Virus record (IMG/VR): IMGVR_UViG_3300029049_000006
Direction: 5' to 3' (one strand)
Source: a virus
Length of the DNA stretch: 64,000 nucleotides
Below, one piece after another: positions 1 through 64,000 of this stretch; within the stretch, counting starts at the first letter, position 1, and each line of letters begins with the position of its first letter. A program made the translations under genes and the position numbers. The notes under the pieces are model-generated. The model ran no database searches, had not been told where the DNA came from, and saw only the letters and a list, made by a program, of their open reading frames with translations.

Positions 1-1
1 G

Positions 2-181
2 TACGGCACCAGCCCTATGTTTACCATGCCCGTGTCCTCCGTGGATTCCGGGCGCAGCAATGATAACTACGGAAATTGGAACAATCCGTTTGTGTACCTC
101 GTCTGGATGTGGGCGTTCTCCATGTTCGGCGGCAATGGCCTGTGGGGCAACAGGAACGGAGTGGGAACCGTAGAAACCTAA
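2..181 (+). CDS. hypothetical protein, 5'-truncated at window edge
   Basis: Frame open from window start to TAA at 179-181; Gly/Trp/Asn-rich C-terminus; no recognisable family. Confidence 0.3.
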   Translation, partial: YGTSPMFTMPVSSVDSGRSNDNYGNWNNPFVYLVWMWAFSMFGGNGLWGNRNGVGTVET

Positions 182-265
182 GCGATTACCGCGTCTCAGG
201 TCGATGACATCAGGGCGCAGGTAGCCGCTATCCGTCAAGGGATTGAATGCGGCGACGCAAACATC

Positions 266-919
266 ATGCGGGCCGTTGACCAGCTCGCCGATACCGCACG
301 CGCCAACCAGATTAAAATTGACGGGGGCTTCACTGCCGTCAACCAAAACCTGTGTTCCGGCTTCGGCTCCGTCAACTCCAACATCTGCGACGCTAAGACG
401 GCTGTTCTTGGCGCCCTTTGCAACATCGAGCACAACCTCGCCATGCAGGGCTGCCAGTTCGCCAACCAAATGCAGCAGTGCTGCTGCGAACTCAAGACCG
501 CTATCGGCGATGTCGAATGCAGCATAGAAAAAGGCCTCCTGAATCAGACGATTCAGCTCAACCAGGGGCTGTGCGGCGTCAACCAGAACATTCAGCAGAC
601 TGGCACGCAAATTGCCAATGGCATTTCCAACCTCGGATTTACCATTCAGCAGCAGTTCTGCAACACGAACAGTCTGATTGAAGCGAACACGAGAGCCGTG
701 CAGGCGGAAGGCGCCATGACCCGTCAGCTGCTGGTTGACCAGGTGAAGGATGCCGAAATCTCCCGGCTTCGCGGCATCGTCGCAGAAAACAGCCAGCAAA
801 GGCAGACTACGGAACTGTTTGCCGCCCAGCAGGCCCAGACGGCTACTCTGCTGCCCCTGTTGCAGCAGATTATCAACAACACGACGAAGAACAACAGCTC
901 TGCTACGGCAACTGCCTAA
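266..919 (+). CDS. hypothetical Asn/Gln/Cys-rich repeat protein
   Basis: 217-aa ORF with reiterated NQ-x-I/C motifs and many Cys; upstream of head module. Confidence 0.4.
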   Translation: MRAVDQLADTARANQIKIDGGFTAVNQNLCSGFGSVNSNICDAKTAVLGALCNIEHNLAMQGCQFANQMQQCCCELKTAIGDVECSIEKGLLNQTIQLNQGLCGVNQNIQQTGTQIANGISNLGFTIQQQFCNTNSLIEANTRAVQAEGAMTRQLLVDQVKDAEISRLRGIVAENSQQRQTTELFAAQQAQTATLLPLLQQIINNTTKNNSSATATA

Positions 920-1020
920 TCGTCAATTCAGGCTTCCCGCCTTTTACCGGGCGGGGGCCTTTTTGAATCCTGGGGCGTTACCGCCCCTAAACATCAAGCC
1001 AGAAAGGAGAATTGACGACA

Positions 1021-1662
1021 ATGTTCGGAAATATGATGCCCGGAATGCCGGGCGCAAATCCCGCCGCAGGAGGTATGGGAATGCCTCCCATGTTTCCAGG
1101 CATGCCGGGCATGGGTTCCGCCATGCCTACTCAGGCGGAGGTGCAGGCTCAAATTGAGCGGCATATCCAAGAAACGATGGTCCGAATGCTCGAAGAACCG
1201 ACTCCGGAAGTGGAAACCGCCATACTAAAGGCGTGCAAGAAACTTCTCCGCAAGCACGGCTTCCTGGAATCGGACGCGATACGCAGCAAGCACCACCGCG
1301 AGGAGGCAGATAAGGAGGAACACGCCCATGACCCGTTTTCTGCGGACAACGAAGAGGCGGAAGACGAACACCGCTGCCATGCCTGGGATAAAAACCCTAT
1401 GGGGCGGCTGTTTCTGCTCGTCGATGAACTACAGGAGCTGGCCTACAAGGGCCACGGTCCGCAAGTCATCGAAAAGCGCTTCCGGGAAGCATGCTCGGAC
1501 GACGTGTGCGACGAAGAACTTAAAGTGATGGGCCGTCTGGTCATGGCTGACGGGTTCAGAAAGCACGCATCGGCGCTCGGAATGACCAAGGAAGCCTTCA
1601 AAAAGCATCTTGCGTCCATTGCCGACAAAATCAAACGCGAAAGCATGGACGACGAAGACTGA
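1021..1662 (+). CDS. hypothetical protein (Met/Pro/Gly-rich N-terminus, acidic C-terminus)
   Basis: ATG 1021 preceded by AGGAGA at 1005-1010; ORF-track start 1012 is TTG. Confidence 0.45.
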   Translation: MFGNMMPGMPGANPAAGGMGMPPMFPGMPGMGSAMPTQAEVQAQIERHIQETMVRMLEEPTPEVETAILKACKKLLRKHGFLESDAIRSKHHREEADKEEHAHDPFSADNEEAEDEHRCHAWDKNPMGRLFLLVDELQELAYKGHGPQVIEKRFREACSDDVCDEELKVMGRLVMADGFRKHASALGMTKEAFKKHLASIADKIKRESMDDED

Positions 1663-1766
1663 CGGCTTTTTATATTGGTTATTGCGAGGTTGCGGGCTTG
1701 ATTGGCTGGATGCCGTCAGGCCCGCAATTTTATTGACTTGACCCCGCGTTGTGCTATCCCGAAACC

Positions 1767-2210
1767 ATGTCTGTTACTACTATTTGCAGTACGACGGCAG
1801 CCGCCGTAATTGGCGCTCTGGCCATTTCATCCTGTTCCCAGGTGTGGGATGTGACAGCCCAGCGGCAGGCGAAAGAAGCCGTCATTTCCATTACCGTGTC
1901 GTCCAGGGTGCGGAATGACCCGAATCCCCCGCAGCGGGAAGTTGCGTACAAGACCGTGGCGGCGGTGTTGAGTGAATGCATTGATTCCGGGAACACCGAT
2001 TCCGCTACACTGAAATCCGGCATTTACTCCGCTCTGGATAAGGTGTTTTCCGCTAAACTGGCCGATAAAATCACCGGGGAAATCATGGACATGATTATCG
2101 ACCTGGCGGGTTCCGCCAAGGACCCGGACAAGCTGCTTGCTGCAGAAAAGCTGGTGCTGGACAGCATCAAAGCCGGGCTTGACATGTCGGAAACGGTCGT
2201 AGTACGGTAA
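1767..2210 (+). CDS. putative lipoprotein
   Basis: In-frame ATG 1767 gives MSVTTICSTTAAAVIGALAISSC, a signal peptide with lipobox-like LAISSC. Confidence 0.4.
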   Translation: MSVTTICSTTAAAVIGALAISSCSQVWDVTAQRQAKEAVISITVSSRVRNDPNPPQREVAYKTVAAVLSECIDSGNTDSATLKSGIYSALDKVFSAKLADKITGEIMDMIIDLAGSAKDPDKLLAAEKLVLDSIKAGLDMSETVVVR

Positions 2211-2269
2211 GGGCCGTCCTGACAGACGCACAGGATAAAGCCCAGTTGAAATCATGAGAGAGATGGCAG

Positions 2270-2316
2270 CCTGTCGGGGGAGTGGCGTGTAAAATCCCCT
2301 GACAGGTTGCTTTTTT
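2270..2316 (+). terminator. intrinsic terminator
   Basis: 12-bp stem CCTGTCGGGGGA/TCCCCTGACAGG (one G-U), 13-nt loop, followed by TTGCTTTTTTCTTG. Confidence 0.6.
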
Positions 2317-2355
2317 CTTGTTGACCTTCATATCCCTGCCTCGCAATATTCCGGT

Positions 2356-3171
2356 ATGCCGTTTGTTCGTGTTGTGAAAAAAGTTCCTGCCCGCCTGGCG
2401 CCCATAGTAAAAAAAACGGTTGACCCGCTAACCGGAAAAGTCGTCTTCTGGAAAACCCCGGAAGGCAAAACGTTGGCGGGAAAAGTAGCCTCGGTTCACG
2501 GCGGCACGGCTTCGGTGCAACTGGCCGCCCCCTGCGGGAAAAAAGAGCTTATGCTCTCGGATGCTACCGTCACCCTTCCTGCGGACCTTCTGGGAACGGT
2601 TGACCTTCCCGTGCATTCCGGGATTGCCAAGGCATGGGAGCAGTCATCGTTTTTCAAAAAGGTCATCGCCATCACGGAAAAGGACGAGGGCATGGAACGG
2701 GTTAAAGACTACCTTAACGTCACCATTGAAGGCTACGGCTCCACGTTTGAAAACTTTACCAAAGCCGACCGCGCCGGGGATAAGATTCTTCCTTCCGCGT
2801 TTGATGAGACGCTGGACGATTTCAGGCGCAATCCGGTGATGCTCCGGGACCACTGGATGGACACCGACCACACGATAGGCAAGTGGACCTCTGTGGAGAC
2901 GGACGCCAAGGGCCTTCGCATGGTAGGACAGCTTTCCAACGCTGACGACGTGCGGGATGTCCGGTTTAAGATTGCCGAGGGCATTTTGACTACCCTGTCC
3001 ATTGGCGGCCTCTTTCTTTATCAGGACGACAGCTCCACCATCGAAAAGATTTACCTGTATGAAACGTCCGTGGTTGTCGTGCCGTGCAATCCGGACGCGA
3101 CCTTTGCCGTGCGCTCGCTGGACATTGACACAGTTACCAAGGCATTTGATTTCAGGAGATTTTTTTCATAA
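2356..3171 (+). CDS. prohead maturation protease, HK97 family (Peptidase S78/U35-like)
   Basis: Motif IEGYGSTFENFTKADRAGDKILPSAFDETL matches the GYAS.F...D..GD.I..GAF signature of HK97 prohead proteases; sits just upstream of the capsid gene. Confidence 0.7.
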   Translation: MPFVRVVKKVPARLAPIVKKTVDPLTGKVVFWKTPEGKTLAGKVASVHGGTASVQLAAPCGKKELMLSDATVTLPADLLGTVDLPVHSGIAKAWEQSSFFKKVIAITEKDEGMERVKDYLNVTIEGYGSTFENFTKADRAGDKILPSAFDETLDDFRRNPVMLRDHWMDTDHTIGKWTSVETDAKGLRMVGQLSNADDVRDVRFKIAEGILTTLSIGGLFLYQDDSSTIEKIYLYETSVVVVPCNPDATFAVRSLDIDTVTKAFDFRRFFS

Positions 3172-3389
3172 TCAGCTTTCTTGCTCCGGATTGTCAGCCG
3201 GAATGTGAGGATAAACAAGGGAAACGCAAGGGACCGGAACGCCGGGAGGCGCCCCGCAATCCTTTGAGCATTTTCCGCTTCGTACATAGGAATATTGACG
3301 GGATGTACCCGCTTCCTGCTCCGCTCTGCCGGTCCGGGAGGCGGGTTTTCCTTTACTGGGATTGCCCGCGCCGATACTATGGCGGGGCA

Positions 3390-3839
3390 ATGATTGATAG
3401 AACTCAGACCAGAAAAGACCCGCAGGCATTCATACGTGCCATTGATTCCATGCATGATGCCCTGGAAACCGCCACCAGAAGTTTGCGCCGTGGGGCGCAG
3501 GTGTTCCGGTTTTCCGACTCCAAGGGGAACTACCCCCGCATTGATGACCTTTCCGCCACCGAACGGTTGGAGTTCCAGAAGAAACTTGCTGCCGTGTCGG
3601 ATGCCTTGCAGGATTTATACGCCTTTTTCGGATTTCCGGAAGACGTGCCCCCGGTGAAAACCGTCCTGCACCATATTCTGGATAGCACGCCGGATGCTGT
3701 TGCCGTCCCAAAAGTAATGGAGCCTGCACCCTGCGCCAAACCGCCAACGCAGATGCAGAAATCATGCCCGCTGGCAATCGCTACGCAGGCCGAACAGGAC
3801 AAACAGCGCATGGAAATTATCAAAGTAGAGGTGGACTAA
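3390..3839 (+). CDS. hypothetical protein (position suggests scaffold/head accessory)
   Basis: First in-frame ATG of the 3264..3839 frame; between protease and capsid genes. Confidence 0.35.
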   Translation: MIDRTQTRKDPQAFIRAIDSMHDALETATRSLRRGAQVFRFSDSKGNYPRIDDLSATERLEFQKKLAAVSDALQDLYAFFGFPEDVPPVKTVLHHILDSTPDAVAVPKVMEPAPCAKPPTQMQKSCPLAIATQAEQDKQRMEIIKVEVD

Positions 3840-3840
3840 A

Positions 3841-3861
3841 AATTTGCAATGATTGCAAATT
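3841..3861. promoter_or_regulatory. 21-bp palindrome copy (AATTTGCAAT-G-ATTGCAAATT)
   Basis: Perfect inverted repeat directly after stop codon 3837-3839, upstream of capsid gene. Confidence 0.8.
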
Positions 3862-4015
3862 TTATTGACGCCCTACTGCCCCTTTGTTAGTCAAACGTTA
3901 AGCACATGCGTATTTTTTACATGCAGCGCGTCCAGAAATCCGCGAAAGTACGGCGGCTGTCTGTGAGGAATGATTGCAGCATTTTCGCTTAACAGTCTAA
4001 CCGCTACAAAAAACA

Positions 4016-5674
4016 ATGTTGACCGAAGAACAGAAAAAGCGCCTTGCCGCTCTCCATATTAAGGATGCCGCAGCCCTCACCGAACAGGAACAGAAGGAAC
4101 TTGCCGCACTGACCACTATGGCCGAAGTGGACGGGTTATCTATTGACGACGCCTTTATGGCACAGTATGGCCCGACCGAAGACCGACCCCTGACCGGCGA
4201 CGAGCTGAAAAAGCACATTTCCGACGCCGTAACCGAGGGCCTGAAACACTACTCCGGGAATATGGACGTGTCCAAGCTGGCCGAGGAAATCACGAAAAGC
4301 CTGAACATTCCGGACACCGGGAAGGGGATTGCCCCCGAAGACCTGAAATCCGCGGTGGCTTCCGCCCTCAGCGCAGAAGCTATCATTGAGAGCCTGCAAA
4401 GCAAGCTGCCCACCGTACCGGGCGAGGACCAAATCAAGAAACTAGTGGAAGAAGTTGTGAACGCTAACCTGCGCAACCAGTCCAAGAACTTTTACCCCGT
4501 TGACGAAGACATCAACGTGCCGCTTTCCGGCCACAAGGGCAACCTGTCCGTGGCGGAATACCAGCTCCTGAACATCTGCAAGATGACCGGCAAGGTTATC
4601 GACGCGAAAAACGTCCCCACGGACATCAATGACGGCATCCCCGAATCCGTCCGGAAGTCCGCCGAACAGGCCGGGGCCAAGTTCGTTCAGTCGCTGAGGA
4701 TGGGCCGGAAGGATGTGTTCACCACCGGCGACGGGCACATCTTCCCGTCTGACCTGTCCAGCACTCTGCTTTACAGGCTGTATCTTGAGTCCCAGTTGGC
4801 CGCCGCGCTGATTTCCCAGGAAATCCCGATGCCGACCGACCCGTACACGCTGCCTATTGCCACCACCCGCATTAAGTACCGCAAAGGTTCCGAAGCCCCG
4901 GCTACTACGACTGCGGATAAAATCGGCCTGTCCGACGTTACGCTGAAAACGGCGAAACTTATCGGCATTACCGATTTCTCCTATGAAGCGGCCGAAGATT
5001 CCATCATTCCGGTGCTTCCCATGCTCATGGACGACCTGGCCAAAGGTGCGGTGGAATCCCTGGAAAACGCCATCATCAATGGCGACACGGCGTCAACCCA
5101 CCAGGACAAGGACATCACGGCAGCCGACGATGCCGCCAAGCTGTTTGACGGACTCCGCAAGTTCGCTCTGGCGCAGGCTTCCTGCAAGGTTGACATGGCA
5201 ACCGGCGGCATCTCCGCCGCGTCCATCCTCAAAATGAAAGCCTCTATGGGCAAATACGGCCTGCGCCCCTCCGACCTGCTTCTGGTCGTGTCCGCCTCCG
5301 GCTACAACACCATGCTTGGGCTGGATGAAACGCTGACCGTGGACAAGGCGGGGCCTGGGGTCGCAAGAATCCTTACCGGCGTTGTGCCGTCCATCTATAA
5401 CATCCCGATTATCGTGTCGGAAGCCATCAAGGCCACCAACACTTCCGGCGTTGTGGATGCCACGGACACCAACAACATCAAGGATTCCCTGCTTCTGCTC
5501 TACAAGCCGTCGCTGATTCTCGGCTCTCGACGGGGCTTCACCGTGGAATCCGAAGTGGACAAGAAGCGCCAGGTCAACAGCCTGATTGCTTCCTTCCGCA
5601 GGGACTTCAAACTTAAGGAGCCGCTTTCCAGTGCGCCTACGGTCATTCTCGGCTACGGTGCGCCTATCCTGTAA
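4016..5674 (+). CDS. major capsid protein (HK97-fold type) with N-terminal coiled-coil delta-like domain
   Basis: 552 aa; follows prohead protease; N-terminal ~120 aa EQKK/EL-rich coiled coil like HK97 gp5 delta domain; followed by strong terminator. Confidence 0.6.
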   Translation: MLTEEQKKRLAALHIKDAAALTEQEQKELAALTTMAEVDGLSIDDAFMAQYGPTEDRPLTGDELKKHISDAVTEGLKHYSGNMDVSKLAEEITKSLNIPDTGKGIAPEDLKSAVASALSAEAIIESLQSKLPTVPGEDQIKKLVEEVVNANLRNQSKNFYPVDEDINVPLSGHKGNLSVAEYQLLNICKMTGKVIDAKNVPTDINDGIPESVRKSAEQAGAKFVQSLRMGRKDVFTTGDGHIFPSDLSSTLLYRLYLESQLAAALISQEIPMPTDPYTLPIATTRIKYRKGSEAPATTTADKIGLSDVTLKTAKLIGITDFSYEAAEDSIIPVLPMLMDDLAKGAVESLENAIINGDTASTHQDKDITAADDAAKLFDGLRKFALAQASCKVDMATGGISAASILKMKASMGKYGLRPSDLLLVVSASGYNTMLGLDETLTVDKAGPGVARILTGVVPSIYNIPIIVSEAIKATNTSGVVDATDTNNIKDSLLLLYKPSLILGSRRGFTVESEVDKKRQVNSLIASFRRDFKLKEPLSSAPTVILGYGAPIL

Positions 5675-5714
5675 ATCTGTGTGACCCCATAGATTACTTG
5701 TAATTTGTATTTTA

Positions 5715-5758
5715 GCCGGGAGGCATACATTGTATGCTTTCCGGCTTTTTCTTTGATT
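5715..5758 (+). terminator. intrinsic terminator after capsid gene
   Basis: Hairpin CCGGgagGCATAC-att-GTATGCtttCCGG then CTTTTTCTTTGATTTT. Confidence 0.55.
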
Positions 5759-5785
5759 TTCAATTTTTTCCATCTCACCCACCGC

Positions 5786-6121
5786 ATGAATTCACAGCAA
5801 ATCAAGTTTTGGGCGCAACAGCACCCGGCGCTGGTCTGCGCCAATTTCATTGCCGACGCTTACGGCCTCGGCGCGGAAGAACTCAACCTGCTGACGGAAA
5901 AGCTTGACCGGAAAAGCCAGCTCGGAAAGCCGAAAAAAGTGCTAATCCGGACGTTGCAGCTTTTGAAATACCCGTCAATGGACGTAGCCCAGGCTTTTGA
6001 CACCACGCCTAAGTACATCACTTTGATATGGGGCAAGGTGCGGAAAGACCCGGAACTGGAACTGGTGGCGAACCGCATTTACCAGAAAACGATGCAAACG
6101 ATTAACCGTGTGAAACCGTAA
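5786..6121 (+). CDS. hypothetical protein
   Basis: ATG 5786 in frame of ORF 5705..6121; protein-like composition. Confidence 0.4.
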   Translation: MNSQQIKFWAQQHPALVCANFIADAYGLGAEELNLLTEKLDRKSQLGKPKKVLIRTLQLLKYPSMDVAQAFDTTPKYITLIWGKVRKDPELELVANRIYQKTMQTINRVKP

Positions 6122-6176
6122 TTGCCGGAAAAAGGTTTATCTTGTATTTTGGCTATTTTTTTTTACCGTTGCAGTC

Positions 6177-6752
6177 ATGAGAAATGCTACCTACTTAGGC
6201 CCCACAAAAAATATCGGCCGGTTTGGAATCTTACGAAAAAAGGATGTCGTATCTTTATACGAGTACGAAATCGAATCCATTGCCGGAACTAAGATTTTCC
6301 AGGTATCTGAATTGAGTTTTGGCGATTCCGTTCCTGAAAACGTCCAGCCGCTGGGAACCCCCGCTTACGACCTCCGCACCGTCCCCTGGAACCACCCCCA
6401 TTTGTTTAAGTGGCTGAAACGCCGTGGACACCAGACGTTGAAAAACATTGCCTGCGCCATAGAAAGCCTGGGCATCCAGTTGACTTTGGACAGCCGGAAA
6501 TCGGCCCTGTCCATAGCTGATGCTGTTTATGCGGCTGCCAAATATTTCAACTGGACGGCATTGACTGTTTCCGCCGTGAAAAGCCTGCCGTCCACCGTGG
6601 ACCGGACAACGCCTGAAATCCCGCAAACGGTCGAACCGGAAACAGAACCGGAACTGGAAGTGCAAGAAGAAGATGAAGAAAGCGGCGAAGCGGAAAAATC
6701 CTCCGCAATGTTCGGAGGGCAGGACGCGCAAACAAGACACAGAAGCCGGTGA
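6177..6752 (+). CDS. hypothetical protein with acidic C-terminus
   Basis: 191-aa ORF; EPETEPELEVQEEDEESGE tail. Confidence 0.4.
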   Translation: MRNATYLGPTKNIGRFGILRKKDVVSLYEYEIESIAGTKIFQVSELSFGDSVPENVQPLGTPAYDLRTVPWNHPHLFKWLKRRGHQTLKNIACAIESLGIQLTLDSRKSALSIADAVYAAAKYFNWTALTVSAVKSLPSTVDRTTPEIPQTVEPETEPELEVQEEDEESGEAEKSSAMFGGQDAQTRHRSR

Positions 6753-6756
6753 AGCA

Positions 6757-6948
6757 ATGACAGGAAATACCCATGATTTGAATGTCGCCAGTTTCCGCAG
6801 GCTTGCTTTGGACAGCGGCCATTCCGGTTCGGCTCTGGATACGATGGTAAAATCTTACGCCGCCGCGTCGTCTTCCGCCAAGCGCTGCATGGTGCAGGCG
6901 CTGATTCGTATCCGCTCGCAGAAAAACAAGGCCCCGCAAACCAAATAA
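6757..6948 (+). CDS. hypothetical small protein
   Basis: In-frame ATG 6757 of ORF 6673..6948. Confidence 0.3.
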   Translation: MTGNTHDLNVASFRRLALDSGHSGSALDTMVKSYAAASSSAKRCMVQALIRIRSQKNKAPQTK

Positions 6949-6960
6949 TCTGTTTCAGTC

Positions 6961-7542
6961 ATGGTTACTCCATTGCCTTATTGCACGCTCAGCGAAGTGC
7001 AGGCGGAAATTCGCAACTACGATGCCAACATCAACGATAAGTTGATTTCAGCCATTGAGCGGGCTACGGCATACATCGACGAGTACTGCCGGAAAACCTA
7101 TCAGCCTGTTGACCGGGTGTCGGTCCCTTTCCGCGTGCCGTCCCCCTGCGTTGCCGGAAAATCCATATTGCTTCCGTTTCCGGTCCGGGAACTGCTGAGC
7201 ATTGAGGACGGAGACCAGCACGGAGAAGCCCTCACCCCGCAAACGGTCGAATGGTACTCCGGTTCCACCCGCATTATCGCCCCAAGAAACCTTGTCAACC
7301 CGGTCAACATTTATGGCACGTTCGGCGGGGAATCCTCCAACAACGCGCAGGAACCTCCCTTGGATTTGCCCGCTGGAATACGGCGTGCCGCCGTGTTGAT
7401 TGCCGCCGCCTTTTCCGGGGAGTACAATCGCGAGCGCATTGACATCAATGGTGAGCGGCAAAACGTCCTCGAAACCTGGATTCCTAAAGAGGCCAAGGAG
7501 CTTCTGAATCGTTACGCCAGGACCCCCGCATCATATATTTGA
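6961..7542 (+). CDS. head-tail connector / adaptor (gp6-like)
   Basis: N-terminus LSEVQAEIRNYDANINDKLISAIERATAYIDEYCRKTY resembles the conserved gp6-like head-tail connector signature. Confidence 0.5.
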   Translation: MVTPLPYCTLSEVQAEIRNYDANINDKLISAIERATAYIDEYCRKTYQPVDRVSVPFRVPSPCVAGKSILLPFPVRELLSIEDGDQHGEALTPQTVEWYSGSTRIIAPRNLVNPVNIYGTFGGESSNNAQEPPLDLPAGIRRAAVLIAAAFSGEYNRERIDINGERQNVLETWIPKEAKELLNRYARTPASYI

Positions 7543-8174
7543 CGTTCATGGGCTGGATGCGCTGTAGATATGCTTCGGGCAATTTCAGCCGGGCGCTTTC
7601 CCGCATGGAAAAAGCCCTGTCGCCCCAGCGGCTGGACAAGGAGGTTGCCAAAAAGTGCGCGGATATTGTCAAGGCAAGGCTGGTGCGTCGCACCCCGAAA
7701 CGCTGGACGGGCCAGCTTCGCCGCAACTGGCGCACGGTGCAGTGGTCCACCGGAATATGGGTGGTGGAAAACCCGTCCCCGGTCATGTCGTATCTGGAAC
7801 ATGGCACCAGGCCGCATGGCGCTCGCGGATTCCGGCACACCAGCACCGGGAAGCGCGTCAGAAAAAAATTGTTCATCCCTCTGAATCGTCAAACCGCTAT
7901 GGCCTATTCAGCCCAGGGCGGCACGTTGGAATCAAAGCGCGAACTGTTCCGGAACGGTCGGTTTATCACGACAACCAGAAGAAACCGCCGGGGAATCAGA
8001 CAACAGCGCACCACGCAAAAGAAACTCATATACGGAAAAGATTATATACTGGCAAAACGAGTGAAAGGCATCCGGGCAAAGCATATTGTGGAAGGCATGC
8101 GGCCATTTGCCCGGAAGCTTCTCCGGATTGAAATGCGCCGGTATCTCCGGAAGGCGATTTTGGGCCGCATGTAA
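7539..8174 (+). CDS. HK97 gp10-family head-tail joining protein
   Basis: RRTPKRWTGQLRRNW matches tP.dTG.LR.S signature of HK97 gp10 family; ATGA overlap with upstream gene. Confidence 0.5.
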   Translation: MTFMGWMRCRYASGNFSRALSRMEKALSPQRLDKEVAKKCADIVKARLVRRTPKRWTGQLRRNWRTVQWSTGIWVVENPSPVMSYLEHGTRPHGARGFRHTSTGKRVRKKLFIPLNRQTAMAYSAQGGTLESKRELFRNGRFITTTRRNRRGIRQQRTTQKKLIYGKDYILAKRVKGIRAKHIVEGMRPFARKLLRIEMRRYLRKAILGRM

Positions 8175-8225
8175 ACCCGTCTTTTTTTTGTTTTGCCACG
8201 AACCGTTGCAGGCTATTTTAACCTT

Positions 8226-8825
8226 ATGAGCACTCAACCCATTGATACGTCAAAACTGCCTATGGCCCTGGCGCCGCTTTATGTTTTGCTGAACCGTCTG
8301 ACCGGGCACACAGATAAAGGGCGCATGCTTTACGGCCTGCGCCTGGAACTCTTCCCGGCAATGGCCAGGGTGCAAGGAAGAAAAGATTACCCGGTGCTTC
8401 GGATGCTGGTTCCAGCCCTTGGTTGCAGGCCCTCCGACGCGGGTTCCGGGTACCGGGCGGCAAAAAACCGGAACACGGAAGAATCTTCCTGCCTTACCCC
8501 GATGGACAGCCTGCTCACTGTGACATTTCAGTTGGAGACCTCCGCTGAGTCCGGCTGGTTCGGCCCGGAAGTCCCCAGGGGCCGCGACCGTTGCGCGCTG
8601 GGGCATCTTGACTGGCAATGCCTGATTATGGACGCAATGGAGACGGACTGGACCCGTGGAGACAATTTCATCGACATGCGTCTTTGCAAAACATTGCAAT
8701 CACCGTTTTCCATTGAGCTGACCGACGACCCAAGCCCCAACGAATCCAGTATTGCGTCATTGATTGTCGTCAACATGTCCCAGTCGTTCCTTCCGCGCGG
8801 TTCCCGGTATAGTACGCTTGTATAG
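8226..8825 (+). CDS. hypothetical tail-module protein
   Basis: ATG 8226 in frame of ORF 8193..8825; position between neck and tail tube genes. Confidence 0.35.
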   Translation: MSTQPIDTSKLPMALAPLYVLLNRLTGHTDKGRMLYGLRLELFPAMARVQGRKDYPVLRMLVPALGCRPSDAGSGYRAAKNRNTEESSCLTPMDSLLTVTFQLETSAESGWFGPEVPRGRDRCALGHLDWQCLIMDAMETDWTRGDNFIDMRLCKTLQSPFSIELTDDPSPNESSIASLIVVNMSQSFLPRGSRYSTLV

Positions 8826-8900
8826 CTTTATTTTTATTGACCCGCTATACAGCACCTAGCAAACTCTCACACAAACGGAGGAACCTTTTTTCACATTGCT

Positions 8901-9272
8901 ATGGCCGAAAGCAAATACAAACAATTTGGAGACGAGCTTACTTGGGGCGTACCCAAAGACGAAATGAGCTTGGTAACGCAGACTGTTACGTTTACGCAAA
9001 AATCCGACAAAAAGGAAGTGCGGGACCATGAAGGGGAAATCCGCACTGTCACTTATTACAACCAATCCGCGGATGTCACCATCGAAGGCTATGGCGACGC
9101 TTCCGCAAGCGTTGCTACCCGCATGACGATGCAAAACACGTTCCAGTCCGCCATGTCCGGGGCCTTGCTTATTGACCAGTGCCAGGTGTCCCTGTCAAAT
9201 GAGGACCACATCAAGTCATCCATCACGGCAGTGCTCTATCCGAACATTGCCGCATCGGGTTCAGAACCGTAA
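8901..9272 (+). CDS. putative major tail (tube) protein
   Basis: 123 aa; GGAGGA upstream; position ahead of chaperone-like ORFs and tape measure. Confidence 0.35.
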   Translation: MAESKYKQFGDELTWGVPKDEMSLVTQTVTFTQKSDKKEVRDHEGEIRTVTYYNQSADVTIEGYGDASASVATRMTMQNTFQSAMSGALLIDQCQVSLSNEDHIKSSITAVLYPNIAASGSEP

Positions 9273-9340
9273 GCGAATTTTCACGCTTTGAAAATTGACG
9301 CGCCCTTGCTGTTTTTTTACAGTAAGGGCGCATTGCCGTT

Positions 9341-9847
9341 ATGACCGATACCCCGAACTCGTCCCCTCCCGCCGCGTTTGCTTTTGAGCAGGCGCAATTA
9401 GATGCCATGCGCCTTAATGGCCAGCACTTCGTCTATACGAAAGACACGGAAATCGCCGCCATGCTCGCTATATGCGGATATCGGCTGAAAAGCCCGAAAA
9501 ACGATTATGTCATGGAGACCAAGGCGGGTAAAAAAGTGTATGCCTGGACATTTTATGATGACGTTATCGACATCAATCTTCCCCCCCCGTATAAAACGGC
9601 GTCGCTGAAAGCCGTTATGCAGCTTATTGCCAAGCACGGGGAATCGGGGTTTGCTTCCGAATTTCCCGACTGCATGCTTTCCCCGCTGCTCCTGCTGCGG
9701 ACCACCCGGAACAAGTTCCAGCAAAAGCTTGATGCCTGCGACCATACTTATGTTGTCTTCCTTGCCGGGGCTACGGACAGATACTGCTACCCCAAAAATT
9801 CCCCCAGGGCAAAGCTCTTCCGGGAAAAAGGCATCCCGCAATTATAA
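9341..9847 (+). CDS. hypothetical protein (possible tail assembly chaperone)
   Basis: Position upstream of tape measure gene. Confidence 0.3.
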   Translation: MTDTPNSSPPAAFAFEQAQLDAMRLNGQHFVYTKDTEIAAMLAICGYRLKSPKNDYVMETKAGKKVYAWTFYDDVIDINLPPPYKTASLKAVMQLIAKHGESGFASEFPDCMLSPLLLLRTTRNKFQQKLDACDHTYVVFLAGATDRYCYPKNSPRAKLFREKGIPQL

Positions 9848-9864
9848 CTTTGATTCTTCCCGCG

Positions 9865-9884
9865 AATTTGCAATCATTGCAAAT
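9865..9884. promoter_or_regulatory. 21-bp palindrome copy
   Basis: AATTTGCAATCATTGCAAAT between 9341..9847 and 9910..10485. Confidence 0.8.
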
Positions 9885-9909
9885 CGTCCATCCAACCGCA
9901 CAATCTACT

Positions 9910-10485
9910 ATGGCCGCACAATCATCATCTGATATTGCTTCACTTGCCGCGCAGCTGGCGGCAGCCCCGCTTCCGGGAGACGGAGGAAAAGCCTCCGCCA
10001 TTTCCGAACCTTCCCGCATGCTTCCGCAGGAAAAATATGACCATGACCTGTCGGAATTGTTTCTCACGGAGGGCACGACGGATATCGCCGGATATAAAGT
10101 CGCTTCTCCTACCCTGGCTTCATTTATGCTGCTGGAATTGCTCGGAAACAGTTTCGTCATGGTTGAAAATCTTGGCCAGATTCCGGCAAACCTGTTCACG
10201 TTTACTACCGTTCAGGCATTGGCCGTCCTGCGTTTCAAGGACACCTACAAACTGGTGAAAATGATTGCCGAAGACCGGGACGCTTTTGACCGTCTGGTGC
10301 TGCGCATGGCCGAAGAGCTTCCGGCATCAACCCCCGTACTGGACATAGCCGTTGCTATCGTTGAATTGATGAACAACGGAAAACGGTCGAGCGCCAAGGA
10401 ATCCCCCAACCCGAAAAAGCGTCAGGCCCCGGCAAAAGGAAAAAAAGCGTCAAGCCGCCGTGGTGGTTCATCACAGCCAGCATAG
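9910..10485 (+). CDS. hypothetical protein (possible tail assembly chaperone; basic C-terminus)
   Basis: ATG 9910; C-terminal KKRQAPAKGKKASSRRGG. Confidence 0.3.
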   Translation: MAAQSSSDIASLAAQLAAAPLPGDGGKASAISEPSRMLPQEKYDHDLSELFLTEGTTDIAGYKVASPTLASFMLLELLGNSFVMVENLGQIPANLFTFTTVQALAVLRFKDTYKLVKMIAEDRDAFDRLVLRMAEELPASTPVLDIAVAIVELMNNGKRSSAKESPNPKKRQAPAKGKKASSRRGGSSQPA

Positions 10486-10678
10486 CGGCGAAACAGAGCG
10501 GAACAACGTTCCACTATTGCCTTTACCGGATGCCCGCTATGGAGGCGTTTGCCCATGAGCATGTATGGATGCTGATGCAGGGCATTGAGTGCTATCTTCC
10601 ATTTTACGAGTCTTCATAAATCCATACACACACATTCTGGGTTGATTTACATCAACCCTTTTTTATTCTTTACCGTAT

Positions 10679-13600
10679 ATGGCCCAGGCGAATCAACAGG
10701 CGGAGCGTATTATTTTTGACGCGGAAATTTCTTCCGCGCAGTCAAACCTGGCAAAACTGCGCACGGAATTGAATCTGATAGTGGCGGCGGCGGCAAAGAC
10801 CAATGCCGCCCTTTCACGGATTAACCTGTCTGGGATGTTTGGCGGGGCCGGGGCGTCAGGAAAAGGGCTTTCCGGGATGGCGGGCGGCGTAAACGCGTCA
10901 AAGACACTTGCCGCAGCGCAGAATGCCGCCACTATGTCAACAAACAGACTGACCACGGCTATGCGGGCCGGGGTAGGCACGGCGGGAGCCTACAGCAGAG
11001 CATTGGCCGGGGCCGCCGCATCAGCCGGGCTATTATCCGGAAGCCGTATCGGCCAGACAATCAATACGGCGAGAGCACCCATGCGCGGGGCCAAAGCGGA
11101 ATCTGACGGGCTGCGTTCCAGCTTTTCCGGCGTAGGGCTTGCGGCTACAGGGGCCGCCGTGGCGGTGCTGGGCTTTGCCACCAAGCTCACGGGCATCATC
11201 CGGGAATCTTCGGAAGCCGCATCCAACATGCAGCAGCTGAATACTGTTTTTGGCGTATTGCTGCAAAGTCAGTCCAAAGGCTCTGCACTTCTTGAAGAGG
11301 TCACGCAGTTTGCCGCCGCCACGCCTATGAAGGTTCCGGAATTGGCCAATGCTACGCGGGTTTTGCTGGCCTACGGCGAAAGCTCCACAACCGTCATGAG
11401 CACTCTCCGGAGGCTGGGCGATATTGCGGCCGGCACAGGACAGCGCATTGATGAAATCGCCACCCTTATCGGTAAGGCGCGGCAGGCTGGCCGCCTGTAC
11501 GGGGACGACCTGAACCGCCTGAATGACCGCGGCATTCCTCTTACTGCTACATTGGCGAAGAATTTCGGCATCACCACCATGGAAGTCCGAAAGCTGGTAG
11601 AGCAGGGGCGGGTAGGGTTTTCCGCGCTGGAAGACGCTATCAACGAAGTAACCAACGAGGGCGGCCTTTTTTACGGCATGCTGGAAAAGCAGTCCAAAAA
11701 CTATGGCGGCGTGATGTCCACGTTGGAAGATAATATTACTCTGGCGAAAAAAGCATTTGGCGCACCTATCAACAACGCCCTGACGCCCATTCTGCAGGAT
11801 GCCATTGAAATGCTCAAGGAAATGAAACCCCAGTTCACCGAGCTGGGTGAGGCAATGGCCCCGGTAGTCGCCAGTCTGGTCACGGCGTTCAAAGACCTTG
11901 TCGTCTGGATTGGCGAAAATGGAAAGCAGGTTTTAAACCTTGTGCAAACCTACGGCCCCCTTGTGGCTAAGGCTTTGGCATTGGCGGCGGCAGTCAAAGC
12001 CGCCCAAATGGTGTTTGGCGCTCTTGGCGCCATTGTCCGGGGGATTACTGGAACCATAGGCGGGTTTACATCAATAATCACCACAGCCGCTTCGGCAGTG
12101 ATAAACCTGGGTTCCACCCTTGACCGCCTTGCGGTCAAATATGCGACTGCCGGGGCGGCGGCCAGTGCCGCAGGGGCACAGATAGCCGCCTCTTCCGCAA
12201 TGATGGGGGCTGCTTCCGCCGGGGCTGCTACCGCAGGCGCTGGCAGAGCTGCCGGGGCCGGAATTGCCGGGGCGGCTGCGGGGGGGGCCGCTGCATCAGC
12301 CGCAGGGGCGGCGATACGCGGTCTTTCCACCGGCTCAAAAGTGTGGTCAGTGGTAAAGGGTGTGGGAGGCAAGCTGGGGGGAATACTCGGCACTCTTACC
12401 GCGCTGGATATTTTGGGCAAGGTCAGCACAGGCCTGTTTTCCGGCGACGCTTCTCTGTCTTGGGGGGCCAAGCTTAATTATGGGATAGCCGGCGTTCTTG
12501 GCCTGGCAAGCTTCATCCCTAAAATCGGATGGATTACCGGCCCCCTGGGCGAGTGGTTTGCGTCAATGGGCAACGACATCAAGGAGGCGGACACGGCGAA
12601 ATACATGCAGGGCCAGTATTCACAGGCGCTTAAATCCGCACCCGGCAAAGGCCTTAAAAACGTTTACCGGAAACAGCTGCTCAATTTGTTTCAGTCGGAA
12701 GAATCCGGGACGCGGGGCGACCGAACGGTTTCCTCCGTGCAGGAAGAATTGCGGCAGGAAATCTCAAGGCAGACTGCGATACTTGATAAACAACTCCGCG
12801 ATAACACGGCTATTTCTGACGGGCAAAAAGCTTTGCTCAAGCGCCGCCTTGAATACCTTCGCAGCATTGACGATGCCACCATATCCCGGTGGACGGAGCA
12901 GTTGCTTGACGAGACGAAAAACGCAGCCGGACGGGCCAAGTATGATGCGGTCATTGCCGCCGAACAGGAAGCCGCCAGACGGGCGAATGAGGAACGGAGA
13001 GCCGCCGAACGTTATGGTCAGGTCAAGGACAACCGCGTTAAATTACAGGAAGCGGAAATCAGGTACGCGTCCGGAATAGACCAGCAGATGTTCTGGTGGC
13101 GCAGGCGGCGGACGGCATTGCAGGAAGCGCAGCCTGACGTTCAAGCGCTGCTGACCGGCCCGGACACCGGAGCCTACATGACGGAAAAGCTTGGAGCCGA
13201 TTTCCGCATCCGGGGGACCGAAGACATTAAAAAAGTGCTGGACGCGGCAGGGGAATCCGAAGACACGGTAATTTTTGCCAGCGAAAATGTGCTGAACCTC
13301 CAAAAAGCCTACGAGAAAATTCTCGACTACGAAAAGGAAGAGAAAAAACTCCGGGATTCCAAGCAGGAATATGACAAACAGGAGGAAGCGCGGACGCGGA
13401 GCCTCAACGTGCTTAAACAGAAACTCTATCTTGACCAGGCTTACGCCGCAGGGCTTATCAACGCGGAACAGCGGACGCAATACGAAGACCAGCTCAAGGC
13501 TATTGATGCGGCAAAATCTTTTATGGATGCCGGCATGGACCGGGAGGAAGCCATGCAGATGGGCGTGGCTTCGGTGGAAGCCGAACGGAAGGCGGCGGGA

Positions 13601-13867
13601 CAGGCCGCCATTGACAACGCGGCGGAAACCTATAAATCCGCCGCTACGGGAACCCTTGCACGGCAGGGCTGGGTGGATGTTATTTCCCTGGGCTGGCGCA
13701 AGGATTCCGCCGGGGCGTATCTGGACCCGAACCGTTATGACGAACAGACCACCGGCCCCTATCAGAACGAGGACACGGATTTGTTGAAAAAAATCAACGA
13801 TACACTGGAAGCCATTCAGGCGAATACCAACCCCGACCTGAAAAAGTCCTCGGTTGTGTGGGGATAA
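10679..13867 (+). CDS. tail tape measure protein
   Basis: 1062 aa; Ala/Gly-rich hydrophobic repeats; conserved TMP domain (GDIAAGTGQRIDEIATLIGKARQAGRLYGDDLNRLNDRGIPLTATLAKNFGITTMEVRKLVEQGRVGFSALEDAINEV...GGLFYGMLEKQSKNYGGVMSTLEDN); coiled-coil C-half. Confidence 0.85.
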   Translation: MAQANQQAERIIFDAEISSAQSNLAKLRTELNLIVAAAAKTNAALSRINLSGMFGGAGASGKGLSGMAGGVNASKTLAAAQNAATMSTNRLTTAMRAGVGTAGAYSRALAGAAASAGLLSGSRIGQTINTARAPMRGAKAESDGLRSSFSGVGLAATGAAVAVLGFATKLTGIIRESSEAASNMQQLNTVFGVLLQSQSKGSALLEEVTQFAAATPMKVPELANATRVLLAYGESSTTVMSTLRRLGDIAAGTGQRIDEIATLIGKARQAGRLYGDDLNRLNDRGIPLTATLAKNFGITTMEVRKLVEQGRVGFSALEDAINEVTNEGGLFYGMLEKQSKNYGGVMSTLEDNITLAKKAFGAPINNALTPILQDAIEMLKEMKPQFTELGEAMAPVVASLVTAFKDLVVWIGENGKQVLNLVQTYGPLVAKALALAAAVKAAQMVFGALGAIVRGITGTIGGFTSIITTAASAVINLGSTLDRLAVKYATAGAAASAAGAQIAASSAMMGAASAGAATAGAGRAAGAGIAGAAAGGAAASAAGAAIRGLSTGSKVWSVVKGVGGKLGGILGTLTALDILGKVSTGLFSGDASLSWGAKLNYGIAGVLGLASFIPKIGWITGPLGEWFASMGNDIKEADTAKYMQGQYSQALKSAPGKGLKNVYRKQLLNLFQSEESGTRGDRTVSSVQEELRQEISRQTAILDKQLRDNTAISDGQKALLKRRLEYLRSIDDATISRWTEQLLDETKNAAGRAKYDAVIAAEQEAARRANEERRAAERYGQVKDNRVKLQEAEIRYASGIDQQMFWWRRRRTALQEAQPDVQALLTGPDTGAYMTEKLGADFRIRGTEDIKKVLDAAGESEDTVIFASENVLNLQKAYEKILDYEKEEKKLRDSKQEYDKQEEARTRSLNVLKQKLYLDQAYAAGLINAEQRTQYEDQLKAIDAAKSFMDAGMDREEAMQMGVASVEAERKAAGQAAIDNAAETYKSAATGTLARQGWVDVISLGWRKDSAGAYLDPNRYDEQTTGPYQNEDTDLLKKINDTLEAIQANTNPDLKKSSVVWG

Positions 13868-13879
13868 TGTGATATTAGA

Positions 13880-13899
13880 AATTTGCAATCATTGCAAAT
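13880..13899. promoter_or_regulatory. 21-bp palindrome copy
   Basis: Immediately after TMP stop codon. Confidence 0.8.
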
Positions 13900-13907
13900 C
13901 AGGAATT

Positions 13908-14708
13908 ATGGCTATTTCACACAACGGACCACGGGAACCCATTGAACAGCCCGGAACGATGACCGTCGAACGAGTGTCGGAAGACGGCGTGGTCCGGTTT
14001 GAAAAATCAGCAACCAGAGTGTTTGAGGTCCCGAAAGATATGGCGGCGGCCTTCATGCTGACCCCCCCGGCAACCCCCATGCCGGGAACGATCTTTTTGG
14101 AGTCAAGGTGTGAGGAAGAAAATGCGGAGTGGTCCAAGGTGACATTCACCTACGGCGAAGACCCGGACGATTCATCCGGAAGCGGCGGGGACGATTCCGT
14201 GCGCCGAACGGTCAACGTCACTACCTCCCTGGTGGATATCCCTATCCAATGTTCGCCAAAGTACATTGACATGTCCGGTGATTCCCCGAAATCGAAAATT
14301 CCTGATGACGATTTAAAGCTTCTGGCCTATGCCATGTCCGGGCAGTTCAAAGACCCCCGGAACAACACCTATATTAAGGACAGCCTTACTTCGGACATGG
14401 CCCGCGAGATTTTCGACTACCTGACGCTCGGAATCACGCACTTTGCCTATCCGCAGACCGTGATACGCATTTCTTATCCAAAGTCCAAAGTAGGTTCCGG
14501 CCAGCAATTCGGCGTTCCCACCAAAACGCCCGGAAAAAAGGGAGATGCCATTCCGGTAAAACTCCCGGAAGACAGCAAAATTGATTTCACATTGATTTCC
14601 CGGTCTATCAACTACGACGGGAAATACCACACGACAGACGAAGAATACCAGTCATCGTCCCCGCTGGGCTGGATAAATGACCGGAAGTTCTGGGGGGAAG
14701 GGGAATAA
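13908..14708 (+). CDS. putative distal tail protein
   Basis: ATG 13908 right after palindrome; position after TMP. Confidence 0.3.
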   Translation: MAISHNGPREPIEQPGTMTVERVSEDGVVRFEKSATRVFEVPKDMAAAFMLTPPATPMPGTIFLESRCEEENAEWSKVTFTYGEDPDDSSGSGGDDSVRRTVNVTTSLVDIPIQCSPKYIDMSGDSPKSKIPDDDLKLLAYAMSGQFKDPRNNTYIKDSLTSDMAREIFDYLTLGITHFAYPQTVIRISYPKSKVGSGQQFGVPTKTPGKKGDAIPVKLPEDSKIDFTLISRSINYDGKYHTTDEEYQSSSPLGWINDRKFWGEGE

Positions 14709-14722
14709 ACCTGTAAAATATT

Positions 14723-17206
14723 ATGGCATTACGGCGAGTACAAAGAGGGGAACCCTTACGTATTGGACAGATTAACCAGTACGCCGAACTTCTCGGGCAG
14801 ATGGCCGGAGGCGGAAAGCTCTTCCGGGCCAACAGGACCGGCTACCAGATGGACCGGGACCTGAACCCCCTGTTCCCATTTGAGCTGATGGCCCTGGATG
14901 CCCAGTCAAGCACCGGGGAAGCTACAAAAGGCGTGCCGCTGGCGAAATCCAAGGATTTAATCGCGTTTCTCCACCCCGGTTCCGTCACGTTTATCGGACT
15001 GGACGGCGCGGCCTCGCAGGTGTTCCCGGTTATCAAAGACCCGAAATACGCCCCTACGGATTCCCCCGGCGGAGGAAACGAAGATGGAGCCGCCGTCAAT
15101 ACCTGGCCCCGCCCCGGTATTCAAATTGAGCTTGATACGGTATATGGCATCCACCTGTTCGCCAAATTAGAGCGGGTGACGATGCAGATAGGCCGTGACC
15201 GGATAATTCAGGTGTCGGTCAAGAAATGGTGTCGTGACCGCACCCCATTCATCGGCACGGAGGACGAAATGGACAGCTCCGCTTCGGATGATGAAGACAT
15301 TATCCGGACGTTCATTCCATTGTTCCGGCCCATTGAAGACAGCGCAATCGAAGGAAACGTTTATGTGGAAAACCTGCATGAAAGCGATTTGATTCTTCCG
15401 GACATTCCGCTTGAGGGCGGATCGTCGTCTTCCTCGGCATCCTCTTCATCCAGCAGCTCCAGTAGTTCGAGCGGCGGGGTATCGTTCAGCAGTTCAAGCA
15501 GCTCATCATCAAAATCAGAGGGTTCGGAATCCGCATCTTTTTCCTCGTCTTCGTCGTCAGTAGGACCCTACATTGACCCTACACTGATTTCCGTGCCGGC
15601 GCGGGAACCCAATTCGGAATTCGGCGGCATCTACCGCACTCTGAAAGGCTTTAATTTCCCGCCCAGCGACGACAAGCCGGGCATGGCCTACATTATCATT
15701 TTCAGCCCTGTCGAATCTTGCGACTGGGTAAACTTTTCCACAGCCGGATTGGTGGAAACCAAAACGGACAAGCAATGGGAAGGCTACGTCGCCATTGACG
15801 ACAACGGGAATTGGGATTGCAATGTCATCATTGACGAATTCACCGACCCGGAACATACCGGCGTCCACCGCTACAAAGATTTCAAAGTTGGCTACCGGGC
15901 TAAAAAGCAGAACATAGCCGTCGATATTCTCATTGTTGACCAGGCGCCCCCGGAAGTGTCCTCTTCCTCGTCTTCGTCGTCTGTGAGTTCATCTTCGGAA
16001 GAAAAGTATTATTTCCGGTTTGTCCCTAATAAAATTACGGTGGACAGCCAATTTCAGAAAGTACAGGGCTATATCCGCACCGACTCCCCCTACGGGTGGA
16101 AAATCCCAGAGGACTTTCCGGCGCAGTTCCCTTCCGGGAAATGGGTATCTATTTCCCCGCTGACCGGGAAAGACCACGATAATTTTGAGGTTACGTTCCA
16201 GAAAAACGAGGAAGGGACCACCCGCGATAATCTGGTAACAGGGTACGCATTGACCTCGCGCGGCACATTGATGCTGGAAGCAACCGACACCCTGAATGTC
16301 ACCCAGACCCCGGAAGCCTCTTTATCCAGCAGTTCAAGCAGTTCGAGCAGTTCCTCTTCATCTTCATCATCTTCATCATCTTCCTCTTCCTCTTCCGGCT
16401 CGTCAAGTTCGTCCCAGGCGGACTGGTTTGAAGTGTTCCCTACTTCTATGGCCTTTGGCGCGGACGGCAAGCCAAAAGATTCTAACAAGGTAAGGCTTCG
16501 CGGAACGGTCGGATGGCAGGCTGATACGCAAAAAGACTGGTGTTCCATGTCCCCGTCATCCGGCTCAGCGCCAGGGGATGCAGGGACAGAAGCCGTGATA
16601 ACCTGCCAACCGAACAAGGAGGTCAACGGAAGAAGCACACTGGTTGAAATTAGCGTCACCCTGAATGGGTCGCCGCAATATTACTACGTCAATGTCATCC
16701 AGGAAGGCAATCCTCCTGTTCCTTCGTCGGAAAGCGAATCTTCCTCATCCTCGGAAGCCTCTTCGGGAGCCAGTTCGGCTTCATCAAGCAAAACCGCCAT
16801 TTTGCCGGTGCGCGGAAAGTTCCTCGGAATGATGTGCATGGAATCCCCGGAAACCTGGTTTGTCGACTTCGCCACCATTCACCTTCCGCTTGGGCTGATG
16901 CTGGTTGACCAGACGTTCATTGATGTTACCGAGCCGGGTTCCATAGCGGTTGTGTCCGCCATAGATGACCGGGGCCGCCCCGCAAGAGCATGGCTGCGGC
17001 TGGAAGGCAGGGAAAAGAAATATCTGACCTTGTATGCCCGTCCGCAGGGGTTGGGCCGGATATTCAGGCCGGACCGCATTACCGTCCAACTGATAGGGAG
17101 ACGCCTCGGACACCGGAGCAGGTTCCCGGAATTTTCAGAAGCGCAGTTCCGGGCGAACGAAGCGTTCTATGCCCAGGCGCACAGGGAGGAACCCCCGGAA
17201 GAGTAA
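14723..17206 (+). CDS. tail fiber / tail tip protein with poly-Ser linkers
   Basis: 827 aa; three long Ser tracts (nt ~15421-15565, 16315-16415, 16735-16800) separating globular domains; position after TMP/Dit. Confidence 0.5.
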   Translation: MALRRVQRGEPLRIGQINQYAELLGQMAGGGKLFRANRTGYQMDRDLNPLFPFELMALDAQSSTGEATKGVPLAKSKDLIAFLHPGSVTFIGLDGAASQVFPVIKDPKYAPTDSPGGGNEDGAAVNTWPRPGIQIELDTVYGIHLFAKLERVTMQIGRDRIIQVSVKKWCRDRTPFIGTEDEMDSSASDDEDIIRTFIPLFRPIEDSAIEGNVYVENLHESDLILPDIPLEGGSSSSSASSSSSSSSSSSGGVSFSSSSSSSSKSEGSESASFSSSSSSVGPYIDPTLISVPAREPNSEFGGIYRTLKGFNFPPSDDKPGMAYIIIFSPVESCDWVNFSTAGLVETKTDKQWEGYVAIDDNGNWDCNVIIDEFTDPEHTGVHRYKDFKVGYRAKKQNIAVDILIVDQAPPEVSSSSSSSSVSSSSEEKYYFRFVPNKITVDSQFQKVQGYIRTDSPYGWKIPEDFPAQFPSGKWVSISPLTGKDHDNFEVTFQKNEEGTTRDNLVTGYALTSRGTLMLEATDTLNVTQTPEASLSSSSSSSSSSSSSSSSSSSSSSSSGSSSSSQADWFEVFPTSMAFGADGKPKDSNKVRLRGTVGWQADTQKDWCSMSPSSGSAPGDAGTEAVITCQPNKEVNGRSTLVEISVTLNGSPQYYYVNVIQEGNPPVPSSESESSSSSEASSGASSASSSKTAILPVRGKFLGMMCMESPETWFVDFATIHLPLGLMLVDQTFIDVTEPGSIAVVSAIDDRGRPARAWLRLEGREKKYLTLYARPQGLGRIFRPDRITVQLIGRRLGHRSRFPEFSEAQFRANEAFYAQAHREEPPEE

Positions 17207-17234
17207 CCTTCCCTGCCTTCCGGGGGCCTCCGGC

Positions 17235-17603
17235 CTATGCCCATATAACATTCCCCAGCCGGGAAATATCCACCGCCTTTTTCCCGGCGCGCACAGCCGC
17301 CCTCAGTTCCCCGTAGTTTCTGCGGATTTCATGCGTTACCGGGTAATCCCGGAACACGTTGATATAATTCAGCCACCGTTCCTTTTGCGTGTACACCGCC
17401 GAATCTTTTATTATGTAGATTGTTGCGCTTTCGTCAATTTTCCTGTCCGGGATGCACGTGCAGCAATACCACTGATACCACTCATGGATGAGGTACACCG
17501 TATTAAAGCCGCGCAGGGTCATGACAGCCGTATCGGCGATATATTTGGGGGCCAGATTAAAAAGCTGCTCTTTGGTCAGTTCAATTTTCTTTGGTGCTTT
17601 CAT
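17235..17603 (-). CDS. hypothetical protein (only minus-strand gene; moron-like)
   Basis: 122-aa protein-like ORF; reverse-complement upstream carries TCTTGCAATT ... TATGATAA promoter copy and shares palindrome 17675-17695; + strand frames here look non-coding. Confidence 0.5.
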   Translation of the reverse strand: MKAPKKIELTKEQLFNLAPKYIADTAVMTLRGFNTVYLIHEWYQWYCCTCIPDRKIDESATIYIIKDSAVYTQKERWLNYINVFRDYPVTHEIRRNYGELRAAVRAGKKAVDISRLGNVIWA

Positions 17604-17674
17604 TGTATCTTGATGCCCTTATCATAGCTATCTTTTTAAAAATTGCAAGAGAAAAATACACATTCCACGAGAAA

Positions 17675-17695
17675 AATTTGCAATCATTGCAAATT
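17675..17695. promoter_or_regulatory. 21-bp palindrome copy between divergent genes
   Basis: AATTTGCAATCATTGCAAATT. Confidence 0.8.
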
Positions 17696-17746
17696 TCAGA
17701 AATCAATGTTGCCCATGAAAATTCAGGCGGCTATAGTGTCAAAGAC

Positions 17747-18799
17747 ATGATAACCTTAAACCATCTCGGAATATCCCACGCGGTCATCATTGCCCTGCCG
17801 GAACGTGCCGAACATGTTTCCCGGCTGAAAAACTCCATGATTGACGGAGGCATCGACCCGGAAAGCGGCGTTACCATACTCCCTGCCTGGAACGGTCGTG
17901 AGCTGCACCCCCCGAAAAGCTGGAAGGGGACCCGTGGCGCATGGGGCTGCGTACAGTCCCACATCCGGGCCTTGCGGCTCGCAGTCAAAAACAATTGGGA
18001 ATCAGTGCTCATTTTGGAGGACGACGCCATATTTTGCCGCAATGCCGCCGTCAGACTGCAAACGTTGTTTGCCGCTCTGCCGAAAGACTGGCGGTTGCTC
18101 TACCTCGGAGGCCACCACCAAAACTGGCCGAAAGAAGTCCACGCGGATTACATTTTGGCTTCCGGCATGACGGCCACCCACGCCTACATCGTCAAACGGG
18201 AATCCGTGCCCTGGCTTATCAAGCACATCGCCTATTATCCCGACTACGAACAACAGCAATGGGGCGTTGACCAGCAAATCCGGAACGCCGTCTATCGGGG
18301 CGACATCCTCCAATACGCCCCGCGCTGGAATATTGTAGGGCAACAGCGTCAGGAGTACAGCACCATTGCCCATTCCAGAGCCGGAAACCGGGAACGCTGG
18401 TGGGAGCATTCGCAAAACGACCAGTTCCGCCTGCTTCCGCTCGTACTTCTCCAAGAGCCGTTAACCGTGGAAGACGTTGACGGGCTTGAGGAACTGGTGG
18501 ACATCGCCCCGGAAAAAAGCGTTGAATCCCTTCTGGAAAAAACGGAAGACATGGCCGGCGCCATCATTGAAGCACTTTCCTACAGCGCACGGGGAGCGTT
18601 CAGCCACCGGCGCGTTCCCGCCCTGTATTACAGCGACCGGAAAGCTGCGGACAGATGCGCCCGCCTGTGGTCTGCGGAATGCCTGTTTGCCGAAGCCGGT
18701 GATTCCGACCAAACCAGGGAACTTCTCGTTACCGCCCTGCGCCGCGTTGTCGATTATGCGGAAAACCCGGATATGAACCCGGACATGGGCGAAAACTAA
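17747..18799 (+). CDS. glycosyltransferase family 25 (Lic2A/LgtB-like) with ~130-aa C-terminal extension
   Basis: HAVIIALPERAEHVSRL N-terminus; KGTRGAWGCVQSHIRALRLAV and LILEDDAIF match GT25 GEiGC.lSH / lEDD signatures. Confidence 0.7.
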   Translation: MITLNHLGISHAVIIALPERAEHVSRLKNSMIDGGIDPESGVTILPAWNGRELHPPKSWKGTRGAWGCVQSHIRALRLAVKNNWESVLILEDDAIFCRNAAVRLQTLFAALPKDWRLLYLGGHHQNWPKEVHADYILASGMTATHAYIVKRESVPWLIKHIAYYPDYEQQQWGVDQQIRNAVYRGDILQYAPRWNIVGQQRQEYSTIAHSRAGNRERWWEHSQNDQFRLLPLVLLQEPLTVEDVDGLEELVDIAPEKSVESLLEKTEDMAGAIIEALSYSARGAFSHRRVPALYYSDRKAADRCARLWSAECLFAEAGDSDQTRELLVTALRRVVDYAENPDMNPDMGEN

Positions 18800-18821
18800 T
18801 TCTTTTTCCACGCACATTACT

Positions 18822-19862
18822 ATGGATTATTTATTTCCGCATTATTTTGACCGTATTGTCGTCATCAATCTCGCCAAAAACCCCGAACGGTTCACCCGCA
18901 TTGCCGACGAGCTGAAACATAAGTGCCTGGCCGGGCCGGATGATATTGTCAGGCATGAAGCCGTGCATGGGGATTCCATGCCGCACCCGGCATGGTACAG
19001 GGCCGGAAACGGAGCATGGGGGTGCTTGTCCAGCCACATTGAGGCGCTGGAAGATGCCTGGAACACCGGAAGCGAACATACTCTGATTATTGAGGATGAC
19101 ACCGTATTCGCCGACGACCTTTTGACACGGTTCCCGGAAATCATGAAAGAAGTTCCGAAGGAATACGGGCAGTTGTATCTTGGAGGCCAGCACCAACAGG
19201 CCCCGGAAGCCCTGTCTGACACGTTGTGGCGCGGCACGTCCATCAACCGGACGCACTGCTACGCCGTCACCCGGAAATTCATTCCGGAAATCCTCGCCCA
19301 TATCATGGACTGGGACACCCACATCAAGGCTGCGGGAAACCCGCTCCATATCGACCACACGCTGGAAATCGGACACCAGCGCCGGTACTGGCCCGTGTTC
19401 TGCCCCCGGTTCTGGTTCGCGGGACAGGGAGAAAACCAGTCCGACATCAACGGCAGGCCGCAGCGGGAAATGTGGTGGGAATACTCCGTGAAACAACAGC
19501 ACCTGGAACTTCCCCTGCTTGTGCTACGGACCGTTGACACGCCAAAACATATTAAAGGCCTTGTGTTTGCCGGTTGGCCGACAGATTTAGACGCCCGTGG
19601 CGTGAATAAAAAGATTGAGGATGCCAAAAAAGACAAGGCCACTCTGCTTCGGGAAATAAGCTGGCTGGCTTACGTGGGATTCCAGCACCACAGCCTTCCG
19701 GCGGTGTATCTTCCGGAGCCGGAACCTATCAGCGAGCTGCAACGCCTGTGGTCCGGGGAAGTCGTTGACACAGCCCGCATGGATGACGCGGACATTCACC
19801 GGATGCACCGCATTCTGGAATTCGCCAGCAACCCGGAGATGCTAAAGTATAGGTTCCGATAG
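18822..19862 (+). CDS. glycosyltransferase family 25, paralog 2
   Basis: RIVVINLAKNPERF, GNGAWGCLSSHIEALEDAW, LIIEDDTVF; paralogous to 17747..18799. Confidence 0.7.
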   Translation: MDYLFPHYFDRIVVINLAKNPERFTRIADELKHKCLAGPDDIVRHEAVHGDSMPHPAWYRAGNGAWGCLSSHIEALEDAWNTGSEHTLIIEDDTVFADDLLTRFPEIMKEVPKEYGQLYLGGQHQQAPEALSDTLWRGTSINRTHCYAVTRKFIPEILAHIMDWDTHIKAAGNPLHIDHTLEIGHQRRYWPVFCPRFWFAGQGENQSDINGRPQREMWWEYSVKQQHLELPLLVLRTVDTPKHIKGLVFAGWPTDLDARGVNKKIEDAKKDKATLLREISWLAYVGFQHHSLPAVYLPEPEPISELQRLWSGEVVDTARMDDADIHRMHRILEFASNPEMLKYRFR

Positions 19863-19890
19863 GTTGACGGCTTTTCCGGGCGCAAGTATC

Positions 19891-20508
19891 ATGACAGGCA
19901 TGAAACGGTTACGTTTGATGCCTGTCTTTTTTGTGATTGCCGGGTGCGCCCAGCAAAACCCGCAGCCGTCCATTACTACGCCCGTACCGGAGCCGGTTGT
20001 GGAAAAAACAGTCGTCCGGCCTGTAGCGTCGTCAACAGTCGAATGCGCGGCCACCGTCCAGGAAGCGGCTAACGCCGTGCAGAATAGTATTACGGCTATT
20101 GTCTCCACTCTGCAACAGGCGGAGGCCGCCACGCAGGAACCGCAAACCCCCGGATGGGCTGACATGTTGTCCGAGCTGGCAAAGCAGGCCGGAAACGCGG
20201 ACAAGCAGACCGCCGTACTGATAGACCGTTCCGACCGCCTGACCAAACAGGTGACCACTTTATCCAGAACGTGCGAACAACTGGCGGAAGAACGGGACGC
20301 GGCAATCAAAACCGCGCAGGAATCCAGAGACGCGGCCTCAGCAATCAAGGCGGAAGCCGCAGAGGTAAAAGCTGATGCACAGGCCCGCCTGTCCTCCATG
20401 TCGGACGAGCGTTCCTGGTGGCGGAAATGCGCCCTTTATACCTGGGCGGGCATTGCGGTTTTTTGTCTGGCGTGGCTCGGAATCCGGCTGGCAAGGGCCG
20501 TCAGGTAG
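19891..20508 (+). CDS. u-spanin-like protein (lipoprotein signal plus C-terminal TMD)
   Basis: MTGMKRLRLMPVFFVIAGCAQQ (lipobox VIAGC), coiled-coil middle, C-terminal TM WWRKCALYTWAGIAVFCLAWLGIRL; lies upstream of holin/endolysin. Confidence 0.4.
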   Translation: MTGMKRLRLMPVFFVIAGCAQQNPQPSITTPVPEPVVEKTVVRPVASSTVECAATVQEAANAVQNSITAIVSTLQQAEAATQEPQTPGWADMLSELAKQAGNADKQTAVLIDRSDRLTKQVTTLSRTCEQLAEERDAAIKTAQESRDAASAIKAEAAEVKADAQARLSSMSDERSWWRKCALYTWAGIAVFCLAWLGIRLARAVR

Positions 20509-20523
20509 CGGAAAAATATTCCC

Positions 20524-20542
20524 AATTTGCAATCATTGCAAA
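20524..20542. promoter_or_regulatory. 21-bp palindrome copy
   Basis: AATTTGCAATCATTGCAAA after spanin-like stop. Confidence 0.75.
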
Positions 20543-20569
20543 CCGGAAAAACCGGTAGTTCAAGGCCGT

Positions 20570-21060
20570 AATTTTACGGTCTTTTTTATTTGTCAATATT
20601 GTTTTTTACGTTTTTATAACTTATTGAGTACCATTTGGTTGCAAATAGTATGCACCAAGAAATTTCTAGTTTAGTTATTTGTCATTGAGTATTAGATACT
20701 TACAAATAATTTGCACTTTTATAAGTTCAGGGCATTTGCAGGCGTTTGAGTATCAATAAGTTATAAATGCACTAAATCCAGAAAAATGCGCTGAATCCGC
20801 AATGGGTGCAAATATAACCAGCTGATTATCATATCATTGTGCATAACTTGCACTTGCGCGGAAGTGCATTTATTTTACAAACTACTGAAAATGAACAGGT
20901 TATAAAGACAACCAGAAGGAAAAAACGTCAATTTTTGTTTTTATAAGTCATTGAACTATATGAAATTATAAAAAATTTGCACTTTGGGAGTGCATTAATA
21001 TATATATATATATAATGTTCGTTCCTCACATTAATATATATATACATTCTCCGTCCTTAC
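20570..21060. other. AT-rich non-coding region with TTGCAC/GTGCAA-type repeats and (TA)n tracts (candidate origin or late regulatory region)
   Basis: ~500 bp far below local GC; no ORF; repeated TTTGCAC/GTGCAT/TTATAAGT motifs; (TA)8 at ~20999-21014 and (TA)5 at ~21040-21049 flanking GTTCGTTCCTCAC. Confidence 0.5.
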
Positions 21061-21136
21061 CCTAAAGGGTAAGTACGGGGCCTGGGCTGTTTCGCCCAGG
21101 CACTCTGGGACAGGATTGGAAGAGTAGCCCAGAGTG
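21056..21136 (+). ncRNA. three consecutive perfect GC-rich hairpins (structured RNA/DNA element)
   Basis: CTTACCC-taaa-GGGTAAG (21056-21073); GCCTGGGC-tgtttc-GCCCAGGC (21080-21101); CACTCTGGG-19 nt-CCCAGAGTG (21101-21136). Confidence 0.35.
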
Positions 21137-21184
21137 TGAAATTTCCACTACTGTTCCGGCCAGTTTCATGTTACGGTTCCGGGG

Positions 21185-21535
21185 ATGAAAAACCTTCCGC
21201 AAATCGTCAAAGACAGTTGGCGCGATATTATCGCTTTTTTGCTCATCGGCATTTTCCTCTCCATCGGCGTGGAATACCTGATTCGCCTCTCAGTCATCAT
21301 GGACGTTACCGGGGCGGCTTCCTTCATTGCCTTGCTGCAGGGCTTCACCAAGTTCGCGGGAGCCAACCTCTGCGCATGGCTGCTGGGAGCCAATGTGGCC
21401 TTCCCGTACATTTCCCGTTGGGCCAGATTCGACTTCAATGCGACCTGGCGCACGATGGAGGGGTTCCGGAAAGCCCAATGCTTCCTCGCGGTTGCCATCG
21501 GGGAATTGCTCATGGCCGCCATCTGCTTTGCCTGA
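21185..21535 (+). CDS. putative holin
   Basis: 116 aa, 3-4 predicted TM segments; ends 9 nt before endolysin start. Confidence 0.45.
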   Translation: MKNLPQIVKDSWRDIIAFLLIGIFLSIGVEYLIRLSVIMDVTGAASFIALLQGFTKFAGANLCAWLLGANVAFPYISRWARFDFNATWRTMEGFRKAQCFLAVAIGELLMAAICFA

Positions 21536-21543
21536 TACGCCCC

Positions 21544-22236
21544 ATGAACGGTCGGAGTTTAATCGGTTTGGCCCTTGCGGCCCTGTCCGCGTTTTTCGCC
21601 TGCGGGGATATGCCGGCTTCCGGTCTGGTCCTAAGTGACCGGGCCGTAGATATGATTATCCGGTACGAGACCGGAGGGAAGGCGTACTACGTGAAAAAGC
21701 TCGTGCGGCCCACATGGCCCGGAGGGGACAGCGGGGTAACAATCGGCATCGGCTACGACCTGGGCTACTATTCGGCGGCGCAGATTCGTTCCGACTGGGC
21801 ATCGCTTCCGGAAAAAGACCTCCGGTTGCTTTGCACCGTGGCCGGGTTGAAGCGTCAGACGGCCCGCGCATCTGTGAGCCGGGTGCGGTCTGTCACCGTT
21901 CCGTGGGAGCTGGCGTTGGACGTGTACCGGAAAAAGACGATTCCCGCCTATGCGTACACGGCTAAAACCGCGTTTCAGGGGCTGGCCTTAACTCATCCCC
22001 ATGTGCAGGGTGCTATGGTGTCTTTGGTGTATAACCGGGGTGCTTCCATGTCGGGGGCCAGCCGGAAGGAGATGCGGGACTGCCGGGATGACATCAAGTC
22101 CGGGCAGGTGCGGCGGGTTCCTGCCCATATCCGGAGCATGAAACGGCTGTGGATTGGGAAGGGCCTGAACGGGCTGTTAATCCGCCGGGAAGAGGAAGCC
22201 TGCCTGGTTGAACTGGGGCTGAAAGAAAAAAATTGA
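21544..22236 (+). CDS. endolysin, GH24 (T4-lysozyme-like) with N-terminal signal peptide
   Basis: MNGRSLIGLALAALSAFFACG signal; IIRYETGGKAYYVKKL...GVTIGIGYDLG matches GH24 lysozyme catalytic region. Confidence 0.75.
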   Translation: MNGRSLIGLALAALSAFFACGDMPASGLVLSDRAVDMIIRYETGGKAYYVKKLVRPTWPGGDSGVTIGIGYDLGYYSAAQIRSDWASLPEKDLRLLCTVAGLKRQTARASVSRVRSVTVPWELALDVYRKKTIPAYAYTAKTAFQGLALTHPHVQGAMVSLVYNRGASMSGASRKEMRDCRDDIKSGQVRRVPAHIRSMKRLWIGKGLNGLLIRREEEACLVELGLKEKN

Positions 22237-22243
22237 TAAAATG

Positions 22244-22280
22244 TCTTGCAATTTTTTTGTGTTGTGGGTATAGTTTTCTC
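22244..22280 (+). promoter_or_regulatory. putative promoter (TCTTGCAATT ... TATAGTTT)
   Basis: -33-like TTG 22246-22248, -7-like TATAGTTT 22271-22278 just upstream of ATG 22281. Confidence 0.35.
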
Positions 22281-22490
22281 ATGCCTTACGATAAACATAC
22301 GTTAGAACTTACTCTGGAAGAGCTTACGACGTTTGCCTCGAAGAATCCGAACTCTGATGCCGGATTCGTTGAAGCGTTGAATGTGGTTCGTGATTTTCAG
22401 CGTCAGGGAAAACCTGTGGTTATTCTCTGGCCCAGCCGAAAACCGGTAGAGGTCCATGAGAGGGTCGAAAGGCGCCAAGAAGCGGAATAA
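22281..22490 (+). CDS. hypothetical small protein
   Basis: ATG 22281 in frame of ORF 22233..22490. Confidence 0.4.
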   Translation: MPYDKHTLELTLEELTTFASKNPNSDAGFVEALNVVRDFQRQGKPVVILWPSRKPVEVHERVERRQEAE

Positions 22491-22495
22491 TCGAA

Positions 22496-22516
22496 AATTT
22501 GCAATCATTGCAAATT
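22496..22516. promoter_or_regulatory. 21-bp palindrome copy
   Basis: AATTTGCAATCATTGCAAATT. Confidence 0.8.
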
Positions 22517-22548
22517 TTCATAATCCATAGCTATCGAGGGATAACATC

Positions 22549-25047
22549 ATGACATCACAAGAAAAATACATTCAAAAATTGGACGACATGTTCGCCAGCG
22601 CGGTGAGTGTCGTATTTACGCCAAGCCGTGAACCGCGCAGAACTGTAGAGGCTGTCAAGGCAATGGGGGCGCGGGACAATGTGCCGGTGTTCGTCTGGAA
22701 CGATGTGTACGGCTGGAAAGTCTTTACCGGACAGGACCGCACCGTAGGAGTCCCGGTTGACGCGGATTCCCCGGTAGGCAATTTTTATCAGGCGTTGCGC
22801 CGCATCCTGGGATTTAAAATCGGGGAAAACACCAGTAACGCGTCTTCCCGATTTGATTATGAAAAAGGCGCGGCGTATATCGTCATGGAGGGCACTAGCC
22901 CGCATCTTGGTTTGCTTCCAATGACGACAACTCTTCTCAAGGATTACGCCTATTCCTTCCCGGAAACGCTCATGAGCCTTGTGTTGATTACGTCGGAATC
23001 CTACACCATTCCGGAAGAGCTGGCCCACGACATTCTGGTTGTGGATTTTGACCTGCCGACAAAAACCGACTTGCGCCATGCATGGGAAAGCACCGTAGCT
23101 AATCAGTATGAGTCCAAGAACCTTCCGATTCCCGAAACCTATATTCCGGGGGACAGTGTGGATGCGCTTGTCAACGCGGCATCCGGCATGACGATTCTGG
23201 AAGCGGAAACTGCGTATTCAAGGGCTTTCACCCTTAATGACCGCCTGTTCCCGGATATTCCCGTTGAGAACCTTCTCGCGCAGGTACACCGCTCAAAGGA
23301 AGACATTGTGAAAAAGTCGCAGACGCTGGAAATGGTTAACCCCATTCCGGTTGATTCCATTGGCGGCCTGGAATTGCTGAAAGACTGGTTTATCACGCGG
23401 TCGGTATGTTTCAGCGAAGAGGCCCGCAAGGCGAAAGTTGATGCGCCTAAAGGCGTAGCCCTTATCGGGCCGCCTGGATGTATTGCCGCGCATACTGTCC
23501 TGCGTTACCGCCGTGGGAAGCGCAACAGCTCCCGTCAGATTACTGCGGAACGCCTGTATGCGAGATTCAACGGCCTTGAGGCGAATCCGGCGTGGTCATG
23601 GGACAATCAGCAGACTTACCTGCATTCTTACGACGTGAATACGGGCCGTGTCATGTACAACCGGGTTGAGGCCGTTACCGACGCCGGAGAAAAAGAATGT
23701 CTCCGCATCACGCTGTCCGACGGCTCAAGCTTTACTGCGTCCAGGAAGCACCCTGTATTGACCCCGGAAGGGTTTAAGCCGTTGCAGGAGATAGCCGCCG
23801 GTGATACGGTCCTGTCAAAAACAGATTTGCGTCCACGCAGGGCAGGCAAAAAAGCGGAGCGTCCGGAGCGGAAAACGGTCGAAGGCCTGAAATACTACTC
23901 TTCCGGGTGGAGGCACGCCGCCAACGGATGCGAGTACCGCAGGCAGCACCGCTCCCGGCTGGTCGTCGAGGCGTCGATGAACCGTCTGGACTACGATGAA
24001 TTCGTGCGTCGCCTTAAAACGGACCCGTCGGCATTGTGCCTTAAAGTGCTTGGACGTGAATACGACGTGCACCACATTGACGGGAATCCCATGAATGACC
24101 GCCTGGATAATCTACTGGTCATCCACAGAGCTGACCACAAAACTTTACACCACCATTCAGGTCAGGATAAATTCAACATCCAGTTCACAAAATCATTGCA
24201 GGTTGTCGCTGTCGAGGACGCCGGGGTTCAGCATTGCTTTGACATCCAAATGGCCCAGCCGTTCGACAATTTTTGCGTCGAATCCGGGCTCATTGTGCAT
24301 AATACGGGTAAGTCGGTATGCTCCAAGGCGGTGGCATCCATTCTCAATCTTCCCCTCGTGCGGGTGGATTTGGGGCGGCTGTTCGGGTCTCTCGTCGGCC
24401 AGACGGAAGCCCGTACCCGCACCATGTTGAAGGAATTGGAAGCTATGGCCCCCTGCATTGTCTGGGTGGATGAAGTTGACAAGGCGGGCCTGTCTTCCGG
24501 GGCTAATGGAGATTCCGGCGTATCTTCCCGCCTGCTGGGTTCTCTGCTGACCCACATGTCGGAAAACGAGTCCGGTTTGTTCTGGATTTTCACCGCCAAC
24601 CGGACGGAAAACCTTCCGTCGGAATTCTTGCGGAAGGGGCGGCTGGATGAAGTCTTTTCCGTCCTGCCTCCGACTTGGGCTGAACGCCGCCAGATTTTCG
24701 ATATCCACTTGAGCAAGCGCGGAATCAATATTGATGATATTGTTGACTTTGACCAGGTGCTGACGGAAAGCCGGGGATTCGTGTCTGCGGAAATTGAAGC
24801 CGCGTGCAAGGAAGCGAAAGTGCTTTCTTTTTATCGGAACGTTCCGGTTACGAGCAGCCTTTTGCGGTCCACCCTTAAAGGCATCATTCCAATTTCGGAA
24901 GCGTACAAAGACCAGTTTGACGCTATGACCGAGTGGGCGCAGAATAACGCGAGGCCGTCTTCCGAGCAAGAGGTTGACGTTGATGCTTCCAGCCCGCTTC
25001 CGTCCAGCATTCCGGAATCGTTGCGTGCCCGCCGCCGCAGGCATTGA
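22549..25047 (+). CDS. AAA+ ATPase interrupted by an intein (557-aa host protein plus 275-aa intein)
   Basis: Walker A split GVALIGPPG|C...HN|TGKS; downstream Walker B IVWVDEVDKA and AAA+ sensor region; N-terminal ~300 aa of unknown function. Confidence 0.7.
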   Translation: MTSQEKYIQKLDDMFASAVSVVFTPSREPRRTVEAVKAMGARDNVPVFVWNDVYGWKVFTGQDRTVGVPVDADSPVGNFYQALRRILGFKIGENTSNASSRFDYEKGAAYIVMEGTSPHLGLLPMTTTLLKDYAYSFPETLMSLVLITSESYTIPEELAHDILVVDFDLPTKTDLRHAWESTVANQYESKNLPIPETYIPGDSVDALVNAASGMTILEAETAYSRAFTLNDRLFPDIPVENLLAQVHRSKEDIVKKSQTLEMVNPIPVDSIGGLELLKDWFITRSVCFSEEARKAKVDAPKGVALIGPPGCIAAHTVLRYRRGKRNSSRQITAERLYARFNGLEANPAWSWDNQQTYLHSYDVNTGRVMYNRVEAVTDAGEKECLRITLSDGSSFTASRKHPVLTPEGFKPLQEIAAGDTVLSKTDLRPRRAGKKAERPERKTVEGLKYYSSGWRHAANGCEYRRQHRSRLVVEASMNRLDYDEFVRRLKTDPSALCLKVLGREYDVHHIDGNPMNDRLDNLLVIHRADHKTLHHHSGQDKFNIQFTKSLQVVAVEDAGVQHCFDIQMAQPFDNFCVESGLIVHNTGKSVCSKAVASILNLPLVRVDLGRLFGSLVGQTEARTRTMLKELEAMAPCIVWVDEVDKAGLSSGANGDSGVSSRLLGSLLTHMSENESGLFWIFTANRTENLPSEFLRKGRLDEVFSVLPPTWAERRQIFDIHLSKRGINIDDIVDFDQVLTESRGFVSAEIEAACKEAKVLSFYRNVPVTSSLLRSTLKGIIPISEAYKDQFDAMTEWAQNNARPSSEQEVDVDASSPLPSSIPESLRARRRRH
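23479..24303 (+). mobile_element. intein with HNH homing-endonuclease domain inserted in the P-loop
   Basis: Starts Cys (TGT 23479), ends ...GLIVHN (AAT 24301-24303) followed by Thr+1; block B TASRKHPVLT; block F/G HCFDIQMAQPFDNFCVESGLIVHN; HNH motif EYDVHHIDGNPMNDRLDNLLVIHRADHKTLHHH; excision restores GPPGTGKS. Confidence 0.7.
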
Positions 25048-25087
25048 TTAGCGTGGTGATTTTTTATCCTGCATTTTTTCAATATTT

Positions 25088-25125
25088 GTCTTGCAATTCT
25101 TAAATTAAAAGGGTATATTACTGAC
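25088..25125 (+). promoter_or_regulatory. putative promoter (GTCTTGCAATT ... TATATTAC) abutting ATG
   Basis: TTG 25091-25093, 20-nt spacer, TATATTAC 25114-25121, ATG 25126: would give a near-leaderless mRNA. Confidence 0.3.
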
Positions 25126-25767
25126 ATGAGCAATGATTTAAGCACTCTTGATACCGTCACCGGGGAAATGCAGACGCTGGTGAATGGGTATGTTAAAGTG
25201 ATTTTATTCAAGGTTCAGCTTCCGGGGCCGGGAACGCTGTACAAGGAAGATGGCATTTTCCGCAACAACGTTCCGGGCGTAAATCGTATCGGGTTCCCTG
25301 GGTCTATCGCCTCCCTGCAAAATGGGAGGCCGGAAGTGTGCGGAACGGTTTTTTCCGGGAAGTACAGCCTGACCCCAGGTTCTTTCCTTAAAATTTTTGT
25401 CAAGGCGCATCGGCGCAGGTCATTCCCGGAATCGGCCAGCCTGTTCATCAGGATGCGCCCTTCGGCCGCCTTGCGGCGCATTACCGTTTCCTGCCCGGAA
25501 GACCCTAAAGCCACCATTTCCGAGTTCAGCATTACCGGACGCTTCGACCTGGTAAAACCCATTGAGGCCATTGCCGCCGGGTGTAGAATCCCTGAGCAGT
25601 TCAAGCTTGGGTACGCTCCCACAGTGGTAAACCGTTTGATGCGGTTTAGCGTTCTGTCTCCGGAAACAGCCACCCGGACCGTAGTCCGCACGGCTTCCGG
25701 GGAGGAAAAAGAAGTCATTGTCGCCAAGAGGCGGCGGCGTTTGGGCGGGGTACGTTCCCACTCCTGA
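25126..25767 (+). CDS. hypothetical protein
   Basis: 213-aa ORF. Confidence 0.4.
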   Translation: MSNDLSTLDTVTGEMQTLVNGYVKVILFKVQLPGPGTLYKEDGIFRNNVPGVNRIGFPGSIASLQNGRPEVCGTVFSGKYSLTPGSFLKIFVKAHRRRSFPESASLFIRMRPSAALRRITVSCPEDPKATISEFSITGRFDLVKPIEAIAAGCRIPEQFKLGYAPTVVNRLMRFSVLSPETATRTVVRTASGEEKEVIVAKRRRRLGGVRSHS

Positions 25768-25801
25768 AAAATCTCTCATTATTAACAATAAAAAATAAAC
25801 C

Positions 25802-26287
25802 ATGAGCCATACAACTAAAGTCAAATCCGTAGTCATCCGGGATGTCCGGGCTATCCGTGCCGCTGTGCAGGAACTCCAACGCGCGGGGCGAAAAATCGTC
25901 TTGAAGGAAAATGCTGTTCCCCGCATGTATTACAAAGACCAGTTCCAGAACAGCACCAAGCGTCAGACGGCGGAATACGTCATTGAGTGCCAGGGGATGT
26001 CCAACATTACCGGAAAACCGTGTGATGTGGGCCTTGTCAAGCAGGATGATGGAACGTTTGTGCCGTATCTTGATACGTGGGGAAACTACGTCAAAGAGCA
26101 TTGCGGAAACCCGAAACTTACTGCCAAAGATGGCCTTACGGAGTCGGATATTGCCATTGCGGCTTTCTCCCAGGCGTATTCCAAGCACGCGGCCATTTTC
26201 GCGGCAACTGACCAGGGCTACACCGTGCAGGACTGCTACCTTGATTCCGCGGGCAATGTGCAGTTGACCGTAGCCACCGGATTCTAA
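25802..26287 (+). CDS. hypothetical protein
   Basis: 161-aa ORF, A-rich leader AAAAAATAAACC ATG. Confidence 0.4.
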   Translation: MSHTTKVKSVVIRDVRAIRAAVQELQRAGRKIVLKENAVPRMYYKDQFQNSTKRQTAEYVIECQGMSNITGKPCDVGLVKQDDGTFVPYLDTWGNYVKEHCGNPKLTAKDGLTESDIAIAAFSQAYSKHAAIFAATDQGYTVQDCYLDSAGNVQLTVATGF

Positions 26288-26293
26288 GCCTGA

Positions 26294-26312
26294 AATTTGC
26301 AACGATTACAAA
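26294..26312. promoter_or_regulatory. degenerate palindrome copy (AATTTGCAACGATTACAAA)
   Basis: 3 mismatches to consensus. Confidence 0.4.
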
Positions 26313-26322
26313 AATCAACAAC

Positions 26323-26526
26323 ATGGAAACAATTCACATTACGATTGACCCGGCAGGCCGCCCGACTCTGAAAGGGGAAGGATTCACCGGCACAAAATGC
26401 AACGACCGCATGAAAGCTATCGAGGATAAGCTTGGAGCCGGAAAAGGAGCCACGCGGACTGACCACCAGGAAATGTACGCGCCGGAAGACACGACCAGCA
26501 CGGAGCAGCCCATTCATATGTGGTAA
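26323..26526 (+). CDS. hypothetical small protein
   Basis: 67-aa ORF. Confidence 0.35.
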   Translation: METIHITIDPAGRPTLKGEGFTGTKCNDRMKAIEDKLGAGKGATRTDHQEMYAPEDTTSTEQPIHMW

Positions 26527-26549
26527 AAAATCAGCCCCCCCTTATTATC

Positions 26550-26870
26550 ATGAGCCAGCAAATCACTATCTATCCGGACGGCGGTATGGAATCGCTCAGG
26601 GTATCTTCCGGAAACGGGCTTGACCTGCGGATGTTCGGAACCGTGGAAGCCCGGCGTGTATCTGACATTGTTTTTGACGATGCGGCGCAGAAGTGGAAAA
26701 TTGACATACTTGGGCAAGGTCTATTGACCCTTTCCGAGTGGGCCAACGTGGCGAAGAAGCCTTTACCCTGCTTTGCACGTCTGGCGGCGGACGGCGTGAT
26801 TTTACTGGCGGAATATGAACAGGCGGTTGATGTCGAAGTGCAGTACTTTAACGCCCGGAGAGTCAAATGA
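26550..26870 (+). CDS. hypothetical protein
   Basis: ATG 26550 in frame of ORF 26520..26870. Confidence 0.35.
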   Translation: MSQQITIYPDGGMESLRVSSGNGLDLRMFGTVEARRVSDIVFDDAAQKWKIDILGQGLLTLSEWANVAKKPLPCFARLAADGVILLAEYEQAVDVEVQYFNARRVK

Positions 26871-26954
26871 CCGAAAAAATCCCCCTGCCAGCAATAATCG
26901 CCGGCAGGGGGACTGCAAGTTACTCTGAAAACACTATATCGTGCGCCGTGAATT

Positions 26955-27863
26955 GTGCCAAAATCTCATGTACAGTCAAGCGAAAATCAGGATTTTCACA
27001 AAATCTGGTGCTGGTTGTACCGAACGGTCCGCCCCGCAGTGGAAGCCGAATCCGCCACATTGTTTCCCGTGCTGGAATTCGTGTTCGACCGGACGCTAGC
27101 CTGCGGAAAAACCTGGGAAGTCATCAGGCTTTTTCAGTTTTCGGAAAATCTGACGTTGCACCGGAACACCATTTCCCGGAATATCAAGCGGCTGGTTGCG
27201 CTGGGGATTATCCTTACACGGAACCCGAAACATGGCCGGGCAATATACGCTATCAATTTAAACTGGACTGACACCGATATGATGAAAACTCCGAAGCGGG
27301 GCCGGACGGAAGCCCCTGTCATCCCTCTTTCCGAGATAGGCCGCATGGCGGCGGAAAAAGCGGCGGAAGCCAAAAAGAAAAAGCAACGCAAACTGTCGTT
27401 TGACGCGGTTTCCAGCCTGTGGGCTTCCACTGTCGTGGACCTGCTGGGAAGGGAGGCGTTTATTGCACCGACGAAAACAAACTACATGGCGCTGTTTTCT
27501 TACGCCAAACGGTTTACCTCCGAGGGTAAAACCTTCTCCGATTTTAAGGATTTTTTAACTTGGGCGATTGGGCGCTGGCAACTTATCATGCGAGATACTT
27601 TCCGCTGGACAAAAAACACCGCTCCGAAAGTGCCGTCCATTGGCTGGCTGGTAAAATTTTCCGCTCAATTCGAGGAAGCCTATCTGCTTTACCTCAATCC
27701 GGTCGCAGGAAAAAACCTTTCCGGCAATCCAGCCGTCAAACCGAAGAGCGCCCGACCCCGAACGGTCGAACCGAAAATGTCAAAACCTAAACCCCAGCCC
27801 CCGAAGCTTTTGAGGCCGTCAGGCGGTGGCGCTGGAATCGAAGAGCTTCCTGAATGGCGATAA
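26955..27863 (+). CDS. putative replication initiator / winged-helix DNA-binding protein
   Basis: LTLHRNTISRNIKRLVALGIILTRNPKHGRAIYAINL HTH-like; basic KK-rich linker; start uncertain (GTG 26955). Confidence 0.35.
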   Translation: MPKSHVQSSENQDFHKIWCWLYRTVRPAVEAESATLFPVLEFVFDRTLACGKTWEVIRLFQFSENLTLHRNTISRNIKRLVALGIILTRNPKHGRAIYAINLNWTDTDMMKTPKRGRTEAPVIPLSEIGRMAAEKAAEAKKKKQRKLSFDAVSSLWASTVVDLLGREAFIAPTKTNYMALFSYAKRFTSEGKTFSDFKDFLTWAIGRWQLIMRDTFRWTKNTAPKVPSIGWLVKFSAQFEEAYLLYLNPVAGKNLSGNPAVKPKSARPRTVEPKMSKPKPQPPKLLRPSGGGAGIEELPEWR

Positions 27864-27905
27864 CCGTAACCCTAACCCTTTATCTCTCTTTTACTTTTTT
27901 CCGAC

Positions 27906-28469
27906 ATGAACAATGCGATTTCCTGTGATGAAGTGGCTGCCGCGTTGCAGCGCAATGGCATTCCGAGAATGTTCACCCGCCCCGGATATTCCGGGCTTTC
28001 CGACATTAAAGGCCGGCAGGCCGTTAATACGCGGATGCTGTTGGTTGACCGGGTGGCGGATTGTTCCCCCGCCGCCCCGCTGGTGCTGGAATTGTCCGGG
28101 GACGGAAAAACGTCAATAGAGGTGTTTTACGGGGCAATCCGGGTGTTGGTCCTCCGATATAGGTTTTCGGTATTGGTGACTAACCTGGCAGATCTGTTGC
28201 CCCGGATTGATTCCTGTTTCGATTTTTTGAAGAATACCCAGCACCATGTGCTTGCTCTGTCCTCAATGGTGGAGGATGACCGGACGGCGGGCTACCTTTC
28301 CCAGCAGGAGCTGTACCGGTGTGAGCGTTTTGTTCAGGAGTGGCTAATGGCCGGAAAGCATCTTGTTTTTACCGGGGCAAGGCCGCTGAAAGATTCGGAG
28401 ATGTTCAGCCGGGGCTTTATCAATTTTTTGACCAGCCAGGATAATTACATTTTTGTTCCGGAGGATTGA
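27906..28469 (+). CDS. hypothetical protein (possible helicase loader; degenerate P-loop LSGDGKTS)
   Basis: Between initiator-like and DnaB genes. Confidence 0.3.
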   Translation: MNNAISCDEVAAALQRNGIPRMFTRPGYSGLSDIKGRQAVNTRMLLVDRVADCSPAAPLVLELSGDGKTSIEVFYGAIRVLVLRYRFSVLVTNLADLLPRIDSCFDFLKNTQHHVLALSSMVEDDRTAGYLSQQELYRCERFVQEWLMAGKHLVFTGARPLKDSEMFSRGFINFLTSQDNYIFVPED

Positions 28470-28472
28470 CGT

Positions 28473-29744
28473 ATGGCCGTAGGCATTGATTTTTTGCGTG
28501 CTGTTTGCGCCGAACAGAACGTGTCCCTGCTCCACCAGGTGGATGCTACCTACTTTCTTGATGACGAGCGCCCTTTTTATCAGTTTGTCCGCAACCACTA
28601 CGACAACTACCACTCATTGCCGGATGCAAGGGCGCAGGCCATAGGGAGGTTTACCTTTAACACGCCGTTGGTTAATAATGGGCAATACTGGTTTGCCACC
28701 CTCGTCAACCGGACGAGGTACAACGCTGTGCGGCGGTATTACTCTCAATTTCAGACGGCGATAAAGACTTACGATTGGGAGCAGCTTTTAGGCATCACTT
28801 CGGCCATACAATCGTCGGTGATGGCCGTCGGAGCAAGTCAGGGATATACCAACATGCATCAGCAGGCCCAGGCGGTGTGGGAGGATTACCAGATTGCCAG
28901 ACGGTCGTCCGACATGCGGGGAATACCTACCCCGTGGGCAACGCTGAACCAGGCAACCGGAGGCTGGGCAGGCGGCGATTTGGTGGTAATTGCCGGAAGG
29001 CCCGGTATGGGTAAATCCTGGTCGCTTCTCAAGTGCATGGAGGCGGCTTTCACCGCCGGGAAAAAATGCGGGTTTGTTTCAATGGAAATGTCTCCGATTC
29101 AAATTGCCCGCCGCTGGATAGGTCTTCGCGCCGGCATCAACCCTAATTTGATTCGGCAGGGGACCATGACTACATACTCCGAGCGCAGAATGCGGGATTT
29201 AATCGCCCGGATGGCGGATGAAGAAGCCCTTCATATCCTGTCCGGGGACATGTCAAAAACAACCGATAAAGTTGTGGGGATGATAGACCAGCTTCACCCG
29301 GACATCATGTTTGTTGATGCGGTGTACTTGCTTTCCCCTTCCGGAATGCGGCTTGGGTATGTAAAAAGGTGGGAGGCATTGACGGAAGTTATCCGGGAAT
29401 TGAAACAGTGCGCTATTAAAAACGGGATTCCGATTGTGATTACCGTCCAGCTCAACCGCAACGTGAAAACAAACTCACGCCGGGAACTGGATTCCGGGGA
29501 TATTTCCGGCTCTGATTCTATCCCTCAAGATGCGTCCATTTTGCTTGGCCAACGACATGGGCCGGGGCCTTTCGGCTACCGCTACCGCTACTATGACTTT
29601 ATGAAAAACCGTGACGGTGAAACCCCTGATTTTATGACGAATTTTGTTTTCGACCCGCCTAATTTTGACGAGGTTCCCATACCGGATGATGACGCTTCCG
29701 GGGAACCGGTAGAACCTGATGCTTCCACCGGATATACTTATTGA
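28473..29744 (+). CDS. dnaB: replicative DNA helicase, DnaB family
   Basis: VIAGRPGMGKSW Walker A, VSMEMS, IPIVITVQLNRNV (QLNR) motifs. Confidence 0.8.
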   Translation: MAVGIDFLRAVCAEQNVSLLHQVDATYFLDDERPFYQFVRNHYDNYHSLPDARAQAIGRFTFNTPLVNNGQYWFATLVNRTRYNAVRRYYSQFQTAIKTYDWEQLLGITSAIQSSVMAVGASQGYTNMHQQAQAVWEDYQIARRSSDMRGIPTPWATLNQATGGWAGGDLVVIAGRPGMGKSWSLLKCMEAAFTAGKKCGFVSMEMSPIQIARRWIGLRAGINPNLIRQGTMTTYSERRMRDLIARMADEEALHILSGDMSKTTDKVVGMIDQLHPDIMFVDAVYLLSPSGMRLGYVKRWEALTEVIRELKQCAIKNGIPIVITVQLNRNVKTNSRRELDSGDISGSDSIPQDASILLGQRHGPGPFGYRYRYYDFMKNRDGETPDFMTNFVFDPPNFDEVPIPDDDASGEPVEPDASTGYTY

Positions 29745-32601
29745 TTTTAACCCTCCATTTTACGTTCCCGCGATGAAAAAAACCAATACCGCTAATTTAA
29801 ACCTGCTGCTTCAAAATGACCGCAAAACGGTCAAGCCTCCAATTCTGGTGGTGTGCGAGCCTCCCGGAGAGCAGACTTTTTCGCAGGGTGGCGTCATGTC
29901 CCAATTTCACTTGAGCCGGTTTAACCGGATGTGCAATAATTGCGGCATTCCGCTTTCCATGCTGGAATTCATCACCCCATGCCCCCCAGTTCCGGAAGCC
30001 ATTACCAAGCGGGAAAAAAAGGTGCTTGAATATTTGAGTCAGTACCGGAACGAATTCATCACGGCTTTAAACCGGCTGCTTCCCGGAAAGCGTCTTGTGG
30101 TGTTTTTGGGCAAAAATGCGTTGAGGCAGTTCGCCGGGAAAAACGTTTCAATTAAGGAACTGCGCGGCTCGTTTGAGCGCATCGACCCTAAGCTGATGGC
30201 CGTTCCGGCATCCCTGCGTACCATAGCTATTTACGGCCCCGGACATTTCACCCGGTCACCGGAGGTGCTTCCGGTAGTGGAGGCGGATATGCGGCAGATT
30301 GGCAATCTCATCAAAAACAACTGGGATTATTCATGCTTCCGCTCGTCTATTGAGAGCGGGGAGTACACCTGGTGCCGGGATTTATCGCCCCTGCTGGAAA
30401 ACCCTCCGAAGTTTATCGGGCTTGACACGGAAACGCGGGGCCTGGATTACGCTATGGGGCGCAAAGCCATTTTGACCGTGCAGATAACAATTAAGGATGG
30501 AAAAAGCCTTGTCATTCCATTGGACCCGGATTTTTACAATGACCGGGCGTTGCGCGATGAAACGGTCGATTACGGGGAGGATTTAACCGCTGATGAGGTG
30601 TCCGGAATTATTGAACAACTGAAACAGCTACTATCTAATTCGAGCATCAAGGTTTTCGGACACAATCTCAAGTTCGACTTGCACCACCTGAAAAACTACG
30701 GGATAGAGGTCGCAAACTGGTTCGCAGATACAATGCAACTTTCTTACGTTGTCGATGACAACATGCAAGAGCGAAACCTTGATGAATGCACCCGCCGCTG
30801 GGTTAAGCCGATGGCCGGATATGCTGACGAGTTTAACAAAAAGGTGGATAAAAGCCACATGGAGACCGTGCATCACCGGGAGTTTCTGCGTTACGCTGGC
30901 GGCGATACTGATGCCGTATTCCGGCTTTACCGGGAGCTGGTCATCTTGGCGAAGCAGGACCGGAGGAACTGGAATTGTTTTTTGCGGGTGCAAATGCCCG
31001 CCTTGCGGGCGTTTTTGAAGATGGAGCACGTCGGTATGAATGTGGACCAGCAATCCCTGCGGTCTCTGGGTGATGAGCTGGACGTGATGGACGCTGAATT
31101 GGAGCAGGAGCTTTCCGAAACGGTCAAGCGCGACATACCGGAGGCGGTGAAAGAATTGTTCGCGGAGGGAAAGCCGCTTGACTTTAACTCGTCCAAGTGT
31201 GTATCGCACTTGCTGTTCAGCCGCTCCGGGTATGGCCTCGTCCCAAAAGTGTTTACTCAGGGCAGTACCAAAGATGCGCCGGTTCCGTCCGTGTCCATAA
31301 AAACGCATCTTCCTTTCTTTTCCGACTCCTGTCCGTTCGTGGCCCGCTATATTGAGTACAAGCAGCTTCAAATGCTTCGGAACACTTACGTCGGTAAACC
31401 GCGCCAGAGCAAAGAAACGCCTATCCTCCGTCTGAAAAATGGAAACTATCCTGCGGTGTACAAAAAAGCCCTTGAAGAGATGGACGCTCAAATCATGGCT
31501 AAAGTCCCCGCATTTACCCGGATAAGGGACACAGGCGGGGAATGCCCTCCGAACGGTCGAACCGTACTGGCCCAGGCAACAATACCCAAAGGCGTTGTGA
31601 CGCTATACCGGGGCGGGCAGGCCACAATCACCACCGAGCAGCCCCCGTCCGGATTCTGGCAAAACATCTGCGCTGACGGGTCAATCCACGCCACCTTCCG
31701 GCTGGACAAGACCGTCACCGGACGCTCGTCCTGCCAAAATCCGAATTTGCAGAACATTCCCAAGCGGGGCCGGTTGGCGAAAATGTTCCGCCGGGTATTC
31801 ACCGCCAGGCCGGGGAAAGTCATCATCGAATGCGACCTTTCCCAGGCTGAGCTGCGTATCGCGGCCTGGATGGCCAATGAGCGGCATATGATTGAGCTTT
31901 ATCGGAATGGCGTGGACATTCACGCGGCTACAGCCGCCAAGGCGGCACAAATGACGTTGGAGCAGTTTCAGGCCCTTCCGCATGACCAGTACAAAAAACT
32001 CCGGCAAAACGGGAAGCCCGTCAATTTTGGATTTTTGTACGGGATGGGTTGGGACAAATTCATGCGGTTCGCCCGAACGGATTACGGCGTGACGTTCACG
32101 CCGGAAGAGGCGCAGAATATGCGGAAACACTTTTTTGAGGCGTACCCGGCGTTGCAGGTGTGGCATAAAAACATGCGGGCATTCGTCCGCAAACATGGGT
32201 ATGTGCGTGCCCTCCACGGAAGCTTGCGGCGTCTTCCGGGGATTTACTCAACCGATGAGGCGGTCGTCGCTGAATGTGAGCGGCAGGCCATTAACTCCCC
32301 GGTTCAAAAATTCGCGTCGGACATAGGGCTGATGGCCTTAGCTGAATTTTCCAAGCACGATACCCCGGATTATTACGGGATTTCTTTTATTCACGACGCA
32401 AACTACATTGAGGTCAACGCCGAGGCGGCGTATGAGGTCACTGGGTGGTTGAAGTGGCAAATGCAAAATATTCCGTTTTATGACTGGTTTGGCTTGGAAC
32501 CTCCGCTTCCTATTATCGCCGATGCCGCAGTCGGTCCAAGTTTAGACAAGACGGAAGAGCAGGAAAATCAGGAAGTTATTGTGCCGCCGTGGGCAAAATA
32601 G
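29719..32601 (+). CDS. DNA polymerase I (family A) with 3'-5' exonuclease and N-terminal UDG-like region
   Basis: GLDTETRGLD exo I; motif A CDLSQAELRIAAW; motif B KLRQNGKPVNFGFLYG; HDANY motif C-like; alternative start ATG 29773. Confidence 0.85.
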   Translation: MLPPDILIDFNPPFYVPAMKKTNTANLNLLLQNDRKTVKPPILVVCEPPGEQTFSQGGVMSQFHLSRFNRMCNNCGIPLSMLEFITPCPPVPEAITKREKKVLEYLSQYRNEFITALNRLLPGKRLVVFLGKNALRQFAGKNVSIKELRGSFERIDPKLMAVPASLRTIAIYGPGHFTRSPEVLPVVEADMRQIGNLIKNNWDYSCFRSSIESGEYTWCRDLSPLLENPPKFIGLDTETRGLDYAMGRKAILTVQITIKDGKSLVIPLDPDFYNDRALRDETVDYGEDLTADEVSGIIEQLKQLLSNSSIKVFGHNLKFDLHHLKNYGIEVANWFADTMQLSYVVDDNMQERNLDECTRRWVKPMAGYADEFNKKVDKSHMETVHHREFLRYAGGDTDAVFRLYRELVILAKQDRRNWNCFLRVQMPALRAFLKMEHVGMNVDQQSLRSLGDELDVMDAELEQELSETVKRDIPEAVKELFAEGKPLDFNSSKCVSHLLFSRSGYGLVPKVFTQGSTKDAPVPSVSIKTHLPFFSDSCPFVARYIEYKQLQMLRNTYVGKPRQSKETPILRLKNGNYPAVYKKALEEMDAQIMAKVPAFTRIRDTGGECPPNGRTVLAQATIPKGVVTLYRGGQATITTEQPPSGFWQNICADGSIHATFRLDKTVTGRSSCQNPNLQNIPKRGRLAKMFRRVFTARPGKVIIECDLSQAELRIAAWMANERHMIELYRNGVDIHAATAAKAAQMTLEQFQALPHDQYKKLRQNGKPVNFGFLYGMGWDKFMRFARTDYGVTFTPEEAQNMRKHFFEAYPALQVWHKNMRAFVRKHGYVRALHGSLRRLPGIYSTDEAVVAECERQAINSPVQKFASDIGLMALAEFSKHDTPDYYGISFIHDANYIEVNAEAAYEVTGWLKWQMQNIPFYDWFGLEPPLPIIADAAVGPSLDKTEEQENQEVIVPPWAK

Positions 32602-32620
32602 CTGGTATTCTCTTCCTGCG

Positions 32621-32744
32621 AATTTGCAATGATTGCAAATTTTTTTCGTGAATTGAATACTTTTATCTTGCAATTTTCATTTTTTAGTGTTATAACAAAC
32701 CCATCAAAGGGCGAAAGCCCTGAATCAATAAAAACATCACCAAT
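32621..32744 (+). promoter_or_regulatory. palindrome plus promoter plus structured-leader cassette (variant)
   Basis: Palindrome 32621-32642; TCTTGCAATT ... TATAAC; leader hairpin GGGC-GAAA-GCCC (32709-32720); A-rich; ATG 32745. Confidence 0.6.
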
Positions 32745-34013
32745 ATGAGCAAGACCGAAATTGATATTACCAAGCCGCTTAATCTGGCTGACCGCCAAGA
32801 ACTCCGTTTTACCGGATACGCCACGCAGAACAATGACCCGAAGCTGTCTCCGGGAGATGTCATCTATTTTCTGAAACAGGCGCGGGACGATAAAAACATC
32901 CCTGTTTATGACGTTGCCACTACCAAAAAGGGCAAGGTAGCCGTGGAAAGTCTTTACGCTGACGAATTTGAAGTTGTGGATGCGGATTCCACGCCGGAAG
33001 CCGCCCCGGTTGCGGCCCCTGCCAAAAAGAAAAAGACGGAATTCAAGAAGGTGGAGGAACCCGGCGAAGAGCAGCCCGCCCCCAAGGCTAAGAAGGCCAA
33101 AGCCGTCAAAGCGGAAGCCGCCCCTGCTAAGAAGACCAAGAAGGAAAAAGTGAAGGCCGAAGCCCCCGTGGAAGTGCAGGAGCCGCAGGAAGTCCAGGAA
33201 CCTGCAGCTGAGGCTGAATCCGTTCCCGCCGTCCAGCCCGAAGCCGTCAAGGAAGTTGAAGACATCAAGCCCGCCTCCACTCCGGAATTGGGAATGGATG
33301 CCGTAACCCTTAACTTGATTCAGGAACACGGCGGGAATGCCTGTGCCGCCGCCCTTGCCATTGCCAAGGATTCTGAGGCTAAGCGATTCCTTCTTGGCGG
33401 CGTGCTGCTGTACATCCAAAAAACGAAAGTTTACGAGGAAGAAAAGGATTCTGCCGGAGTTCCCCGCTTCACCGGGCAAAAGGGCTTTGCCATGTTCTGC
33501 GAGCAGTATATCGGGCTTTCCTATTCTTCCGCAAAATTGTACCAGCGCATCTACGCTAATTTCACCAGCATGGGCCTCGGTGTTGAGGATTTTCGGAGAG
33601 TGGGCACGGCTAAGGCCCGTGAAATTGTGCAAATGATTGAGCTGGACTTTTCCAAGGCCGACGTTGAGGAGGCTATCCATATCGGCGAGACGAAAACGCA
33701 CGAAGAACTGCACTCCCACGTAAGTTCAAAAATGCAGGATGCCGAAATTGAGGGGCATGGATTACGCGATAAGGTTAAATGCACGCTCTACAAATTTGAG
33801 GTGTTTGCTGACCAGGAAGACATCATCAACGCCGCCATCCGGCTGGCAATGGACAATGGAGACATTAAGGACACCGACCAGAACGCCCTTGGGCGCGCGT
33901 TTGTTTCCATCTGTTCCGACTATTTGCAGGCGTACAGCAAAGTGGCGCAGCCGGTGGTAGATGAAACCGAAGAATTTCAGGAATCTGTAGCCCAGGAATC
34001 CGTCAATGCTTGA
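32745..34013 (+). CDS. Lys/Ala-rich (histone H1-like) DNA-binding protein
   Basis: AAPVAAPAKKKK...PKAKKAKAVKAEAAPAKKTKKEKVKAEAP low-complexity basic region flanked by globular domains. Confidence 0.5.
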   Translation: MSKTEIDITKPLNLADRQELRFTGYATQNNDPKLSPGDVIYFLKQARDDKNIPVYDVATTKKGKVAVESLYADEFEVVDADSTPEAAPVAAPAKKKKTEFKKVEEPGEEQPAPKAKKAKAVKAEAAPAKKTKKEKVKAEAPVEVQEPQEVQEPAAEAESVPAVQPEAVKEVEDIKPASTPELGMDAVTLNLIQEHGGNACAAALAIAKDSEAKRFLLGGVLLYIQKTKVYEEEKDSAGVPRFTGQKGFAMFCEQYIGLSYSSAKLYQRIYANFTSMGLGVEDFRRVGTAKAREIVQMIELDFSKADVEEAIHIGETKTHEELHSHVSSKMQDAEIEGHGLRDKVKCTLYKFEVFADQEDIINAAIRLAMDNGDIKDTDQNALGRAFVSICSDYLQAYSKVAQPVVDETEEFQESVAQESVNA

Positions 34014-34722
34014 TATTTCCAAATTTCGGTCTGAACTGGCCCGTTTCTTTTCGGAGGACGGGCCAGGCTCCCAGCCTACCTTCCCTGATGCCTGCGAGGG
34101 CGACTTGTGCCTATGGACGGACGGGTCAGCTCTTGGAGACGCAAGGCAACTGGGAACTGGCGGAGGTTCCGCTTTTGCAGTGACAATAGTAGCTGGAGGT
34201 GAGGAGCATTATGTAGCCTCCTATGCGGAGCGCTTGGAGCCGCAATCGGAATCCGACTGCGGGGTGACGGTAAACTACGCGGAAATTAAGGCTATCCACA
34301 ACGGGCTTTCCTACCTCCAAAAATTGGACGGGGCCGAGGACAAGACCATCCATGTGTTTTCCGATTCCGCTTACGCCGTTTCCGTCCTGTCTAAATGGGT
34401 TCATCGCTGGGAACGGTCGGAGCGTACTTTGGAATCTGTGGCAAAATCCGGCTGGTTGTGCGCTGATGGGTGGCCCGTGGCTAATGCCCGCCTGATAAAA
34501 GATACGCACCGGCTGAGAGTGGAATTTTTCCGGGTTGTGTATCATAAGATCGCCGGGCATTCCGGGTATTTTTTCAACGAGCATGCCGACTGTTTGGCAT
34601 CCATCGCCAGAAACGGTCAGCTTTCTGATGCGCTGGTTGCGGATTATAATTGGCGGGGCCAGCGGATAAAATCGGTGCGCTTCGATTACACAGCTGGAAA
34701 AGTGGTGCTGGAAGAGTATTAG
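34006..34722 (+). CDS. rnhA: ribonuclease HI
   Basis: LWTDGS, NYAEIKAI, VFSDSAY, HKIAGHSGYFFNEHADCLAS match RNase H catalytic DEDD and GH.G..NE.AD.LA. Confidence 0.75.
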   Translation: MLDISKFRSELARFFSEDGPGSQPTFPDACEGDLCLWTDGSALGDARQLGTGGGSAFAVTIVAGGEEHYVASYAERLEPQSESDCGVTVNYAEIKAIHNGLSYLQKLDGAEDKTIHVFSDSAYAVSVLSKWVHRWERSERTLESVAKSGWLCADGWPVANARLIKDTHRLRVEFFRVVYHKIAGHSGYFFNEHADCLASIARNGQLSDALVADYNWRGQRIKSVRFDYTAGKVVLEEY

Positions 34723-34729
34723 CGTTTTC

Positions 34730-34868
34730 AATTTGCAATCATTGCAAATTTTTTTCTCAAAAAAGATTCTTTTTCTCTTGCAATTCATCAAAAATAATGC
34801 TAAATTGTGTTCATCAAAGGGAGGAAAGCTCCTAAGAATAAAAAACCTAAATTAGAAAGACCAAAACA
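34730..34868 (+). promoter_or_regulatory. palindrome plus promoter plus structured-leader cassette
   Basis: Palindrome 34730-34750; TTTTTCTCTTGCAATT; TAATGCTAAATT; hairpin GGAG-gaaag-CTCC 34820-34832; AGAATAAAAAACCTAAA; ATG 34869. Confidence 0.65.
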
Positions 34869-35198
34869 ATGATTATCTCCATGAACCCTTACGATAACTG
34901 GAAAATTGAAGTTAGCGAATTTTCCCATCTCAATCTGGGCATCGAAGGTGATTCCACAACGCTTGAAGATGAATCCGATGTTGCCTGGCTTCAAAATAAA
35001 ATAGAAGCCCGTCTGAATGTGCTGTGGGACCAGATTGACGCGAACCCCGGAGATAAAACTCTGGAAGGCGACATGGAAGAGTTGGAAGAAGCGCTGGAAG
35101 ACCTTGCTGCCGCCCGCGAAGAGCAGGAAGCCTACGAAATTAGGGAAGCCGAAGAATTTTTCCAGGAACAGTGCATGGAACGCTGCTACGCTTATTGA
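34869..35198 (+). CDS. hypothetical highly acidic protein
   Basis: 109 aa, ~30% Asp/Glu. Confidence 0.45.
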   Translation: MIISMNPYDNWKIEVSEFSHLNLGIEGDSTTLEDESDVAWLQNKIEARLNVLWDQIDANPGDKTLEGDMEELEEALEDLAAAREEQEAYEIREAEEFFQEQCMERCYAY

Positions 35199-35238
35199 TT
35201 AAATCTTATTTAACCCATTAAAAAACCTACTAAAAAAA

Positions 35239-35688
35239 ATGAAAAAGAACACATACGTAAGAACACGCCGTCAGGAGCCGCTGAATTCCGAAGTGAAGCA
35301 GCCGACCCCCAAAGAATTGGAAGACATCGCTACGCTGGCCCGCCAGTTTTATCAGCAGAACAAGATTAAAAATGCTGCTTCGACCAAGGAGCGTTCCATA
35401 CGGTCCCGGCTTCTCTCCTTGTGCGTGGAAGCCGGGGTGAAGTCCCAGGAAGTGGACTGCATTACCGAAGATGGAACCAAGCTCGTGCTGTCTGTCACCG
35501 TGGCCCCAGGACAGAAAAGCGTTATTGACCTGGACACGCTGAAACGGCTCATTCCCGCAGAACTGTACGAAAAATGCCTGTCCGCCACCCAGTCGAAAGT
35601 GGAGGAAGTGGCCGGAAAGAGCATTGCACTGGCCGCGAGGCGCGTAGTGTCCACGGAAATGAACGTGTCCGTGTCCACGAAAAAGTAA
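35239..35688 (+). CDS. hypothetical protein
   Basis: 149-aa ORF with AAAAAAA ATG leader. Confidence 0.4.
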   Translation: MKKNTYVRTRRQEPLNSEVKQPTPKELEDIATLARQFYQQNKIKNAASTKERSIRSRLLSLCVEAGVKSQEVDCITEDGTKLVLSVTVAPGQKSVIDLDTLKRLIPAELYEKCLSATQSKVEEVAGKSIALAARRVVSTEMNVSVSTKK

Positions 35689-35708
35689 CTTTGGTTGGGC
35701 GAAAGGGC

Positions 35709-36728
35709 ATGAAAGAATCAAGCATTCGGGAAATCCTGGCCGAACTGGGCATAGATGCGGCCCATCTGTCTCCCACCGGCTGGCTAATCTGTTCATGCCC
35801 TTTTGCCCAGGCCACGCATCAATACGGGACTGACCGCAGGCCGTCTTTCGGCGTCAAGGTGGATTTGGAATCCCCCTCAGCGTATAAATGTTTCACATGC
35901 CACGAGCACGGACTGTTCACCGGGCTTCCCATCCGGCTGGGCACGCTGCTGGGCGACCCCGGCATGTATAAGCAGGTCCGCAATCGGGCCGTGTTTCTGG
36001 AATCCGCCACCCTCCCTGACTTTGATGAGGGAGTGGCCGCCCAAACGGTCGAATCTTTGAGGGTACTTGACGTGGCAATGCTTGACATTTACCCGTCGCC
36101 AATGGATTCGGAGGCTCCACGGAAATACCTGCTTGAGCGCGGCGTTTCAGAGCACGCCGCCCTCGTCATGGATTTACGGTTTGACCCAAAAGAAAACCGA
36201 ATTCTTTTCCCGCTGTTTTCCAGAGACCGGGAACTGCTTGGATTTTCAGGCCGGTCTATCCTGTCCCCGCTTCCGGACGATACGCCAAAGATAAAGACCT
36301 ACGCCGGAGTGAAAACCGACCGCTGCCTGCTGGGCATTCATCTGATTCCGCATCAGCCGGACGGCAAACCCATATTTGTGGTTGAGGGCTTGTTTGCGTA
36401 CGCACATTTAATCTCCATTGGCGCCCGCAGATTCTGCCACCCGGTGGCCACCCTCGGATGCCACCTTTCATTTCCGCAGCGGGATATGCTGGCAATGCTG
36501 GGGCGGCCTGTGTTTCTTTGCTACGACGGTGACGTTGCGGGCACAATAGGATTGTTCGGAAAATGGAACCGGCAGGCTAAAAAGTTTATGGGTGACGGGG
36601 CGGTGGACAGATTGAAAGACCATGTGCCCACGTTTGTCTGCAAGTACCCGGTGGGGCGTTCCGACCCTGATGATTTGAGGTTGTCGGACGTAACGCAGAT
36701 GCTCGACAAGTGGAACACGGGCTATTGA
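35709..36728 (+). CDS. DNA primase (DnaG-like: CHC2 zinc finger plus TOPRIM)
   Basis: CPFAQATHQYGTDRRPSFGV...CFTCHEHG zinc-binding; IFVVEGLFAYAHL...CYDGDVAG TOPRIM. Confidence 0.7.
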   Translation: MKESSIREILAELGIDAAHLSPTGWLICSCPFAQATHQYGTDRRPSFGVKVDLESPSAYKCFTCHEHGLFTGLPIRLGTLLGDPGMYKQVRNRAVFLESATLPDFDEGVAAQTVESLRVLDVAMLDIYPSPMDSEAPRKYLLERGVSEHAALVMDLRFDPKENRILFPLFSRDRELLGFSGRSILSPLPDDTPKIKTYAGVKTDRCLLGIHLIPHQPDGKPIFVVEGLFAYAHLISIGARRFCHPVATLGCHLSFPQRDMLAMLGRPVFLCYDGDVAGTIGLFGKWNRQAKKFMGDGAVDRLKDHVPTFVCKYPVGRSDPDDLRLSDVTQMLDKWNTGY

Positions 36729-36789
36729 TAGCCACTTCTAGCCTTTTTCTTTTATAGGACGTTATAACTTTTAATTTTTTTACTCTTTT

Positions 36790-36835
36790 TTCTTGCAATA
36801 AAAAAATATCATGCTTAATATTTCATTGTTCCCAT
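36790..36835 (+). promoter_or_regulatory. putative promoter (TCTTGCAATA ... TAATATTT)
   Basis: TTG 36793-36795, 20-nt spacer, TAATATTT 36824-36831. Confidence 0.4.
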
Positions 36836-36889
36836 CATGGAACATCAGTAAAAAAACAATACTCCCATTGGAGACATTAAAAAAATAAT

Positions 36890-37915
36890 ATGAATACAAA
36901 CCAACCATCACAGAGCGCAAGGCGCGGTAAATCCGCATTGGAGCAGGCCGCAAAAAGTCAGCAGCAGCAATTCAGCCGGCAGCGCATGCCGTTCAGGTTT
37001 TTCCTCCCCAAAGGCGGCGAGGCTAAAATCGTCATTCTTGATTATGCTTTTGCCACCGACGACGGAACCGGAAACGGGCTTGTCATCAAGGAGCATAATT
37101 TGAAAAAGCCTGACGGGACGTTCGGGGATTTTCAGCCCTGCACTTCGGAGCGCGGGCATTGTGATATTTGCGAAACCTATAAGAAAGAATTCGCCCCGTA
37201 TTACGCCGTAGTCATGTCCATTATTGACTGGCGGCCGTACACCAACAAAAACGGGGAGACCGTCCAAGGCTCCAAAAAGTTGCTGGTCATTAAAATGTGG
37301 CAGCGCGACAAGTGGTACGAGCTTCAAGAAGTCGCGTTCGCGCAGAACGGCAAGCGCGGCATGCGGGGCATGACCCTCCGGATGAAACGGAGTATGGACG
37401 CGAAGAGCAGCAGCATTGGCGAGCCTGTGGCGTTTACTTCCCCCGCATCAATGGCCGGGCGCATGTGCGGATTCATGTCGGAGGAAGCTATGTTGATACG
37501 ATTTGGCGGGCAGGATATTGTTGGACGCGACGGCAAGGTCTATCAGAAGGCCGGAGACGGCATCAAGCCGTTCAACTACGACGAGCTTTTCCCGGAACCG
37601 GAACCCATCAATGAATTTTCCAACTCCAATTCCCGGTCTTCCGGTGATGCGGATTTTGGTGACGATGAAGACTTCGGTCAGGATTTGCAGGACGGTAACA
37701 GCGCGTCCGGAGATTTCGACCCGGAAGATTTCCGCCCCTCGGCAGACCAGGACGGCGGGGAAGATTACCTTAACGCCGACGCGGATTTTGCCGGTGATGA
37801 AGATTTTGAGCAGGAGCCTCCCGCCCGCACCAGAGGACGTCGCGTGCCTGACCCGGAAGAACCGGGGCAGCCGGGCCAAAGCCAGGATGATTTCGATGAC
37901 GACATCCCCATGTAG
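36890..37915 (+). CDS. single-stranded DNA-binding protein (gp32-like Zn region; acidic tail ending DDDIPM)
   Basis: C-terminal ...SQDDFDDDIPM mirrors bacterial SSB tip DDDIPF; CTSERGHCDIC putative Zn site; long acidic C-terminal domain. Confidence 0.55.
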   Translation: MNTNQPSQSARRGKSALEQAAKSQQQQFSRQRMPFRFFLPKGGEAKIVILDYAFATDDGTGNGLVIKEHNLKKPDGTFGDFQPCTSERGHCDICETYKKEFAPYYAVVMSIIDWRPYTNKNGETVQGSKKLLVIKMWQRDKWYELQEVAFAQNGKRGMRGMTLRMKRSMDAKSSSIGEPVAFTSPASMAGRMCGFMSEEAMLIRFGGQDIVGRDGKVYQKAGDGIKPFNYDELFPEPEPINEFSNSNSRSSGDADFGDDEDFGQDLQDGNSASGDFDPEDFRPSADQDGGEDYLNADADFAGDEDFEQEPPARTRGRRVPDPEEPGQPGQSQDDFDDDIPM

Positions 37916-37943
37916 TCGCAACCATTAACCTTACCTGCCGGAA

Positions 37944-39368
37944 ATGGACGCTATTTTATCTCAACTTTGCTGGATTCCAAAAATGCGGTTAACGCCGACA
38001 CAGGAAGCGGAATTGATTTCCGACCTGACTATTTACCCACGGCTTTCCGGGTTTTCGGATGATGCAGCTCTGAAAAAGATTCAAACGTTCATTTCCGGCA
38101 AAACTTATATCGGCGTGCCGTGCTTTTACGGGCGGCAGTGGTGCGAGAAGCACCGCATTGCCATTAAGGATGACACGTCTTCCGGGTTTAACATTTCCCG
38201 GTACATCCGCAGGTTGCCCGACCCGCATCATCCGTCCGCTTCCCAGGGGCAGGAAGAATTCTTTTCTTCCCTTCTGGAAACGGTTAAATCCAACAATACC
38301 GTTTTGGCGGAAGCCCCCACCGGAAGCGGAAAAACCGTGACGGCGTTGAATGCCATTGGTCGCCTGGGGCGTTCCGCGCTGATAGTCGTCCCGAACGGTC
38401 CGCTGATGGAACAATGGAAAAAAGAGGCTATCCGGCATCTTGGACTGACCGAGGATGAAGTCGGCGTAATTGGCGGGGGCAAATCCGTTTGGAAGGACAA
38501 GCCGGTGGTGGTGGCTATCATCCACAATATCTGCATGGCCTCCATGCCGGATGCGTTTTACCGGGCGTTCGGAATTACGGTATGGGATGAAGCCCACGTT
38601 GTGGGTGCGGAATGGTTTAGCCTGTCCACGCAGCACCTGCGTTCAAAATACCGGATTGCCATTACCGCCACCCCAAACCGTTCTGATGGGTGCATGCGAA
38701 TTGTTACGGACGCATTCGGCCCCGTTGCCGTAAGGCATAGTGGGAACGCGGTTCCGCTGATTTACGCCCCGTTGAGTTACAATCTCCCGGCTAAACTGCG
38801 GGCCTGGGCTGACCGTGCCCAGGGTAAAGAGCTGTCCAGGGTGCTAAAGGCGTTGACCGCTGACCTGCCGCGTAATATTAAAATCGGGAGGCTGGCGCTT
38901 GCCGGATATAAAAAAAACCGTAATATACTGCTGATTTCCGACCGCATTTCCCATTTGGAGGCCATGCAGGGCATTTTAGTTCATCTCGGCATTCCGTCCG
39001 AACACATAGGCATGTTTTCCGGGGCGGTAAAGGGCGACAAGGACGTATCCGGGAAAAAAAAGTTGACCAAAAAACAAAAACTGGATGATGTGGTCAAAAA
39101 TCCTAAATACCGGGTGATTCTGGCGACTTATGCAATGATGAAACTCGGCATTGATATTCCCCGGCTTGACATGGGAATCGACATCAGCCCGAAGAGTGAG
39201 GCCGTGCAGACTGTGGGGCGTATCAGAAGGCCGTTCCCGAATAAGCCGACTCCGGTCTGGTTTACGGTTGTCGATTCCAGCCGGAAATTCCAGGCCCTGT
39301 ACCGCAGCCGGGAACGGGAACTGCTGTCGAAGGGCAGCGTAGAAATAAGACCGATTAAAACTTTATGA
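37944..39368 (+). CDS. SF2 DNA helicase (DEAH-type)
   Basis: LAEAPTGSGKT Walker A, VWDEAH, ITATP, QTVGRIRR motif VI. Confidence 0.75.
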   Translation: MDAILSQLCWIPKMRLTPTQEAELISDLTIYPRLSGFSDDAALKKIQTFISGKTYIGVPCFYGRQWCEKHRIAIKDDTSSGFNISRYIRRLPDPHHPSASQGQEEFFSSLLETVKSNNTVLAEAPTGSGKTVTALNAIGRLGRSALIVVPNGPLMEQWKKEAIRHLGLTEDEVGVIGGGKSVWKDKPVVVAIIHNICMASMPDAFYRAFGITVWDEAHVVGAEWFSLSTQHLRSKYRIAITATPNRSDGCMRIVTDAFGPVAVRHSGNAVPLIYAPLSYNLPAKLRAWADRAQGKELSRVLKALTADLPRNIKIGRLALAGYKKNRNILLISDRISHLEAMQGILVHLGIPSEHIGMFSGAVKGDKDVSGKKKLTKKQKLDDVVKNPKYRVILATYAMMKLGIDIPRLDMGIDISPKSEAVQTVGRIRRPFPNKPTPVWFTVVDSSRKFQALYRSRERELLSKGSVEIRPIKTL

Positions 39369-39910
39369 CATTAAGTGACACTAACAAAACTGCTGTTGAG
39401 GCCGGAGCCGGGAATGATTCTGCCCGGATTCCTGGCCGCAAAAAAAAATACGAGACAAAGCGTGAAATGCAGATAGCGAAAAACCGCTACCACAAAACGC
39501 TGACCTACAAAGTCAAAAACCGGGCGCGGTATCATGTGGATTCCGACTACCGGGAATCGGTACGATTGCAAAACCGGAAAGCAAATGAGCGGAAGAAACG
39601 CATCATGCTGGCGCAGGCAGTCGTCCGGGGAGGGAAGTACCTGCGTGCGGTGATGAATGAACCGCCCATTGTCGTTGCCGGAGAAGAGCTGATAACAAGA
39701 AAAAGATTTTTGGAGTTAATCAGCCGGTCATATCCAACCCTGGTACGGTGGAGGGCACACAGAAAATTTACCGTGGAGGAAGTGCATATTTCCGTGGTCC
39801 GGAACGGTCGAGTTGTCCCCCGTCTGGAACAGATAGCCTACCGGAAAAAAGATTTAATCCAATTCATCGATGCCAACCGTGAATATGTCGGACTGACGAA
39901 AACGAGCTAA
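39365..39910 (+). CDS. hypothetical basic protein
   Basis: 181 aa, Lys/Arg-rich; ATGA overlap with helicase stop. Confidence 0.4.
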   Translation: MTLSDTNKTAVEAGAGNDSARIPGRKKKYETKREMQIAKNRYHKTLTYKVKNRARYHVDSDYRESVRLQNRKANERKKRIMLAQAVVRGGKYLRAVMNEPPIVVAGEELITRKRFLELISRSYPTLVRWRAHRKFTVEEVHISVVRNGRVVPRLEQIAYRKKDLIQFIDANREYVGLTKTS

Positions 39911-39920
39911 CTCTTTTCCT

Positions 39921-39939
39921 ATTTGCAATGATTGCAAAT
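39921..39939. promoter_or_regulatory. 21-bp palindrome copy
   Basis: ATTTGCAATGATTGCAAAT followed by T7. Confidence 0.8.
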
Positions 39940-39972
39940 TTTTTTCGCAAAAACCAGAAACAGAAATAAACC

Positions 39973-40350
39973 ATGAGTCAAGAAACATCCAATCGTTCCA
40001 GAGCGTTGCCCCCGCAGGGAGGTTCCGCTATCGTAGAAACCGCCGTCACGCAGAACCGCGTTCCGGTAACGGGCGGCGCGCATTCCATGCCGCTGAATCC
40101 GTTGTACAATGATAACCGCCCGTCAAATAACCCGGCGTATGTGGCCGTCGGCGCGTCCTTGACGCTTCCGGGGCGGCAAATGTATTCATCCGTGAAAATT
40201 ATGGCCACAGTCACCCTTCCGGCTTTTCCGGACGATGAATCCATTCAGGCTGCGGCGCAGGCCGCCGGAAATATGGCGGAAACGTTTTTATACGAAGAAG
40301 CCGACCGTTTTAAAGACTTTCTTCCGGAAGAAGGGAGGGGGCGTTGCTGA
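39973..40350 (+). CDS. hypothetical protein
   Basis: 125-aa ORF. Confidence 0.4.
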   Translation: MSQETSNRSRALPPQGGSAIVETAVTQNRVPVTGGAHSMPLNPLYNDNRPSNNPAYVAVGASLTLPGRQMYSSVKIMATVTLPAFPDDESIQAAAQAAGNMAETFLYEEADRFKDFLPEEGRGRC

Positions 40351-41576
40351 TGGCCGGGGAATCGCCAAAACGGTCGAGGTCGCAAAAAGCATCCGCCCCG
40401 GCGGGGCTGGCCGAACTGCGTGCCGACCTCGTGAAAGGCGGGCGTGGGCGGGCTATGGACGGCAGCCGCATCGGCGTAGATGACTGGATGATTCCCACGG
40501 GAATCTTCCACTTGGATTACGCTTTTTTGGGCGGCATCCAGGAAGGCCAGGTGACGATGTTCCTGGGGCTTCCGTCCGCGCATAAAACGACTATCGCCCT
40601 GAAAACCATTGCCGGGCTGCACCGGAAATACCCGGATAAATGGGCGGTGCTTGTGGATGCGGAAGACAACTACGACCAGAAATATTCACAGGATTTGGGC
40701 ATTGATACCGACCGCCTGGAAGTCATCAAACCCTTTGACGGGCCTACCGCCGTTGATGCGCTGGAAGCCGCATTGCGCGTCCCGGAAGTAGGGCTTGTCG
40801 TGCTGGATTCCATCCCTGCCTGTTCCGGGATGCAGGTGCTTACCAAATCGGCGGAAGATGCGAGCGTGTCGGAATTGGCGACAATCATGAGCCGGATGGC
40901 AAGTAAAATCACCTCGACGCTGGTGACGGAAAAAGAAAAAGGGCATCTGGTGTCCGTTATTCTTTTAAATCAGTTCCGTTCTAAAATCGGCGTCATGTTC
41001 GGGAATCCGCTGACCAGCCCCGGAGGTTATTTTATCAACCACCTGGCGACGAGAAAAATCGTGTTCCGGTCAAAGTCCATTCTTCAAAGCACCAGCCTGG
41101 ATGAAAAAGCGGAAGGAGTGGCCCAGATTTCTTTCACGGTGGAAAAATCAAAGTTCGGCGGTCCTGTCCGGGCTGGGGAATTTTTCATGTCGCATCTTCC
41201 GCAGGGCTACCCGGTGATGAACCCGTCGGCAACCAAGGAAAGCACCCGCATCTGCGTCAACCGCCCCTATTTACAGGGGGAGGTGATTGAAGAGCCGCAG
41301 GTAGTCCAGCTGGCCGTGAAATACGGGCTGCTTTCCGGCGCGGGGGCCAACATGTCCTGTCCGCTTGTCTCCCAGGAAAAGATGTCCAAGACGCAATGGA
41401 TGCTGTGGCTTAGGGACCACCCGGAAGAATCGGCTGTGCTCAAGGCAAACCTTGTCGCTCTGTACCGGGCGTACTCCAACCGCCAAACGGTTCCGGTTGA
41501 CGGGTATCTGCTCGGAGTCGGAAAAGATAGGATTCTGCCGGAGGAAAGCCTCCGGAAGATTATCGCCAACATGTGA
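40344..41576 (+). CDS. RecA/UvsX-like recombinase
   Basis: FLGLPSAHKTTIALKTIAG Walker A; VLVDAEDNYDQKYSQDLGIDTDRLEV...GLVVLDSIPAC matches RecA core. Confidence 0.75.
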   Translation: MLMAGESPKRSRSQKASAPAGLAELRADLVKGGRGRAMDGSRIGVDDWMIPTGIFHLDYAFLGGIQEGQVTMFLGLPSAHKTTIALKTIAGLHRKYPDKWAVLVDAEDNYDQKYSQDLGIDTDRLEVIKPFDGPTAVDALEAALRVPEVGLVVLDSIPACSGMQVLTKSAEDASVSELATIMSRMASKITSTLVTEKEKGHLVSVILLNQFRSKIGVMFGNPLTSPGGYFINHLATRKIVFRSKSILQSTSLDEKAEGVAQISFTVEKSKFGGPVRAGEFFMSHLPQGYPVMNPSATKESTRICVNRPYLQGEVIEEPQVVQLAVKYGLLSGAGANMSCPLVSQEKMSKTQWMLWLRDHPEESAVLKANLVALYRAYSNRQTVPVDGYLLGVGKDRILPEESLRKIIANM

Positions 41577-41588
41577 GGTGGGGGGGGT

Positions 41589-41948
41589 ATGAAACAACCA
41601 AAACGTTTAGGGGTTTTGACGCAGAGCCGGGCCTATAACCACGCCCCGGTACAGGAGCGGGAAGCCGCGAAAAGGCTTGGCGGGCGTACCACTCCGGCAT
41701 CCGGCTCCCTCCGGGAAAAAGGTGATGTGCGTGTTTCCGGCATTCTTCGTTTGGAGTGTAAGGCGACTTCAAAAAAATCGTTTTCCGTCACCAGGGACAT
41801 GGTGCGGAAAATCACGGAAGCCGGAGAACTTTCCGGGGAGCTGCCCGCCATTGAAATTGAGTTTCTTCCCTTGGCCGGGCAATTTCACGGGAGGGTTGCC
41901 GTTGTTCCGGCATACGTTCTGAATCAACTTGTTACCGGGGAAAAATAG
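41589..41948 (+). CDS. hypothetical protein (possible PD-(D/E)xK-type nuclease)
   Basis: GDVRVSGILRLECK D...E.K-like pattern; weak. Confidence 0.3.
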   Translation: MKQPKRLGVLTQSRAYNHAPVQEREAAKRLGGRTTPASGSLREKGDVRVSGILRLECKATSKKSFSVTRDMVRKITEAGELSGELPAIEIEFLPLAGQFHGRVAVVPAYVLNQLVTGEK

Positions 41949-41949
41949 C

Positions 41950-42906
41950 ATGGATAAGCAACAATTACTTCGCCGCCTTGGCTGGGAGCGTTCCCAGCCT
42001 CGGATAACCGTATCGGAAGCGGCGCATCCGACACAGGGGCCGTCGTCATCATTGGGGAGGGTTGACCTCCCCTCGGCGATTTCCGGAACGGTCGAACTTG
42101 AATCGCTGTCCGATATTTTGAACCGGGCCAGCAGGCAGCTTCACGAGTCTGAAAGGGTGCATGCGGATTGCCTGCACGTATCAAGTCTGATAGGCGATTA
42201 TTTATGCCCCCGCCGGATTTGGCTTGCGAGGCATCACCACCTCACGGCTGTCAGCCGGGTCAGCCCCGCAATGAAAATTGTGTGGGACATGGGCCGGGCA
42301 TGCGAAAAAACTGTCCGCGATTTGCTGATTGCCGGAATGGGCCGGTCAAGAGTTCTTGGAAAGTGGTCATGTGCGTGCGGAAAAACGTCGCACGTCGGAC
42401 AGGGTCAGGAAATTCATTGCAGTATCTGCGATACCGACTGCGCTATTTATGGCGAAGCTGACCTGTACTATTCGCCGCTAAAGATTTTCGGGCATTCCGA
42501 TTTTATTTATCTGGACGAAAACCGGAACGTCAATGTCGTGGAGATTAAATCCATCAATAAATCCGACTGGCTTGCATTATCGGAGCCGAAGCGTGACCAC
42601 GTTGCCCAGGTCTCCATGTATTACTTTATGCTGCGGGAGTCGATGGGGCAGGAGCGCATGTATCCGGGTGCGCAGATTATTTATGTGTGCAAGGATTACA
42701 TTACGCGGCAAATGCCGTGGAAGTGCTACACCGTCCCGCAGGGAACCTGTGAAGCCGTATCCGAAGAGGTTTTACGCACGGCAACCGCAGTCCAGAGCGG
42801 ATACGCTCCCGCCTGCCCGCCCCGGCTGATGTGCTGCACGTCGCCGGATTGCCTCACGTCCCGAAATTGTATTGCATGCGCCGTTTGTTTTATGCACAAT
42901 GATTAA
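41950..42906 (+). CDS. PD-(D/E)xK nuclease, Cas4/RecB-like with Cys cluster
   Basis: IYLDENRNVNVVEIKS (D...EiK); N-terminal Cys plus C-terminal CPPRLMCCTSPDCLTSRNCIACAVC cluster suggestive of Fe-S. Confidence 0.5.
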   Translation: MDKQQLLRRLGWERSQPRITVSEAAHPTQGPSSSLGRVDLPSAISGTVELESLSDILNRASRQLHESERVHADCLHVSSLIGDYLCPRRIWLARHHHLTAVSRVSPAMKIVWDMGRACEKTVRDLLIAGMGRSRVLGKWSCACGKTSHVGQGQEIHCSICDTDCAIYGEADLYYSPLKIFGHSDFIYLDENRNVNVVEIKSINKSDWLALSEPKRDHVAQVSMYYFMLRESMGQERMYPGAQIIYVCKDYITRQMPWKCYTVPQGTCEAVSEEVLRTATAVQSGYAPACPPRLMCCTSPDCLTSRNCIACAVCFMHND

Positions 42907-42930
42907 ACATTAAAGATAGATAGACGATTT

Positions 42931-43158
42931 ATGTTTTCACAGCCAGTATCCCCCGCCGTAGTCCGTACTTGCCGGATGTACGGAGTTCCTGAGGCCCTTG
43001 CCCCGATATGCCGGAATTTGACGAAGACGGGAATCAAAAAATTAGGAAGAGCGTATAAGGATTATACCGTCAAATGCGGAGCTGACCTGACCTGCGCTGA
43101 TGCCAGCAACTGGGGCGGAACCGTCATGCGAATCTTACGTGATTACCGGAAAAAATGA
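42931..43158 (+). CDS. hypothetical small protein
   Basis: 75-aa ORF; ATGA overlap with ruvC start. Confidence 0.3.
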   Translation: MFSQPVSPAVVRTCRMYGVPEALAPICRNLTKTGIKKLGRAYKDYTVKCGADLTCADASNWGGTVMRILRDYRKK

Positions 43159-43724
43159 ACATCCTCGGCATTGACCCGTCCCTGACTGCTACCGGGCTTT
43201 ATTTGCGGGAAACCGGGCTTATGGCCGCCCCGGAATCCACGCTGATTGCCCCAAAAAATTTGAGGGACATGGAGCGGCTGTGTTTTATCCGCGACTTCCT
43301 TCTCGGATTCATCAACAGAGACCGGGCGTTTTCTCCTGAATTGGCAGTCATTGAAGGGTATGCAATGGGAGCGAAAACCCATACACATGACCTCGGCGAA
43401 GCCGGGGCTATGCTGAAAACTGCGGTTTACGAGGCGGGAATTGACCTGCTGATAGTCCCGCCCGCCACGCTGAAAAAGTTCATCACGGGAAGCGGGAACA
43501 GCAAAAAACAGGTGATGATGGTGGAAGCGCTTTCCCGGTATCATGTCAAAATTACCGATGATAATATTTGTGATGCGTTCTGCCTGACACATTTTGGGGA
43601 AGCCTGGTACGCGGCTAATGCTTTTGGCCGTACAGCGGGAAAAATCGGCATCACAAAAAGCCAGTATGCCTGCCTGTCCGCCGCCCGGCTGGTTCCTGGC
43701 CGCAAACGGTCGTCTCGGAGATAA
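43155..43724 (+). CDS. ruvC: RuvC-like Holliday junction resolvase
   Basis: MNILGIDPSLTATG; AVIEGYAMG; FITGSGNSKKQVMMVEAL; DDNICDAFCLTHFG. Confidence 0.75.
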   Translation: MNILGIDPSLTATGLYLRETGLMAAPESTLIAPKNLRDMERLCFIRDFLLGFINRDRAFSPELAVIEGYAMGAKTHTHDLGEAGAMLKTAVYEAGIDLLIVPPATLKKFITGSGNSKKQVMMVEALSRYHVKITDDNICDAFCLTHFGEAWYAANAFGRTAGKIGITKSQYACLSAARLVPGRKRSSRR

Positions 43725-43749
43725 CCGGCTGCCGGTTTTTCCTTTTTCC

Positions 43750-43893
43750 AATTTGCAATCATTGCAAATTTTTTTCGCTGATTGTGTAATTTTATCTTGC
43801 AATTTCTAAAAAATAATGCTAAATTACATTCATCAAAGGGAGGGAATCCCTGAGAGAAAAAACCTAAAAACCTAAAAAACCTGTTAGACTAAA
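43750..43893 (+). promoter_or_regulatory. palindrome plus promoter plus structured-leader cassette
   Basis: Palindrome 43750-43770; TCTTGCAATTTCTAAAAAATAATGCTAAATTAC; hairpin AGGGA-gggaa-TCCCT 43837-43851; A-rich; ATG 43894. Confidence 0.65.
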
Positions 43894-44481
43894 ATGAATG
43901 CGATTGAAACCATGAGCCAGAAAGAGCTGAAAGAATATTACGCCGCTCTCACTTGCGGGGAAGGAACCAAGGCGGCTAAATGGACTATATCCGGTGCTTT
44001 TGAGATTGTAAAATTGTCTGACGGAAAACTTTATAAAATAGAAAAGCACCAGCTGGAAACTTCCTTCTGCTTTGGCTACGACGTAACGGAAGAATCGGAA
44101 CGCCGCGCGGATTCCCTGGCAGCGGACGCTAAAACTTATGAGGCGTTTTTGGCCGCCAATCTGGAAACCATAGCGCGGGACATTAACCGGCTGGAAAAGG
44201 CTATCGCCAATGGCAATACACCGCAGTTCGACGGCACGAAAGCCTTCTACTCCTGCAACGCTTATGTCAACGGACCAGATACGGCGGTATGCGTATTTTT
44301 CATGAACTGGATGAACGATTTCCGGGGTATGGAAAACACACACCTTACTTCCGTGTCCGACCTTGAGCTGATTATTGCCGCCTTGAAGCGCAAGGCGGAA
44401 AACGTCCGGAAGCGTTGCCTTTCCTACTGGAAAAAATACGGGGCCAGCAAGCTTAATGTCTGGACGTATTACCGTGATTGA
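43894..44481 (+). CDS. hypothetical protein
   Basis: 195-aa ORF directly after cassette. Confidence 0.45.
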   Translation: MNAIETMSQKELKEYYAALTCGEGTKAAKWTISGAFEIVKLSDGKLYKIEKHQLETSFCFGYDVTEESERRADSLAADAKTYEAFLAANLETIARDINRLEKAIANGNTPQFDGTKAFYSCNAYVNGPDTAVCVFFMNWMNDFRGMENTHLTSVSDLELIIAALKRKAENVRKRCLSYWKKYGASKLNVWTYYRD

Positions 44482-44484
44482 ACA

Positions 44485-44623
44485 TTTGCAACGATTGCAA
44501 ATTTTTTTCTCAAAAAGATTCTTTTTTCTCTTGCAATTTCTAAAAAAGAATGATAAATTGAGTTCATCAAAGGGAGGGAAACCTCCCAAGAATAAAAAAC
44601 CTAAAAACCTGAAAGACAAGATT
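44485..44623 (+). promoter_or_regulatory. palindrome (1 mismatch) plus promoter plus structured-leader cassette
   Basis: ATTTGCAACGATTGCAAAT; TCTTGCAATTTCTAAAAAAGAATGATAAATTGAG; hairpin GGGAGG-GAAA-CCTCCC 44572-44587; ATG 44624. Confidence 0.65.
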
Positions 44624-44836
44624 ATGAACAACAAAGAAACATTCTATCTGGTTGAAGTTTACCACCTCGGAACTGCTGTTGGCAGCCTTATTTCCCTTGA
44701 CCATGTGCACCGTTGCAAGTCCCTGGAATCTGCGAAAGACTTTGGTTCCATCATGAAAGAAAAAAATGGGTGGTTTGAAGTAACGGAAATTACTTCCAAA
44801 GGCCGTTCCATTGTGTTTGACTCCCGCAACAACTAA
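44624..44836 (+). CDS. hypothetical small protein
   Basis: 70 aa. Confidence 0.4.
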   Translation: MNNKETFYLVEVYHLGTAVGSLISLDHVHRCKSLESAKDFGSIMKEKNGWFEVTEITSKGRSIVFDSRNN

Positions 44837-44848
44837 CCCGTCAGGACG

Positions 44849-45037
44849 ATGAAAGTACAGGCTAAAGTTATTACCGAACAGGAGTGCAAATGGCACGGGG
44901 TTGCCCTTCAAGATATGGAAGTGGCGGAAATCCGGGTTGCTGCCTGGTTCCTTACTGAAAAGTCTTGTGGAATAAAAAACCGTCAATATGATTTTGAAGG
45001 GGTCAAGGCTAAAAAAAAGCGGCATCCTCGGAAGTAA
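44849..45037 (+). CDS. hypothetical small protein
   Basis: 62 aa. Confidence 0.3.
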   Translation: MKVQAKVITEQECKWHGVALQDMEVAEIRVAAWFLTEKSCGIKNRQYDFEGVKAKKKRHPRK

Positions 45038-45276
45038 CGCAAATGCTGGTTCTGGGAGTCGTTTTTTCATGAAATCAAAAGCACAAGCCGCCATTGATAT
45101 CCTTCTCAAAATGCGGAACACGGAATGGGAAAATCGGTATAAAGAAAACGGCATTAAGTTTGAAACCTGCGTGAATATCTAAAATCCTCAAGCCCCTCTT
45201 TGGAGGGGCAAGACCCCTCCACCGCAACCAGAAAAACTTTTCAGCAGTAAAAATTTTCGGTGGTACTAATTAGGTT

Positions 45277-45324
45277 CTGCCCCCTTTTCCGGCATTCCGT
45301 TGCTGGGAAGGGGGCAGTTTTTTT
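45277..45324 (+). terminator. intrinsic terminator
   Basis: 10-bp stem CTGCCCCCTT/AAGGGGGCAG, ~21-nt loop, T7. Confidence 0.55.
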
Positions 45325-45488
45325 GCGTCAATTTGTAGTGGTATTTTTAATTTTAGCGCACAAATAACTATATATTGCGGCTATTTTCGTAAACGGTTGA
45401 CTTTGAGAAAAATAAACTCTTGAACCGGTTTGGCGGCAAGTTAAGATGCCGGAGGTTAAACACTAGTTTGGCTGTCTTCTATCTTTTC

Positions 45489-45532
45489 GGCCCCTAATTC
45501 GGAGTGATGCCCGGATTAGGGGCCTTTTTTTT
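45489..45532 (+). terminator. strong intrinsic terminator
   Basis: 10-bp perfect stem GGCCCCTAAT/ATTAGGGGCC, 16-nt loop, T8. Confidence 0.7.
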
Positions 45533-45536
45533 CTTC

Positions 45537-45681
45537 AATTTGCAACCATTGCAAATTTTTTTCTCAAAAAGATTCTTTTTTCTCTTGCAATTCAGAAAAA
45601 ATAATGCTAAATTACATTCATCAAAGGGAGGGAATCCCTAAGAGAAAAAACTTAAAAACCTAAAAAACCTGTTAGACTAAA
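45537..45681 (+). promoter_or_regulatory. palindrome (1 mismatch) plus promoter plus structured-leader cassette
   Basis: AATTTGCAACCATTGCAAATT; same cassette as 43750; ATG 45682. Confidence 0.65.
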
Positions 45682-45951
45682 ATGAATACCGTAACCGAAA
45701 CTGAAATCAAGTTAGGCTCCAAAATTAAACCGACTTGGAAGCTTTCCAGGGTGCGTGCGATTGTCGGAAAGGAAACCGAAAAGGCAATCCGTATTGACCT
45801 CGATTATAGCAGCAGGTCTGAATATCATTGGCTTCCAAAAAGCCTTATTGCAGCTATCGAAGAAAAAGAGGACGGAACATGGGCCGGGGATTCTTACATT
45901 ACTCTTCCCACCTGGTTTTGCATCGAAAATGGCTTTGTGACCGAACAATAA
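45682..45951 (+). CDS. hypothetical protein
   Basis: 89 aa. Confidence 0.45.
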   Translation: MNTVTETEIKLGSKIKPTWKLSRVRAIVGKETEKAIRIDLDYSSRSEYHWLPKSLIAAIEEKEDGTWAGDSYITLPTWFCIENGFVTEQ

Positions 45952-45958
45952 AACGCGT

Positions 45959-46153
45959 ATGAAATTCTTTCTGTCTTTCGTTTCCGAAGCAATGGGCGTT
46001 GCCGTGATTGGGTATATGGCCGTATGTGCTTACTGGCTTCTATTTTGCTATCTGGCAACCGACCAGGAGTTTAATTCAACCCTTTATCCTCCCCCGGCAT
46101 ATGTCCAGGCCGCTTTTAACGCGGCGGATTCCCTTTACCACCTGATATTTTAA
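45959..46153 (+). CDS. hypothetical small membrane protein
   Basis: 64 aa, two hydrophobic helices. Confidence 0.35.
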   Translation: MKFFLSFVSEAMGVAVIGYMAVCAYWLLFCYLATDQEFNSTLYPPPAYVQAAFNAADSLYHLIF

Positions 46154-46155
46154 TT

Positions 46156-46758
46156 ATGAAACCCGCTATGCAATCTCAAATGACTGATTTACTGCACGAC
46201 GCTGACCGCCTTTCAGAAGAGGCATATCGTTCCCGGCTGCGCTATCTGGGCAGGCTGGTTGATTCGCCCCAGAATGCCCCCATAGTGCGGAAAGTGCGGA
46301 ATATGGGCGCCAAACGCTGGAACAGCCTGATTCAGCTCGTGCATAACGTGTGCATTGCTTCCGACGAGCCTCTGGGGCTTCATGACCGGAACTGGCTGGA
46401 ATCGGCATTAGGCTACACAGCGTTGCATGTGTTTATTTCCGCCGGAAACCGAAGGCTGATGTTTATCCAGATTATGCTGGACGAGCTGTTTTCCGGGCGG
46501 GAATTCGCGGGCTTTGACCGCATCATCGCCCTTGTGGCCAAAGAGGCCCCCATTGTATATAATGGTTCCGGGCTTTATTACCATATCCCCCCGGTAATCC
46601 GTCAGGAGCTGGAATTAAACGCGGGAAGGGGAAGCGGCGCCAGCGTCCGGAAAAATCTGGAAGACAGCATCCGGCATTTGGACGGCATCAGCCGGAAATG
46701 CACGGGTGTTCCCGTCATCACCCATATGCTTTACTATGGCCTCCGTTTGTTCTCCTGA
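46156..46758 (+). CDS. hypothetical protein
   Basis: 200 aa. Confidence 0.4.
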   Translation: MKPAMQSQMTDLLHDADRLSEEAYRSRLRYLGRLVDSPQNAPIVRKVRNMGAKRWNSLIQLVHNVCIASDEPLGLHDRNWLESALGYTALHVFISAGNRRLMFIQIMLDELFSGREFAGFDRIIALVAKEAPIVYNGSGLYYHIPPVIRQELELNAGRGSGASVRKNLEDSIRHLDGISRKCTGVPVITHMLYYGLRLFS

Positions 46759-47509
46759 TTCCCGGCCCGTTGAGGGCAGTCTGGTAAAACCGGGCTTTTA
46801 CTCTGTGCTGGAAAAATTGCCGCTGGAATACATAGGCCCCTCCGAACGGTTTTTCCTGTGGTTGGAATTTGCTTTTTCCGTCATGTCCGGAACGCCCCTG
46901 AATTCTTCCGTTACCGAAAAAATGAGCGCGGGAAGGGAAGGTTATGAGGCTATCCAGCGCGGGTTTCTGGACTGCATCAGGCTTCTTGGGGACGACATGG
47001 AGCGGAAGCCCTATGAAGACCTGCTGGGAGGTTACCATGAAATGTTGAACAGTCAGATGACCCGGACGGCAAACGGTCAATTTTATACCCCGATGCATGT
47101 CTGCCGTCTTATGGCTAAAATCACCGTATCGGAACAGCTCGTGGAAAAACTGAAACTTGGGGAAGTGATAAAAATGAACGAGCCCGCCTGCGGCTCCGGG
47201 CGCACTATGCTTGCCGTAGCGGAAATACTTTCCGAACACCGCTCCAAGATGCGTGTGATTTGCACCGACATCGACATCCGGGCCTGCTGGATGTGTTTCA
47301 TCAACTTGACTATGTGGGGCATCCCGGCAACGGTCATCCACGGGGATACGCTGTCTGGGAAAGAGTGGGGGCGCTGGGTCAATATGTTTTGGTTGATTGG
47401 AGAGGCGGAAAGAAAACGCCAGCTCAAGGTCAAAAAAATTATAGACGCAGTGCAGAAGCTTTGCCCTGATGAACAAAATATTCCGGCATTTCCCCGGTGC
47501 AGAGACTAA
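46706..47509 (+). CDS. HsdM/N6-adenine-methyltransferase-like protein lacking catalytic motif IV
   Basis: GQFYTPMHVCRLMAKI (TP motif), NEPACGSGRTML (motif I), ICTDIDIRACWMCFINLTMWGI; no NPPF/DPPY downstream before stop; start may be ATG 46883. Confidence 0.45.
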   Translation: MFPSSPICFTMASVCSPDSRPVEGSLVKPGFYSVLEKLPLEYIGPSERFFLWLEFAFSVMSGTPLNSSVTEKMSAGREGYEAIQRGFLDCIRLLGDDMERKPYEDLLGGYHEMLNSQMTRTANGQFYTPMHVCRLMAKITVSEQLVEKLKLGEVIKMNEPACGSGRTMLAVAEILSEHRSKMRVICTDIDIRACWMCFINLTMWGIPATVIHGDTLSGKEWGRWVNMFWLIGEAERKRQLKVKKIIDAVQKLCPDEQNIPAFPRCRD

Positions 47510-48095
47510 CAAAAAAATGAAAGCTAAGAAAAGAGTATTTAACCCGGAAATGCGGGAAGAAATCCGCACGTTTATTACCGACATGATTAGCCGGGGGGCG
47601 GCCTATAATTCCATTGATTTTATCCTGGATTCCCTGGCCGACGATATTAAATCCCTCCGGGAATCCCCAGACTTGTCGCGGAAAGCGGAAACGGAAACCG
47701 CCATTGCCTGGTGTGAGGAACTTTGCAAGCATATTGCGCGTTTGCGCGGAAAATATAACTCCGTAAAAAATCCGTATGACGAAGGTCTGGCGGCCTGCAA
47801 CGTATTGGCTCAAATCAGGATAGACTTGTTGGAACGGTCCACCTCGAAAGAATTTCACCGTAATAACAGCCCGGACGGGAAGACACCGCGGTCAAGCCCT
47901 AATATCAATTATGAGCTTTGCATCGCCATCACGTCCGCTGCGATAAATAATCTGTACCGTCAGATTGATGCGGCGGTGAATTTGCATAACATGAATATCC
48001 TCCTGGGCTTTTACGACGACATCCAGAATGACCGAATCACGCCCCATCTTACCGGATGGGGAGGAAGCCCCGCCGGGGAACCTGAAACCCGTTAA
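47469..48095 (+). CDS. hypothetical protein
   Basis: Alternative start 47517. Confidence 0.4.
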   Translation: MNKIFRHFPGAETNKKMKAKKRVFNPEMREEIRTFITDMISRGAAYNSIDFILDSLADDIKSLRESPDLSRKAETETAIAWCEELCKHIARLRGKYNSVKNPYDEGLAACNVLAQIRIDLLERSTSKEFHRNNSPDGKTPRSSPNINYELCIAITSAAINNLYRQIDAAVNLHNMNILLGFYDDIQNDRITPHLTGWGGSPAGEPETR

Positions 48096-48123
48096 GTTTA
48101 CTTAAACGTCAAAAAAGAAAAAG

Positions 48124-48756
48124 ATGAATACAGCACCAAAAAAACATTCCTGGGTAAGCTGGTTTTACCCGTTTCCCGCCCATTGCGTTATTCTAAACCG
48201 GCTATTCTGCCGGCTTGCAATAGCGAGTCTGGCGCTTCTGGTCGTCCTGCCTCTTTACTGGTTTTTCTTCCCGGACTTGTGGGAGGGCTGGGTGACGGAA
48301 GGGCAGACCATATATTGGATGCTGATTGCCGTTATTTCTGCGGTGGAATGTTCCGACGTTTGGATTTCCCGGTTGAAAATATCCTTGTTCCGGAGGCATT
48401 GCTCCAAGAAAAAAATGCACGATTTATACTTCCGGCAGCAGGTACGGCAGCTTATTATCCAGGAGCGGGGCGTAGTTTACTTTTCCGACTATTTAATTGA
48501 CGGAGAATTTACGCGGAAGCATTTTTTATTTTTATACTGGGAATTTAAATGGGGCCGCTTTCTGACTTTCCGGGAACCCTGGAAAGTGTATGTCGTGATG
48601 CACGAGGATAAGGATTGTGCGTCTATTTTTTCCCGCGATACCTCTTCGGATTTTCATTTGGAGCTTGCTAGACATTTGCCGAGCATTAAAATGGCCGACG
48701 CACACGTTTGTGGCCGCGCCATTTCTATCGACTATGACCATCCCGCTGTTCCGTAA
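48124..48756 (+). CDS. hypothetical membrane protein
   Basis: N-terminal hydrophobic helices. Confidence 0.4.
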   Translation: MNTAPKKHSWVSWFYPFPAHCVILNRLFCRLAIASLALLVVLPLYWFFFPDLWEGWVTEGQTIYWMLIAVISAVECSDVWISRLKISLFRRHCSKKKMHDLYFRQQVRQLIIQERGVVYFSDYLIDGEFTRKHFLFLYWEFKWGRFLTFREPWKVYVVMHEDKDCASIFSRDTSSDFHLELARHLPSIKMADAHVCGRAISIDYDHPAVP

Positions 48757-49201
48757 AAAAAAATATGTGCCGAATCCTGATTTAATTTTTCCCGATACGC
48801 AGGATGAATATCTGTTCAGATTCCGGGAAGCCTCAATGGCTCACAAGGCTATCCATTTTGAGATAACCGGATATCCGGGGGATTCAAGGGCATTTTTGTA
48901 CAAAGTCCACCACCTCGACGGTACTTGCATGGAGCACCGCTGCCCCAACAGGCGGGCAGTTAGCCGCCTGTCCGCTTATGACGATTTGTTCTCAATATAC
49001 TGCAACCGGAAATTTTGGTTGTACGTCAAAGACTACGTTGACCCCAAGTGGTTCCGCTCCATGAGCACGATTTTATTTCTGGCCGCAAAAAAAGGGCATC
49101 GGATGCGCCGGGAAGATTTGATTCATAAAGTGTTTTTGGAGGGCTACTGCTACGACCCGGATGTCGATTACGACGGGTTGACGGTGGCTTTATTTTCCTG
49201 A
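48734..49201 (+). CDS. hypothetical protein
   Basis: ATG 48734 in frame of ORF 48617..49201. Confidence 0.35.
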   Translation: MTIPLFRKKKYVPNPDLIFPDTQDEYLFRFREASMAHKAIHFEITGYPGDSRAFLYKVHHLDGTCMEHRCPNRRAVSRLSAYDDLFSIYCNRKFWLYVKDYVDPKWFRSMSTILFLAAKKGHRMRREDLIHKVFLEGYCYDPDVDYDGLTVALFS

Positions 49202-49216
49202 TAGACTTCCCGGCAT

Positions 49217-50071
49217 ATGGCAACTGATAATGATGACGAGTTTTCCGGTTTTTTCGGGGACGATTCCGGCGGATTTTTCGATGAACCCCAGGAACCTTCC
49301 AGCGCCCCAGATACCCCGGAATCACAGGAGGAAGCCCCGCCGGAGGAACCTGACGAAGACGAGGATGACGGGGAACTTAATGAGCTTGCCGGGACTGGCG
49401 CCGGAACGGTCGCACGCCTGAACCCGGAGATTCGACATCAGATTATGGCCCAGGCCAATTCCCGCGCCTGGACGCGCCATGAACGCCATGTTGTCATGCG
49501 CCGGGCCATGTCGGCGGGAAAGCTGGAAGAGATTATTGACTGGTACCCGCGTTCCGGACAGAGCATCCACATTTTATCTTGTGGGGAGGTAGATTTGTTT
49601 TCCTACTTGCATTTCATGCTCCGTCAACGCCCCTATGCCTACATTTTGCTTTCGACATTCAGCCTCGGCTACATGGAAATTCGCAACCTGCACGAGTATC
49701 TGGAAAAAGGAGTGATTGGCCGCCTGGATGTGTATGCCGGAAGCATTTTCCGCAACCGGACTATCCGGACGCGGGAATATGATGCGCTGGTTGCCCTGCA
49801 CCAGAGATTTCCGCATTGTTTTTGCGGTCTGGCAAATGTCCACGCGAAAGTCATTGCCGGGATTGACCGGGACAATGGGGAAGGCGACTTTGTTGTAGAG
49901 GCCAGTGCTAATGCCAACCTGAATTTCCGCGTTGAGCAGGCTTGTCTGACGATGGACACCGATTTGGCGCTTTTTTACAAGGAGGCGTTTGACGGCGTGG
50001 ATTGCCCGCAGGATGCCCAGTATTTTAAGGATGTGAGGCGGACTCCGTGGGTGGTTGACCGGAAAAGCTGA
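49217..50071 (+). CDS. hypothetical protein with acidic N-terminus
   Basis: 284 aa. Confidence 0.4.
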   Translation: MATDNDDEFSGFFGDDSGGFFDEPQEPSSAPDTPESQEEAPPEEPDEDEDDGELNELAGTGAGTVARLNPEIRHQIMAQANSRAWTRHERHVVMRRAMSAGKLEEIIDWYPRSGQSIHILSCGEVDLFSYLHFMLRQRPYAYILLSTFSLGYMEIRNLHEYLEKGVIGRLDVYAGSIFRNRTIRTREYDALVALHQRFPHCFCGLANVHAKVIAGIDRDNGEGDFVVEASANANLNFRVEQACLTMDTDLALFYKEAFDGVDCPQDAQYFKDVRRTPWVVDRKS

Positions 50072-50206
50072 TTTGCAATCATTGCAAATTTTTCCCGGCA
50101 ATCCTGATTTTTTCTCTTGCAATTTGTCAAAAAGAATGCTAACTTATATTCATCAAAGGGAGATAAAACCTTAAAAATAAAAAACCTAAAAACCTGTTAG
50201 AATAAG
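50071..50206 (+). promoter_or_regulatory. palindrome plus promoter plus leader cassette
   Basis: ATTTGCAATCATTGCAAATT abutting stop 50069-50071; TCTTGCAATTTGTCAAAAAGAATGCTAACTTATATTC; degenerate hairpin; ATG 50207. Confidence 0.6.
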
Positions 50207-50479
50207 ATGACCGGAATTACACTGCAAGACGGAGTTTCAGAAATCAATAAGTATTTTCAGAAGTATTGCCGCCCCAGTAAGGTGCGTAACGCTTCTCTTA
50301 TTTCTCAGCATTCCGTAATGATAAAGGCAGACCCCAGTGACATCAAAGACGATTCCAGCTGTGATAAGGCCCTCCGCCATTTGAAGCAGCTCGTGCAGGA
50401 CATGACCTGCATGGAGGTGGAATCCGTGGATATTGACCGCTATTCCAGCGGGTACGAGTTCACTTTTACCTTGCGTTGA
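50207..50479 (+). CDS. hypothetical protein
   Basis: 90 aa. Confidence 0.4.
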   Translation: MTGITLQDGVSEINKYFQKYCRPSKVRNASLISQHSVMIKADPSDIKDDSSCDKALRHLKQLVQDMTCMEVESVDIDRYSSGYEFTFTLR

Positions 50480-50538
50480 TTTTTGCATTGCGGAGGGGGG
50501 AACAATCCCCCTCCGAGAATAAAAATCTGACAGCAACT

Positions 50539-50760
50539 ATGGAGCCGCAGCGGGACAGGGACGGGTACTGGCGCAGTTTATCGGAATCTATCAATAAAAT
50601 TGCGGAAGACTACCGGCTATCCAGTGCCGAGCTTGCACAGAGCGCGATTGCTTTTCACCGCGCCGCGCAGCAGCTGCTGGAACTGCGGAAAAAGTCAAGC
50701 AATCCTCCCAAGTCTCCGGAAGTAATAGTACGCCGGGTTCCGCGTAAATTCCGCGGCTAA
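50539..50760 (+). CDS. hypothetical small protein
   Basis: ATG 50539 in frame of ORF 50476..50760. Confidence 0.3.
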   Translation: MEPQRDRDGYWRSLSESINKIAEDYRLSSAELAQSAIAFHRAAQQLLELRKKSSNPPKSPEVIVRRVPRKFRG

Positions 50761-50791
50761 ATGACAATTTTTTTTTAACAAAAATATACAT

Positions 50792-51124
50792 ATGGAAGAC
50801 GAGCCGAAAATTGCATCACCAAGAAAAATTAAACCGGTGTTCCGGAAATGGGGATTTGACTACCGCCTAATCCGAAGGCAGGGGAATGTGGTCTTGTACG
50901 AGCAGAAATCCAAATACGGGAATATCATATCGTATGAGGTCATGCGCGTCCAAACGGTCAAGTCCCCCACGGAGTTTCATCAGGTCGGCGACGAGTACCT
51001 TCCCGGAACCAACTCCTGGGGAACTCTGGGCTGGACACTCGGCACGCTGAAAGATGCTGAAAAGCGTTTTGCCGAAATAGTGTACCGGTATGAGCCTTCC
51101 GAGGTAAAAATCTCAAGACGCTAG
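50792..51124 (+). CDS. hypothetical protein
   Basis: 110 aa. Confidence 0.4.
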   Translation: MEDEPKIASPRKIKPVFRKWGFDYRLIRRQGNVVLYEQKSKYGNIISYEVMRVQTVKSPTEFHQVGDEYLPGTNSWGTLGWTLGTLKDAEKRFAEIVYRYEPSEVKISRR

Positions 51125-51144
51125 CGCGGGCTGGCTACCGACTG

Positions 51145-51318
51145 ATGTTTCTGCAGTTTTTAGCTTCCGGGGCCGTGACAGTTCTAGGCGCTCAAATGTT
51201 GCTTTGCACCTTTTCCTGCATCAGACACCGGATGCTGGTTGGAGCAATCCTTAACTGGCTGGCGGGCATTGCGCTGATTAAATGCGGGTATTATTTATTA
51301 CTGGATATTTTCATGTAG
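51145..51318 (+). CDS. hypothetical 57-aa membrane peptide
   Basis: MFLQFLASGAVTVLGAQMLLCTFSCIRHRMLVGAILNWLAGIALIKCGYYLLLDIFM; below ORF-track cutoff. Confidence 0.25.
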   Translation: MFLQFLASGAVTVLGAQMLLCTFSCIRHRMLVGAILNWLAGIALIKCGYYLLLDIFM

Positions 51319-51319
51319 T

Positions 51320-51437
51320 TAAAAAATTATTTTTTGTGTTTTTTATCTTGCAATTTCTGAAAAATAATACTAAAGTACATTCATCGGGGGGGAGAGAAAA
51401 ACCCTGAGAATAAAAACCTGAAATATAATAAAACACG
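51320..51437 (+). promoter_or_regulatory. promoter plus leader cassette without palindrome
   Basis: TCTTGCAATTTCTGAAAAATAATACTAAAGTACATTCATCGGGGGGGAGAGAAAAACCCTGAGAATAAAAACC; ATG 51438. Confidence 0.55.
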
Positions 51438-51821
51438 ATGAGCAACAATTATTGTTTAAAAGCTTCCGGCAAGCAGATTGTCGAACTCGCGCGGTTAATG
51501 GATGTGCATTCCAGACGCACCGGATTTGATGAGCCGATATTGTACCTGGGAGATGCCTGCCGCCTGGAACCCATTCCCTACTCCAAAGTGTATGCGACTT
51601 GCGACACGCCCCGGATATTTTCCGCATGTCTGGTGGATGAATCCAGCTCCCATGACCTGATGGAGCTGACTGACCTGTTTGGTGTGGTAGGCTTGTTCCC
51701 TCATCACCCCCGGCTGCTTCCGTCTTATTTCAGCACGCAAAAATTAAAGTTCTGCGGGGAATATGTCTCCGTATATTGCGCGTATATTTACGTTCCTGAA
51801 CATCCTGATTTTTTGCAATGA
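51438..51821 (+). CDS. hypothetical protein
   Basis: 127 aa; stop codon lies inside palindrome. Confidence 0.4.
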   Translation: MSNNYCLKASGKQIVELARLMDVHSRRTGFDEPILYLGDACRLEPIPYSKVYATCDTPRIFSACLVDESSSHDLMELTDLFGVVGLFPHHPRLLPSYFSTQKLKFCGEYVSVYCAYIYVPEHPDFLQ

Positions 51822-51831
51822 TTGCAAATTC
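51811..51831. promoter_or_regulatory. 21-bp palindrome copy
   Basis: TTTTGCAATGATTGCAAATTC. Confidence 0.75.
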
Positions 51832-51866
51832 AAAAACTTTTTTATCAATTACAATAATTTAATTTT

Positions 51867-52934
51867 ATGAAGTTCTACACGAAAATCCCTAAGAATCCTT
51901 CCAACGTTTCCCACACCTCTTCCCTTACAGGCGAATATCAGGAATATCTTAAACACGGGTTTATTTACGATAAACTTCCAGCTTACAAACCAAAGCGAAA
52001 AACGATGTTCCAGGCGCTTTCTTCCATAGCAGGGCTGAAAGCTACCCGGAATCCGGGCTACTTTTCTCCGGTAGTGCATAACAATATCGCTTACGCTACA
52101 AACGGTTGTATTCTGGTCTGGATAGACTTGTCCCTGGTGGACGAGGCGGAAAGAATGGATGAAGGCATTCATTTTAATTCGACATTGTGGACAGGAGACC
52201 TGGACAAAACGGAAATGGTGGAAGCTTCCATTCGCCGGCTGGCGGAATCCAGCTGGGGCGAGTTTAAACAGCTGCTGGAAAAATCCGGGGAAGCCGATTA
52301 CGTCACACGGCAATTCCGCATTGAGCATATGCCGGTGCTGAAAAAAGCCGGGCAAAGTTTTTATTGTCTGGATGCGGGTACACAGGCAGTTTGGGCCGCA
52401 GTCAATATTCCGGTGTGCCCGATTGTCCACGTATCAAGTGCGTCCCTATACACGTGGATGGATGCCGTTTATTCCCTGATGCCGGAAAAACAGTTTCCCG
52501 CCATTACCGCGCACCTGTCCGTTCCGAAGGAATCCGGGCGGAAAAATAGCATCTATCTATCTGTGGAAGGGTTTGAATACAACCGGCTTGGCGCCTTCGT
52601 TTATGGTACTGACCATTTTCCGGAAAGGCTGACCTACCTATGGACTGACCCGGATGCGGACCCCAAAGCCGGAGGGCTGACTTTGCCGATACAAAAAGAC
52701 CCGGAGAACGATGGCCCAAGATGGAGTGAAGCGCGTCTTGTCCCTGTACATGACCCGACGGACCGTTCCATGATTATTTCCGTGCCGGGAAGAGTAAGTG
52801 ATTGCGTCCAGGTAAAAGGAAACAATGGAGGCCCGGAACTGCATTTTTACTGTGATGAGCGTTCTATGCGCCGGTTTTATCAGTCTTTAGGGGAATACTT
52901 TAGCCGACGGGACGCGGGAAAAAGTGAATCATAA
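51867..52934 (+). CDS. hypothetical protein
   Basis: 355 aa. Confidence 0.45.
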   Translation: MKFYTKIPKNPSNVSHTSSLTGEYQEYLKHGFIYDKLPAYKPKRKTMFQALSSIAGLKATRNPGYFSPVVHNNIAYATNGCILVWIDLSLVDEAERMDEGIHFNSTLWTGDLDKTEMVEASIRRLAESSWGEFKQLLEKSGEADYVTRQFRIEHMPVLKKAGQSFYCLDAGTQAVWAAVNIPVCPIVHVSSASLYTWMDAVYSLMPEKQFPAITAHLSVPKESGRKNSIYLSVEGFEYNRLGAFVYGTDHFPERLTYLWTDPDADPKAGGLTLPIQKDPENDGPRWSEARLVPVHDPTDRSMIISVPGRVSDCVQVKGNNGGPELHFYCDERSMRRFYQSLGEYFSRRDAGKSES

Positions 52935-53006
52935 ATAGCCGCAAGGGAACTCCGGGGAAATAATCTTCCCCGGAGCTTTTTTATTCCTCCCCCGATTTCC
53001 TTTTCC

Positions 53007-53144
53007 AATTTGCAACGATTGCAAATTTTTTTCTCAAAAAAGATTTTTTTCTCTTGCAATTTCTAAAAAAGAATGATAAATTACATTCATCAAAGGGAGG
53101 GAATCCCTGAGAGAAAAAAACAAAAAACCTAAATTACTGATACC
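53007..53144 (+). promoter_or_regulatory. palindrome (1 mismatch) plus promoter plus structured-leader cassette
   Basis: AATTTGCAACGATTGCAAATT; cassette as 44485; hairpin AGGGA-gggaa-TCCCT; ATG 53145. Confidence 0.65.
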
Positions 53145-53405
53145 ATGAATGCTAAAACCAAAACCAAAACGACAATGTACAAATGGACTGCTTGCAACCC
53201 TTACAGCTACCTCAATGGAGTTGTAGAAGCCCGCACTTTGCTTGGAGCTGTCCGGGCGGGGCGTAAGTATGTGGAAGATGAACTTGGCGGCGAGGGAGAA
53301 ATCCGCATCTGGGAAAGCATTGACGGAGGCCGCACATGGAAGCTGGTGAGGACGGATGAGAAAGGCATCTTTTCCATGACTGGATGGGCAGTTCGGCACG
53401 AGTAA
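53145..53405 (+). CDS. hypothetical protein
   Basis: 86 aa. Confidence 0.4.
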   Translation: MNAKTKTKTTMYKWTACNPYSYLNGVVEARTLLGAVRAGRKYVEDELGGEGEIRIWESIDGGRTWKLVRTDEKGIFSMTGWAVRHE

Positions 53406-53484
53406 TCGTGCCTTTCCCCCCCCCTATTTTTAATTAACCAAGCAAAAAGATATACCAAACAAAAAAAACGAAAGGAACTGAAAC

Positions 53485-53634
53485 ATGTATAAAATGTGCC
53501 GTGATTGCAGTTGGAGAGACCAGGAAGACGGCTGTTGCTGGAATTCGCGAAGCTTTCGATACCTTACCGAAGTGGACGAAGATGAGGAAATCTGCGGAGA
53601 ATACGAACCGGATGAAGAAACCCAGGACGCGTAA
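53485..53634 (+). CDS. hypothetical 49-aa CxxC peptide
   Basis: MYKMCRDCSW...; TAATG overlap with next gene. Confidence 0.3.
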   Translation: MYKMCRDCSWRDQEDGCCWNSRSFRYLTEVDEDEEICGEYEPDEETQDA

Positions 53635-54014
53635 TGGTAATGAAAACTCCTAAATGCTGGATGTGCGGACAAAAGCTGACCACAAACTGGGTACCTTCTG
53701 TGGTGGATTATCACACCGGATGCTACCGCGTTGGATGCCGTCATTGCGGCTGGGCAACTTATCTTACAAGTGCAACGGAGGAACAGGCGATAGATTCCGC
53801 GAAAGAATTCATGGCGAAAATTCCTCCCACCATGCGGGTGCGGGAAGGGGACACCGTCCTCATGCGGTTCGGGGAAGAGGCCAAAAGCGTAAAAATACGA
53901 GCCGTAACTAATACGACCTTATTTGAAACCGATGAAGGAATCGTATCCCCGGACAGCATCGAAAAATGGCCCTGGGAACTTGAAGAAGAGGAAGGGGGAG
54001 AATGGGAAGAATAA
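53634..54014 (+). CDS. zinc-ribbon protein
   Basis: CWMCG ... CRHCGW CxxC pairs; TAATG overlap with next. Confidence 0.4.
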   Translation: MVMKTPKCWMCGQKLTTNWVPSVVDYHTGCYRVGCRHCGWATYLTSATEEQAIDSAKEFMAKIPPTMRVREGDTVLMRFGEEAKSVKIRAVTNTTLFETDEGIVSPDSIEKWPWELEEEEGGEWEE

Positions 54015-54268
54015 TGAAACGGAACCCTCACATCATCGTCCAGCAGGTTTGCCCCATGAAAAAAATTGACAATGGGAAATACGAAGTGCAGGCCGCGATT
54101 GTGCACCACAAAGGGATTATCGCCCGATTTCGCATGGAGTACCCCACGAAACGGCATGCCCGGTGGGCGCAGCACCTTATTTGCACGACAAGGAATCATA
54201 CCCGCAGGCGAGCATTTGGTGAATTAAAGGCTATCATTGACGGGAAGGTGGCACATAGTGCTGTTTGA
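54014..54268 (+). CDS. hypothetical protein
   Basis: ATG 54014 in frame of ORF 54002..54268. Confidence 0.3.
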   Translation: MKRNPHIIVQQVCPMKKIDNGKYEVQAAIVHHKGIIARFRMEYPTKRHARWAQHLICTTRNHTRRRAFGELKAIIDGKVAHSAV

Positions 54269-54309
54269 CCTTGCACAGCTTATAATTTTAAAACAGAGAA
54301 AAGAAGAAA

Positions 54310-54630
54310 ATGAAACTGACGCCTGAACAGAAAGTATTTATCGAATACGGAAAAGCAAAGAAAGCTCTTGAGATAGCTAAAAAGCAATTAGCGAAAGAAA
54401 TGCGCCGGTATTTATCCCGGCATCAGGCGCGGGATTATAATAATATTGATATTTTAATCCGGGATGTCTGGCGGAAGCGTGCCGCGTGCAGGGACTGGGT
54501 GGCAGTCCCTCTGGCGAATCGTAATTGTGAGAATTGCGCTAATAGCGTAGTTAATCCGATTCCGGAAGTTTGCAAGATTTGCATGATGACTAACTTTTCC
54601 GGCTGGGAACCTATAAAATGGAATAAATAA
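54310..54630 (+). CDS. zinc-ribbon protein, tandem paralog 1
   Basis: N-terminal TPEQ..F.EYGKA; C..W...P...R.C..C-x11-C..C; ends WEP. Confidence 0.5.
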   Translation: MKLTPEQKVFIEYGKAKKALEIAKKQLAKEMRRYLSRHQARDYNNIDILIRDVWRKRAACRDWVAVPLANRNCENCANSVVNPIPEVCKICMMTNFSGWEPIKWNK

Positions 54631-54631
54631 A

Positions 54632-54982
54632 ATGACACCTGAGCAAGAAACATATAAAGAATATGGAAGGGCGCAAGAAGCCCTTCATCAGACAATCAAG
54701 GAGATAAAAAAAGAATCCTTTTTTACTTTTGGGAAGCCATATTGCAAGCTTACGAAGTTGGAAAGGGAGAGTATATCCCATGCTTTGGGTTTATGCGATA
54801 AAGTCCGCTATGTCCGCAAAATGCGTACCGCATGCCGGACATGGGCATTCACGCCCATGAACAAACGCTATTGTGATGACTGTCGATATTACTGCACATC
54901 CGTCTCGGATGGCCCCTGCAGAGAATGTTGCCGGCGGCTGGAACCTGTAAATTGGGAACCTAGAAAGGAGAACAAAAACTAA
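54632..54982 (+). CDS. zinc-ribbon protein, tandem paralog 2
   Basis: Same architecture; starts 2 nt after paralog 1 stop. Confidence 0.5.
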   Translation: MTPEQETYKEYGRAQEALHQTIKEIKKESFFTFGKPYCKLTKLERESISHALGLCDKVRYVRKMRTACRTWAFTPMNKRYCDDCRYYCTSVSDGPCRECCRRLEPVNWEPRKENKN

Positions 54983-55353
54983 TGAAAATGACACCTGAAC
55001 AAAGAGCCTTTTTTGAGTATGGGAAAGTACAAGGAGTTGTCGAAGATACGGAAATCGAGATTAACCTTGCCTCCCCTAAAGGGGGTATGCCGCCTATAAC
55101 GTTTAATAAGGAGTTTTCTTTAAAAGAGGGCAAAAAACTAGCCGAGAAAAAACAGGAGATATGTCTGGGCTGGGCAATTCCATACCGCAAAAGGCGGTGC
55201 GTAAACTGCCTGCACCGGAAAACGCGTTCATGTGACCCTCCATGTGATTTGTGCTTCCGTAATGTTAAAGGCGGCTTATTCGACTGTTCGGACAGGGAGG
55301 GTAAAGAAGAATATGGGGATTTCTGGGAGCCGGAAACCGGGAAGGAAGAATAA
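54982..55353 (+). CDS. zinc-ribbon protein, tandem paralog 3
   Basis: Same architecture; TAATGA junction. Confidence 0.5.
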   Translation: MKMTPEQRAFFEYGKVQGVVEDTEIEINLASPKGGMPPITFNKEFSLKEGKKLAEKKQEICLGWAIPYRKRRCVNCLHRKTRSCDPPCDLCFRNVKGGLFDCSDREGKEEYGDFWEPETGKEE

Positions 55354-55354
55354 A

Positions 55355-55468
55355 ATGATTGATGCAATCTCCAATATGCTGGGCATGGCTCTCATATTTA
55401 CCATAGCGTACTTGTCTTATTTAATCGGCAGGCAGGACGCTGGCAAAAATGAAAAAAGAAAGAAATGA
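55355..55468 (+). CDS. hypothetical 37-aa membrane peptide
   Basis: MIDAISNMLGMALIFTIAYLSYLIGRQDAGKNEKRKK. Confidence 0.25.
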   Translation: MIDAISNMLGMALIFTIAYLSYLIGRQDAGKNEKRKK

Positions 55469-55842
55469 AAAAGACTACTGAACAAACAGCCTTTTATTGG
55501 TACGGATTTTATAAAGCCTGCCTGAAATTAAAAATTAAAGAGGCCCGCAATTATGCTGAGTGTGAATACGGGAGGCAATACGGTGAGCTGGCATCAGCGG
55601 GGCGAGAAGAGTGCCTGGTATATGCCGGGGTCAGGTCTTACATTATTCTGACCCGAAGAGCACGCCGCTCATGCCGGTTATTTGGCATACCCAGCGCTGA
55701 ACGGTCATGTGTTAATTGTGCGTATGTCGATTTATTGCATTACCAGCCGCCATGTAATAATTGCCTTCGTTCCCCGTATGCCGTGCATGGAGAAACAACC
55801 GACGATGCCTGGAAGCCGACTGGAAAATGGCAAATTCCATAA
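55465..55842 (+). CDS. zinc-ribbon protein, tandem paralog 4
   Basis: Same architecture; ATGA overlap. Confidence 0.5.
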   Translation: MKKTTEQTAFYWYGFYKACLKLKIKEARNYAECEYGRQYGELASAGREECLVYAGVRSYIILTRRARRSCRLFGIPSAERSCVNCAYVDLLHYQPPCNNCLRSPYAVHGETTDDAWKPTGKWQIP

Positions 55843-55946
55843 CAAGCGGGCTTGATTTTTCAGCCTGTAAACTATAAGCTGGGGCCGTTTCCCCCGGCAG
55901 AAAAAGGGAAAGGGGAACAGGCGTTCTCTCTTTCCTTTTTTCAGGC

Positions 55947-56702
55947 TTGGAATCTGCGTTGGTATTGCCGCAAGCCGCAAGGGGGGATGGAAAGACAGAT
56001 ACCCCCGCCATGCAGGAAGAAAAGCCCAATACACCCGCCAGACCCGCCCCGCACCGAGCCAGGAAAAGACACAGGCCCATTCCCGTGCCGGGTGATTTGC
56101 CGGCCCCTCCGTCCAACAGGATTATCGGCCGTATTGTTTCTGACGACAGCGTCCGGCAAAAAGCCCTGGAAGTTCAGCGGGCGGCACAGGCGCAGAAAAA
56201 GAAGGAAGAACAGGAAGCTTTTTTAACTGCTTACAGGGATTCGTTCGCCCTGCCGCACATTGCCGCGAAAAAATGCCGGATTTCCGTTACCAAGCATAAC
56301 CAGTGGTTCAGCACGGATATGGACTACCGCCGCCGGGCGGAGGAAATCAAGGAATTCTGCGCTGAGCATTTGCAGGCGAAAATGTATAAGAGCGCCCTTG
56401 CCGGTGACGGCCAGATGCTCCGGTATCTGGACCAGCGCCGGATTGCCGCTGAGCAGAGCGCGGCATTGAAGATTGCCGTCGAACACTCCGGAACGGTCGG
56501 ATGTTCATTCACGTCGGAAGAAGACATGAAGGAAAAGACCGGGTTCACTGTGCGTCGCATGGAACATACCCTGAAAATGCTTGCCGACTACGCCCCGGAA
56601 GCGCTGCGGCAGATTCTTGTCGCCCCGAACGAAATACCGGACAAGGCCCCGGACCTCAGAAAAATGGGGAGGAAGCCTTCGGAGAGGCGTAAATCCCTGT
56701 AA
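55947..56702 (+). CDS. putative terminase small subunit
   Basis: HTH-like FLTAYRDSFALPHIAAKKCRISVTKHNQWF immediately upstream of TerL; start uncertain (ATG ~56010 possible). Confidence 0.45.
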   Translation: MESALVLPQAARGDGKTDTPAMQEEKPNTPARPAPHRARKRHRPIPVPGDLPAPPSNRIIGRIVSDDSVRQKALEVQRAAQAQKKKEEQEAFLTAYRDSFALPHIAAKKCRISVTKHNQWFSTDMDYRRRAEEIKEFCAEHLQAKMYKSALAGDGQMLRYLDQRRIAAEQSAALKIAVEHSGTVGCSFTSEEDMKEKTGFTVRRMEHTLKMLADYAPEALRQILVAPNEIPDKAPDLRKMGRKPSERRKSL

Positions 56703-56765
56703 TGGCAGGGCGGGCGTAAGAGCCTCTTTTTTCCTGTTTTCCGTTTTTCATTTTTTCCTTTTTCC

Positions 56766-58256
56766 ATGCACCAGGACACCGACGCAGAAAATGCCGCCAG
56801 TCAGAGCCGGTTGAACGAAACCGCCATGCTGATTCCCCGGCTGCTGTTAAAAGCCCGTACTGATTTTATTGCATTTTTGCTTGCCATTTCCGACGACGAA
56901 TCCGGCTACATCCTGTCCCGAATGCACCTGTTTATTGCGGGCAAGCTCAATGATACCGTCACCCGGAAGGACGTGCCGAGGAATTACACTATTTCCGTAC
57001 CACCCCAGCACGGGAAGTCCTCCCTGATTGTGCGGTATGTCGCGTGGCTGGTTGGGTCTTATCCCAGATTGTGCGTTGCCCTGACCGGCTTCTCCGCTGA
57101 ATTGATGGGTCAGATGCTCCGGCAGGTCACATCCATTATGGATTTGCCCGTGTACCAGGTAATTTTTCCCGGAGTGAAAGTGAAGCCGAAGGATGACCGC
57201 TGGGACTATAAACGGTTCACCAATGACGCTATTATTTATGCTAAGCCGGCAGGCTCCAAGCTGACCGGGAGGCGGGTGGACATCCTCATTATTGACGACC
57301 CCCATGCCGGACGTGCCGAAGCCGAATCCCCCACTATCCGCAACCGCGTTGTGCAGTGGGCAGTTGCAGACTGCTTTTCCCGCCTTTCGCCTCATTGGCG
57401 GGTGTTTGTCATTGGAACCCGGTGGCATCCGGAAGACCTCATTGGACATCTCACCGGGCGGGAATACAATAAACGGCTTGAAATGCTTGGCAATACCGCC
57501 ATGAAATTTGAAGTCATCAAGATTCCCGCTATCTGCGAAGACCCGGCTACCGACCCCCTGGGGCGGAAGGCTGGGGAAGTAGCATTCCCGGAAGAGCGTG
57601 ACTTGGAGTTTTTAACATCCATCCGTGGGGCCATGACTACGACAGAATGGAAATCCCAGTATCAGCAGGAGCCGGTCACGTCCAAGGGCGGGCAGGTCAA
57701 CGCGGACGATTTTAACCTCATTTCCCCGGAGGAAGTGCCGTGGAGCGAGCTGACGGCCATAGGCTCCGGCTGGGACTTGGCCGCAACCGACAAAACGGCA
57801 TCCGACTGGACCGTGGGCGCATGCGGGGCGCGGACAAAGGATGGCCGCCTGTATATTTTCGACCAGTTCCGCAGGCAAATGCAGATTCCAAAACTGCTTC
57901 CGGCCATTGAAGCCCGCGCCCTGGCGTGGAAAGATATGTACGGGGCCAATCAGCTGGGCGTGGAAGGCGTGGGGGGCATGGTGGGGTATTATCAGCAGCT
58001 CCGGCAAATGCTCCTGGGAAAAATCAGCGTGCGGCTCAAAAATCCCCCGGTCAAAGGAGGGGGAAAACTGGTGCGGGCGCAAAACTGGCTGGCTCTGGTG
58101 GAGGCAAAAAAAGTGTATCTGGTACAGGCTCCCTGGGTGCGGTCGTTTCTGGAAGAGGTGGAAGTATTCCCGGACGGGGACCACGATGACCAGGTGGACA
58201 GCGTATCCATTCTTTACGAGCTTCTGTTTCTCTCCGCCCGCATTCTGGTCGGATAG
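56766..58256 (+). CDS. terminase large subunit
   Basis: PQHGKSS P-loop, VDILIIDDPH Walker B, VIGTRWH, C-terminal RNase-H-like nuclease with DLAATDK and DHDDQVDS. Confidence 0.8.
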   Translation: MHQDTDAENAASQSRLNETAMLIPRLLLKARTDFIAFLLAISDDESGYILSRMHLFIAGKLNDTVTRKDVPRNYTISVPPQHGKSSLIVRYVAWLVGSYPRLCVALTGFSAELMGQMLRQVTSIMDLPVYQVIFPGVKVKPKDDRWDYKRFTNDAIIYAKPAGSKLTGRRVDILIIDDPHAGRAEAESPTIRNRVVQWAVADCFSRLSPHWRVFVIGTRWHPEDLIGHLTGREYNKRLEMLGNTAMKFEVIKIPAICEDPATDPLGRKAGEVAFPEERDLEFLTSIRGAMTTTEWKSQYQQEPVTSKGGQVNADDFNLISPEEVPWSELTAIGSGWDLAATDKTASDWTVGACGARTKDGRLYIFDQFRRQMQIPKLLPAIEARALAWKDMYGANQLGVEGVGGMVGYYQQLRQMLLGKISVRLKNPPVKGGGKLVRAQNWLALVEAKKVYLVQAPWVRSFLEEVEVFPDGDHDDQVDSVSILYELLFLSARILVG

Positions 58257-58266
58257 GCCGTCAATA

Positions 58267-58289
58267 AAATTTGCAATGATTGCAAATTT
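58267..58289. promoter_or_regulatory. 21-bp palindrome copy
   Basis: AAATTTGCAATGATTGCAAATTT. Confidence 0.8.
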
Positions 58290-58608
58290 CAGAGACCGCG
58301 CCCAAAAGCTTTTTTCCTTTACTTTTCACTTTTCCGGCACAAACAATACCAGCCCATGAAGTTCCACAGCCTTTCCATGCTTTTTACGCTCCGTGGCCCT
58401 CCCCGCCCTGTTTTTCAGCTTGTCCCCCAGGCAATCCGCGAACGGTCGGATGCGCGAGGACGGGAACGCATCATTTCCCGCGTCTGAAATAAATGGCTTT
58501 CACCATCAGGCGCAATCTCCGCATTTCCTTTTTCTGTTGCCTTCGCCGGATTGCCCCCCCTCGTCAGGAAGGGAACGGCAAACCGTAACCATAAACAAAA
58601 AGATAGAA

Positions 58609-59484
58609 ATGACAGTTCAAACCTTACCGGCAACCGTGCCGGACAGCGTTTCTGCGACCTTGCGCGTCGTCATGAAGCCCGTGGAATCAATTCACCCCTA
58701 CGAAAATAACCCCCGCTACAACGACAGCGCGGTTCCCTACGTCAAAAACTCAATTCAGGAGTTCGGCTTCAAGGTTCCGATTATCGTCGATGAAGCCGGA
58801 AGCATTGTCTGCGGTCACACGAGGTACAAGGTGGCCCTGGAATTGGGCATGAGCCATGTGCCTTGCATTGTCGCTTCGGATTTGACCCCAAAGCAGATTC
58901 AGGCGTTCCGCCTTGTTGATAACAAGGTGTCGGAGTTTTCAAGCTGGGATTTTTCCAAACTTGAAATTGAGATAGGGGAGCTGGATGCCGAATTTAATCT
59001 TGATGACTTCGGTTTTTTCTCCGATTCAGAGCGGGCGGGAAGCTCGCCGGCGGATGTGGGCAGTGCCGCAGAAATGCAGGATGATACTGCGAGGGATGAC
59101 CGGAATATCTATACAGGACGCATCATTACTCCGGTTTATGAAATTACCGGGGATTGTCCAAAAACCGAAGAGCTGGTTGACCGCACCAGAGCGGAATCCC
59201 TGCTGGAAGAGATTGACCGGACCCCAGGGCTTCCGGATGCCGTGCGTGACTTTTTGCGTATTGCCGCCATGCGGCACTATGTCCTGCATTTCGACAGGAT
59301 AGCCGAGTTTTACGCCCATGCGGTCCCTCCTGTGCAGCGGCTCATGGAAAACTCCTGTCTGGTCATTATTGATTATGACCGCGCCATTGAACTTGGATAT
59401 GTGCAAATGGCACGTGCCCTGGCCGATGAATATGACCGAGAATACCCGGAAGGGGAAGAACAGGAAGGAGGCAGCGAATCATGA
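58609..59484 (+). CDS. ParB-like nuclease-domain protein with conserved C-terminal domain (paralog A)
   Basis: IHPYENNPRYNDSAVPYVKNSIQEFGFKVPIIVDEAGSIVCGHTRYKVALELG matches ParB/Srx N-terminal domain (NPR...SI...G...P..V....G..R..A); C-terminal domain shared with 62638..63480. Confidence 0.6.
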   Translation: MTVQTLPATVPDSVSATLRVVMKPVESIHPYENNPRYNDSAVPYVKNSIQEFGFKVPIIVDEAGSIVCGHTRYKVALELGMSHVPCIVASDLTPKQIQAFRLVDNKVSEFSSWDFSKLEIEIGELDAEFNLDDFGFFSDSERAGSSPADVGSAAEMQDDTARDDRNIYTGRIITPVYEITGDCPKTEELVDRTRAESLLEEIDRTPGLPDAVRDFLRIAAMRHYVLHFDRIAEFYAHAVPPVQRLMENSCLVIIDYDRAIELGYVQMARALADEYDREYPEGEEQEGGSES

Positions 59485-60416
59485 TGCGGCACTCTGATTT
59501 CTGCGTCCTGATTATTTCCCATGGACGGGCCGGGAGGGTGAAAACCCTGAACGCGCTTGAGCGTTTTGGCTATAGCGGCCCCTGGTACATTATTATCGAC
59601 AATGAGGATTCACAGGCCGGGGACTACCTTAATTGCTATGGGAGTGACCACGTTGTTGTTTTTGATAAACCCCTTGAGGCATCCAGGCTGGACATAGCGG
59701 ATAATTTTACAGGCCGTCTTGGGCGCAAAAGTACCGTGTACGTACGCAATGCGAGCTTTGACATTGCCCGCCGCCTGGGATTCCGGTATTTCATGGTGCT
59801 GGACGACGATTACGACTATTTCCGTTTCGTATTGGACAGCAACCGCCGCTATACTTGCCGGCGCTGTACCTGTCTGGACACAATCCTTGACATCTGCCTC
59901 GATTACTTCACCCGTACACCGGCCCTTGCCACCATAGCGTGGCTTCAAGGCGGCGACCTGCTGGGAGGGGCCAACTCCAACAGCCTTTTCAGCCTCCGGC
60001 GAAAAGCCATGAACAGTTTTATCTGTGACACGGAACGCCCCTTTTCCTTCATGGGCCGGTTTAATGAAGACGTGAACACCTACATCACTCACGGAAACCG
60101 GGGAGTGATCATGTTCTCAATTACGGAATTGGCGCTTAACCAGGCCAGCACCCAGCAGACGACGGGAGGGATGACGGAAGCCTACCAGGAAAACGGAACC
60201 TACGTGAAATCGTTTTACAGTGTCATGCATATGCCGTCTGCGGTGAAAATCCGGACAATGGGCGAACATTACCGAAGAATCCACCATGCTATTACATGGA
60301 ATAATTGTGTGCCGAAAATCATCCGTCCGGAGTACCAGAAACCGGATATTGTGCGGGGTGACAGAAGAAAACGCGGCAGGAGCCGAAAAAAACTGCTTGC
60401 AATTCCGGCCCCTTAA
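59481..60416 (+). CDS. hypothetical protein with DxD-like LDDDY motif (possible GT-A-fold nucleotide-sugar transferase), paralog A
   Basis: FCVLIISHGRAGRV...WYIIIDNEDS...FMVLDDDYDYF pattern resembles GT-A strand-loop-DxD layout; ATGA overlap with ParB-like gene. Confidence 0.4.
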   Translation: MMRHSDFCVLIISHGRAGRVKTLNALERFGYSGPWYIIIDNEDSQAGDYLNCYGSDHVVVFDKPLEASRLDIADNFTGRLGRKSTVYVRNASFDIARRLGFRYFMVLDDDYDYFRFVLDSNRRYTCRRCTCLDTILDICLDYFTRTPALATIAWLQGGDLLGGANSNSLFSLRRKAMNSFICDTERPFSFMGRFNEDVNTYITHGNRGVIMFSITELALNQASTQQTTGGMTEAYQENGTYVKSFYSVMHMPSAVKIRTMGEHYRRIHHAITWNNCVPKIIRPEYQKPDIVRGDRRKRGRSRKKLLAIPAP

Positions 60417-60538
60417 TAGGATATTGCGATTGTTACCCGCCCAACGGGAACCCGACAACAACCAATAATAGCTGCTATCCAGAAAAGACAAGCCCCCGGC
60501 CCCTTCCTGCATCCCACCCGCGTATCGGATTGCCTGTC

Positions 60539-60928
60539 ATGTGTACTGCAGGAAACCGGGGGCTTGTTTTCTTTCCCCCCTCAGGGTATAACGGCGGCGT
60601 TATGATTGCCTTGAATACTCCTATTGCCACCATACCGGGGCGCCGGTACTGCATCACCACAGTATCTTCCGTCCAGGTGATTGCCGTCATTGACGACGAA
60701 GAGTTTGATTTGCTGGGGGGCCTTCCCATTACTGGCCAGGCGCAATTTGTCGCCCCCACGGACCACATTGAGGTGCGTGACGCGTCAGCCCCGGAAGAAG
60801 GGGCGGCGGCCAGCGCATCGGAATCATCCCCAGAAACGTCAAGCGTCATGTTTGACGGCTCTGCAACGCCCCTTGCCGGAGACGCGGCTTCCGTGTCCGG
60901 GAGCATCGTCGAAATTGTACGCAGTTGA
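60539..60928 (+). CDS. hypothetical protein
   Basis: In-frame ATG of ORF 60530..60928; opposite-strand ORF looks like an antisense artifact. Confidence 0.3.
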   Translation: MCTAGNRGLVFFPPSGYNGGVMIALNTPIATIPGRRYCITTVSSVQVIAVIDDEEFDLLGGLPITGQAQFVAPTDHIEVRDASAPEEGAAASASESSPETSSVMFDGSATPLAGDAASVSGSIVEIVRS

Positions 60929-61220
60929 CAAGCTATCCCGGATTTGGCAGGATGCTCCCTGCATGCGCGACGCGCTTCAAAGGCGTGGATTGAGGCGATA
61001 AGGGCATGCTTTCGCAGGGTGTATGTGTGGGAGACGTAATGAGCTCTCCCCTTCCCCTGCGGCAAACGGGAACAACAAAAAAGGGGATGCCCTTCCTTTT
61101 TTCCAGGATGGCCGCAGTTTTCCGCTGTGGGGAAAGAAGGAAGGGTATTTTTCCGCCTCCAATTTTTCTTTTTATTCTTTGTGCCTGATGCAGATTCCTC
61201 CCCCCCCTGATAAATTCCGA

Positions 61221-61979
61221 ATGCACTGTATCATTCCCCTGAAAGCACGCTCTATGCGTTGCCCAGGAAAAAATTTCAGAACCTGCAACCCGTATCTTTC
61301 CGGGGGCCTGATTCCGCTGTGGGAAGTGTCGGCCAGGTACGTCAGGGGCGAGGGATGGGAACCAGTTATTTCCTGTGACAGTCCGGAATTGTTGCATGAT
61401 ATTTCCCGGCGCGGATATGAACGCACTGTTTTATGGCATCCTGACCCGGAATCCCCATATATGCAGGGCCACATCAGTCAGGTTGCCGCGCAGATTAACG
61501 CCGGGGATTCCGACCTGCTTTGCGTAGTCCAGGCAACTTCCCCGGTAAGACGGCCCGGACTGCTTCGGGACATGCACACCTTGATGTCATCCGATACCAA
61601 TATTCAGGTGGCTTTTACAGGGGAACGCCTGAAAATTTGCGGCATCCTGAATGGCTCTCTTTTTGGGCAGGATGAAAGCCAGTCCGCCCGGCACTGGTAC
61701 GACCACTATGACGGGGCGCTTTTACTACTGCGCTATGATACTCTGAAACGCTGCCCCCCCCGAACAGTCGTGCATCCAGGGCTGCTGTCCGGCCCCAGTG
61801 ATAAAGTGGCCGTGTTTTACCAGACCCTGCCTTGGTCATTCCAAATCGACACGGAAGACGATTATTCCTTTTATCTGCAACTGCGGCGGCCTGATGCGGA
61901 AAAACAGTCAGCCTTCCGCAAACGGTCGAACCCGTACCGGGTATATACAAAAAGCGCAGCCCCTGATGAATTGGCATGA
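61221..61979 (+). CDS. CMP-sugar synthetase (acylneuraminate/KDO cytidylyltransferase family, CTP_transf_3-like)
   Basis: HCIIPLKARSMRCPGKNFRTCNPYLSGGLIPLWEV (ilAR.nSKglP.KNl...G.pLi); VISCDSPEL; LLCVVQATSPVRRPGLLRD (QPTSPLR). Confidence 0.65.
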   Translation: MHCIIPLKARSMRCPGKNFRTCNPYLSGGLIPLWEVSARYVRGEGWEPVISCDSPELLHDISRRGYERTVLWHPDPESPYMQGHISQVAAQINAGDSDLLCVVQATSPVRRPGLLRDMHTLMSSDTNIQVAFTGERLKICGILNGSLFGQDESQSARHWYDHYDGALLLLRYDTLKRCPPRTVVHPGLLSGPSDKVAVFYQTLPWSFQIDTEDDYSFYLQLRRPDAEKQSAFRKRSNPYRVYTKSAAPDELA

Positions 61980-62575
61980 TTGTATTGGTAGGAAATGCCC
62001 AGGAATCCGAACACCGGCTTAAAGACTGCTCCGCTTTTATTGATTCCGGCAAGCCCCGGCTGGTGGTGAGGGTGTCGAAAATGTGCAACTATGATTCCGG
62101 AAAAACCGGAACGCGCTGTGACTGGGTGTTCCTCAACCCTAATCCCATGTACTGGACCTTTCCGCCAGAGCGCCGCCATTGGAATGTGCTTGCCGGGGCC
62201 AGTAAAATCATCATCACCTATCCCCCTCCCGGAAGCCTGAAAGAAGGGCCTTGCATTCCTCCGTACTGGCAAAAGGAAGAATACCGGTTTCTGCACCAGC
62301 ACCCTTTTCTGGAATATTTGCCGGAGGCGGTGTTCCGGGAAGGGATGGACCGGCGGCTGACGACGTTCGGATTTGCCCTGTGGGTGCTTTCGCGGCGTTT
62401 CCCGCATGAGCAGATAGCCCTGCATGGGTGCATTACCTCGCAGAATGCGTGGCGCCGTGTCCGCTGGTGCCCCTGGCACAATGGCGTTGGCGAGTTTGCC
62501 CTGTATGCCAATCTGTCCCGGAACGGTCGGATTTTCAGGCTGGACGGCGGCGAATTATGCTTTAATGAGGATTGA
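61976..62575 (+). CDS. hypothetical protein, CstII/GT42 sialyltransferase-like (tentative)
   Basis: MIVLVGNAQES ~ CstII KKVIIAGNGPS; GTRCDWVFLNPNPMYW ~ GKKCKAVFYNPSLF; ATGA overlap with cytidylyltransferase. Confidence 0.35.
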   Translation: MIVLVGNAQESEHRLKDCSAFIDSGKPRLVVRVSKMCNYDSGKTGTRCDWVFLNPNPMYWTFPPERRHWNVLAGASKIIITYPPPGSLKEGPCIPPYWQKEEYRFLHQHPFLEYLPEAVFREGMDRRLTTFGFALWVLSRRFPHEQIALHGCITSQNAWRRVRWCPWHNGVGEFALYANLSRNGRIFRLDGGELCFNED

Positions 62576-62597
62576 AACCATGCTAAGAATCCATGAG

Positions 62598-62619
62598 AAT
62601 TTGCAATCATTGCAAATTT
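62598..62619. promoter_or_regulatory. 21-bp palindrome copy
   Basis: AATTTGCAATCATTGCAAATTT. Confidence 0.8.
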
Positions 62620-62637
62620 CAAAAATCATTTTTACAC

Positions 62638-63480
62638 ATGGAAATTGTAGATATTGCCGTAAAAGACCTGGTTCCTTACGATAAAAATCCGCGCCGTAAT
62701 GATGAAGCGGCCGTCAAGGTGGCGGAATCCATTAAACAGTTCGGCTTTAAGATTCCTCTTGTGGTTGACCGCAATAATGTTGTTGTCTGCGGACACACCC
62801 GTTTAAAGGCCGCAAAAAAGTTAAAGCTTAAAACTGTTCCTTGCATCCGGGCTGACGATTTGTCGGAAGACCAAATCAAGGCGTTCCGTCTGGTGGACAA
62901 TCGGACGGCGGAAATCGCCGAATGGGATTTTGCCCTTTTAGAAGAGGAACTGGCGGACGTGCAGCTTGACATGACCGCCTTTGACTTCGGTGGGCTTTTG
63001 CCGGAAGAAGAGGGTGGGGGCGAAAACGGTCAGACCTCGGCGGGGGCCGGAAATGGAAGGGAGGAAGAAAGTGCATTACCGGATTCGCAAACTGCGGAAA
63101 ATATGTACACGCAGCGCATCGTCACTCCGGTTTATGAAGTTACCGGGGATTGCCCGGAAGTGTCTTCTCTGGTGGACAAGGGCAAAGCGGAAGCGCTGCT
63201 GGAATCCATTGACCAAGCCCAGGAACTCCCGGATGATGTGCGGGAGTTTTTACGCATCGCCGCTGCCAGGCATTATGTTTTGCATTTTGACCGCATTGCC
63301 GAATACTACGCCCATGCCCCGGCCCATATTCAGCGGCTCATGGAAGATTCCTGTCTGGTCATCATTGATTTTAATAAAGCCATTGAGCAGGGATATATCC
63401 GCATGTCCGAACGGTTGGCCGCGCTGGCCAGCATAGACGAACAGGGCGCAACGGAAGAAGAAGACGAAGCGGGCGAATAA
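62638..63480 (+). CDS. ParB-like nuclease-domain protein (paralog B)
   Basis: LVPYDKNPRRNDEAAVKVAESIKQFGFKIPLVVDRNNVVVCGHTRLKAAKKL; C-terminal domain nearly colinear with paralog A. Confidence 0.6.
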   Translation: MEIVDIAVKDLVPYDKNPRRNDEAAVKVAESIKQFGFKIPLVVDRNNVVVCGHTRLKAAKKLKLKTVPCIRADDLSEDQIKAFRLVDNRTAEIAEWDFALLEEELADVQLDMTAFDFGGLLPEEEGGGENGQTSAGAGNGREEESALPDSQTAENMYTQRIVTPVYEVTGDCPEVSSLVDKGKAEALLESIDQAQELPDDVREFLRIAAARHYVLHFDRIAEYYAHAPAHIQRLMEDSCLVIIDFNKAIEQGYIRMSERLAALASIDEQGATEEEDEAGE

Positions 63481-63525
63481 CACAGGCCGCTTTGATTTTT
63501 TTACCGCAATAACTTTTCTTTTTTT

Positions 63526-64000
63526 ATGCTGACGCATTCCGATTTTTGTACGTTTATTTTGTCTCATGGGCGGCCAAATAACATCAGAACTCTGCACCCA
63601 TTGTTAAACACCGGAAACTACAGCGGCCCCTGGTACATCGTCATCGACAATGAGGACCCCACGGCGGAAACCTATTATCAGCTTTACGGCTCCAACCGGG
63701 TAATCATGTTTGACAAGGAGGCCGAAGCCCGCCGTCTGGATATTGCAGATAATTTCATCCACATGAGCCGCAAGACTATTACCTATGCTCGTAATGCCTG
63801 TTATGACATTGCCAGAAACTTAGGCTACACGTATTTTTGGCAACTGGATGACGATTATTGCCGGTTCCGGTACGTAACCGACCAGGCCGGAAAATACGTG
63901 TACCACAGCATCCGCCACATGGACGAGGCGTTGAACGCGACGCTTGATTATTATAAAAGCGTTCCTTCCCTGACCCTGCTGTCCTGGATGCAGGGCGGGG
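63526..64000 (+). CDS. DxD-motif protein paralog B, 3'-truncated at window edge
   Basis: MLTHSDFCTFILSHGRPNN...WYIVIDNEDP...FWQLDDDYCRF colinear with 59481..60416. Confidence 0.45.
   Translation, partial: MLTHSDFCTFILSHGRPNNIRTLHPLLNTGNYSGPWYIVIDNEDPTAETYYQLYGSNRVIMFDKEAEARRLDIADNFIHMSRKTITYARNACYDIARNLGYTYFWQLDDDYCRFRYVTDQAGKYVYHSIRHMDEALNATLDYYKSVPSLTLLSWMQGG

Follow-up and report, generated by a model that had tools for sequence, protein, structure and literature searches.

Short hairpins near the 5′ end of a transcript, at the head of a long leader, are described as protective elements from ompA and papA of E. coli and as the 5′ stabilisers of B. subtilis (work of Emory, Bouvet and Belasco, cited in PMC3997798). 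They act independently of sequence, vary in both stem and loop, and are associated with strongly expressed transcripts. T4-like phages carry promoter-early stem-loop (PeSL) cassettes, in which a stem-loop or terminator and a promoter form a composite that is repeated among small genes in a plastic region (PMC2839356, PMC4122927). In lambdoid phages the nut site combines a conserved linear segment, boxA, with a small purine-loop hairpin, boxB, bound by the N protein, near early promoters and upstream of terminators. The leader hairpin analysed here shares features with each of these.

The window is a stretch of 64,000 nucleotides from an uncultured, tailed gut phage of Bacteroidota type, which resembles the candidate family "Flandersviridae" (hosts Bacteroides and Parabacteroides). 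Among deposited phages there were no DNA matches to it, and the top PolA matches had 31–43% identity. In a Pfam scan, the four ORFs of more than 800 residues were a tape measure protein, PolA, an AAA+/intein protein and a BACON-domain protein. Shine-Dalgarno (SD) usage is absent, with SD sites in 15 of 71 genes against a background of 13%. This matches translation in Bacteroidota, where mRNAs carry no SD sites and depend on A-rich leaders (PMC7366714), and it agrees with an earlier note on this DNA, which had argued that the GGGAGG of the hairpin is not a working SD site.

The promoter/leader cassette is repeated about ten times as paralogous copies. Eight of these fall at 32.6–53.1 kb of the window, and others lie outside it (L022, L102). 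The cassette begins with a 17-bp palindrome with a T-run and continues with a −35-like CTTGCAATT, 17 nt, TGnTAAATT and TCATCAAAG. Next comes the hairpin, and after it an A-rich leader of 40–60 nt that has no SD site and ends at the ATG. In the representative cassette (Table 1), the leader downstream of the hairpin carries AAAACCU repeats up to the ATG. There are several CCU motifs per leader, which could pair with GGGAGG.

The probable start of transcription by the host RNA polymerase is the A in TCATC, which lies 7 nt past TGnTAAATT. G+C-rich terminators are found directly upstream of cassettes at 43723, 45489 and 52950, and each cassette therefore opens its own transcription unit. The genes behind the cassettes are small and without known function. 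The block from the −10-like box to about +12 is highly conserved and includes the 5′ arm of the hairpin, (A)GGGAG(GG), and conservation reaches upstream as far as the −35-like box. The palindrome is perfectly conserved, and also stands alone before structural and replication genes.

Table 1. Positions of cassettes, promoter elements and leader hairpins in the window
Feature	Position	Strand	Remarks
Cassette 1	32623..32744	+	precedes a 422-aa gene of unknown function
Cassette 2	34732..34868	+	
Representative cassette, whole	43752..43893	+	ATG at 43894; start predicted from promoter geometry only
Representative cassette, palindrome TTTGCAATCATTGCAAA + T7	43752-43775	+	
Representative cassette, −35-like TTGCAA	43797-43802	+	followed by a 17-nt spacer containing TG
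Representative cassette, −10-like TAAATT	43820-43825	+	
Representative cassette, predicted start A	43832	+	inside TCATCAAAG (43830-43838)
Cassette 4	44485..44632	+	
Cassette 5	45539..45681	+	
Cassette 6	50072..50206	+	
Cassette 7	51347..51437	+	promoter and leader alone; palindrome absent
Cassette 8	53009..53144	+	
Hairpin V1, AGGGC-GAAA-GCCCU	32708..32721	+	−9.4 kcal/mol, z −3.25; sole C-G at stem position 7; outer A-U pair 32708/32721
Hairpin V2, GGGAG-GAAAG-CUCCU	34819..34833	+	−6.9 kcal/mol; basal G.U pair 34819/34833
Hairpin V3, AGGGA-GGGAA-UCCCU	43837..43851	+	first copy
Hairpin V3	45625..45639	+	second copy
Hairpin V3	53094..53108	+	third copy
Hairpin V4, GGGAGG-GAAA-CCUCCC	44572..44587	+	−12.8 kcal/mol, z −2.48
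Weak hairpin V5, AAGG-GAGAUAAAA-CCUU	50156..50172	+	4 bp, 9-nt loop; whole-leader z +0.24; p 0.007 with 5′ arm fixed
Variant hairpin V6, after TCATCGGGGGGG	51384..51407	+	6 bp, 12-nt loop; −8.6 kcal/mol; cassette without upstream palindrome
Unrelated 5′-proximal hairpin, TGUUCC-CAUCAU-GGAACA	36827..36844	+	leader −10.7 kcal/mol

The four hairpins first reported by the earlier note, at 32709-32720, 34820-34832, 43837-43851 and 44572-44587, were found with the sequences and at the positions it gave. The further AGGGA copies that it mentioned also exist, at starts of 45625 and 53094 rather than 45628 and 53090. Three copies lie beyond its list, at 50156-50172 and 51384-51407 and the unrelated hairpin at 36827-36844. 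The last is downstream of a CTTGCAAT...TGcTTAATAT promoter (36792) with a long A-rich leader, and occupies a relative place equivalent to that of the cassette hairpins. Two apparently leaderless TTGCAA promoters (22245, 25090) have no hairpin.

In every leader folded, the hairpin is the minimum-free-energy structure and is found in the same place. Whole-leader z-scores are modest (+0.24 to −3.25), and the V5 leader is not better than its shuffles. With the first 10 nt kept constant and the 22 nt after them shuffled, all 14 of the variants tested gave p<0.01. Energies sum to −103 kcal/mol in the sense RNA and to −70 in the antisense, on which V9 and V10 collapse; the hairpin is specific to the sense RNA because of its G.U pairs. 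V5, V6 and V7 are marginally stable, with only 4 bp and loops of 8–9 nt (V6 is given in Table 1 with 6 bp and a 12-nt loop), and leave much of GGGAG unpaired. The stem-loop is thus present, positionally constant, strand-specific and non-random, and the folds, the shuffles and the strand specificity of the G.U pairs all uphold the original proposal that it is kept in the leader RNA just past the predicted start. A terminator was ruled out on either strand, since in both orientations the sequence has no U-run after the stem.

In all, 15 distinct hairpin variants were collected from the window together with about 25 strain contigs. Their 5′ arm, (A)GGGAG(GG), is nearly invariant, with a degree of conservation equal to that of the −35 and −10 boxes, in contrast to the freely varying 3′ arm. 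The latter is a pyrimidine tract that varies in sequence, length and distance (GCCCU, CUCCU, UCCCU, CCUCCC, CCCUCCU, CUUCCU, CCUUCUC, CCUCCU, CCCU, CCUU and CUCUCUUU), and at least 11 different 3′ arms, at varied distances, all re-pair with the one 5′ arm. Stems are of 4–8 bp. The loops have no common sequence (GAAA, GAAAG, GGGAA, AAUAA, AAAAA, AAA, and others of 8–12 nt). The earlier note had spoken of GNRA-like loops, but these are not conserved: a GNRA loop occurs in only 4 of the 15 variants, the remaining loops being purine-rich and 3–12 nt long.

MAFFT misplaced the 3′ arms, and the covariation counts therefore rest on a hand-made, N-padded alignment fitted to the structure. On this alignment, 68 of the 69 cells in a core of 7 pairs are paired (98.6%), with G-C to G.U changes in 7 cells. 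The sole disruptive change is an uncompensated C-to-G in the stem of V12 (strain L268). There are two double substitutions, each in one sequence: G-C to A-U in V9 (L256), and A-U to C-G in V1. The covariation score is 0.152, compared to at most 0.098 for slid-partner controls, and is reached by 13 of 500 column shuffles. A count of polymorphisms within the V3 family was discarded as circular, the family having been chosen by its hairpin sequence.

A single slot may hold different alleles in different strains (V3 or V7, V4 or V11, V3 or V12), and cassette-bounded modules are missing from L265, L269 and L273. Recombination has homogenised and swapped these paralogous copies, which are therefore not independent of one another and represent few independent events. 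Support from covariation in the strict sense is weak. The earlier statement that the sequence varies while pairing is kept is accurate for the 3′ arm, the 5′ arm being nearly invariant, and its term "compensatory changes" was too strong: among its four hairpins GGGC/GCCC alone is a true double substitution, and in the remainder a near-constant 5′ arm faces a complement that differs in length and register.

A search for the cassette DNA pattern in IMG/VR and GTDB genomes returned only contigs of the same species (94–99% identity) and chance matches, and a metagenome scan with a loose pattern yielded L142 alone among the matches listed. Other loci containing the palindrome were assigned to an unrelated repeat. 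Searches with TerL, PolA and a 210-aa protein revealed a gap in identity, from ≥95% to about 50%, the nearest relatives having 43–48% identity in PolA and 45–51% in TerL. The cassette and hairpin are absent from all the relatives compared (L262, L263, L275–L278, L302 and L303), which makes a family-wide covariation analysis, for which the earlier note had proposed related phages, or an independent phylogenetic test impossible. L275–L278 share the gene order of the window near PolA. TTGCAA motifs are found again in L275–L277, L302 and L303. At position 7094 of L275, the same stem (AAAGGGAGG-GUAACG-CCUCCCUUU) is followed by a U-run and forms a plain terminator. None of the Rfam 15 covariance models matched the window at the gathering threshold, and the matches at E<1 were at chance level and away from the hairpins.

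On the basis of these observations, we tentatively suggest that the hairpin is a sequence-independent, 5′-proximal leader stem-loop, most likely protecting or insulating the long unstructured A-rich leader. Pairing is kept across variants that differ in sequence, stem length and loop, which implies selection for a stem as such and not for a specific surface for protein recognition. The cassettes would drive their small genes from a host RNA polymerase start and, by promoter geometry, a start at the A of TCATC would put the beginning of the stem at about +4 to +7. There it could hinder decay that depends on the 5′ end, namely pyrophosphate removal, 5′ sensing of the RNase E/G type and the progress of a 5′-exonuclease, and it could stop the G-rich transcript start from pairing with CCU repeats further along the leader. 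The 3′ arm would evolve freely while staying complementary to the conserved 5′ arm. Like the start site, an effect on stability or translation is inferred. The predicted start leaves 5–6 unpaired nucleotides, AUCAA(A), 5′ of the stem, and this weakens the classical reading as a "5′-terminal stabiliser"; in the work on ompA and papA, the protective hairpins reportedly need a near-terminal position. RppH-type enzymes require merely 2–3 unpaired nucleotides (PMC3997798).

Alternatively, the G-rich, SD-like start (AAAGGGAGG) might be needed for the promoter or initiation and the 3′ arm merely lock it away, with no effect on decay; a 5′ arm that matches the promoter boxes in conservation, beside a free 3′ arm, would fit this reading. 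Such a lock might prevent pairing with the AAAACCU repeats, or occlusion of a start-codon region that must remain unstructured for SD-independent initiation. The several CCU motifs able to pair with GGGAGG, the unconstrained stem length and loops, and the reliance of this type of host on A-rich unstructured leaders (PMC7366714) are all consistent with it. We nevertheless regard it as rather unlikely: the need for a G-rich start is an assumption, much of GGGAG stays unpaired in V5, V6 and V7, and the unrelated hairpin at 36827-36844 contains no G-run to lock away. It is unlikely that the hairpin has no selected function and is a passenger of duplication and gene conversion, such as the relic of a terminator-like stem, with the "covariation" amounting to a handful of lineage events. 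The swapping of cassettes between loci and strains, the double substitutions being just two and each seen once, the terminator with the same stem in L275, and the absence of the leader element from relatives would all fit. However, drift predicts many broken stems, and 1 cell in 69 is broken; the different 3′ arms restore pairing to one 5′ arm, all 14 variants tested beat their shuffles, and the G.U pairs respect the sense strand.

A recognition site is suggested by the single-stranded AUCAAAG, nearly invariant beside a variable hairpin, by the GAAA and GAAAG loops, which are like the purine-rich loops of boxB, and by the terminators between cassettes. The two elements together might serve as a boxA/boxB nut-like antitermination site, a regulator site or an RNase entry site that coordinates the cassette transcripts. 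This is quite unlikely, since a loop-reading protein such as N could not tolerate such variable loops and stems (4–8 bp) with no common sequence, since every gene block has its own promoter and read-through is not obviously needed, and since Rfam gave no match; a scan of small and early ORFs, of weak sensitivity, produced no convincing in-frame candidate for an arginine-rich N-like protein. It is very doubtful that the invariant AUCAAAG and the adjacent stem form a shared module, either nut-like or a docking place for some host factor or early protein of the phage, that co-regulates elongation, decay or translation of all cassette transcripts; we know of no nut-like shared recognition system in Bacteroidota phages. 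An element acting at the DNA level, with the inverted repeat as a cruciform or an operator for a protein, is highly improbable, and so is TCATCAAAGGGAG as a T3/T7-like single-subunit polymerase promoter with its start at GGG and the 5′ arm at +1. The cassettes do contain a separate, perfectly conserved DNA palindrome, and CATCAAAGGGAG looks like CACTAAAGGGAGA, which we take to be the end of the T3 promoter; but G.T wobbles and arms of variable length do not suit an operator. The T3/T7-like promoter was rejected because conservation extends to the −35-like box, well past a promoter of T7 type, and because no polymerase was found: the Pfam scan of large ORFs contained no single-subunit RNA polymerase, and no ORF exceeded 459 aa in an extra 14 kb outside the window, the scans covering all but about 10 kb of the genome.

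The hairpin looks real and selected, although as a kind of element it is ordinary and conceptually not new. If the stem-loop does protect or insulate the leaders, the cassette would be a compact, naturally optimised Bacteroidota expression unit, in which a strong promoter and a 5′ hairpin are combined with an A-rich leader that works without an SD. To our knowledge, few such parts have been characterised for Bacteroidota, and the rules and pathways of mRNA decay there have barely been studied.

With stabilisers of the ompA/papA type, the hairpin shares a dependence on pairing rather than on the sequence of stem or loop, seen in its 15 variants with different 3′ arms and loops and almost every core cell paired. 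It differs in having a predicted 5′ tail longer than is tolerated in those systems, where the stem lies within about 0–4 nt of the 5′ end, in its Bacteroidota-type host, in being known from sequence alone, and in the sequence conservation of its 5′ arm, which arises because the arm is part of the promoter-proximal block. From the lambdoid nut site it is set apart by its unconserved loops, in place of the GNRA-like pentaloop of boxB, by the lack of similarity to boxA, by the absence of an N-like protein from the weakly sensitive ORF scan, and by a promoter for each unit. The cassettes have no sequence relationship to PeSLs: the T4-like early promoter and terminator consensus is absent, a TTGCAA / TGnTAAATT promoter stands in its place, the host is SD-less, and the upstream stem-loop is a perfectly conserved 17-bp palindrome (TTTGCAAYSATTGCAAA) that is also found alone elsewhere. 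They also have an extra leader hairpin downstream of the start, which is outside the PeSL definition. What they have in common with PeSLs is a composite motif repeated in the intergenic parts of a plastic region of small unknown genes, and also their exchange, with bounded modules gained or lost between close strains; these promoter/stem-loop modules shuffle genes in an abundant uncultured lineage of gut phages as PeSLs do in T4-like phages.

The hairpins sit inside the cassette, a repeat some 140 nt long. The cassette opens with a 17-bp palindrome (TTTGCAAYSATTGCAAA) that is perfectly conserved, then a T7 run and a T-rich stretch, after which come a -35-like CTTGCAATT, a 17-nt A-rich spacer with TG at its end, and a -10-like TAAATT. 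Bacteroides promoters carry TTTG at -33 and a -7 box, TAnnTTTG, to which TAAATT is a partial match. Four nucleotides further on is TCATCAAAG, then the hairpin, then a conserved A5-6CC motif with AAAACCU repeats, and finally an ATG without a Shine-Dalgarno (SD) sequence. By standard and by Bacteroides promoter geometry alike, the A of TCATC is the predicted transcription start, giving an RNA that would begin with AUCAAAGGGAG and have its stem starting at +4 to +7. Several cassettes have a G+C-rich terminator immediately before them (43723, 45489, 52950), and each cassette thus opens a transcription unit. The genes driven by the cassettes are all of unknown function. In every leader of the window (e.g. 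43852-43893, 44588-44632, 50173-50206) the A5-6C(C) motif lies 7-12 nt past the stem, and AAAACCU is repeated in most; these motifs may enhance translation that initiates without an SD sequence, or serve as a site for a protein or an RNase.

Positions of cassettes, palindromes, main genes and related promoter motifs (L-numbers are contigs or segments fetched for comparison; L275-L277, L302 and L303 are distant relatives)
Feature	Position	Strand
Seven cassettes, TCATCAAAG or CCATCAAAG	32701, 34811, 43830, 44564, 45618, 50150, 53087	
Variant cassette without palindrome	51347-51437	
Cassette copy outside the window	L022:7506	
Cassette copy outside the window	L102:5405-5300	-
Palindrome	3843, 9867, 13882, 17677, 20526, 22498, 26296, 32623, 34732, 39922, 43752, 44485, 45539, 50072, 51812, 53009, 58270, 62600	
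Major capsid protein	4016-5674	+
Tape-measure protein	10679-13867	+
BACON-domain protein	14723-17206	+
Intein-containing AAA+ ATPase	22549-25047	+
DnaB-type helicase and PolA	28473-32601	+
Helicase	37944-39368	+
TerL	56766-58256	+
TTGCAA pairs (TTGCAAnnnTTTGCAA) then CTTGCAAA	L275:4689-4769; L276:2045-2179/4150-4336/12980-13084; L277:9742-9840; L302:2639-2700; L303:5209-5260	

The four hairpins listed in the earlier note are present in the window, and its two repeat copies exist, 3-4 nt away from where it placed them. It missed two further cassette hairpins, a weak one at 50156-50172 and a variant one at 51384-51407. It also missed an unrelated one (TGUUCC-CAUCAU-GGAACA, 36827-36844), in the equivalent position after a different TTGCAA promoter whose leader is likewise long and A-rich. 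The hairpin is the minimum-free-energy structure in every leader (RNAfold). Whole-leader z-scores are unimpressive (+0.24 to -3.25); G-runs and CCU motifs able to pair persist in the shuffled leaders. With the conserved first 10 nt fixed and the next 22 nt shuffled, all 14 of 14 variants beat 99% of shuffles.

In DNA-pattern scans across IMG/VR, metagenomes and GTDB genomes, the matches listed were contigs of this species (94-99% identity) or chance matches. Look-ups with the window's proteins added ten 20-kb strain segments and one more divergent strain (TerL 95% identity). The pooled sample holds 24 different leader starts and 15 different hairpins (variants, V labels), with loops of 3-12 nt. 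The 5' arm is almost constant, AAAGGGAG(GG), and the 3' arms seen are GCCCU, CUCCU, UCCCU, CCUCCC, CCCUCCU, CUUCCU, CCUUCUC, CCUCCU, CCCU, CCUU and CUCUCUUU. V1 has A-U replaced by C-G; V9 (contig L256; AGGAGG-GAAA-CUUCCU) differs from V4 by a basal G-C to A-U change plus one G.U pair; V10 (L258) has two G.U pairs relative to V8; and V14 (L102) has an 8-bp stem and a 12-nt loop. The C-to-G in V12 (L268) is the sole uncompensated change.

MAFFT failed to register the 3' arms, and a hand-made, N-padded alignment, fitted to the structure, was used for the counts. On this alignment 68 of 69 cells in the seven core pairs are paired, seven of the core cells being G.U. The compensatory changes claimed earlier are thus partly borne out: the varied 3' arms keep pairing, but double-sided changes occur at only two pairs, in one sequence each. 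The covariation score of 0.152 (0.113 ± 0.013 in column shuffles, 13 of 500 reaching it; at most 0.098 in slid-partner controls) is supportive, not strong in the R-scape sense, because the alignment is structure-fitted and the sequences are recombining paralogues. Wider structures gave similar results. A qualitative point persuades more: the 5' arm stays fixed, and each of the many 3' arms, at varied distances, re-establishes pairing with it. We consider it likely that the hairpin is a selected RNA stem-loop; that it has no function at all seems improbable.

Sense RNA is consistently more stable than antisense (summed energies -103 against -70 kcal/mol); the antisense versions of V9 and V10 collapse. 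This bias points to an RNA element of the transcribed strand, not to a palindrome acting as DNA. A DNA-level element or an alternative promoter is very improbable, the latter also because a single-subunit RNA polymerase gene was not found in the genome parts examined; for the same reason, the likeness to the ends of T3/T7 promoters is probably due to chance. It is quite improbable that the hairpin is a protein site. The GNRA-like loops described earlier occur in only 4 of the 15 variants, and such variable loops, together with variable stem length, set the cassette hairpins apart from the lambda N system and oppose a loop-reading protein of that kind. A scan of small ORFs, of weak sensitivity, found no convincing arginine-rich early protein.

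The remaining reading is a structural role that does not depend on sequence, played at the 5' end of leaders that are long, unstructured and A-rich. A stem there could protect the message from 5'-end-dependent decay, insulate the G-rich start from the remaining leader, or both. Protection is a tentative proposal; insulation alone, with the stem only separating the G-rich start from the rest, is unlikely. The hairpin has a predicted unpaired 5' tail of 5-6 nt, which would still admit RppH-type enzymes (PMC3997798), and three variants are only marginally stable; both points count against a classical stabiliser. The CTTGCAATT promoters at 22245-22285 and 25090-25128 have their predicted start on or beside the A of the ATG (TATAGTTTtctcATG, TATATTACtgacATG), which suggests leaderless mRNAs. 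The hairpin is absent at both, which fits a structural role tied to long leaders.

The palindrome, TTTGCAA-N3-TTGCAAA, occurs 18 times in the window against about 0.5 expected, often just 10-35 nt ahead of the start codon of a structural or replication gene that lacks a cassette promoter. Its RNA stem is worth about -6 kcal/mol. Because only the centre varies and the arms never do, we suggest that it is bound as DNA by a dimeric regulator, or is a late-promoter element, and not merely a weak terminator. Among the next relatives (PolA 43-48%, TerL 45-51% identity), the PolA loci L275-L278 share the gene order DnaB-PolA-helicase-RecA, and paired TTGCAA motifs with CTTGCAAA promoter-like boxes recur in five segments. 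The cassette and its hairpin are absent from those examined (L275-L278, L302, L303). TTGCAA thus appears to be a regulatory word common to these relatives, the cassette itself not being conserved. In the closest other species, a stem at L275:7094-7130 (AAAGGGAGG-GUAACG-CCUCCCUUU plus a U-run) is an ordinary intrinsic terminator, which shares the G-rich arm of the window's hairpin; one relative's leader has an unrelated 10-bp hairpin.

All long ORFs of the window lie on the + strand. No DNA-level match among deposited phages, no tRNA genes and no Rfam matches were found for it. The intein interrupting the AAA+ ATPase gene bears an HNH endonuclease domain (Pfam Intein_splicing, HNH_3). Gene order shared with the annotated contigs of other strains adds RNase H, RecA, RuvC, N6-methyltransferase, ParB-like and DpdA/TAGT-like proteins; a 311-aa gene (59481-60416) matches the position of the last, hinting at 7-deazaguanine DNA modification. 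In relatives, PTPS, radical-SAM and GTP cyclohydrolase I genes adjoin TerL. Paralogous segments 4 kb apart (59104-59608 and 63100-63656) are 72-90% identical. The SD signal is absent (15 of 71 genes; the background is 13%) and regions upstream of genes are A-rich, in agreement with a Bacteroidota host (PMC7366714). Strain genomes measure 84-89 kb, the BACON domain lies within the structural block, and a DnaB-primase-PolA module is followed by about 20 kb of unknown-function genes. These traits match what has been published on the candidate family "Flandersviridae" (PMC8008677), whose hosts, judged by CRISPR spacers, are Bacteroides and Parabacteroides.

Among strains of this phage, whose genome occurs in a large number of assemblies, orthologous slots hold alternative alleles (V3 or V7, V4 or V11, V2 or V3, V3 or V12), and whole gene modules bounded by cassettes are found in some strains and missing in others. 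These differences were seen in strain segments L264-L273, at slots near 8150, 8884 and 17405. The cassette-rich small-gene blocks (44001-46000 and 50001-56000) have a G+C of 43-49%, against about 53% elsewhere, consistent with accessory genes gained or exchanged via recombination. The hairpin is a real yet ordinary leader stem-loop, of putative function, within cassettes of an uncultured Bacteroidota phage that resemble the promoter-early stem-loop (PeSL) cassettes of T4-like phages. PeSLs mediate modular shuffling (PMC2839356, PMC4122927). Given the swapping of alleles and the presence or absence of modules, the cassettes described here, like PeSLs, act as recombination points.

Follow-up and report, generated by a model that had tools for sequence, protein, structure and literature searches.

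A module of approximately 135 bp, in which palindrome and promoter are followed by a small RNA hairpin and a leader rich in A, precedes at least 12 gene blocks in the window, i.e. the whole 64,000-nucleotide stretch of IMG/VR record IMGVR_UViG_3300029049_000006 that was analysed. Judged from the sequence, this cassette is probably the standard, composite head of the phage's transcription units, and its palindrome a predicted protein site. The window derives from an uncultivated, human-associated, siphovirus-like tailed phage with nearly all genes on the plus strand; capsid, tape-measure, DnaB, PolA, helicase and large-terminase families were assigned, as were RecA, RuvC and others.

Anatomy and distribution of the cassette

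Repeat searches returned families of seven to eight members spanning the palindrome, a T-run, TCTTGCAATT and the -7 region. Together with motif searches they located eight cassettes of near-identical sequence, a further copy on the minus strand and three copies that consist of the promoter only (Table 1), all at the places given in the preliminary description. The -33 box TCTTGCAATT has 11 exact matches, comprising the cassette sites and those at 17641 (minus strand), 22244 and 25089, while the box at 36791 differs from it by one mismatch. Allowing at most one mismatch, the composite CTTGCAAT-N16-TAnnnT was matched 15 times against 1.0 expected, a number reached in none of 100 shuffles. The earlier view of repeated promoter-plus-leader units is supported. 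The spacing TTG-N20-TAnnTT noted earlier is likewise real, with 20 nt between TTG and TA in all eight cassettes, and the palindrome lies 44-45 bp upstream of the -33 box.

The leaders are 42-62 nt long and contain 48-56% A and 12-18% T. In most variants a hairpin begins 4-6 nt past the predicted start; its 5' arm AAAGGGAG is constant and pairs with at least six different 3' arms (CCCT, CTCC, CCTCCC, GCCC, CCCTCC and CTCTCTTT). Folding energies range from -2.9 to -12.8 kcal/mol with modest z-scores (-0.4 to -3.7). The 5' hairpin previously ascribed to the cassette forms in most variants but is weak at 50071 and absent from copy 17641. GGAG or GAGG was found upstream of only 10 of 80 genes genome-wide, compared to 9% of random positions, i.e. 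there is no Shine-Dalgarno signal, in agreement with the preliminary description; A occupies position -3, alongside the A-rich leaders. Genes directly 3' of cassettes are mostly small ORFans, as expected if small accessory genes are driven, but multi-gene blocks including replication and methylase genes follow several cassettes (32745; 34869 through primase; 45682 through 50071).

Table 1. Cassettes, promoter-only copies, dyads and terminators in the window, with predicted transcription starts and RNA hairpins
Feature	Coordinates	Strand	DNA elements	Predicted RNA	Context
Cassette, looser variant	32622..32744	+	dyad 32622-32640, then T7 run; -33 box TCTTGCAATT 32666-32675; -7 box TATAACAA 32691-32698	start ~32703; hairpin GGGC-GAAA-GCCC, -9.4 kcal/mol	ATG 32745; 422-aa gene following DNA polymerase
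Cassette	34731..34868	+	dyad 34731-34749, then T7 run; -33 box 34776-34785; -7 box TAAATTGT 34801-34808	start ~34813; hairpin GGGAG/CTCCT, 5-nt loop, -6.9 kcal/mol	ATG 34869; ORF 34869-35198
Cassette	43751..43893	+	dyad 43751-43769, then T7 run; -33 box 43795-43804; -7 box TAAATTAC 43820-43827	start ~43832; hairpin AGGGA/TCCCT; leader with AAAAACCT repeats	ATG 43894; ORF 43894-44481
Cassette	44484..44623	+	dyad 44484-44502 (centre CGA), then T7 run; -33 box 44529-44538; -7 box TAAATTGA 44554-44561	start ~44566; hairpin GGGAGG-GAAA-CCTCCC, -12.8 kcal/mol, z -3.0	ATG 44624; ORF 44624-44836
Cassette	45538..45681	+	dyad 45538-45556 (centre CCA), then T7 run; -33 box 45583-45592; -7 box TAAATTAC 45608-45615	start ~45620	ATG 45682; ORF 45682-45951, first of ~8-gene block to 50071
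Cassette	50071..50206	+	dyad 50071-50089; -33 box 50115-50124; -7 box TAACTTAT 50140-50147	start ~50152; weak hairpin, -2.9 kcal/mol	ATG 50207; ORF 50207-50479; first dyad base is last base of upstream stop codon
Cassette without dyad	51346..51437	+	A/T-rich tract upstream, palindrome absent; -33 box 51346-51355; -7 box TAAAGTAC 51371-51378	start ~51383; hairpin GGG.../CCC, -8.6 kcal/mol	ATG 51438; ORF 51438-51821
Cassette	53008..53144	+	dyad 53008-53026 (centre CGA), then T7 run; -33 box 53052-53061; -7 box TAAATTAC 53077-53084	start ~53089	ATG 53145; ORF 53145-53405
Minus-strand cassette	17604..17694	-	dyad 17676-17694; -33 box TCTTGCAATT 17650..17641; TATGATAA 19 nt past TTG	short leader, ~11 nt (ATCAAGATACA), hairpin-free	predicted to drive ORF 17603..17235
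Promoter-only copy, leaderless geometry	22244..22280	+	TCTTGCAATT 22244-22253; TATAGTTT 22269-22276; 4 nt to ATG		ATG 22281
Promoter-only copy, leaderless geometry	25089..25125	+	TCTTGCAATT 25089-25098; TATATTAC 25114-25121; TGAC, then ATG		ATG 25126
Promoter-only copy	36791..36889	+	TCTTGCAATA 36791-36800; TAATATTT 36816-36823	own leader hairpin GTTCC-CATCAT-GGAAC	ATG 36890; SSB-like gene 36890-37915
Dyad without cassette promoter	3842..3860	.	exact match to ATTTGCAATNATTGCAAAT		3 nt past stop codon; 156 nt before major capsid gene
Dyad without promoter or T-run	9866..9884	.			between genes 9341-9847 and 9910-10485
Dyad without T-run	13881..13899	.			14 nt past tape-measure stop; 8 nt before next ATG
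Dyad, 1 mismatch	20525..20543	.			end of structural gene block; separate hairpin + T-run terminator follows
Dyad	22497..22515	.		hairpin would be -12.1 kcal/mol with flanking A and T runs included	upstream of AAA-ATPase gene 22549
Degenerate dyad, 2 mismatches	26295..26313	.	same sequence kept in 4 related strain sequences		upstream of DUF2997 gene
Dyad + T7 run, without promoter	39921..39939	.			inside helicase-to-RecA gene block
Dyad	51811..51829	.	TCAATTAC 17 nt past right arm, 7/8 match to cassette -7 box		centre is stop codon of ORF 51438-51821
Dyad	58269..58287	.			13 nt past large-terminase stop; upstream of ParB-like paralog 1
Dyad	62599..62617	.			24 nt upstream of ATG (62641) of ParB-like paralog 2
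Extra pair TTGCAA-AACA-TTGCAA	8684..8699	.	4-nt spacer		within coding region
Terminator	43723..43747	+	GC-containing hairpin AACCGGCTGCCGGTT, then T-run TTTCCTTTTT		just upstream of dyad 43751
Strong canonical terminator	45489..45534	+	14-bp stem, 9 GC pairs, then T8		just upstream of dyad 45538
Strong canonical terminator	52950..52985	+	10-bp stem, 7 GC pairs, then CTTTTTTATT		upstream of dyad 53008

The palindrome within and outside cassettes

The palindrome is a 19-bp dyad, ATTTGCAA-NNN-TTGCAAAT, in which a 3-nt spacer separates two self-complementary TTGCAA hexamers. It had been taken, together with the T-run, as a part of the cassette, and it does occur in seven of the eight plus-strand cassettes. 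As the window holds 18 copies in all (0.02 expected), 10 of them without a promoter, it is not a cassette-specific part. The arms are identical among all 18 copies. The centres are TCA (nine copies), TGA (five), CGA (three) and CCA (one); with C at 10 sites and G at eight, they show no orientation or strand bias. All 18 are intergenic and adjoin stop codons, 0-27 nt past them; a T-run (T5-T7) follows eight to nine, and the nine to ten lacking it precede start codons by 8-45 nt. The window contains 60 TTGCAA hexamers, of which 47 fall within dyads or -33 boxes, and the -33 box is itself a dyad half-site.

Between strains, one of 688 dyad-arm positions was changed, compared to nine of 129 centre positions (7%) and 3.0% in the flanks. 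The most constrained element was the -33 box (0/160), whereas the -7 box differed at 9.4% of positions. Of 82 loci from phages with the same DNA polymerase, 34 contain dyads of the family TTGCAA-N3/4-TTGCAA, compared to none of 115 control viral loci, which makes the palindrome a hallmark of a whole phage clade, beyond the cassettes of this phage. The clade is defined by a common replication and recombination module (PolA, DnaB, primase, RecA-like and RuvC genes).

Alternative functions of dyad and cassette

The invariant arms with a drifting centre, the weak hairpin, the terminators already present upstream and the clade-wide dyads that often lie inside genes favour binding by a protein over a plain terminator function. 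Most likely, a dimeric sequence-specific DNA-binding protein, presumably phage-encoded, would bind the dyad, which is centred at about -72, at a fixed distance upstream of the -33 box, and which also marks 10 other, promoter-less gene boundaries. Searches of the window with Pfam, PHROGs and NCBIfam gave no HTH or sigma family, and the dyad-binding protein was not found. Two ParB-like paralogs sit behind two dyads (58269 and 62599); their family recurs among unrelated phages but not within the polymerase clade. It is unlikely that the cassettes are plain terminator-promoter junctions in which palindrome and T-run form an insulating, PeSL-like Rho-independent terminator, copies without T-run being attenuators or decayed terminators. 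The proximity to stop codons and the T-runs fit such a role, as do the energies of -8.7 to -12.1 kcal/mol at three promoter-less sites where flanking A/T pairing contributes, and PeSL stem-loops are proven terminators (PMC2839356). However, the stem has just two G-C pairs, four of six folded sites give only -5.7 to -6.7 kcal/mol (about -6 in cassette copies), and the dyads were missed by a terminator scan. Three cassette dyads are already preceded by strong GC-rich terminators 10-30 nt upstream, the arms are invariant between strains, free of compensatory or wobble changes, although the centre drifts, and half or more of the copies lack a T-run and stand shortly before start codons. The dyad at 39921 has to be passed by transcription, since genes 39973-43724 downstream of it lack a cassette promoter. 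Further, many homologous dyads of relatives lie within essential genes, in PolA, helicase and primase coding sequence, and those of Aeromonas phage HJ05 carry T's on the upstream and A's on the downstream flank, the wrong polarity for a terminator.

The 18 intergenic, stop-abutting dyads, eight to nine of them with a T-run, would also fit a 3'-end RNA element, which speaks against a protein site. A REP-like stabilising or processing hairpin, or a single-stranded DNA hairpin recognised by sequence in replication or recombination, is nevertheless very improbable. The strictly intergenic location, the module that defines the clade, and a dyad of relatives L127 and L128 that adjoins iteron-like direct repeats inside a Rep-O-like gene are in its favour. 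Yet the centre lacks strand bias, imperfect dyads in relatives (TTGAAA paired with TTGCAA) yield A-G or C-U mismatches instead of wobble pairs, RNase III would need a longer stem, and RAYT- or IS200-like genes were not seen.

In phage T4, the MotA box takes the place of the -35 element. Activator-dependent, middle-type promoters of this kind instead of host-only early ones, with a phage protein recognising TTGCAAT at the -33 box (or a phage sigma factor) and binding the dyads as a dimer, appear rather doubtful here. They would account for the strict conservation of the -33 box relative to the -7 box, for the lack of T-6 and G-5 in the latter, and for the identity of box and half-site, which extends to the relatives L126, L128 and HJ05, where (C/G)TTGCAA lies at -35/-33 of promoters adjoining their dyads. 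Against this, the window yielded no MotA-, AsiA- or sigma-like protein and no other enriched host-type promoter class from which an activator could be expressed first, about 20 kb of the genome lying outside; and TTGCAA-N17-TAAATT alone is a plausible primary-sigma promoter. Similarly doubtful, although compatible with the reading as transcription-unit heads, is that cassettes are mainly recombination linkers which move ORFans by PeSL-like shuffling or gene conversion, regulation being secondary. Near-identity over about 135 bp at eight sites, which cluster at 43-54 kb in a region rich in ORFans, and the PeSL precedent agree with this, as do two cassettes more diverged between strains than adjacent coding sequence: that at 43751 is 90-91% identical (coding sequence 99.3%), and that at 34731 in strain L046 is 89% identical to its ortholog and equally close to the copy at 53008. 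Most orthologous cassettes, by contrast, are conserved to the same degree as their flanks, and strains of 95-99% identity are colinear, with no cassette-bounded insertion, deletion or replacement among them.

Promoter class, host and known systems

CTTGCAAT-N16-TAAATT(AC), with a dyad half-site as upstream box, would be a promoter for a primary-sigma holoenzyme. The T7 run and phased A5/T6 tracts between dyad and promoter would form an UP-like A/T-rich region and, together with the weak dyad hairpin, may attenuate read-through. The predicted transcription start is the A of ATCAAAGGG, which follows the -7 box by 5 nt; this would place a short G-rich stem-loop at the extreme 5' end of the mRNA, where it may protect this end or tune promoter escape. 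In the promoter-only copies ahead of the ATGs at 22281 and 25126 the -7 box is followed by 4 nt and the ATG, suggesting a start at the equivalent A. The leader, 40-60 nt of unstructured sequence rich in A and C and containing AAAAACCT repeats, would support Shine-Dalgarno-independent translation.

The proposed Bacteroidetes sigma-A fit holds in part. Near-invariant positions of the Bacteroidota -7 element are T-12, A-11, T-8, T-7, T-6 and G-5, and start sites fall 4-5 nt past it (Baez 2019, PMC6847099). The cassettes have the spacing and four of these six positions (T-12, A-11, T-8 and T-7), but lack T-6 and G-5, and a generic sigma-70 layout, TTGCAA-N17-TAAATT, fits equally well. Moreover, the window shows no enrichment of canonical TAHHTTTG, with 18 occurrences against ~17 expected by a back-of-envelope estimate, so recognition by host sigma-A is not assured. 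Homology searches gave no host identification, and the Bacteroidota assignment, whose main basis is that Shine-Dalgarno sequences are absent, stays tentative.

The leader resembles Bacteroidota in its presumed Shine-Dalgarno-independent translation. Bacteroidota promoters depend chiefly on the -7 element and have a weak -33 element (Baez 2019, PMC6847099), whereas the cassettes show the opposite, an invariant -33 box and a variable -7 box. Among known systems, the PeSL promoter/stem-loop cassettes of T4-like phages come nearest to this module.

Architecture of the cassette and its predicted promoter

Repeat searches returned families of seven to eight members spanning the palindrome, the T-run, TCTTGCAATT and the -7 region. 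TCTTGCAATT was present at every site at which the preliminary description had placed an expression cassette (11 exact copies; one mismatch in the promoter-only copy at 36791), and CTTGCAAT-N16-TAnnnT, with up to one mismatch allowed, gave 15 matches compared to 1.0 expected. The distance from TTG to TA is 20 nt in all eight full copies and 19 to 20 nt in the other four promoters. Six of the eight cassettes are located between 43 and 54 kb.

Coordinates of cassettes, dyads, genes and gaps discussed in the text
Feature	Coordinates	Remarks
Full cassettes, + strand (position of ATG)	32745, 34869, 43894, 44624, 45682, 50207, 51438, 53145	-7 boxes: TAAATTAC, TAAATTGT, TAAATTGA, TAACTTAT, TAAAGTAC, TATAACAA
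Minus-strand copy	17641(-)	
Promoter-only copies	22244, 25089, 36791	
Dyads without cassette promoter	3842, 9866, 13881, 20525, 22497, 26295, 39921, 51811, 58269, 62599	
Major capsid protein	4016-5674	
Tape measure	10679-13867	
ORF-poor stretch behind the structural block	20509-21375	promoter-like matches at 20847(+), with canonical TATATTTG at 20809(-)
AAA-ATPase	22549-25047	832 aa
DnaB	28473-29744	
Family-A DNA polymerase	29719-32601	
Protein with acidic C-terminal end	36890-37915	341 aa
ORF-free gap	45183-45537	terminators at 45281-45314 and 45489-45524
Possible DNA-modification set	46736-47509, 58450-60416, 62593-63480	
Four tandem paralogs	54310-55842	106-125 aa
Large terminase	56766-58256	

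The leader of the eight full copies measures 42-62 nt, of which 48-56% are A. It begins with ATCAAAGGGAG, followed by a short hairpin whose constant G-rich 5' arm pairs, in the window and the sister strains, with at least six different 3' arms (CCCT, CTCC, CCTCCC, GCCC, CCCTCC and CTCTCTTT). Single-sequence z-scores of the hairpin are modest; it is weak at the 50071 copy and absent from the minus-strand copy. The loop is GAAA in two of the eight window copies (GGGC-GAAA-GCCC and GGGAGG-GAAA-CCTCCC) and comprises 5-12 nt in the others. GGAG or GAGG was found at positions -20 to -4 of 10 out of 80 genes and is not enriched there over random positions (9.2%), which, together with the A content, bears out the initial view of an A-rich leader devoid of a Shine-Dalgarno sequence. 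The frequency of A at position -3 is 0.46. When the 14-mer leader sequence TTCATCAAAGGGAG was searched in viral contigs, mostly single matches in unrelated contigs were obtained, apparently by chance.

The promoters had been assigned to the Bacteroidota sigma-A type, in which T-12, A-11, T-8, T-7, T-6 and G-5 of the -7 element TAHHTTTG are nearly invariant, transcription starts 4-5 nt after this element, and the -33 element is weak (Baez et al. 2019, PMC6847099). Every cassette -7 box has T-12 and A-11, and most have T-8 and T-7, but T-6 and G-5 occur in none of the eight; the boxes match four of the six near-invariant positions and do not conform to TAHHTTTG. Canonical TAHHTTTG is not enriched either, with 18 occurrences on both strands and roughly 17 expected by a back-of-envelope estimate. 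The -33 TTG does lie 19-21 nt upstream of the -7 element, as in Bacteroidota. However, TTG-N20-TA spacing is not diagnostic because the sigma-70 layout of -35, N17 and -10 has the same geometry, and the motif can equally be read as TTGCAA-N17-TAAATT, with TAnnnT obeyed by 11 of the 12 promoters. A scan with the sigma-70 consensus missed the cassette promoters, whose 8 of 12 matches are too few for its cut-off, and the number of promoters that it called in total did not exceed that in shuffled sequences.

A Bacteroidota host is likely, the stronger argument being the lack of Shine-Dalgarno enrichment, the A at -3 and the A-rich leaders. Homology searches for the host were uninformative: the phages retrieved by tblastn with PolA and the large terminase were all distant ones, infecting Proteobacteria and other hosts, a profile search of genome contigs retrieved cellular Pol I genes instead of phage relatives, and homologues of the lysin were mostly unnamed metagenome proteins.

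At two promoter-only copies (22244 and 25089) an ATG (22281 and 25126, respectively) follows exactly 5 nt after the -7 box, which corresponds to a leaderless arrangement; in the cassettes, the A of ATCAAAGGG occupies this position. The arrangement indirectly supports the transcription start predicted in the preliminary description and would put the hairpin at the 5' terminus of the mRNA. It also predicts leaderless mRNAs for the genes at 22281 and 25126. Such mRNAs are unusual for Bacteroidota, as 87% of the mapped Flavobacterium johnsoniae transcripts have leaders of more than 10 nt (PMC6847099).

Nine of ten scanned first genes behind cassettes lack a Pfam or PHROG family at the default cut-off, and most are ORFans. 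This agrees with the idea that the cassettes drive small accessory genes. However, several of them head blocks of up to eight genes, including those for primase and methylase. The cassettes are best described as general heads of early or middle transcription units, and not solely as drivers of accessory genes.

The TTGCAA dyad in the window and in related phages

The sequence ATTTGCAA-NNN-TTGCAAAT occurs 18 times in the window (0.02 expected). It is a 19-bp perfect palindrome consisting of two self-complementary TTGCAA hexamers 3 nt apart. The palindrome had been described as part of the cassette, where it is indeed found, but it is distributed genome-wide, and 10 of the 18 copies are not associated with a cassette promoter. 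Among sister strains, one of 688 positions in the arms is changed as opposed to nine of 129 in the three central bases, which indicates selection on the arm sequence itself, beyond pairing; the 120-nt flanks on either side diverge by 3.0%. Many sequence-invariant copies with constrained arms and a free centre are characteristic of dispersed operators.

Several other assignments of the dyad were discarded. Its centre lies 18-165 nt from the next ATG and, except possibly at 51811, no -7 box is found at the right spacing, which speaks against a promoter; the spacing likewise does not fit a sigma-54 reading of TTGCA. REP/BIME elements, which are mobilised by a RAYT transposase, are imperfect palindromes of 35-40 bp, and no Y1-transposase family was detected.

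The hexamer recurs in the promoter. Of 60 TTGCAA hexamers in the window, 35 belong to dyads and 12 to -33 boxes, while 13 are located elsewhere (21 expected). Divergence between strains is 0 of 160 positions in the TCTTGCAATT box, 2.9% in the spacer, 9.4% in the -7 box, 5.1% in the initial transcribed sequence, 6.4% in the rest of the leader and 3.3% in adjacent coding sequence. On sequence criteria, the -33 box equals one half-site of the dyad and, of all cassette elements, is the most strongly constrained. The dyad-to-box distance is fixed at 44-45 bp, which places the dyad centre near -72, and the interval contains T7, A5-6 and T5-6 tracts.

Palindrome families of at least three copies were found in 34 of 82 loci surrounding homologues of the polymerase. 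Nearly all of these dyads have the form TTG[C/A]AA-N3/4-TT[G/T]CAA with co-varying inner positions, examples being TTGCAAC[A/T]GTTGCAA, TTGCAGGAACCTGCAA, TTGAAAAGTTTTCAA and TTGCAATCAATTGCAA. None of 115 unrelated viral control loci (0.96 Mb) contained such a family, and the families in four of 80 cellular Pol I loci are unrelated in sequence. In many relatives about half of the dyads reside inside coding sequence (PolA, helicase, primase), where they are translated as, for example, LQQLQ or HLQTLQ. The cultured Aeromonas phage HJ05, whose PolA is 43% identical, has 14 dyads in 49 kb; half of them are in annotated genes and others are located between a terminator and the promoter GTTGCA-N17-TATAAT. 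From its distribution over these loci, the TTGCAA dyad is a hallmark of the polymerase clade.

The nearest relatives have kept the whole cassette layout with different sequences. In one of them (L126), TTGCAATCAATTTCAA adjoins stop codons and is followed by TTTCTTGCAATTT. In another (L127), three near-identical cassettes of about 190 bp carry an A/C-rich leader, whose hairpin co-varies (CGCC-GAGAAAA-GGCG versus GGCC-GAGAAA-GGCC). In addition, L127 (7171-7290) and a further relative, L128 (7163-7270), have a dyad within the Rep-O-like gene, with two iteron-like direct repeats plus an A-rich tract immediately behind it; this region looks like a lambda-type origin inside an initiator gene.

Searches of the literature on related phages, including a paper on the Rhodobacter RcF cluster (PMC8601537), turned up no mention of dyad repeats, and a clade-wide TTGCAA dyad that doubles as promoter upstream box appears to be undescribed.

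Genome context and candidates for a putative binding protein

The window represents most of a siphovirus-like phage genome, with nearly all genes on the + strand. A helicase gene is also recognisable, and Pfam searches added Rep-O-like, RecA-like and RuvC proteins, an N6-methylase, a TET-associated glycosyltransferase (TAGT) and two ParB-like paralogs. No tRNA was detected in the window. Rfam searches gave no family in the window at gathering thresholds and nothing credible between 43 and 54 kb at E<=1, and megablast with 15 kb of the window against a collection of deposited phages yielded no match. As an IMG/VR contig (3300014804_000005, 83.6 kb; L033) and several HMP-derived contigs are 95-99% identical to the window, the phage is uncultivated and human-associated. 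Given its own replisome and no integrase seen in the 64 kb, it looks lytic.

Among the window proteins no helix-turn-helix, sigma or repressor family was detected with Pfam, PHROGs and NCBIfam. The two ParB-like paralogs are each encoded directly behind a dyad. They are weak candidates for a dyad-binding protein, since their family (phrog_620) does not track the polymerase clade: among the best 80 matches it occurs in unrelated phages of 35-50 kb and is absent from polymerase-clade contigs. Genes conserved alongside PolA encode replisome and recombination proteins. A regulator was not found in the 14 kb of the sister genome outside the window, which carry sulfate-activation and transferase genes instead. 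These genes of L033 encode a PAPS-reductase/CysD-like domain, an EF-Tu-type GTPase (CysN-like), an APS kinase, a sulfotransferase-like protein and a low-molecular-weight phosphatase; four further dyads and one further cassette are located there as well.

Several other features of the genome were recorded. The AAA-ATPase contains an intein-like insert, with an intein N-terminal splicing region spanning residues 311-405 and matches to HNH endonucleases around residues 495-545; its homologues in L127 and L128 comprise 549 aa and lack the insert. A possible DNA-modification set consists of an N6-adenine methylase-like protein, the TAGT (E 7e-27) and the two paralogs with a ParB-N domain, which are 51% identical and have in common a conserved C-terminal domain of unknown function. 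This gene set suggests that the phage DNA is hypermodified. The absence of the palindromic hexamer TTCGAA from the 64 kb (AAGCTT, 23 copies; TTGGAA, 20 copies) suggests restriction-site avoidance. The four tandem paralogs have an N-terminal motif including TPEQ or TTEQ and a C-terminal CxxC...CxxC cysteine cluster; an individual scan, run on the first of them only, gave a marginal match to the NCBIfam entry 'mobilome CxxCx(11)CxxC protein' (E 0.0066). The 341-aa protein ends in DDFDDDIPM, which resembles the C-terminal tail of bacterial SSB, is kept in 16 of 25 relatives and is probably a phage single-strand DNA-binding protein. A stretch of 867 nt without a convincing ORF separates the structural block from the lysozyme gene and contains a dyad, a hairpin plus T-run terminator and an A/T-rich segment; it could function as an origin or specify a non-coding RNA. 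Finally, the 355-nt ORF-free gap is bounded by two strong GC-rich terminators and could encode a small RNA; it had no credible match in Rfam.

Proposed function and relation to known systems

We consider it reasonably probable that the cassette is a composite transcription-unit head made up of dyad, A/T tract, promoter, stem-loop and leader. Its anatomy, statistics, constraint and conservation were observed directly; activity as a promoter, the transcription start, binding of a protein, the function of the hairpin and the host are inferences. The dyad, putatively bound by a protein, would serve as operator or insulator and the A/T tract would be UP-like. The promoter would be of the primary-sigma type with a dyad half-site as upstream box, and the transcript would start with the stem-loop at its 5' terminus, followed by an A/C-rich leader without Shine-Dalgarno sequence.

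A plain terminator-promoter junction is an unlikely alternative. A U-tract accompanies eight or nine of the 18 dyads, but the remaining nine or ten have no T-run and are sited 8-45 nt before a start codon. An intrinsic terminator has a stable G+C-rich stem directly followed by a U-tract; the stem of the dyad RNA is A/U-rich with two GC pairs, reaches a folding energy of just -5.7 to -6.7 kcal/mol in copies that belong to cassettes and was not called in a terminator scan of the window. In the same scan, the dyads at 43751, 45538 and 53008 were each immediately preceded by a separate strong GC-rich terminator. The dyad plus T7 at 39921, inside the helicase-to-RecA-to-RuvC block, must be read through because this block has no promoter of its own. 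Moreover, the dyad centre shows no strand bias (TCA, nine copies; TGA, five; CGA, three; CCA, one), and the strain differences between arms and centre likewise argue against a terminator. An RNA or single-strand DNA element is more improbable still. The dyads that lie inside genes of relatives, and those flanked by T's upstream and A's downstream, favour a double-strand DNA binding site over an RNA hairpin.

The stronger constraint on the -33 box than on the -7 box would also be expected of 'middle' promoters that depend on an activator or a phage sigma factor reading TTGCAAT like a MotA box, a reading that we regard as doubtful. To a similar degree we doubt that the cassettes are PeSL-like recombination linkers, a role not exclusive of a composite transcription-unit head. 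The sister strains are colinear, and the sole hints come from two cassettes whose divergence exceeds that of their flanks or which show likeness to another copy.

Beyond the composite head, the dyad may, as a tentative and rather less probable extension, be the cis-element of an undescribed, clade-wide global control system at the DNA level, in which a putative dimeric protein reads the hexamer both as dyad and as -35/-33 box of reiterated promoters. The clade concerned comprises siphoviruses of 75-110 kb with a UDG-domain PolA, 10-18 sites per genome within and between genes, and hosts of different phyla (Aeromonas, Pseudomonas, Rhizobium and Rhodobacter among cultured relatives; Bacteroidota-like for the window phage). 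If true, promoter recognition would be coupled to a genome-wide set of sites, by mimicry or appropriation of sigma region 4 or by a KorB-like silencer or insulator. The clade-wide dyad doubling as upstream box is of more interest than the cassette. As a simple searchable hallmark present in cultured phages such as HJ05, it makes its putative binder and a possible role in early-gene timing directly testable in tractable hosts. Transcription signals of Bacteroidota-type phages are almost unmapped; the cassette module would guide early-gene annotation in uncultivated phages, and promoter, 5' stem-loop and Shine-Dalgarno-less leader together would provide a ready-made part for gene expression in gut and oral Bacteroidota.

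Among known systems, the lambda-type nut site is defined by a 5-bp stem with GNRA-like loop, a conserved boxA and an N-like antiterminator protein. Of the leader hairpins, two of the eight have a GAAA loop; the hairpin has no Rfam match, and an N-like protein was not identifiable in the window. In T4 middle promoters a phage-specific box, the MotA box at -30, likewise replaces the -35 element upstream of TAnnnT, and its consensus (a/t)(a/t)TGCTT(t/c)A loosely resembles TTTGCAAT. The TTGCAA box differs from MotA boxes, which lack palindromic symmetry and do not occur as dyads; the window yielded no homolog of MotA or AsiA. With Bacteroidota sigma-A (sigma-ABfr) promoters the cassettes share TTG, about 20 nt and TAnnTT, the A/T-rich spacer, an A-rich unstructured leader of the same order of length (average of 33 nt in F. 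johnsoniae), A at -3 and no Shine-Dalgarno sequence (PMC6847099), whereas T-6 and G-5 are missing and conservation of the -33 box far exceeds that in host promoters.

Of the known kinds, the PeSL cassette found in T4-like myoviruses (Arbiol et al. 2010, PMC2839356; Comeau et al. 2014, PMC4122927) comes closest. It is likewise a conserved composite motif of about 100 bp, repeated many times per genome, in which an A/T-rich upstream region, a primary-sigma promoter and a stem-loop precede leader and ATG, and which clusters beside small ORFan genes in a variable region. However, the PeSL stem-loop is G/C-rich, variable in sequence, a proven terminator and usually located within or next to the -35/-10 elements, and the PeSL ends in a Shine-Dalgarno sequence, which the cassette lacks. 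The cassette has two separate hairpin-forming elements, the invariant A/T-rich dyad near -72 and the 5'-terminal RNA stem-loop. Whereas the dyad also occurs promoter-free and clade-wide, PeSLs have no genome-wide invariant dyad.

Dispersed operator sets include the conserved inverted repeats of phiC31 with near-identical early promoters, the C1 operators of P1, the stoperators of mycobacteriophage L5 and the KorB OB sites of RK2, which are 13-bp palindromes with a central C/G. Like the dyad, these are short invariant sites present in 12-30 copies at gene boundaries, some near promoters and some far from them, with a free central base in palindromic forms and one regulator for many units. Their binding proteins are identified and they mostly belong to temperate phages or plasmids, in contrast to the lytic-looking window phage, and the dyad differs from them in that its type is common to phages of different host phyla.

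Follow-up and report, generated by a model that had tools for sequence, protein, structure and literature searches.

The locus lies at the right-hand end of the 64,000-nucleotide stretch of DNA analysed here (the window), which comes from a human-gut phage with a reconstructed genome of about 89–89.5 kb. Beside the large terminase gene, two modules, A and B, bracket a pair of genes for a CMP-sugar synthetase and a sialyltransferase-fold protein (Table 1). Each module consists of a gene for a ParB-like protein followed by one for a TET-associated glycosyltransferase (TAGT). The layout is collinear in eight independent metagenome contigs (85–90 kb, 96–99.98% identity), and 287 blocks of the assembly collection list ParB-like protein B in identical form. 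TAGT-B is complete in the near-identical contigs (L002–L009), where it is 287 aa long, equivalent to window coordinates 63526–64389.

The original prediction that the two modules are paralogous gene for gene is borne out. The ParB-like proteins align end to end at 48% identity (E = 1e-89), and the TAGTs are 51% identical over all 158 TAGT-B residues within the window (E = 3e-56), with identities ranging from 51 to 54%. At the DNA level, the similarity is confined to short patches that are 72–90% identical, indicating that the duplication is old. A 4-nt overlap joins the ParB-A and TAGT-A genes, and another joins the synthetase and sialyltransferase-fold genes (61976–61979). Between module A and the synthetase gene is a conserved ORF whose product has an acidic, Ala/Ser-rich C-terminal half and no match in Pfam or PHROG. 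The predicted position next to the packaging genes is also correct, and the placement of the terminase relative to the ParB–TAGT pair recurs in other phages.

Table 1. Features of the locus, in window coordinates.
Feature	Coordinates	Strand	Length	Characteristics
Large terminase subunit	56766..58256	+	496 aa	Directly 5' of module A; Terminase_6C 6e-12, Terminase_6N 1e-4
Palindrome copy	58267..58289	.		AAATTTGCAAT(G/C)ATTGCAAATTT; 5' of module A
ParB-like protein A (module A)	58609..59484	+	291 aa	PF02195 28.1 bits (cutoff 26.3)
TAGT-A (module A)	59481..60416	+	311 aa	PF20691 1e-27, phrog_842 9e-63
Conserved ORF	60602..60928	+	108 aa	Called in most related contigs
Poly-C tract 1	61200..61207	+	C8	14 nt 5' of ATG 61221, inside alternative 263-aa N-terminal extension
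CMP-sugar synthetase	61221..61979	+	252 aa	Divergent CMP-nonulosonic/ulosonic acid synthetase (NeuA/KdsB-type cytidylyltransferase)
Poly-C tract 2	61754..61761	+	C8	Within synthetase gene; recurrent frameshift variants
Sialyltransferase-fold protein	61976..62575	+	199 aa	Minimal; translationally coupled to synthetase
Palindrome copy	62598..62619	.		5' of module B
ParB-like protein B (module B)	62638..63480	+	280 aa	PF02195 30.5 bits; three-part architecture like A
TAGT-B (module B)	63526..64000	+	N-terminal 158 aa in window	PF20691 5e-22; runs past 64000

ParB-like protein A is made from three parts, a ParB-CTPase N-domain (residues ~18–140) with a GHTR motif, an acidic linker and a TAGT-associated C-domain (~165–270), and is matched over its full length by phrog_620 (8e-55). 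The N-domain, already expected to be ParB-like, scores above the PF02195 cutoff in both proteins, and a PDB profile search retrieves the CTPase domains of Noc, Spo0J and ParB (E = 7e-10 to 1e-8). By these profile matches, it is a genuine ParB-CTPase fold. It is also close to the N-domain of phage ParB–DNA-methyltransferase fusions (phrog_498, 1e-36), which are enriched in prophages (PMC12704722). No HTH or other DNA-binding domain was detected in the ParB-like proteins. The C-domain was found in 28 phage records, in each of which its coding sequence directly precedes a TAGT gene; among them are phages of E. coli and Lactobacillus and, at the far end of the range, a Haloarcula virus. In Vibrio phage pv27, the ParB N-domain is missing and the C-domain occurs by itself (E = 6e-30).

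The partner proteins were originally read as DxD sugar transferases of the GT-A type, and this agrees with their PF20691 scores, which lie far over the family threshold and assign them to the TAGTs, a family described as having a GT-A fold (PMC13216743). Both partners also match phrog_842. The R...DDD...ED motifs are intact (in TAGT-A, the invariant residues are R16, D108–D110 and E196–D197), and TAGT-A ends in a basic tail, RGDRRKRGRSRKK. The significant match and the motifs are shared with the T2/T6 beta-glucosyl-HMC-alpha-glucosyltransferase, the 5mYOX-associated phage GT-A enzymes, trypanosome JGT and GREB1. The T2/T6 enzyme adds the second glucose to DNA in the formation of gentiobiosyl-hmC (PMC13216743, PMC13390438), and phage GT-A enzymes resembling the base-J glucosyltransferase JGT act on 5hmC (10.1101/2023.12.21.572611). 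GREB1, a eukaryotic relative, transfers O-GlcNAc to a protein (PMC7968844). On DNA, the only proven chemistry of the family is O-glycosylation of 5hmC or 5hmU.

The sugar-activation locus that had been placed between the modules can now be resolved into its two enzymes, neither of which has a direct Pfam match. For the synthetase, which would be 263 aa long from an alternative start at 61188, a profile (A3) gathered 44 distant relatives, with PF02348 matched by 20 of 27 aligned sequences, and another (A4) matches the CMP-NeuAc synthetase 1EYR over its full length (E = 1e-26). The protein contains the motifs IIPxKxxSxRxPGKN, QATSP and QIDTEDD. The sialyltransferase-fold protein reaches comparable scores with SteA and with two pyrophosphokinases of the same fold, MptE and TPK, and its donor and activity are therefore putative. 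About 22 distant relatives have the two genes as a fusion, which indicates that their products work as a pair. In contrast to the bacterial pairs of CMP-sialic acid synthetase and GT29/GT42/Maf-type sialyltransferase, neither protein falls anywhere near the curated families, the transferase has only 199 aa, and the genes reside inside a phage ParB/TAGT cassette.

Only six G/C runs of at least 8 nt are found in the 64 kb, and two of them are inside the synthetase gene. Tract 1 varies from C7 to C10 across nine genomes, a polymorphism that accounts for the differing synthetase gene calls (263, 252 and 239 aa) among contigs. Tract 2 is C9 in one contig (L003), and two frameshifted protein clusters (P0013 and P0014) part exactly at this point. 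Phase-variable surface-glycan loci of Campylobacter, Haemophilus and Neisseria typically carry poly-C tracts of this kind in their glycan genes.

The ParB–TAGT pair is found well beyond this phage. In Rac-like prophages of E. coli, it is formed by ynaK and a gene for a “GREB1-related protein” in 1567 of 5426 complete genomes (~29%), and E. coli K-12 retains a remnant of it (ynaK–ydaY). The E. coli pair is likewise a two-gene module of equal order with overlapping genes, just 5' of TerS/TerL, and its TAGT and C-domain are 49% and 45% identical to those described here, but it is a single copy and lacks the CMP-sugar arm. The function of ynaK is not addressed in the titles or abstracts of papers that name it with prophage. 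Other relatives are arranged as N6_N4 DNA methyltransferase(s), ParB, TAGT, TerS and TerL, in that order, or have the TAGT gene embedded in a row of five genes for DNA methyltransferases, or among primase, exonuclease and helicase genes. With its genes overlapping, the pair is kept from bacteria to haloarchaeal viruses. In the small temperate phages that carry it, no other glycan genes and no hydroxymethyl source were found in the stretches examined. Judged from such comparisons, the pair is widespread, with a function that is only predicted. The original claim that the locus matches no known system therefore fails, as the partners belong to a named family and the pair is common in E. coli; the earlier views of the domains and families, the sugar locus, its position and its likely role all stand.

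The known TAGT systems are, like this one, phage-encoded and cytoplasmic and belong to multi-enzyme sugar clusters. However, the present phage has two diverged TAGT copies with one ParB-like partner each, and no alpha- or beta-GT was found in the reconstructed genome, nor any TET/JBP (5mYOX) enzyme or thymidylate-synthase-like hydroxymethylase among the window ORFs, the precomputed Pfam matches of flanking genes and the bridging segment. O-glycosylation of 5hmC or 5hmU would thus be without a visible substrate here. The phage falls among the “solitary TAGT” phages, in which the function is “yet to be defined” (PMC13216743).

PMC8256090 and PMC13229309 cite an earlier proposal that ParB is linked to DNA-modification genes in phages, and 2026 brought the demonstration of a phage DNA-modifying enzyme that depends on ParB (PMC13229309). 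In this system, the thymine dioxygenase 5mYOX176 with ParB176, the ParB homolog gene also adjoins that of the enzyme, and ParB176 likewise has an N-domain that binds nucleotide and a C-terminal domain, with no obvious DNA-binding domain. On dsDNA, ParB176 is required, with specificity for its cognate partner (PMC13229309), which fits the retention of one ParB per TAGT here. The partner there is a dioxygenase rather than a glycosyltransferase, and the present pair is known from sequence. The C-domain here is conserved, tied specifically to TAGT and putatively distinct from the dimerisation domain of ParB176. The fusions of a ParB-CTPase fold to a DNA methyltransferase (PMC12704722) share the closely related N-domain, and their genes, too, lie close to the terminase within the late part of prophages; in related contigs, the ParB–TAGT pair itself adjoins N6_N4 DNA methyltransferase genes. 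Unlike in the fusions, the enzyme here is a separate polypeptide, putatively recruited by the dedicated C-domain, and would transfer a sugar rather than a methyl group.

From the family membership, the domain architecture, the adjacency of C-domain and TAGT, the fusion of the middle genes in relatives and the neighbourhood, we infer, giving it an even chance, that the locus carries out ParB-assisted post-replicative glycosylation of the phage's own DNA. The cassette would be a cytoplasmic glycan builder, presumably expressed late, that hypermodifies replicated phage DNA with a small glycan, either ahead of packaging or while it is under way. Each ParB-like protein would be the cognate helper of the TAGT encoded beside it, in a putative physical complex: the N-domain, with its conserved GxxR arginine, would provide nucleotide-gated DNA engagement or open access to duplex DNA, and the C-domain, tethered by a flexible acidic linker, would be where the glycosyltransferase docks. 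Having diverged, the two pairs may add different sugars or linkages, one pair attaching the first sugar and the other the second, for example. Capping with an acid sugar resembling sialic acid or Kdo would follow, carried out by the synthetase and the sialyltransferase-fold enzyme; this step may be switched on and off by phase variation of the two poly-C tracts.

DNA as the acceptor is supported by the TAGT family itself, whose characterised phage members act on DNA, by the ParB-CTPase N-domain with its nearness to the methyltransferase fusions, by the invariable adjacency of C-domain and TAGT, and by the relatives' neighbourhoods, which are rich in DNA methyltransferase and replication genes. 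Acid sugars also have precedents on DNA, with reports of Kdo attached to 5hmC and of a cytidylyltransferase within a DNA-glycosylation cluster, and the middle genes are paired by fusion. On the other side, a sialylated, possibly sulfated DNA glycan would bring extra negative charge for packaging to overcome. The missing hydroxymethyl source, the action of GREB1 on protein, the many other glycan genes, the ParB-like proteins' lack of a DNA-binding domain and the unspecific palindrome weaken the case. DNA or virion modification, as originally proposed, is retained as the likely role.

The main rival, unlikely but of some weight, is that the cassette glycosylates proteins, either of the virion (capsid, portal, tail) or of the packaging machinery, and that the ParB-like protein is an acceptor-recognition or scaffold subunit. 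This would agree with GREB1 (PMC7968844), with the position among late, packaging-related genes and with the lack of a hydroxymethyl-pyrimidine source for O-glycosylation of DNA. The same genome also encodes a GT11 fucosyltransferase beside the portal and head genes, two GT25 paralogs 3' of the gene for a BACON-domain tail protein, a further DxD GT, a carbohydrate sulfotransferase (Sulfotransfer_2) and, for PAPS synthesis, CysD/CysN-like proteins and an APS kinase, all of which point to protein or envelope glycans. The CMP-sugar arm and the fucosyl-, galactosyl- and sulfotransferases would produce a mucin-like or host-mimicking particle glycan, of benefit to a gut phage. The model for such a process would be virion glycosylation in mycobacteriophages, where phage-encoded GTs decorate capsid and tail proteins; to our knowledge, neither ParB-like proteins nor the TAGT family is involved there. 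Protein acceptors are harder to reconcile with an N-domain nearest to DNA-acting ParB/Noc clamps and ParB–DNA-methyltransferase fusions, with relatives that lie among DNA methyltransferase and replication genes and not structural genes, with small temperate phages whose examined stretches contain the pair but no further glycan genes, and with the experimentally characterised phage TAGT/GT-A relatives, which are all DNA-acting.

It is improbable that the locus targets glycans of the host envelope or their precursors, or acts as an activated-sugar sink, leading to seroconversion or superinfection exclusion via LPS or capsule sugars, with the ParB-like protein in an unrelated regulatory role. The synthetase/sialyltransferase-like pair does look like the surface-sialylation genes of bacteria, fusions to further GTs, for instance a GT10 fucosyltransferase, occur among its relatives, and the poly-C tracts suggest, by analogy, a phase-variable surface-glycan locus; a sugar sink has also been raised for phage DNA GTs (10.1101/2023.12.21.572611). 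However, inspection by eye of the five translations revealed no obvious hydrophobic membrane or export segment, and the strict coupling of C-domain and TAGT to a ParB-CTPase domain and the terminase adjacency in many unrelated phages are hard to square with such a role.

A conventional role of the ParB-like proteins in partition or at a packaging site, with the palindrome as a parS or pac site and the glycosyltransferases as incidental neighbours, is hardly credible: the ParB_N domain, the perfect palindrome 5' of each ParB-like gene and the adjoining terminase would fit, but the scanned ORFs yielded no HTH domain and no ParA-type Pfam family, the C-domain accompanies TAGT in every phage record and can occur without the ParB N-domain, the overlapping genes are conserved as a pair as far as haloarchaeal viruses, and the palindrome is not confined to the modules. 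The predicted copy before each module is present, but its specificity to them is not upheld. The 64-kb window contains 18 copies of TTTGCAAT[C/G]ATTGCAAA, where 0.06 would be expected, and every one lies between genes; the palindrome is thus a genome-wide intergenic element that probably marks a transcription-unit boundary or operator.

The locus beside the large terminase gene contains two paralogous two-gene modules, A and B, each made from a ParB-like protein followed by a TET-associated glycosyltransferase (TAGT, PF20691). This layout, predicted earlier, is borne out by the ORF listing and pairwise comparison, with both modules on the plus strand. The two ParB-like proteins share 48% identity over their full length (E = 1e-89), and the TAGTs are 51% identical (E = 3e-56) over the 158 residues of TAGT-B that lie in the window. 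In eight collinear metagenome contigs of 85-90 kb, which match window positions 58000-64000 at 96-99.98% identity, TAGT-B is 287 aa long. Exact-protein look-ups likewise assign the window to a phage genome of 85-90 kb that has been recovered repeatedly from metagenomes, and the sample names suggest that these are human-gut cohorts. The blocks indexing the exact protein number 146 for TAGT-A and 287 for ParB-like B. No close annotated phage relative was found at the DNA level. A recent duplication of A and B within the lineage is unsupported: protein identities reach only 48-54%, and unrelated homologs are almost as close to TAGT-A as the B group is. One contig's 307-aa gene call on the minus strand stems from small indels and is an artefact, not an insertion.

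Features of the cassette, the rest of the phage genome and comparison loci (window positions unless a metagenome contig, L009, L010, L015 or L021, or an accession is named)
Feature	Coordinates	Strand	Remarks
Large terminase subunit	56766-58256		directly upstream of module A
ParB-like A	58609-59484	+	module A
TAGT-A	59481-60416	+	module A
108-aa ORF	60602-60928		between the modules; conserved, no explanation of role
Poly-C tract 1	61200-61207		just upstream of or inside the synthetase gene start
CMP-acid-sugar synthetase	61221-61979		assigned by profile homology and motifs
Poly-C tract 2	61754-61761		
Sialyltransferase-fold protein, 199 aa	61976-62575		4-nt overlap with the synthetase gene
ParB-like B	62638-63480	+	module B
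TAGT-B	63526->64000	+	module B; partial in the window
Palindrome core starts 1-9	3843, 9867, 13882, 17677, 20526, 22498, 26296, 32623, 34732		
Palindrome core starts 10-18	39922, 43752, 44485, 45539, 50072, 51812, 53009, 58270, 62600		
Carbohydrate-binding tail protein	14723-17206		BACON and viral-BACON
Two paralogous GT25 glycosyltransferases	17747-18799, 18822-19862		behind the BACON tail protein
AAA ATPase, 832 aa	22549-25047		apparent intein
N6_Mtase (HsdM-like) ORF	46706-47509	+	GTG start; phrog_5696 match
Longer ORF overlapping N6_Mtase	46718-47584	-	probably spurious
Four tandem CxxC paralogs	54310-55842		upstream of the terminase region
Fifth CxxC paralog	L009 12630-13190		downstream of module B
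GT11 (alpha-1,2-fucosyltransferase family)	L010 8805-9521		shortly before window position 1, between portal region and head genes
Cpn10/GroES homolog	L010 2914-3264		
Low-molecular-weight phosphotyrosine-phosphatase-like protein	L009 18537-19106		
Sulfation cluster	L015 4809-8694		bridges the downstream and upstream window flanks
TAGT among methyltransferase genes	L021 3004-12858		unrelated gut contig
E. coli module example	NZ_CP023820.1 1563311-1564985		

TAGT-A and the partial TAGT-B score 97.9 and 79.2 bits against PF20691 (E = 1e-27 and 5e-22; curated cutoff 27.5), with a match to phrog_842 at 9e-63. The GT-A catalytic motifs R...DDD...ED(Y/F) are present in both, and R16, D108-D109-D110-Y111 and E196-D197 are invariant when the two are aligned with four phage homologs. 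The third motif reads NEDVNTY, so its aromatic residue is displaced. The family is large: at least 3847 protein clusters match at E <= 1e-10, most of them free-standing proteins of around 285 aa. No solved structure related by sequence was found, only spurious hits on TIM barrels designed de novo. TAGTs have a GT-A fold and include the T2/T6 enzyme that adds a second glucose to glucosyl-5hmC (PMC13216743, PMC13390438). GT-A enzymes from metavirome clusters that glycosylate 5hmC are like the trypanosome base-J glucosyltransferase and have R...DDD...EDY/F motifs (10.1101/2023.12.21.572611). Hundreds of phage genomes carry a "solitary" TAGT gene, with a role that has explicitly been termed undefined (PMC13216743).

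The ParB-like proteins consist of an N-domain, an acidic linker and a C-terminal domain of about 110 aa (the C-domain). They score 28.1 and 30.5 bits against PF02195 (cutoff 26.3), and their profile (A7) matches Noc, Spo0J and ParB in the CTPase domain (E = 7e-10 to 1e-8). The arginine of the GxxR motif is kept: G69-H70-x-R72 is invariant in five homologs, and GHTR aligns with GERR of Noc. The N-domain is also near that of phage ParB-DNA-methyltransferase fusions (phrog_498, 1e-36), which are common in prophages (PMC12704722). No HTH was detected in these proteins beyond the N-domain.

No relatives of the C-domain were found in Pfam or the PDB. Its conserved motifs (YT.KI.TPVYE.TG, FL..AA.RH, IAEYYAHA and LVIIDYD.AIE.GY) are common to E. 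coli phages, Lactobacillus phages and Haloarcula virus HHTV-2. A tblastn search with the C-domain only returned 28 phage records, and in every one the match lies directly upstream of a TAGT match, the two genes usually overlapping. Vibrio phage pv27 carries the C-domain on its own, as a 139-aa protein encoded ahead of the TAGT gene (E = 6e-30). What stays constant is thus the pairing of C-domain with TAGT, to which the ParB-CTPase domain is an add-on, and we infer that the C-domain docks the glycosyltransferase.

The reading that we favor, with moderate confidence, is that the cassette is a system for ParB-assisted, post-replicative DNA glycosylation, in which each ParB-like protein would assist its cognate TAGT in glycosylating DNA after replication. 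Links between TAGT and ParB proteins were first proposed in 2013, as cited by PMC8256090, PMC13229309 and PMC12704722. The nearest experimental precedent dates from 2026, when a phage ParB homolog was reported to activate its cognate thymine dioxygenase on dsDNA; this activator has a nucleotide-binding domain and a C-terminal domain, no obvious DNA-binding domain, and relative cognate specificity (PMC13229309). The ParB-like proteins described here have an analogous nucleotide-binding domain, linker and C-domain and similarly lack an HTH, but they adjoin a TAGT, whereas the known activators adjoin the TET/JBP-type (5mYOX) dioxygenase that depends on them (PMC13229309). Cognate specificity of the same kind would account for each TAGT having kept a ParB-like partner of its own. 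Should DNA be the acceptor, the scope of ParB-assisted modification would grow beyond oxidation to include glycosylation, and a new DNA-sugar linkage would be possible, with relevance to restriction and CRISPR evasion.

Between the modules, the original prediction of a sugar-activation locus proved correct: it couples a CMP-acid-sugar synthetase to a probable CMP-sugar-dependent transferase. None of the three middle ORFs has a match in direct Pfam and PHROG scans, the synthetase alone included, and against the PpNeuA structure the synthetase alone reaches only E = 1, through its QATSP motif. A word-indexed search with the synthetase and the 199-aa protein returned only unannotated relatives of at least 69% identity, and an exhaustive HMMER search was needed. 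With a profile of close homologs, it yielded 44 distant synthetase relatives (E down to 6e-15), and 20 of the 27 relatives aligned belong to PF02348 (CTP_transf_3, cytidylyltransferases). The joint profile (A4) matches the CMP-NeuAc synthetase 1EYR over its full length at E = 1e-26 and the N-terminal halves of CMP-Kdo synthetases. The family signature is an N-terminal IIPxR/KxxSxxxPxKN, a QxTSP and a C-terminal IDTxxD. The phage protein carries CIIPLKARSMRCPGKN, VQATSP and FQIDTEDD, nucleotide- and metal-binding motifs whose positions are conserved in alignment A4.

The 199-aa protein is homologous to a domain fused C-terminally to the cytidylyltransferase in about 22 synthetase relatives; one relative additionally bears a GT10 fucosyltransferase. 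AF2 modeling from four close homologs gave a pLDDT of 31, and the model became confident (pLDDT 85, pTM 0.86) only once the distant fused relatives were added to the alignment. The protein is structurally similar to solved sialyltransferases (GT29/GT42/Maf-like fold). The seven top sequence matches of its profile in the PDB are all sialyltransferases, at a non-significant E = 0.13-0.84, and only at these values does CxVxxN...IDSxDxVxRxN align with sialylmotif L of ST3Gal-I and the N-terminus of Cst-II. The fusion to CMP-sugar synthetases supports the putative CMP-sugar donor, and the protein is a probable CMP-sugar-dependent transferase. Both the acid sugar Kdo on 5hmC and a cytidylyltransferase in a DNA-glycosyltransferase cluster have been reported, which makes a CMP-sugar arm in a DNA cassette plausible.

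Only six G/C runs of at least 8 nt occur in the 64-kb window, two of them within the 0.8-kb synthetase gene. Among nine near-identical metagenome genomes compared over positions 60430-62630, almost all indels fall at homopolymers, the sole exception being 27 nt inserted at 61042 in one contig. The first poly-C tract varies from C7 to C10, and the second is C8, but C9 in one contig. Frameshifted synthetase protein clusters from many samples diverge exactly at the second tract. The variation is compatible with slipped-strand phase variation that would turn a capping sugar on or off; the length differences may also be homopolymer assembly errors.

Joining the window to its flanks via window proteins and an IMG/VR contig gave a reconstructed genome of about 89.5 kb, which was surveyed by Pfam scans of its ORFs and precomputed Pfam matches. 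It encodes a family A DNA polymerase, DnaB, a primase-like protein, RecA, RuvC, RNase H and an N6_Mtase-domain protein, the last being the sole gene found in the window that resembles a DNA methyltransferase gene. Among the scanned ORFs of this genome there is no TET/5mYOX/JBP enzyme, no thymidylate-synthase-like hydroxymethylase and no alpha- or beta-GT, and no match to PF12851, PF00303, PF11440 or PF09198. Divergent 5mYOX enzymes of the kind that Pfam misses (PMC13229309) may still be present. The acceptor is the serious weak point of the DNA reading: no recognisable enzyme would make it, which leaves new chemistry or an acceptor other than DNA.

If it is not DNA, the acceptor could be a protein or the virion, an alternative that we regard as possible but hold only tentatively. 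Next to the DNA-modifying members of the family stands its eukaryotic relative GREB1, which glycosylates a protein (PMC7968844). A role in envelope glycans, or as a sugar-sink, appears improbable. Both the virion and the envelope would fit the many other glycan and sulfation genes of this phage, including the GT25 pair and the GT11 gene. The BACON domain of the tail protein hints at a Bacteroidota host. The sulfation cluster, which like the phosphatase-like gene lies just beyond the window, includes Sulfotransfer_2, PAPS_reduct/CysD-like, DxD glycosyltransferase (Gly_transf_sug), EF-Tu-like/CysN-like GTPase and APS kinase genes, and by these family assignments the phage is predicted to encode PAPS synthesis and a carbohydrate-type sulfotransferase. 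Fucosyl-, galactosyl- and sulfo-transferases together with PAPS synthesis would make an unusually rich viral glycan toolkit.

In Lactobacillus phage phi jlb1 and in lambdoid or Rac-like E. coli phages, the ParB/TAGT pair lies directly upstream of TerS/TerL, and gut contigs have the order DNA methyltransferases, ParB/TAGT pair, TerS/TerL. In an unrelated gut contig (L021), five N6_N4 DNA methyltransferase genes surround a TAGT gene, which is preceded by genes for a CofD-like protein (2-phospho-L-lactate-transferase family) and a CofC-like nucleotidyltransferase, a predicted different donor-activation arm on the same transferase family. The module was matched in 1567 of 5426 complete E. coli genomes (~29%), nearly full length in 889. 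Usually a genome has a single, chromosomal pair, flanked by trkG and the terminase genes of a Rac-like prophage. It is annotated as ynaK (ParB/Srx) plus a "GREB1-related protein" or hypothetical protein; K-12 has only a truncated remnant, ynaK-ydaY. Among the papers found on ynaK and prophages, no title or abstract addresses ynaK function. The abundance of the module in E. coli makes the "solitary TAGT" question cheaply testable.

No acceptor-making (5hmC/5hmU) enzyme is recognisable in the examined stretches of the small temperate phages that have the pair. A bolder form of the DNA glycosylation reading, which we consider unlikely, is that the pair glycosylates DNA without a hydroxymethyl handle, that the second TAGT extends the sugar, and that a phase-variable sialic-acid-like cap would yield sialylated DNA. 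The acceptor would be a canonical base or DNA end, to which the sugar is attached directly; such chemistry is not known for DNA. Handle-free glycosylation of this kind would account for the success of the pair in small temperate phages, those of E. coli among them.

The protein families, the link of ParB to phage DNA modification and the problem of the solitary TAGTs are already in the literature. New are the TAGT-specific C-domain that constantly accompanies the transferase, the occurrence of two cognate pairs at a single locus, the synthetase and sialyltransferase-fold genes embedded there together with their variable poly-C tracts, and the absence of a recognisable acceptor-making enzyme across the reconstructed genome. 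What sets this prevalent human-gut phage apart is its stack of two ParB/TAGT pairs with a CMP-acid-sugar arm.

The palindrome predicted to precede each module is present at both, but it is not module-specific: TTTGCAAT[C/G]ATTGCAAA occurs in 18 intergenic copies in the window, against 0.06 expected. The perfect form is (AA)ATTTGCAAT[C/G]ATTGCAAAT(TT), with a 17-nt core. The copies are always intergenic, usually a few bases past a stop codon, and about 9 of the 18 have a conserved downstream T-run, TTTTTTC...TCTTGCAATTT. Its probable role is that of a promoter, operator or RNA-processing element marking transcription units throughout the phage genome; with 18 dispersed intergenic copies, the palindrome was rejected as a parS-like site of the ParB-like proteins. 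A pure partition role is highly improbable. Of the features of a canonical ParABS system, no HTH was detected, the adjacent palindrome is dispersed and not a specific parS, and no ParA-type family turned up in any ORF scanned across the window, its two flanks and the segment that bridges them.

Elsewhere in the genome is a group of five small paralogous proteins (106-186 aa) that start with M.(L)TPEQ..F.EYG. and are Cys-rich, with CxxC motifs. The AAA ATPase appears to contain an intein with an HNH endonuclease, as Intein_splicing and HNH_3 matches lie between its ATPase segments.
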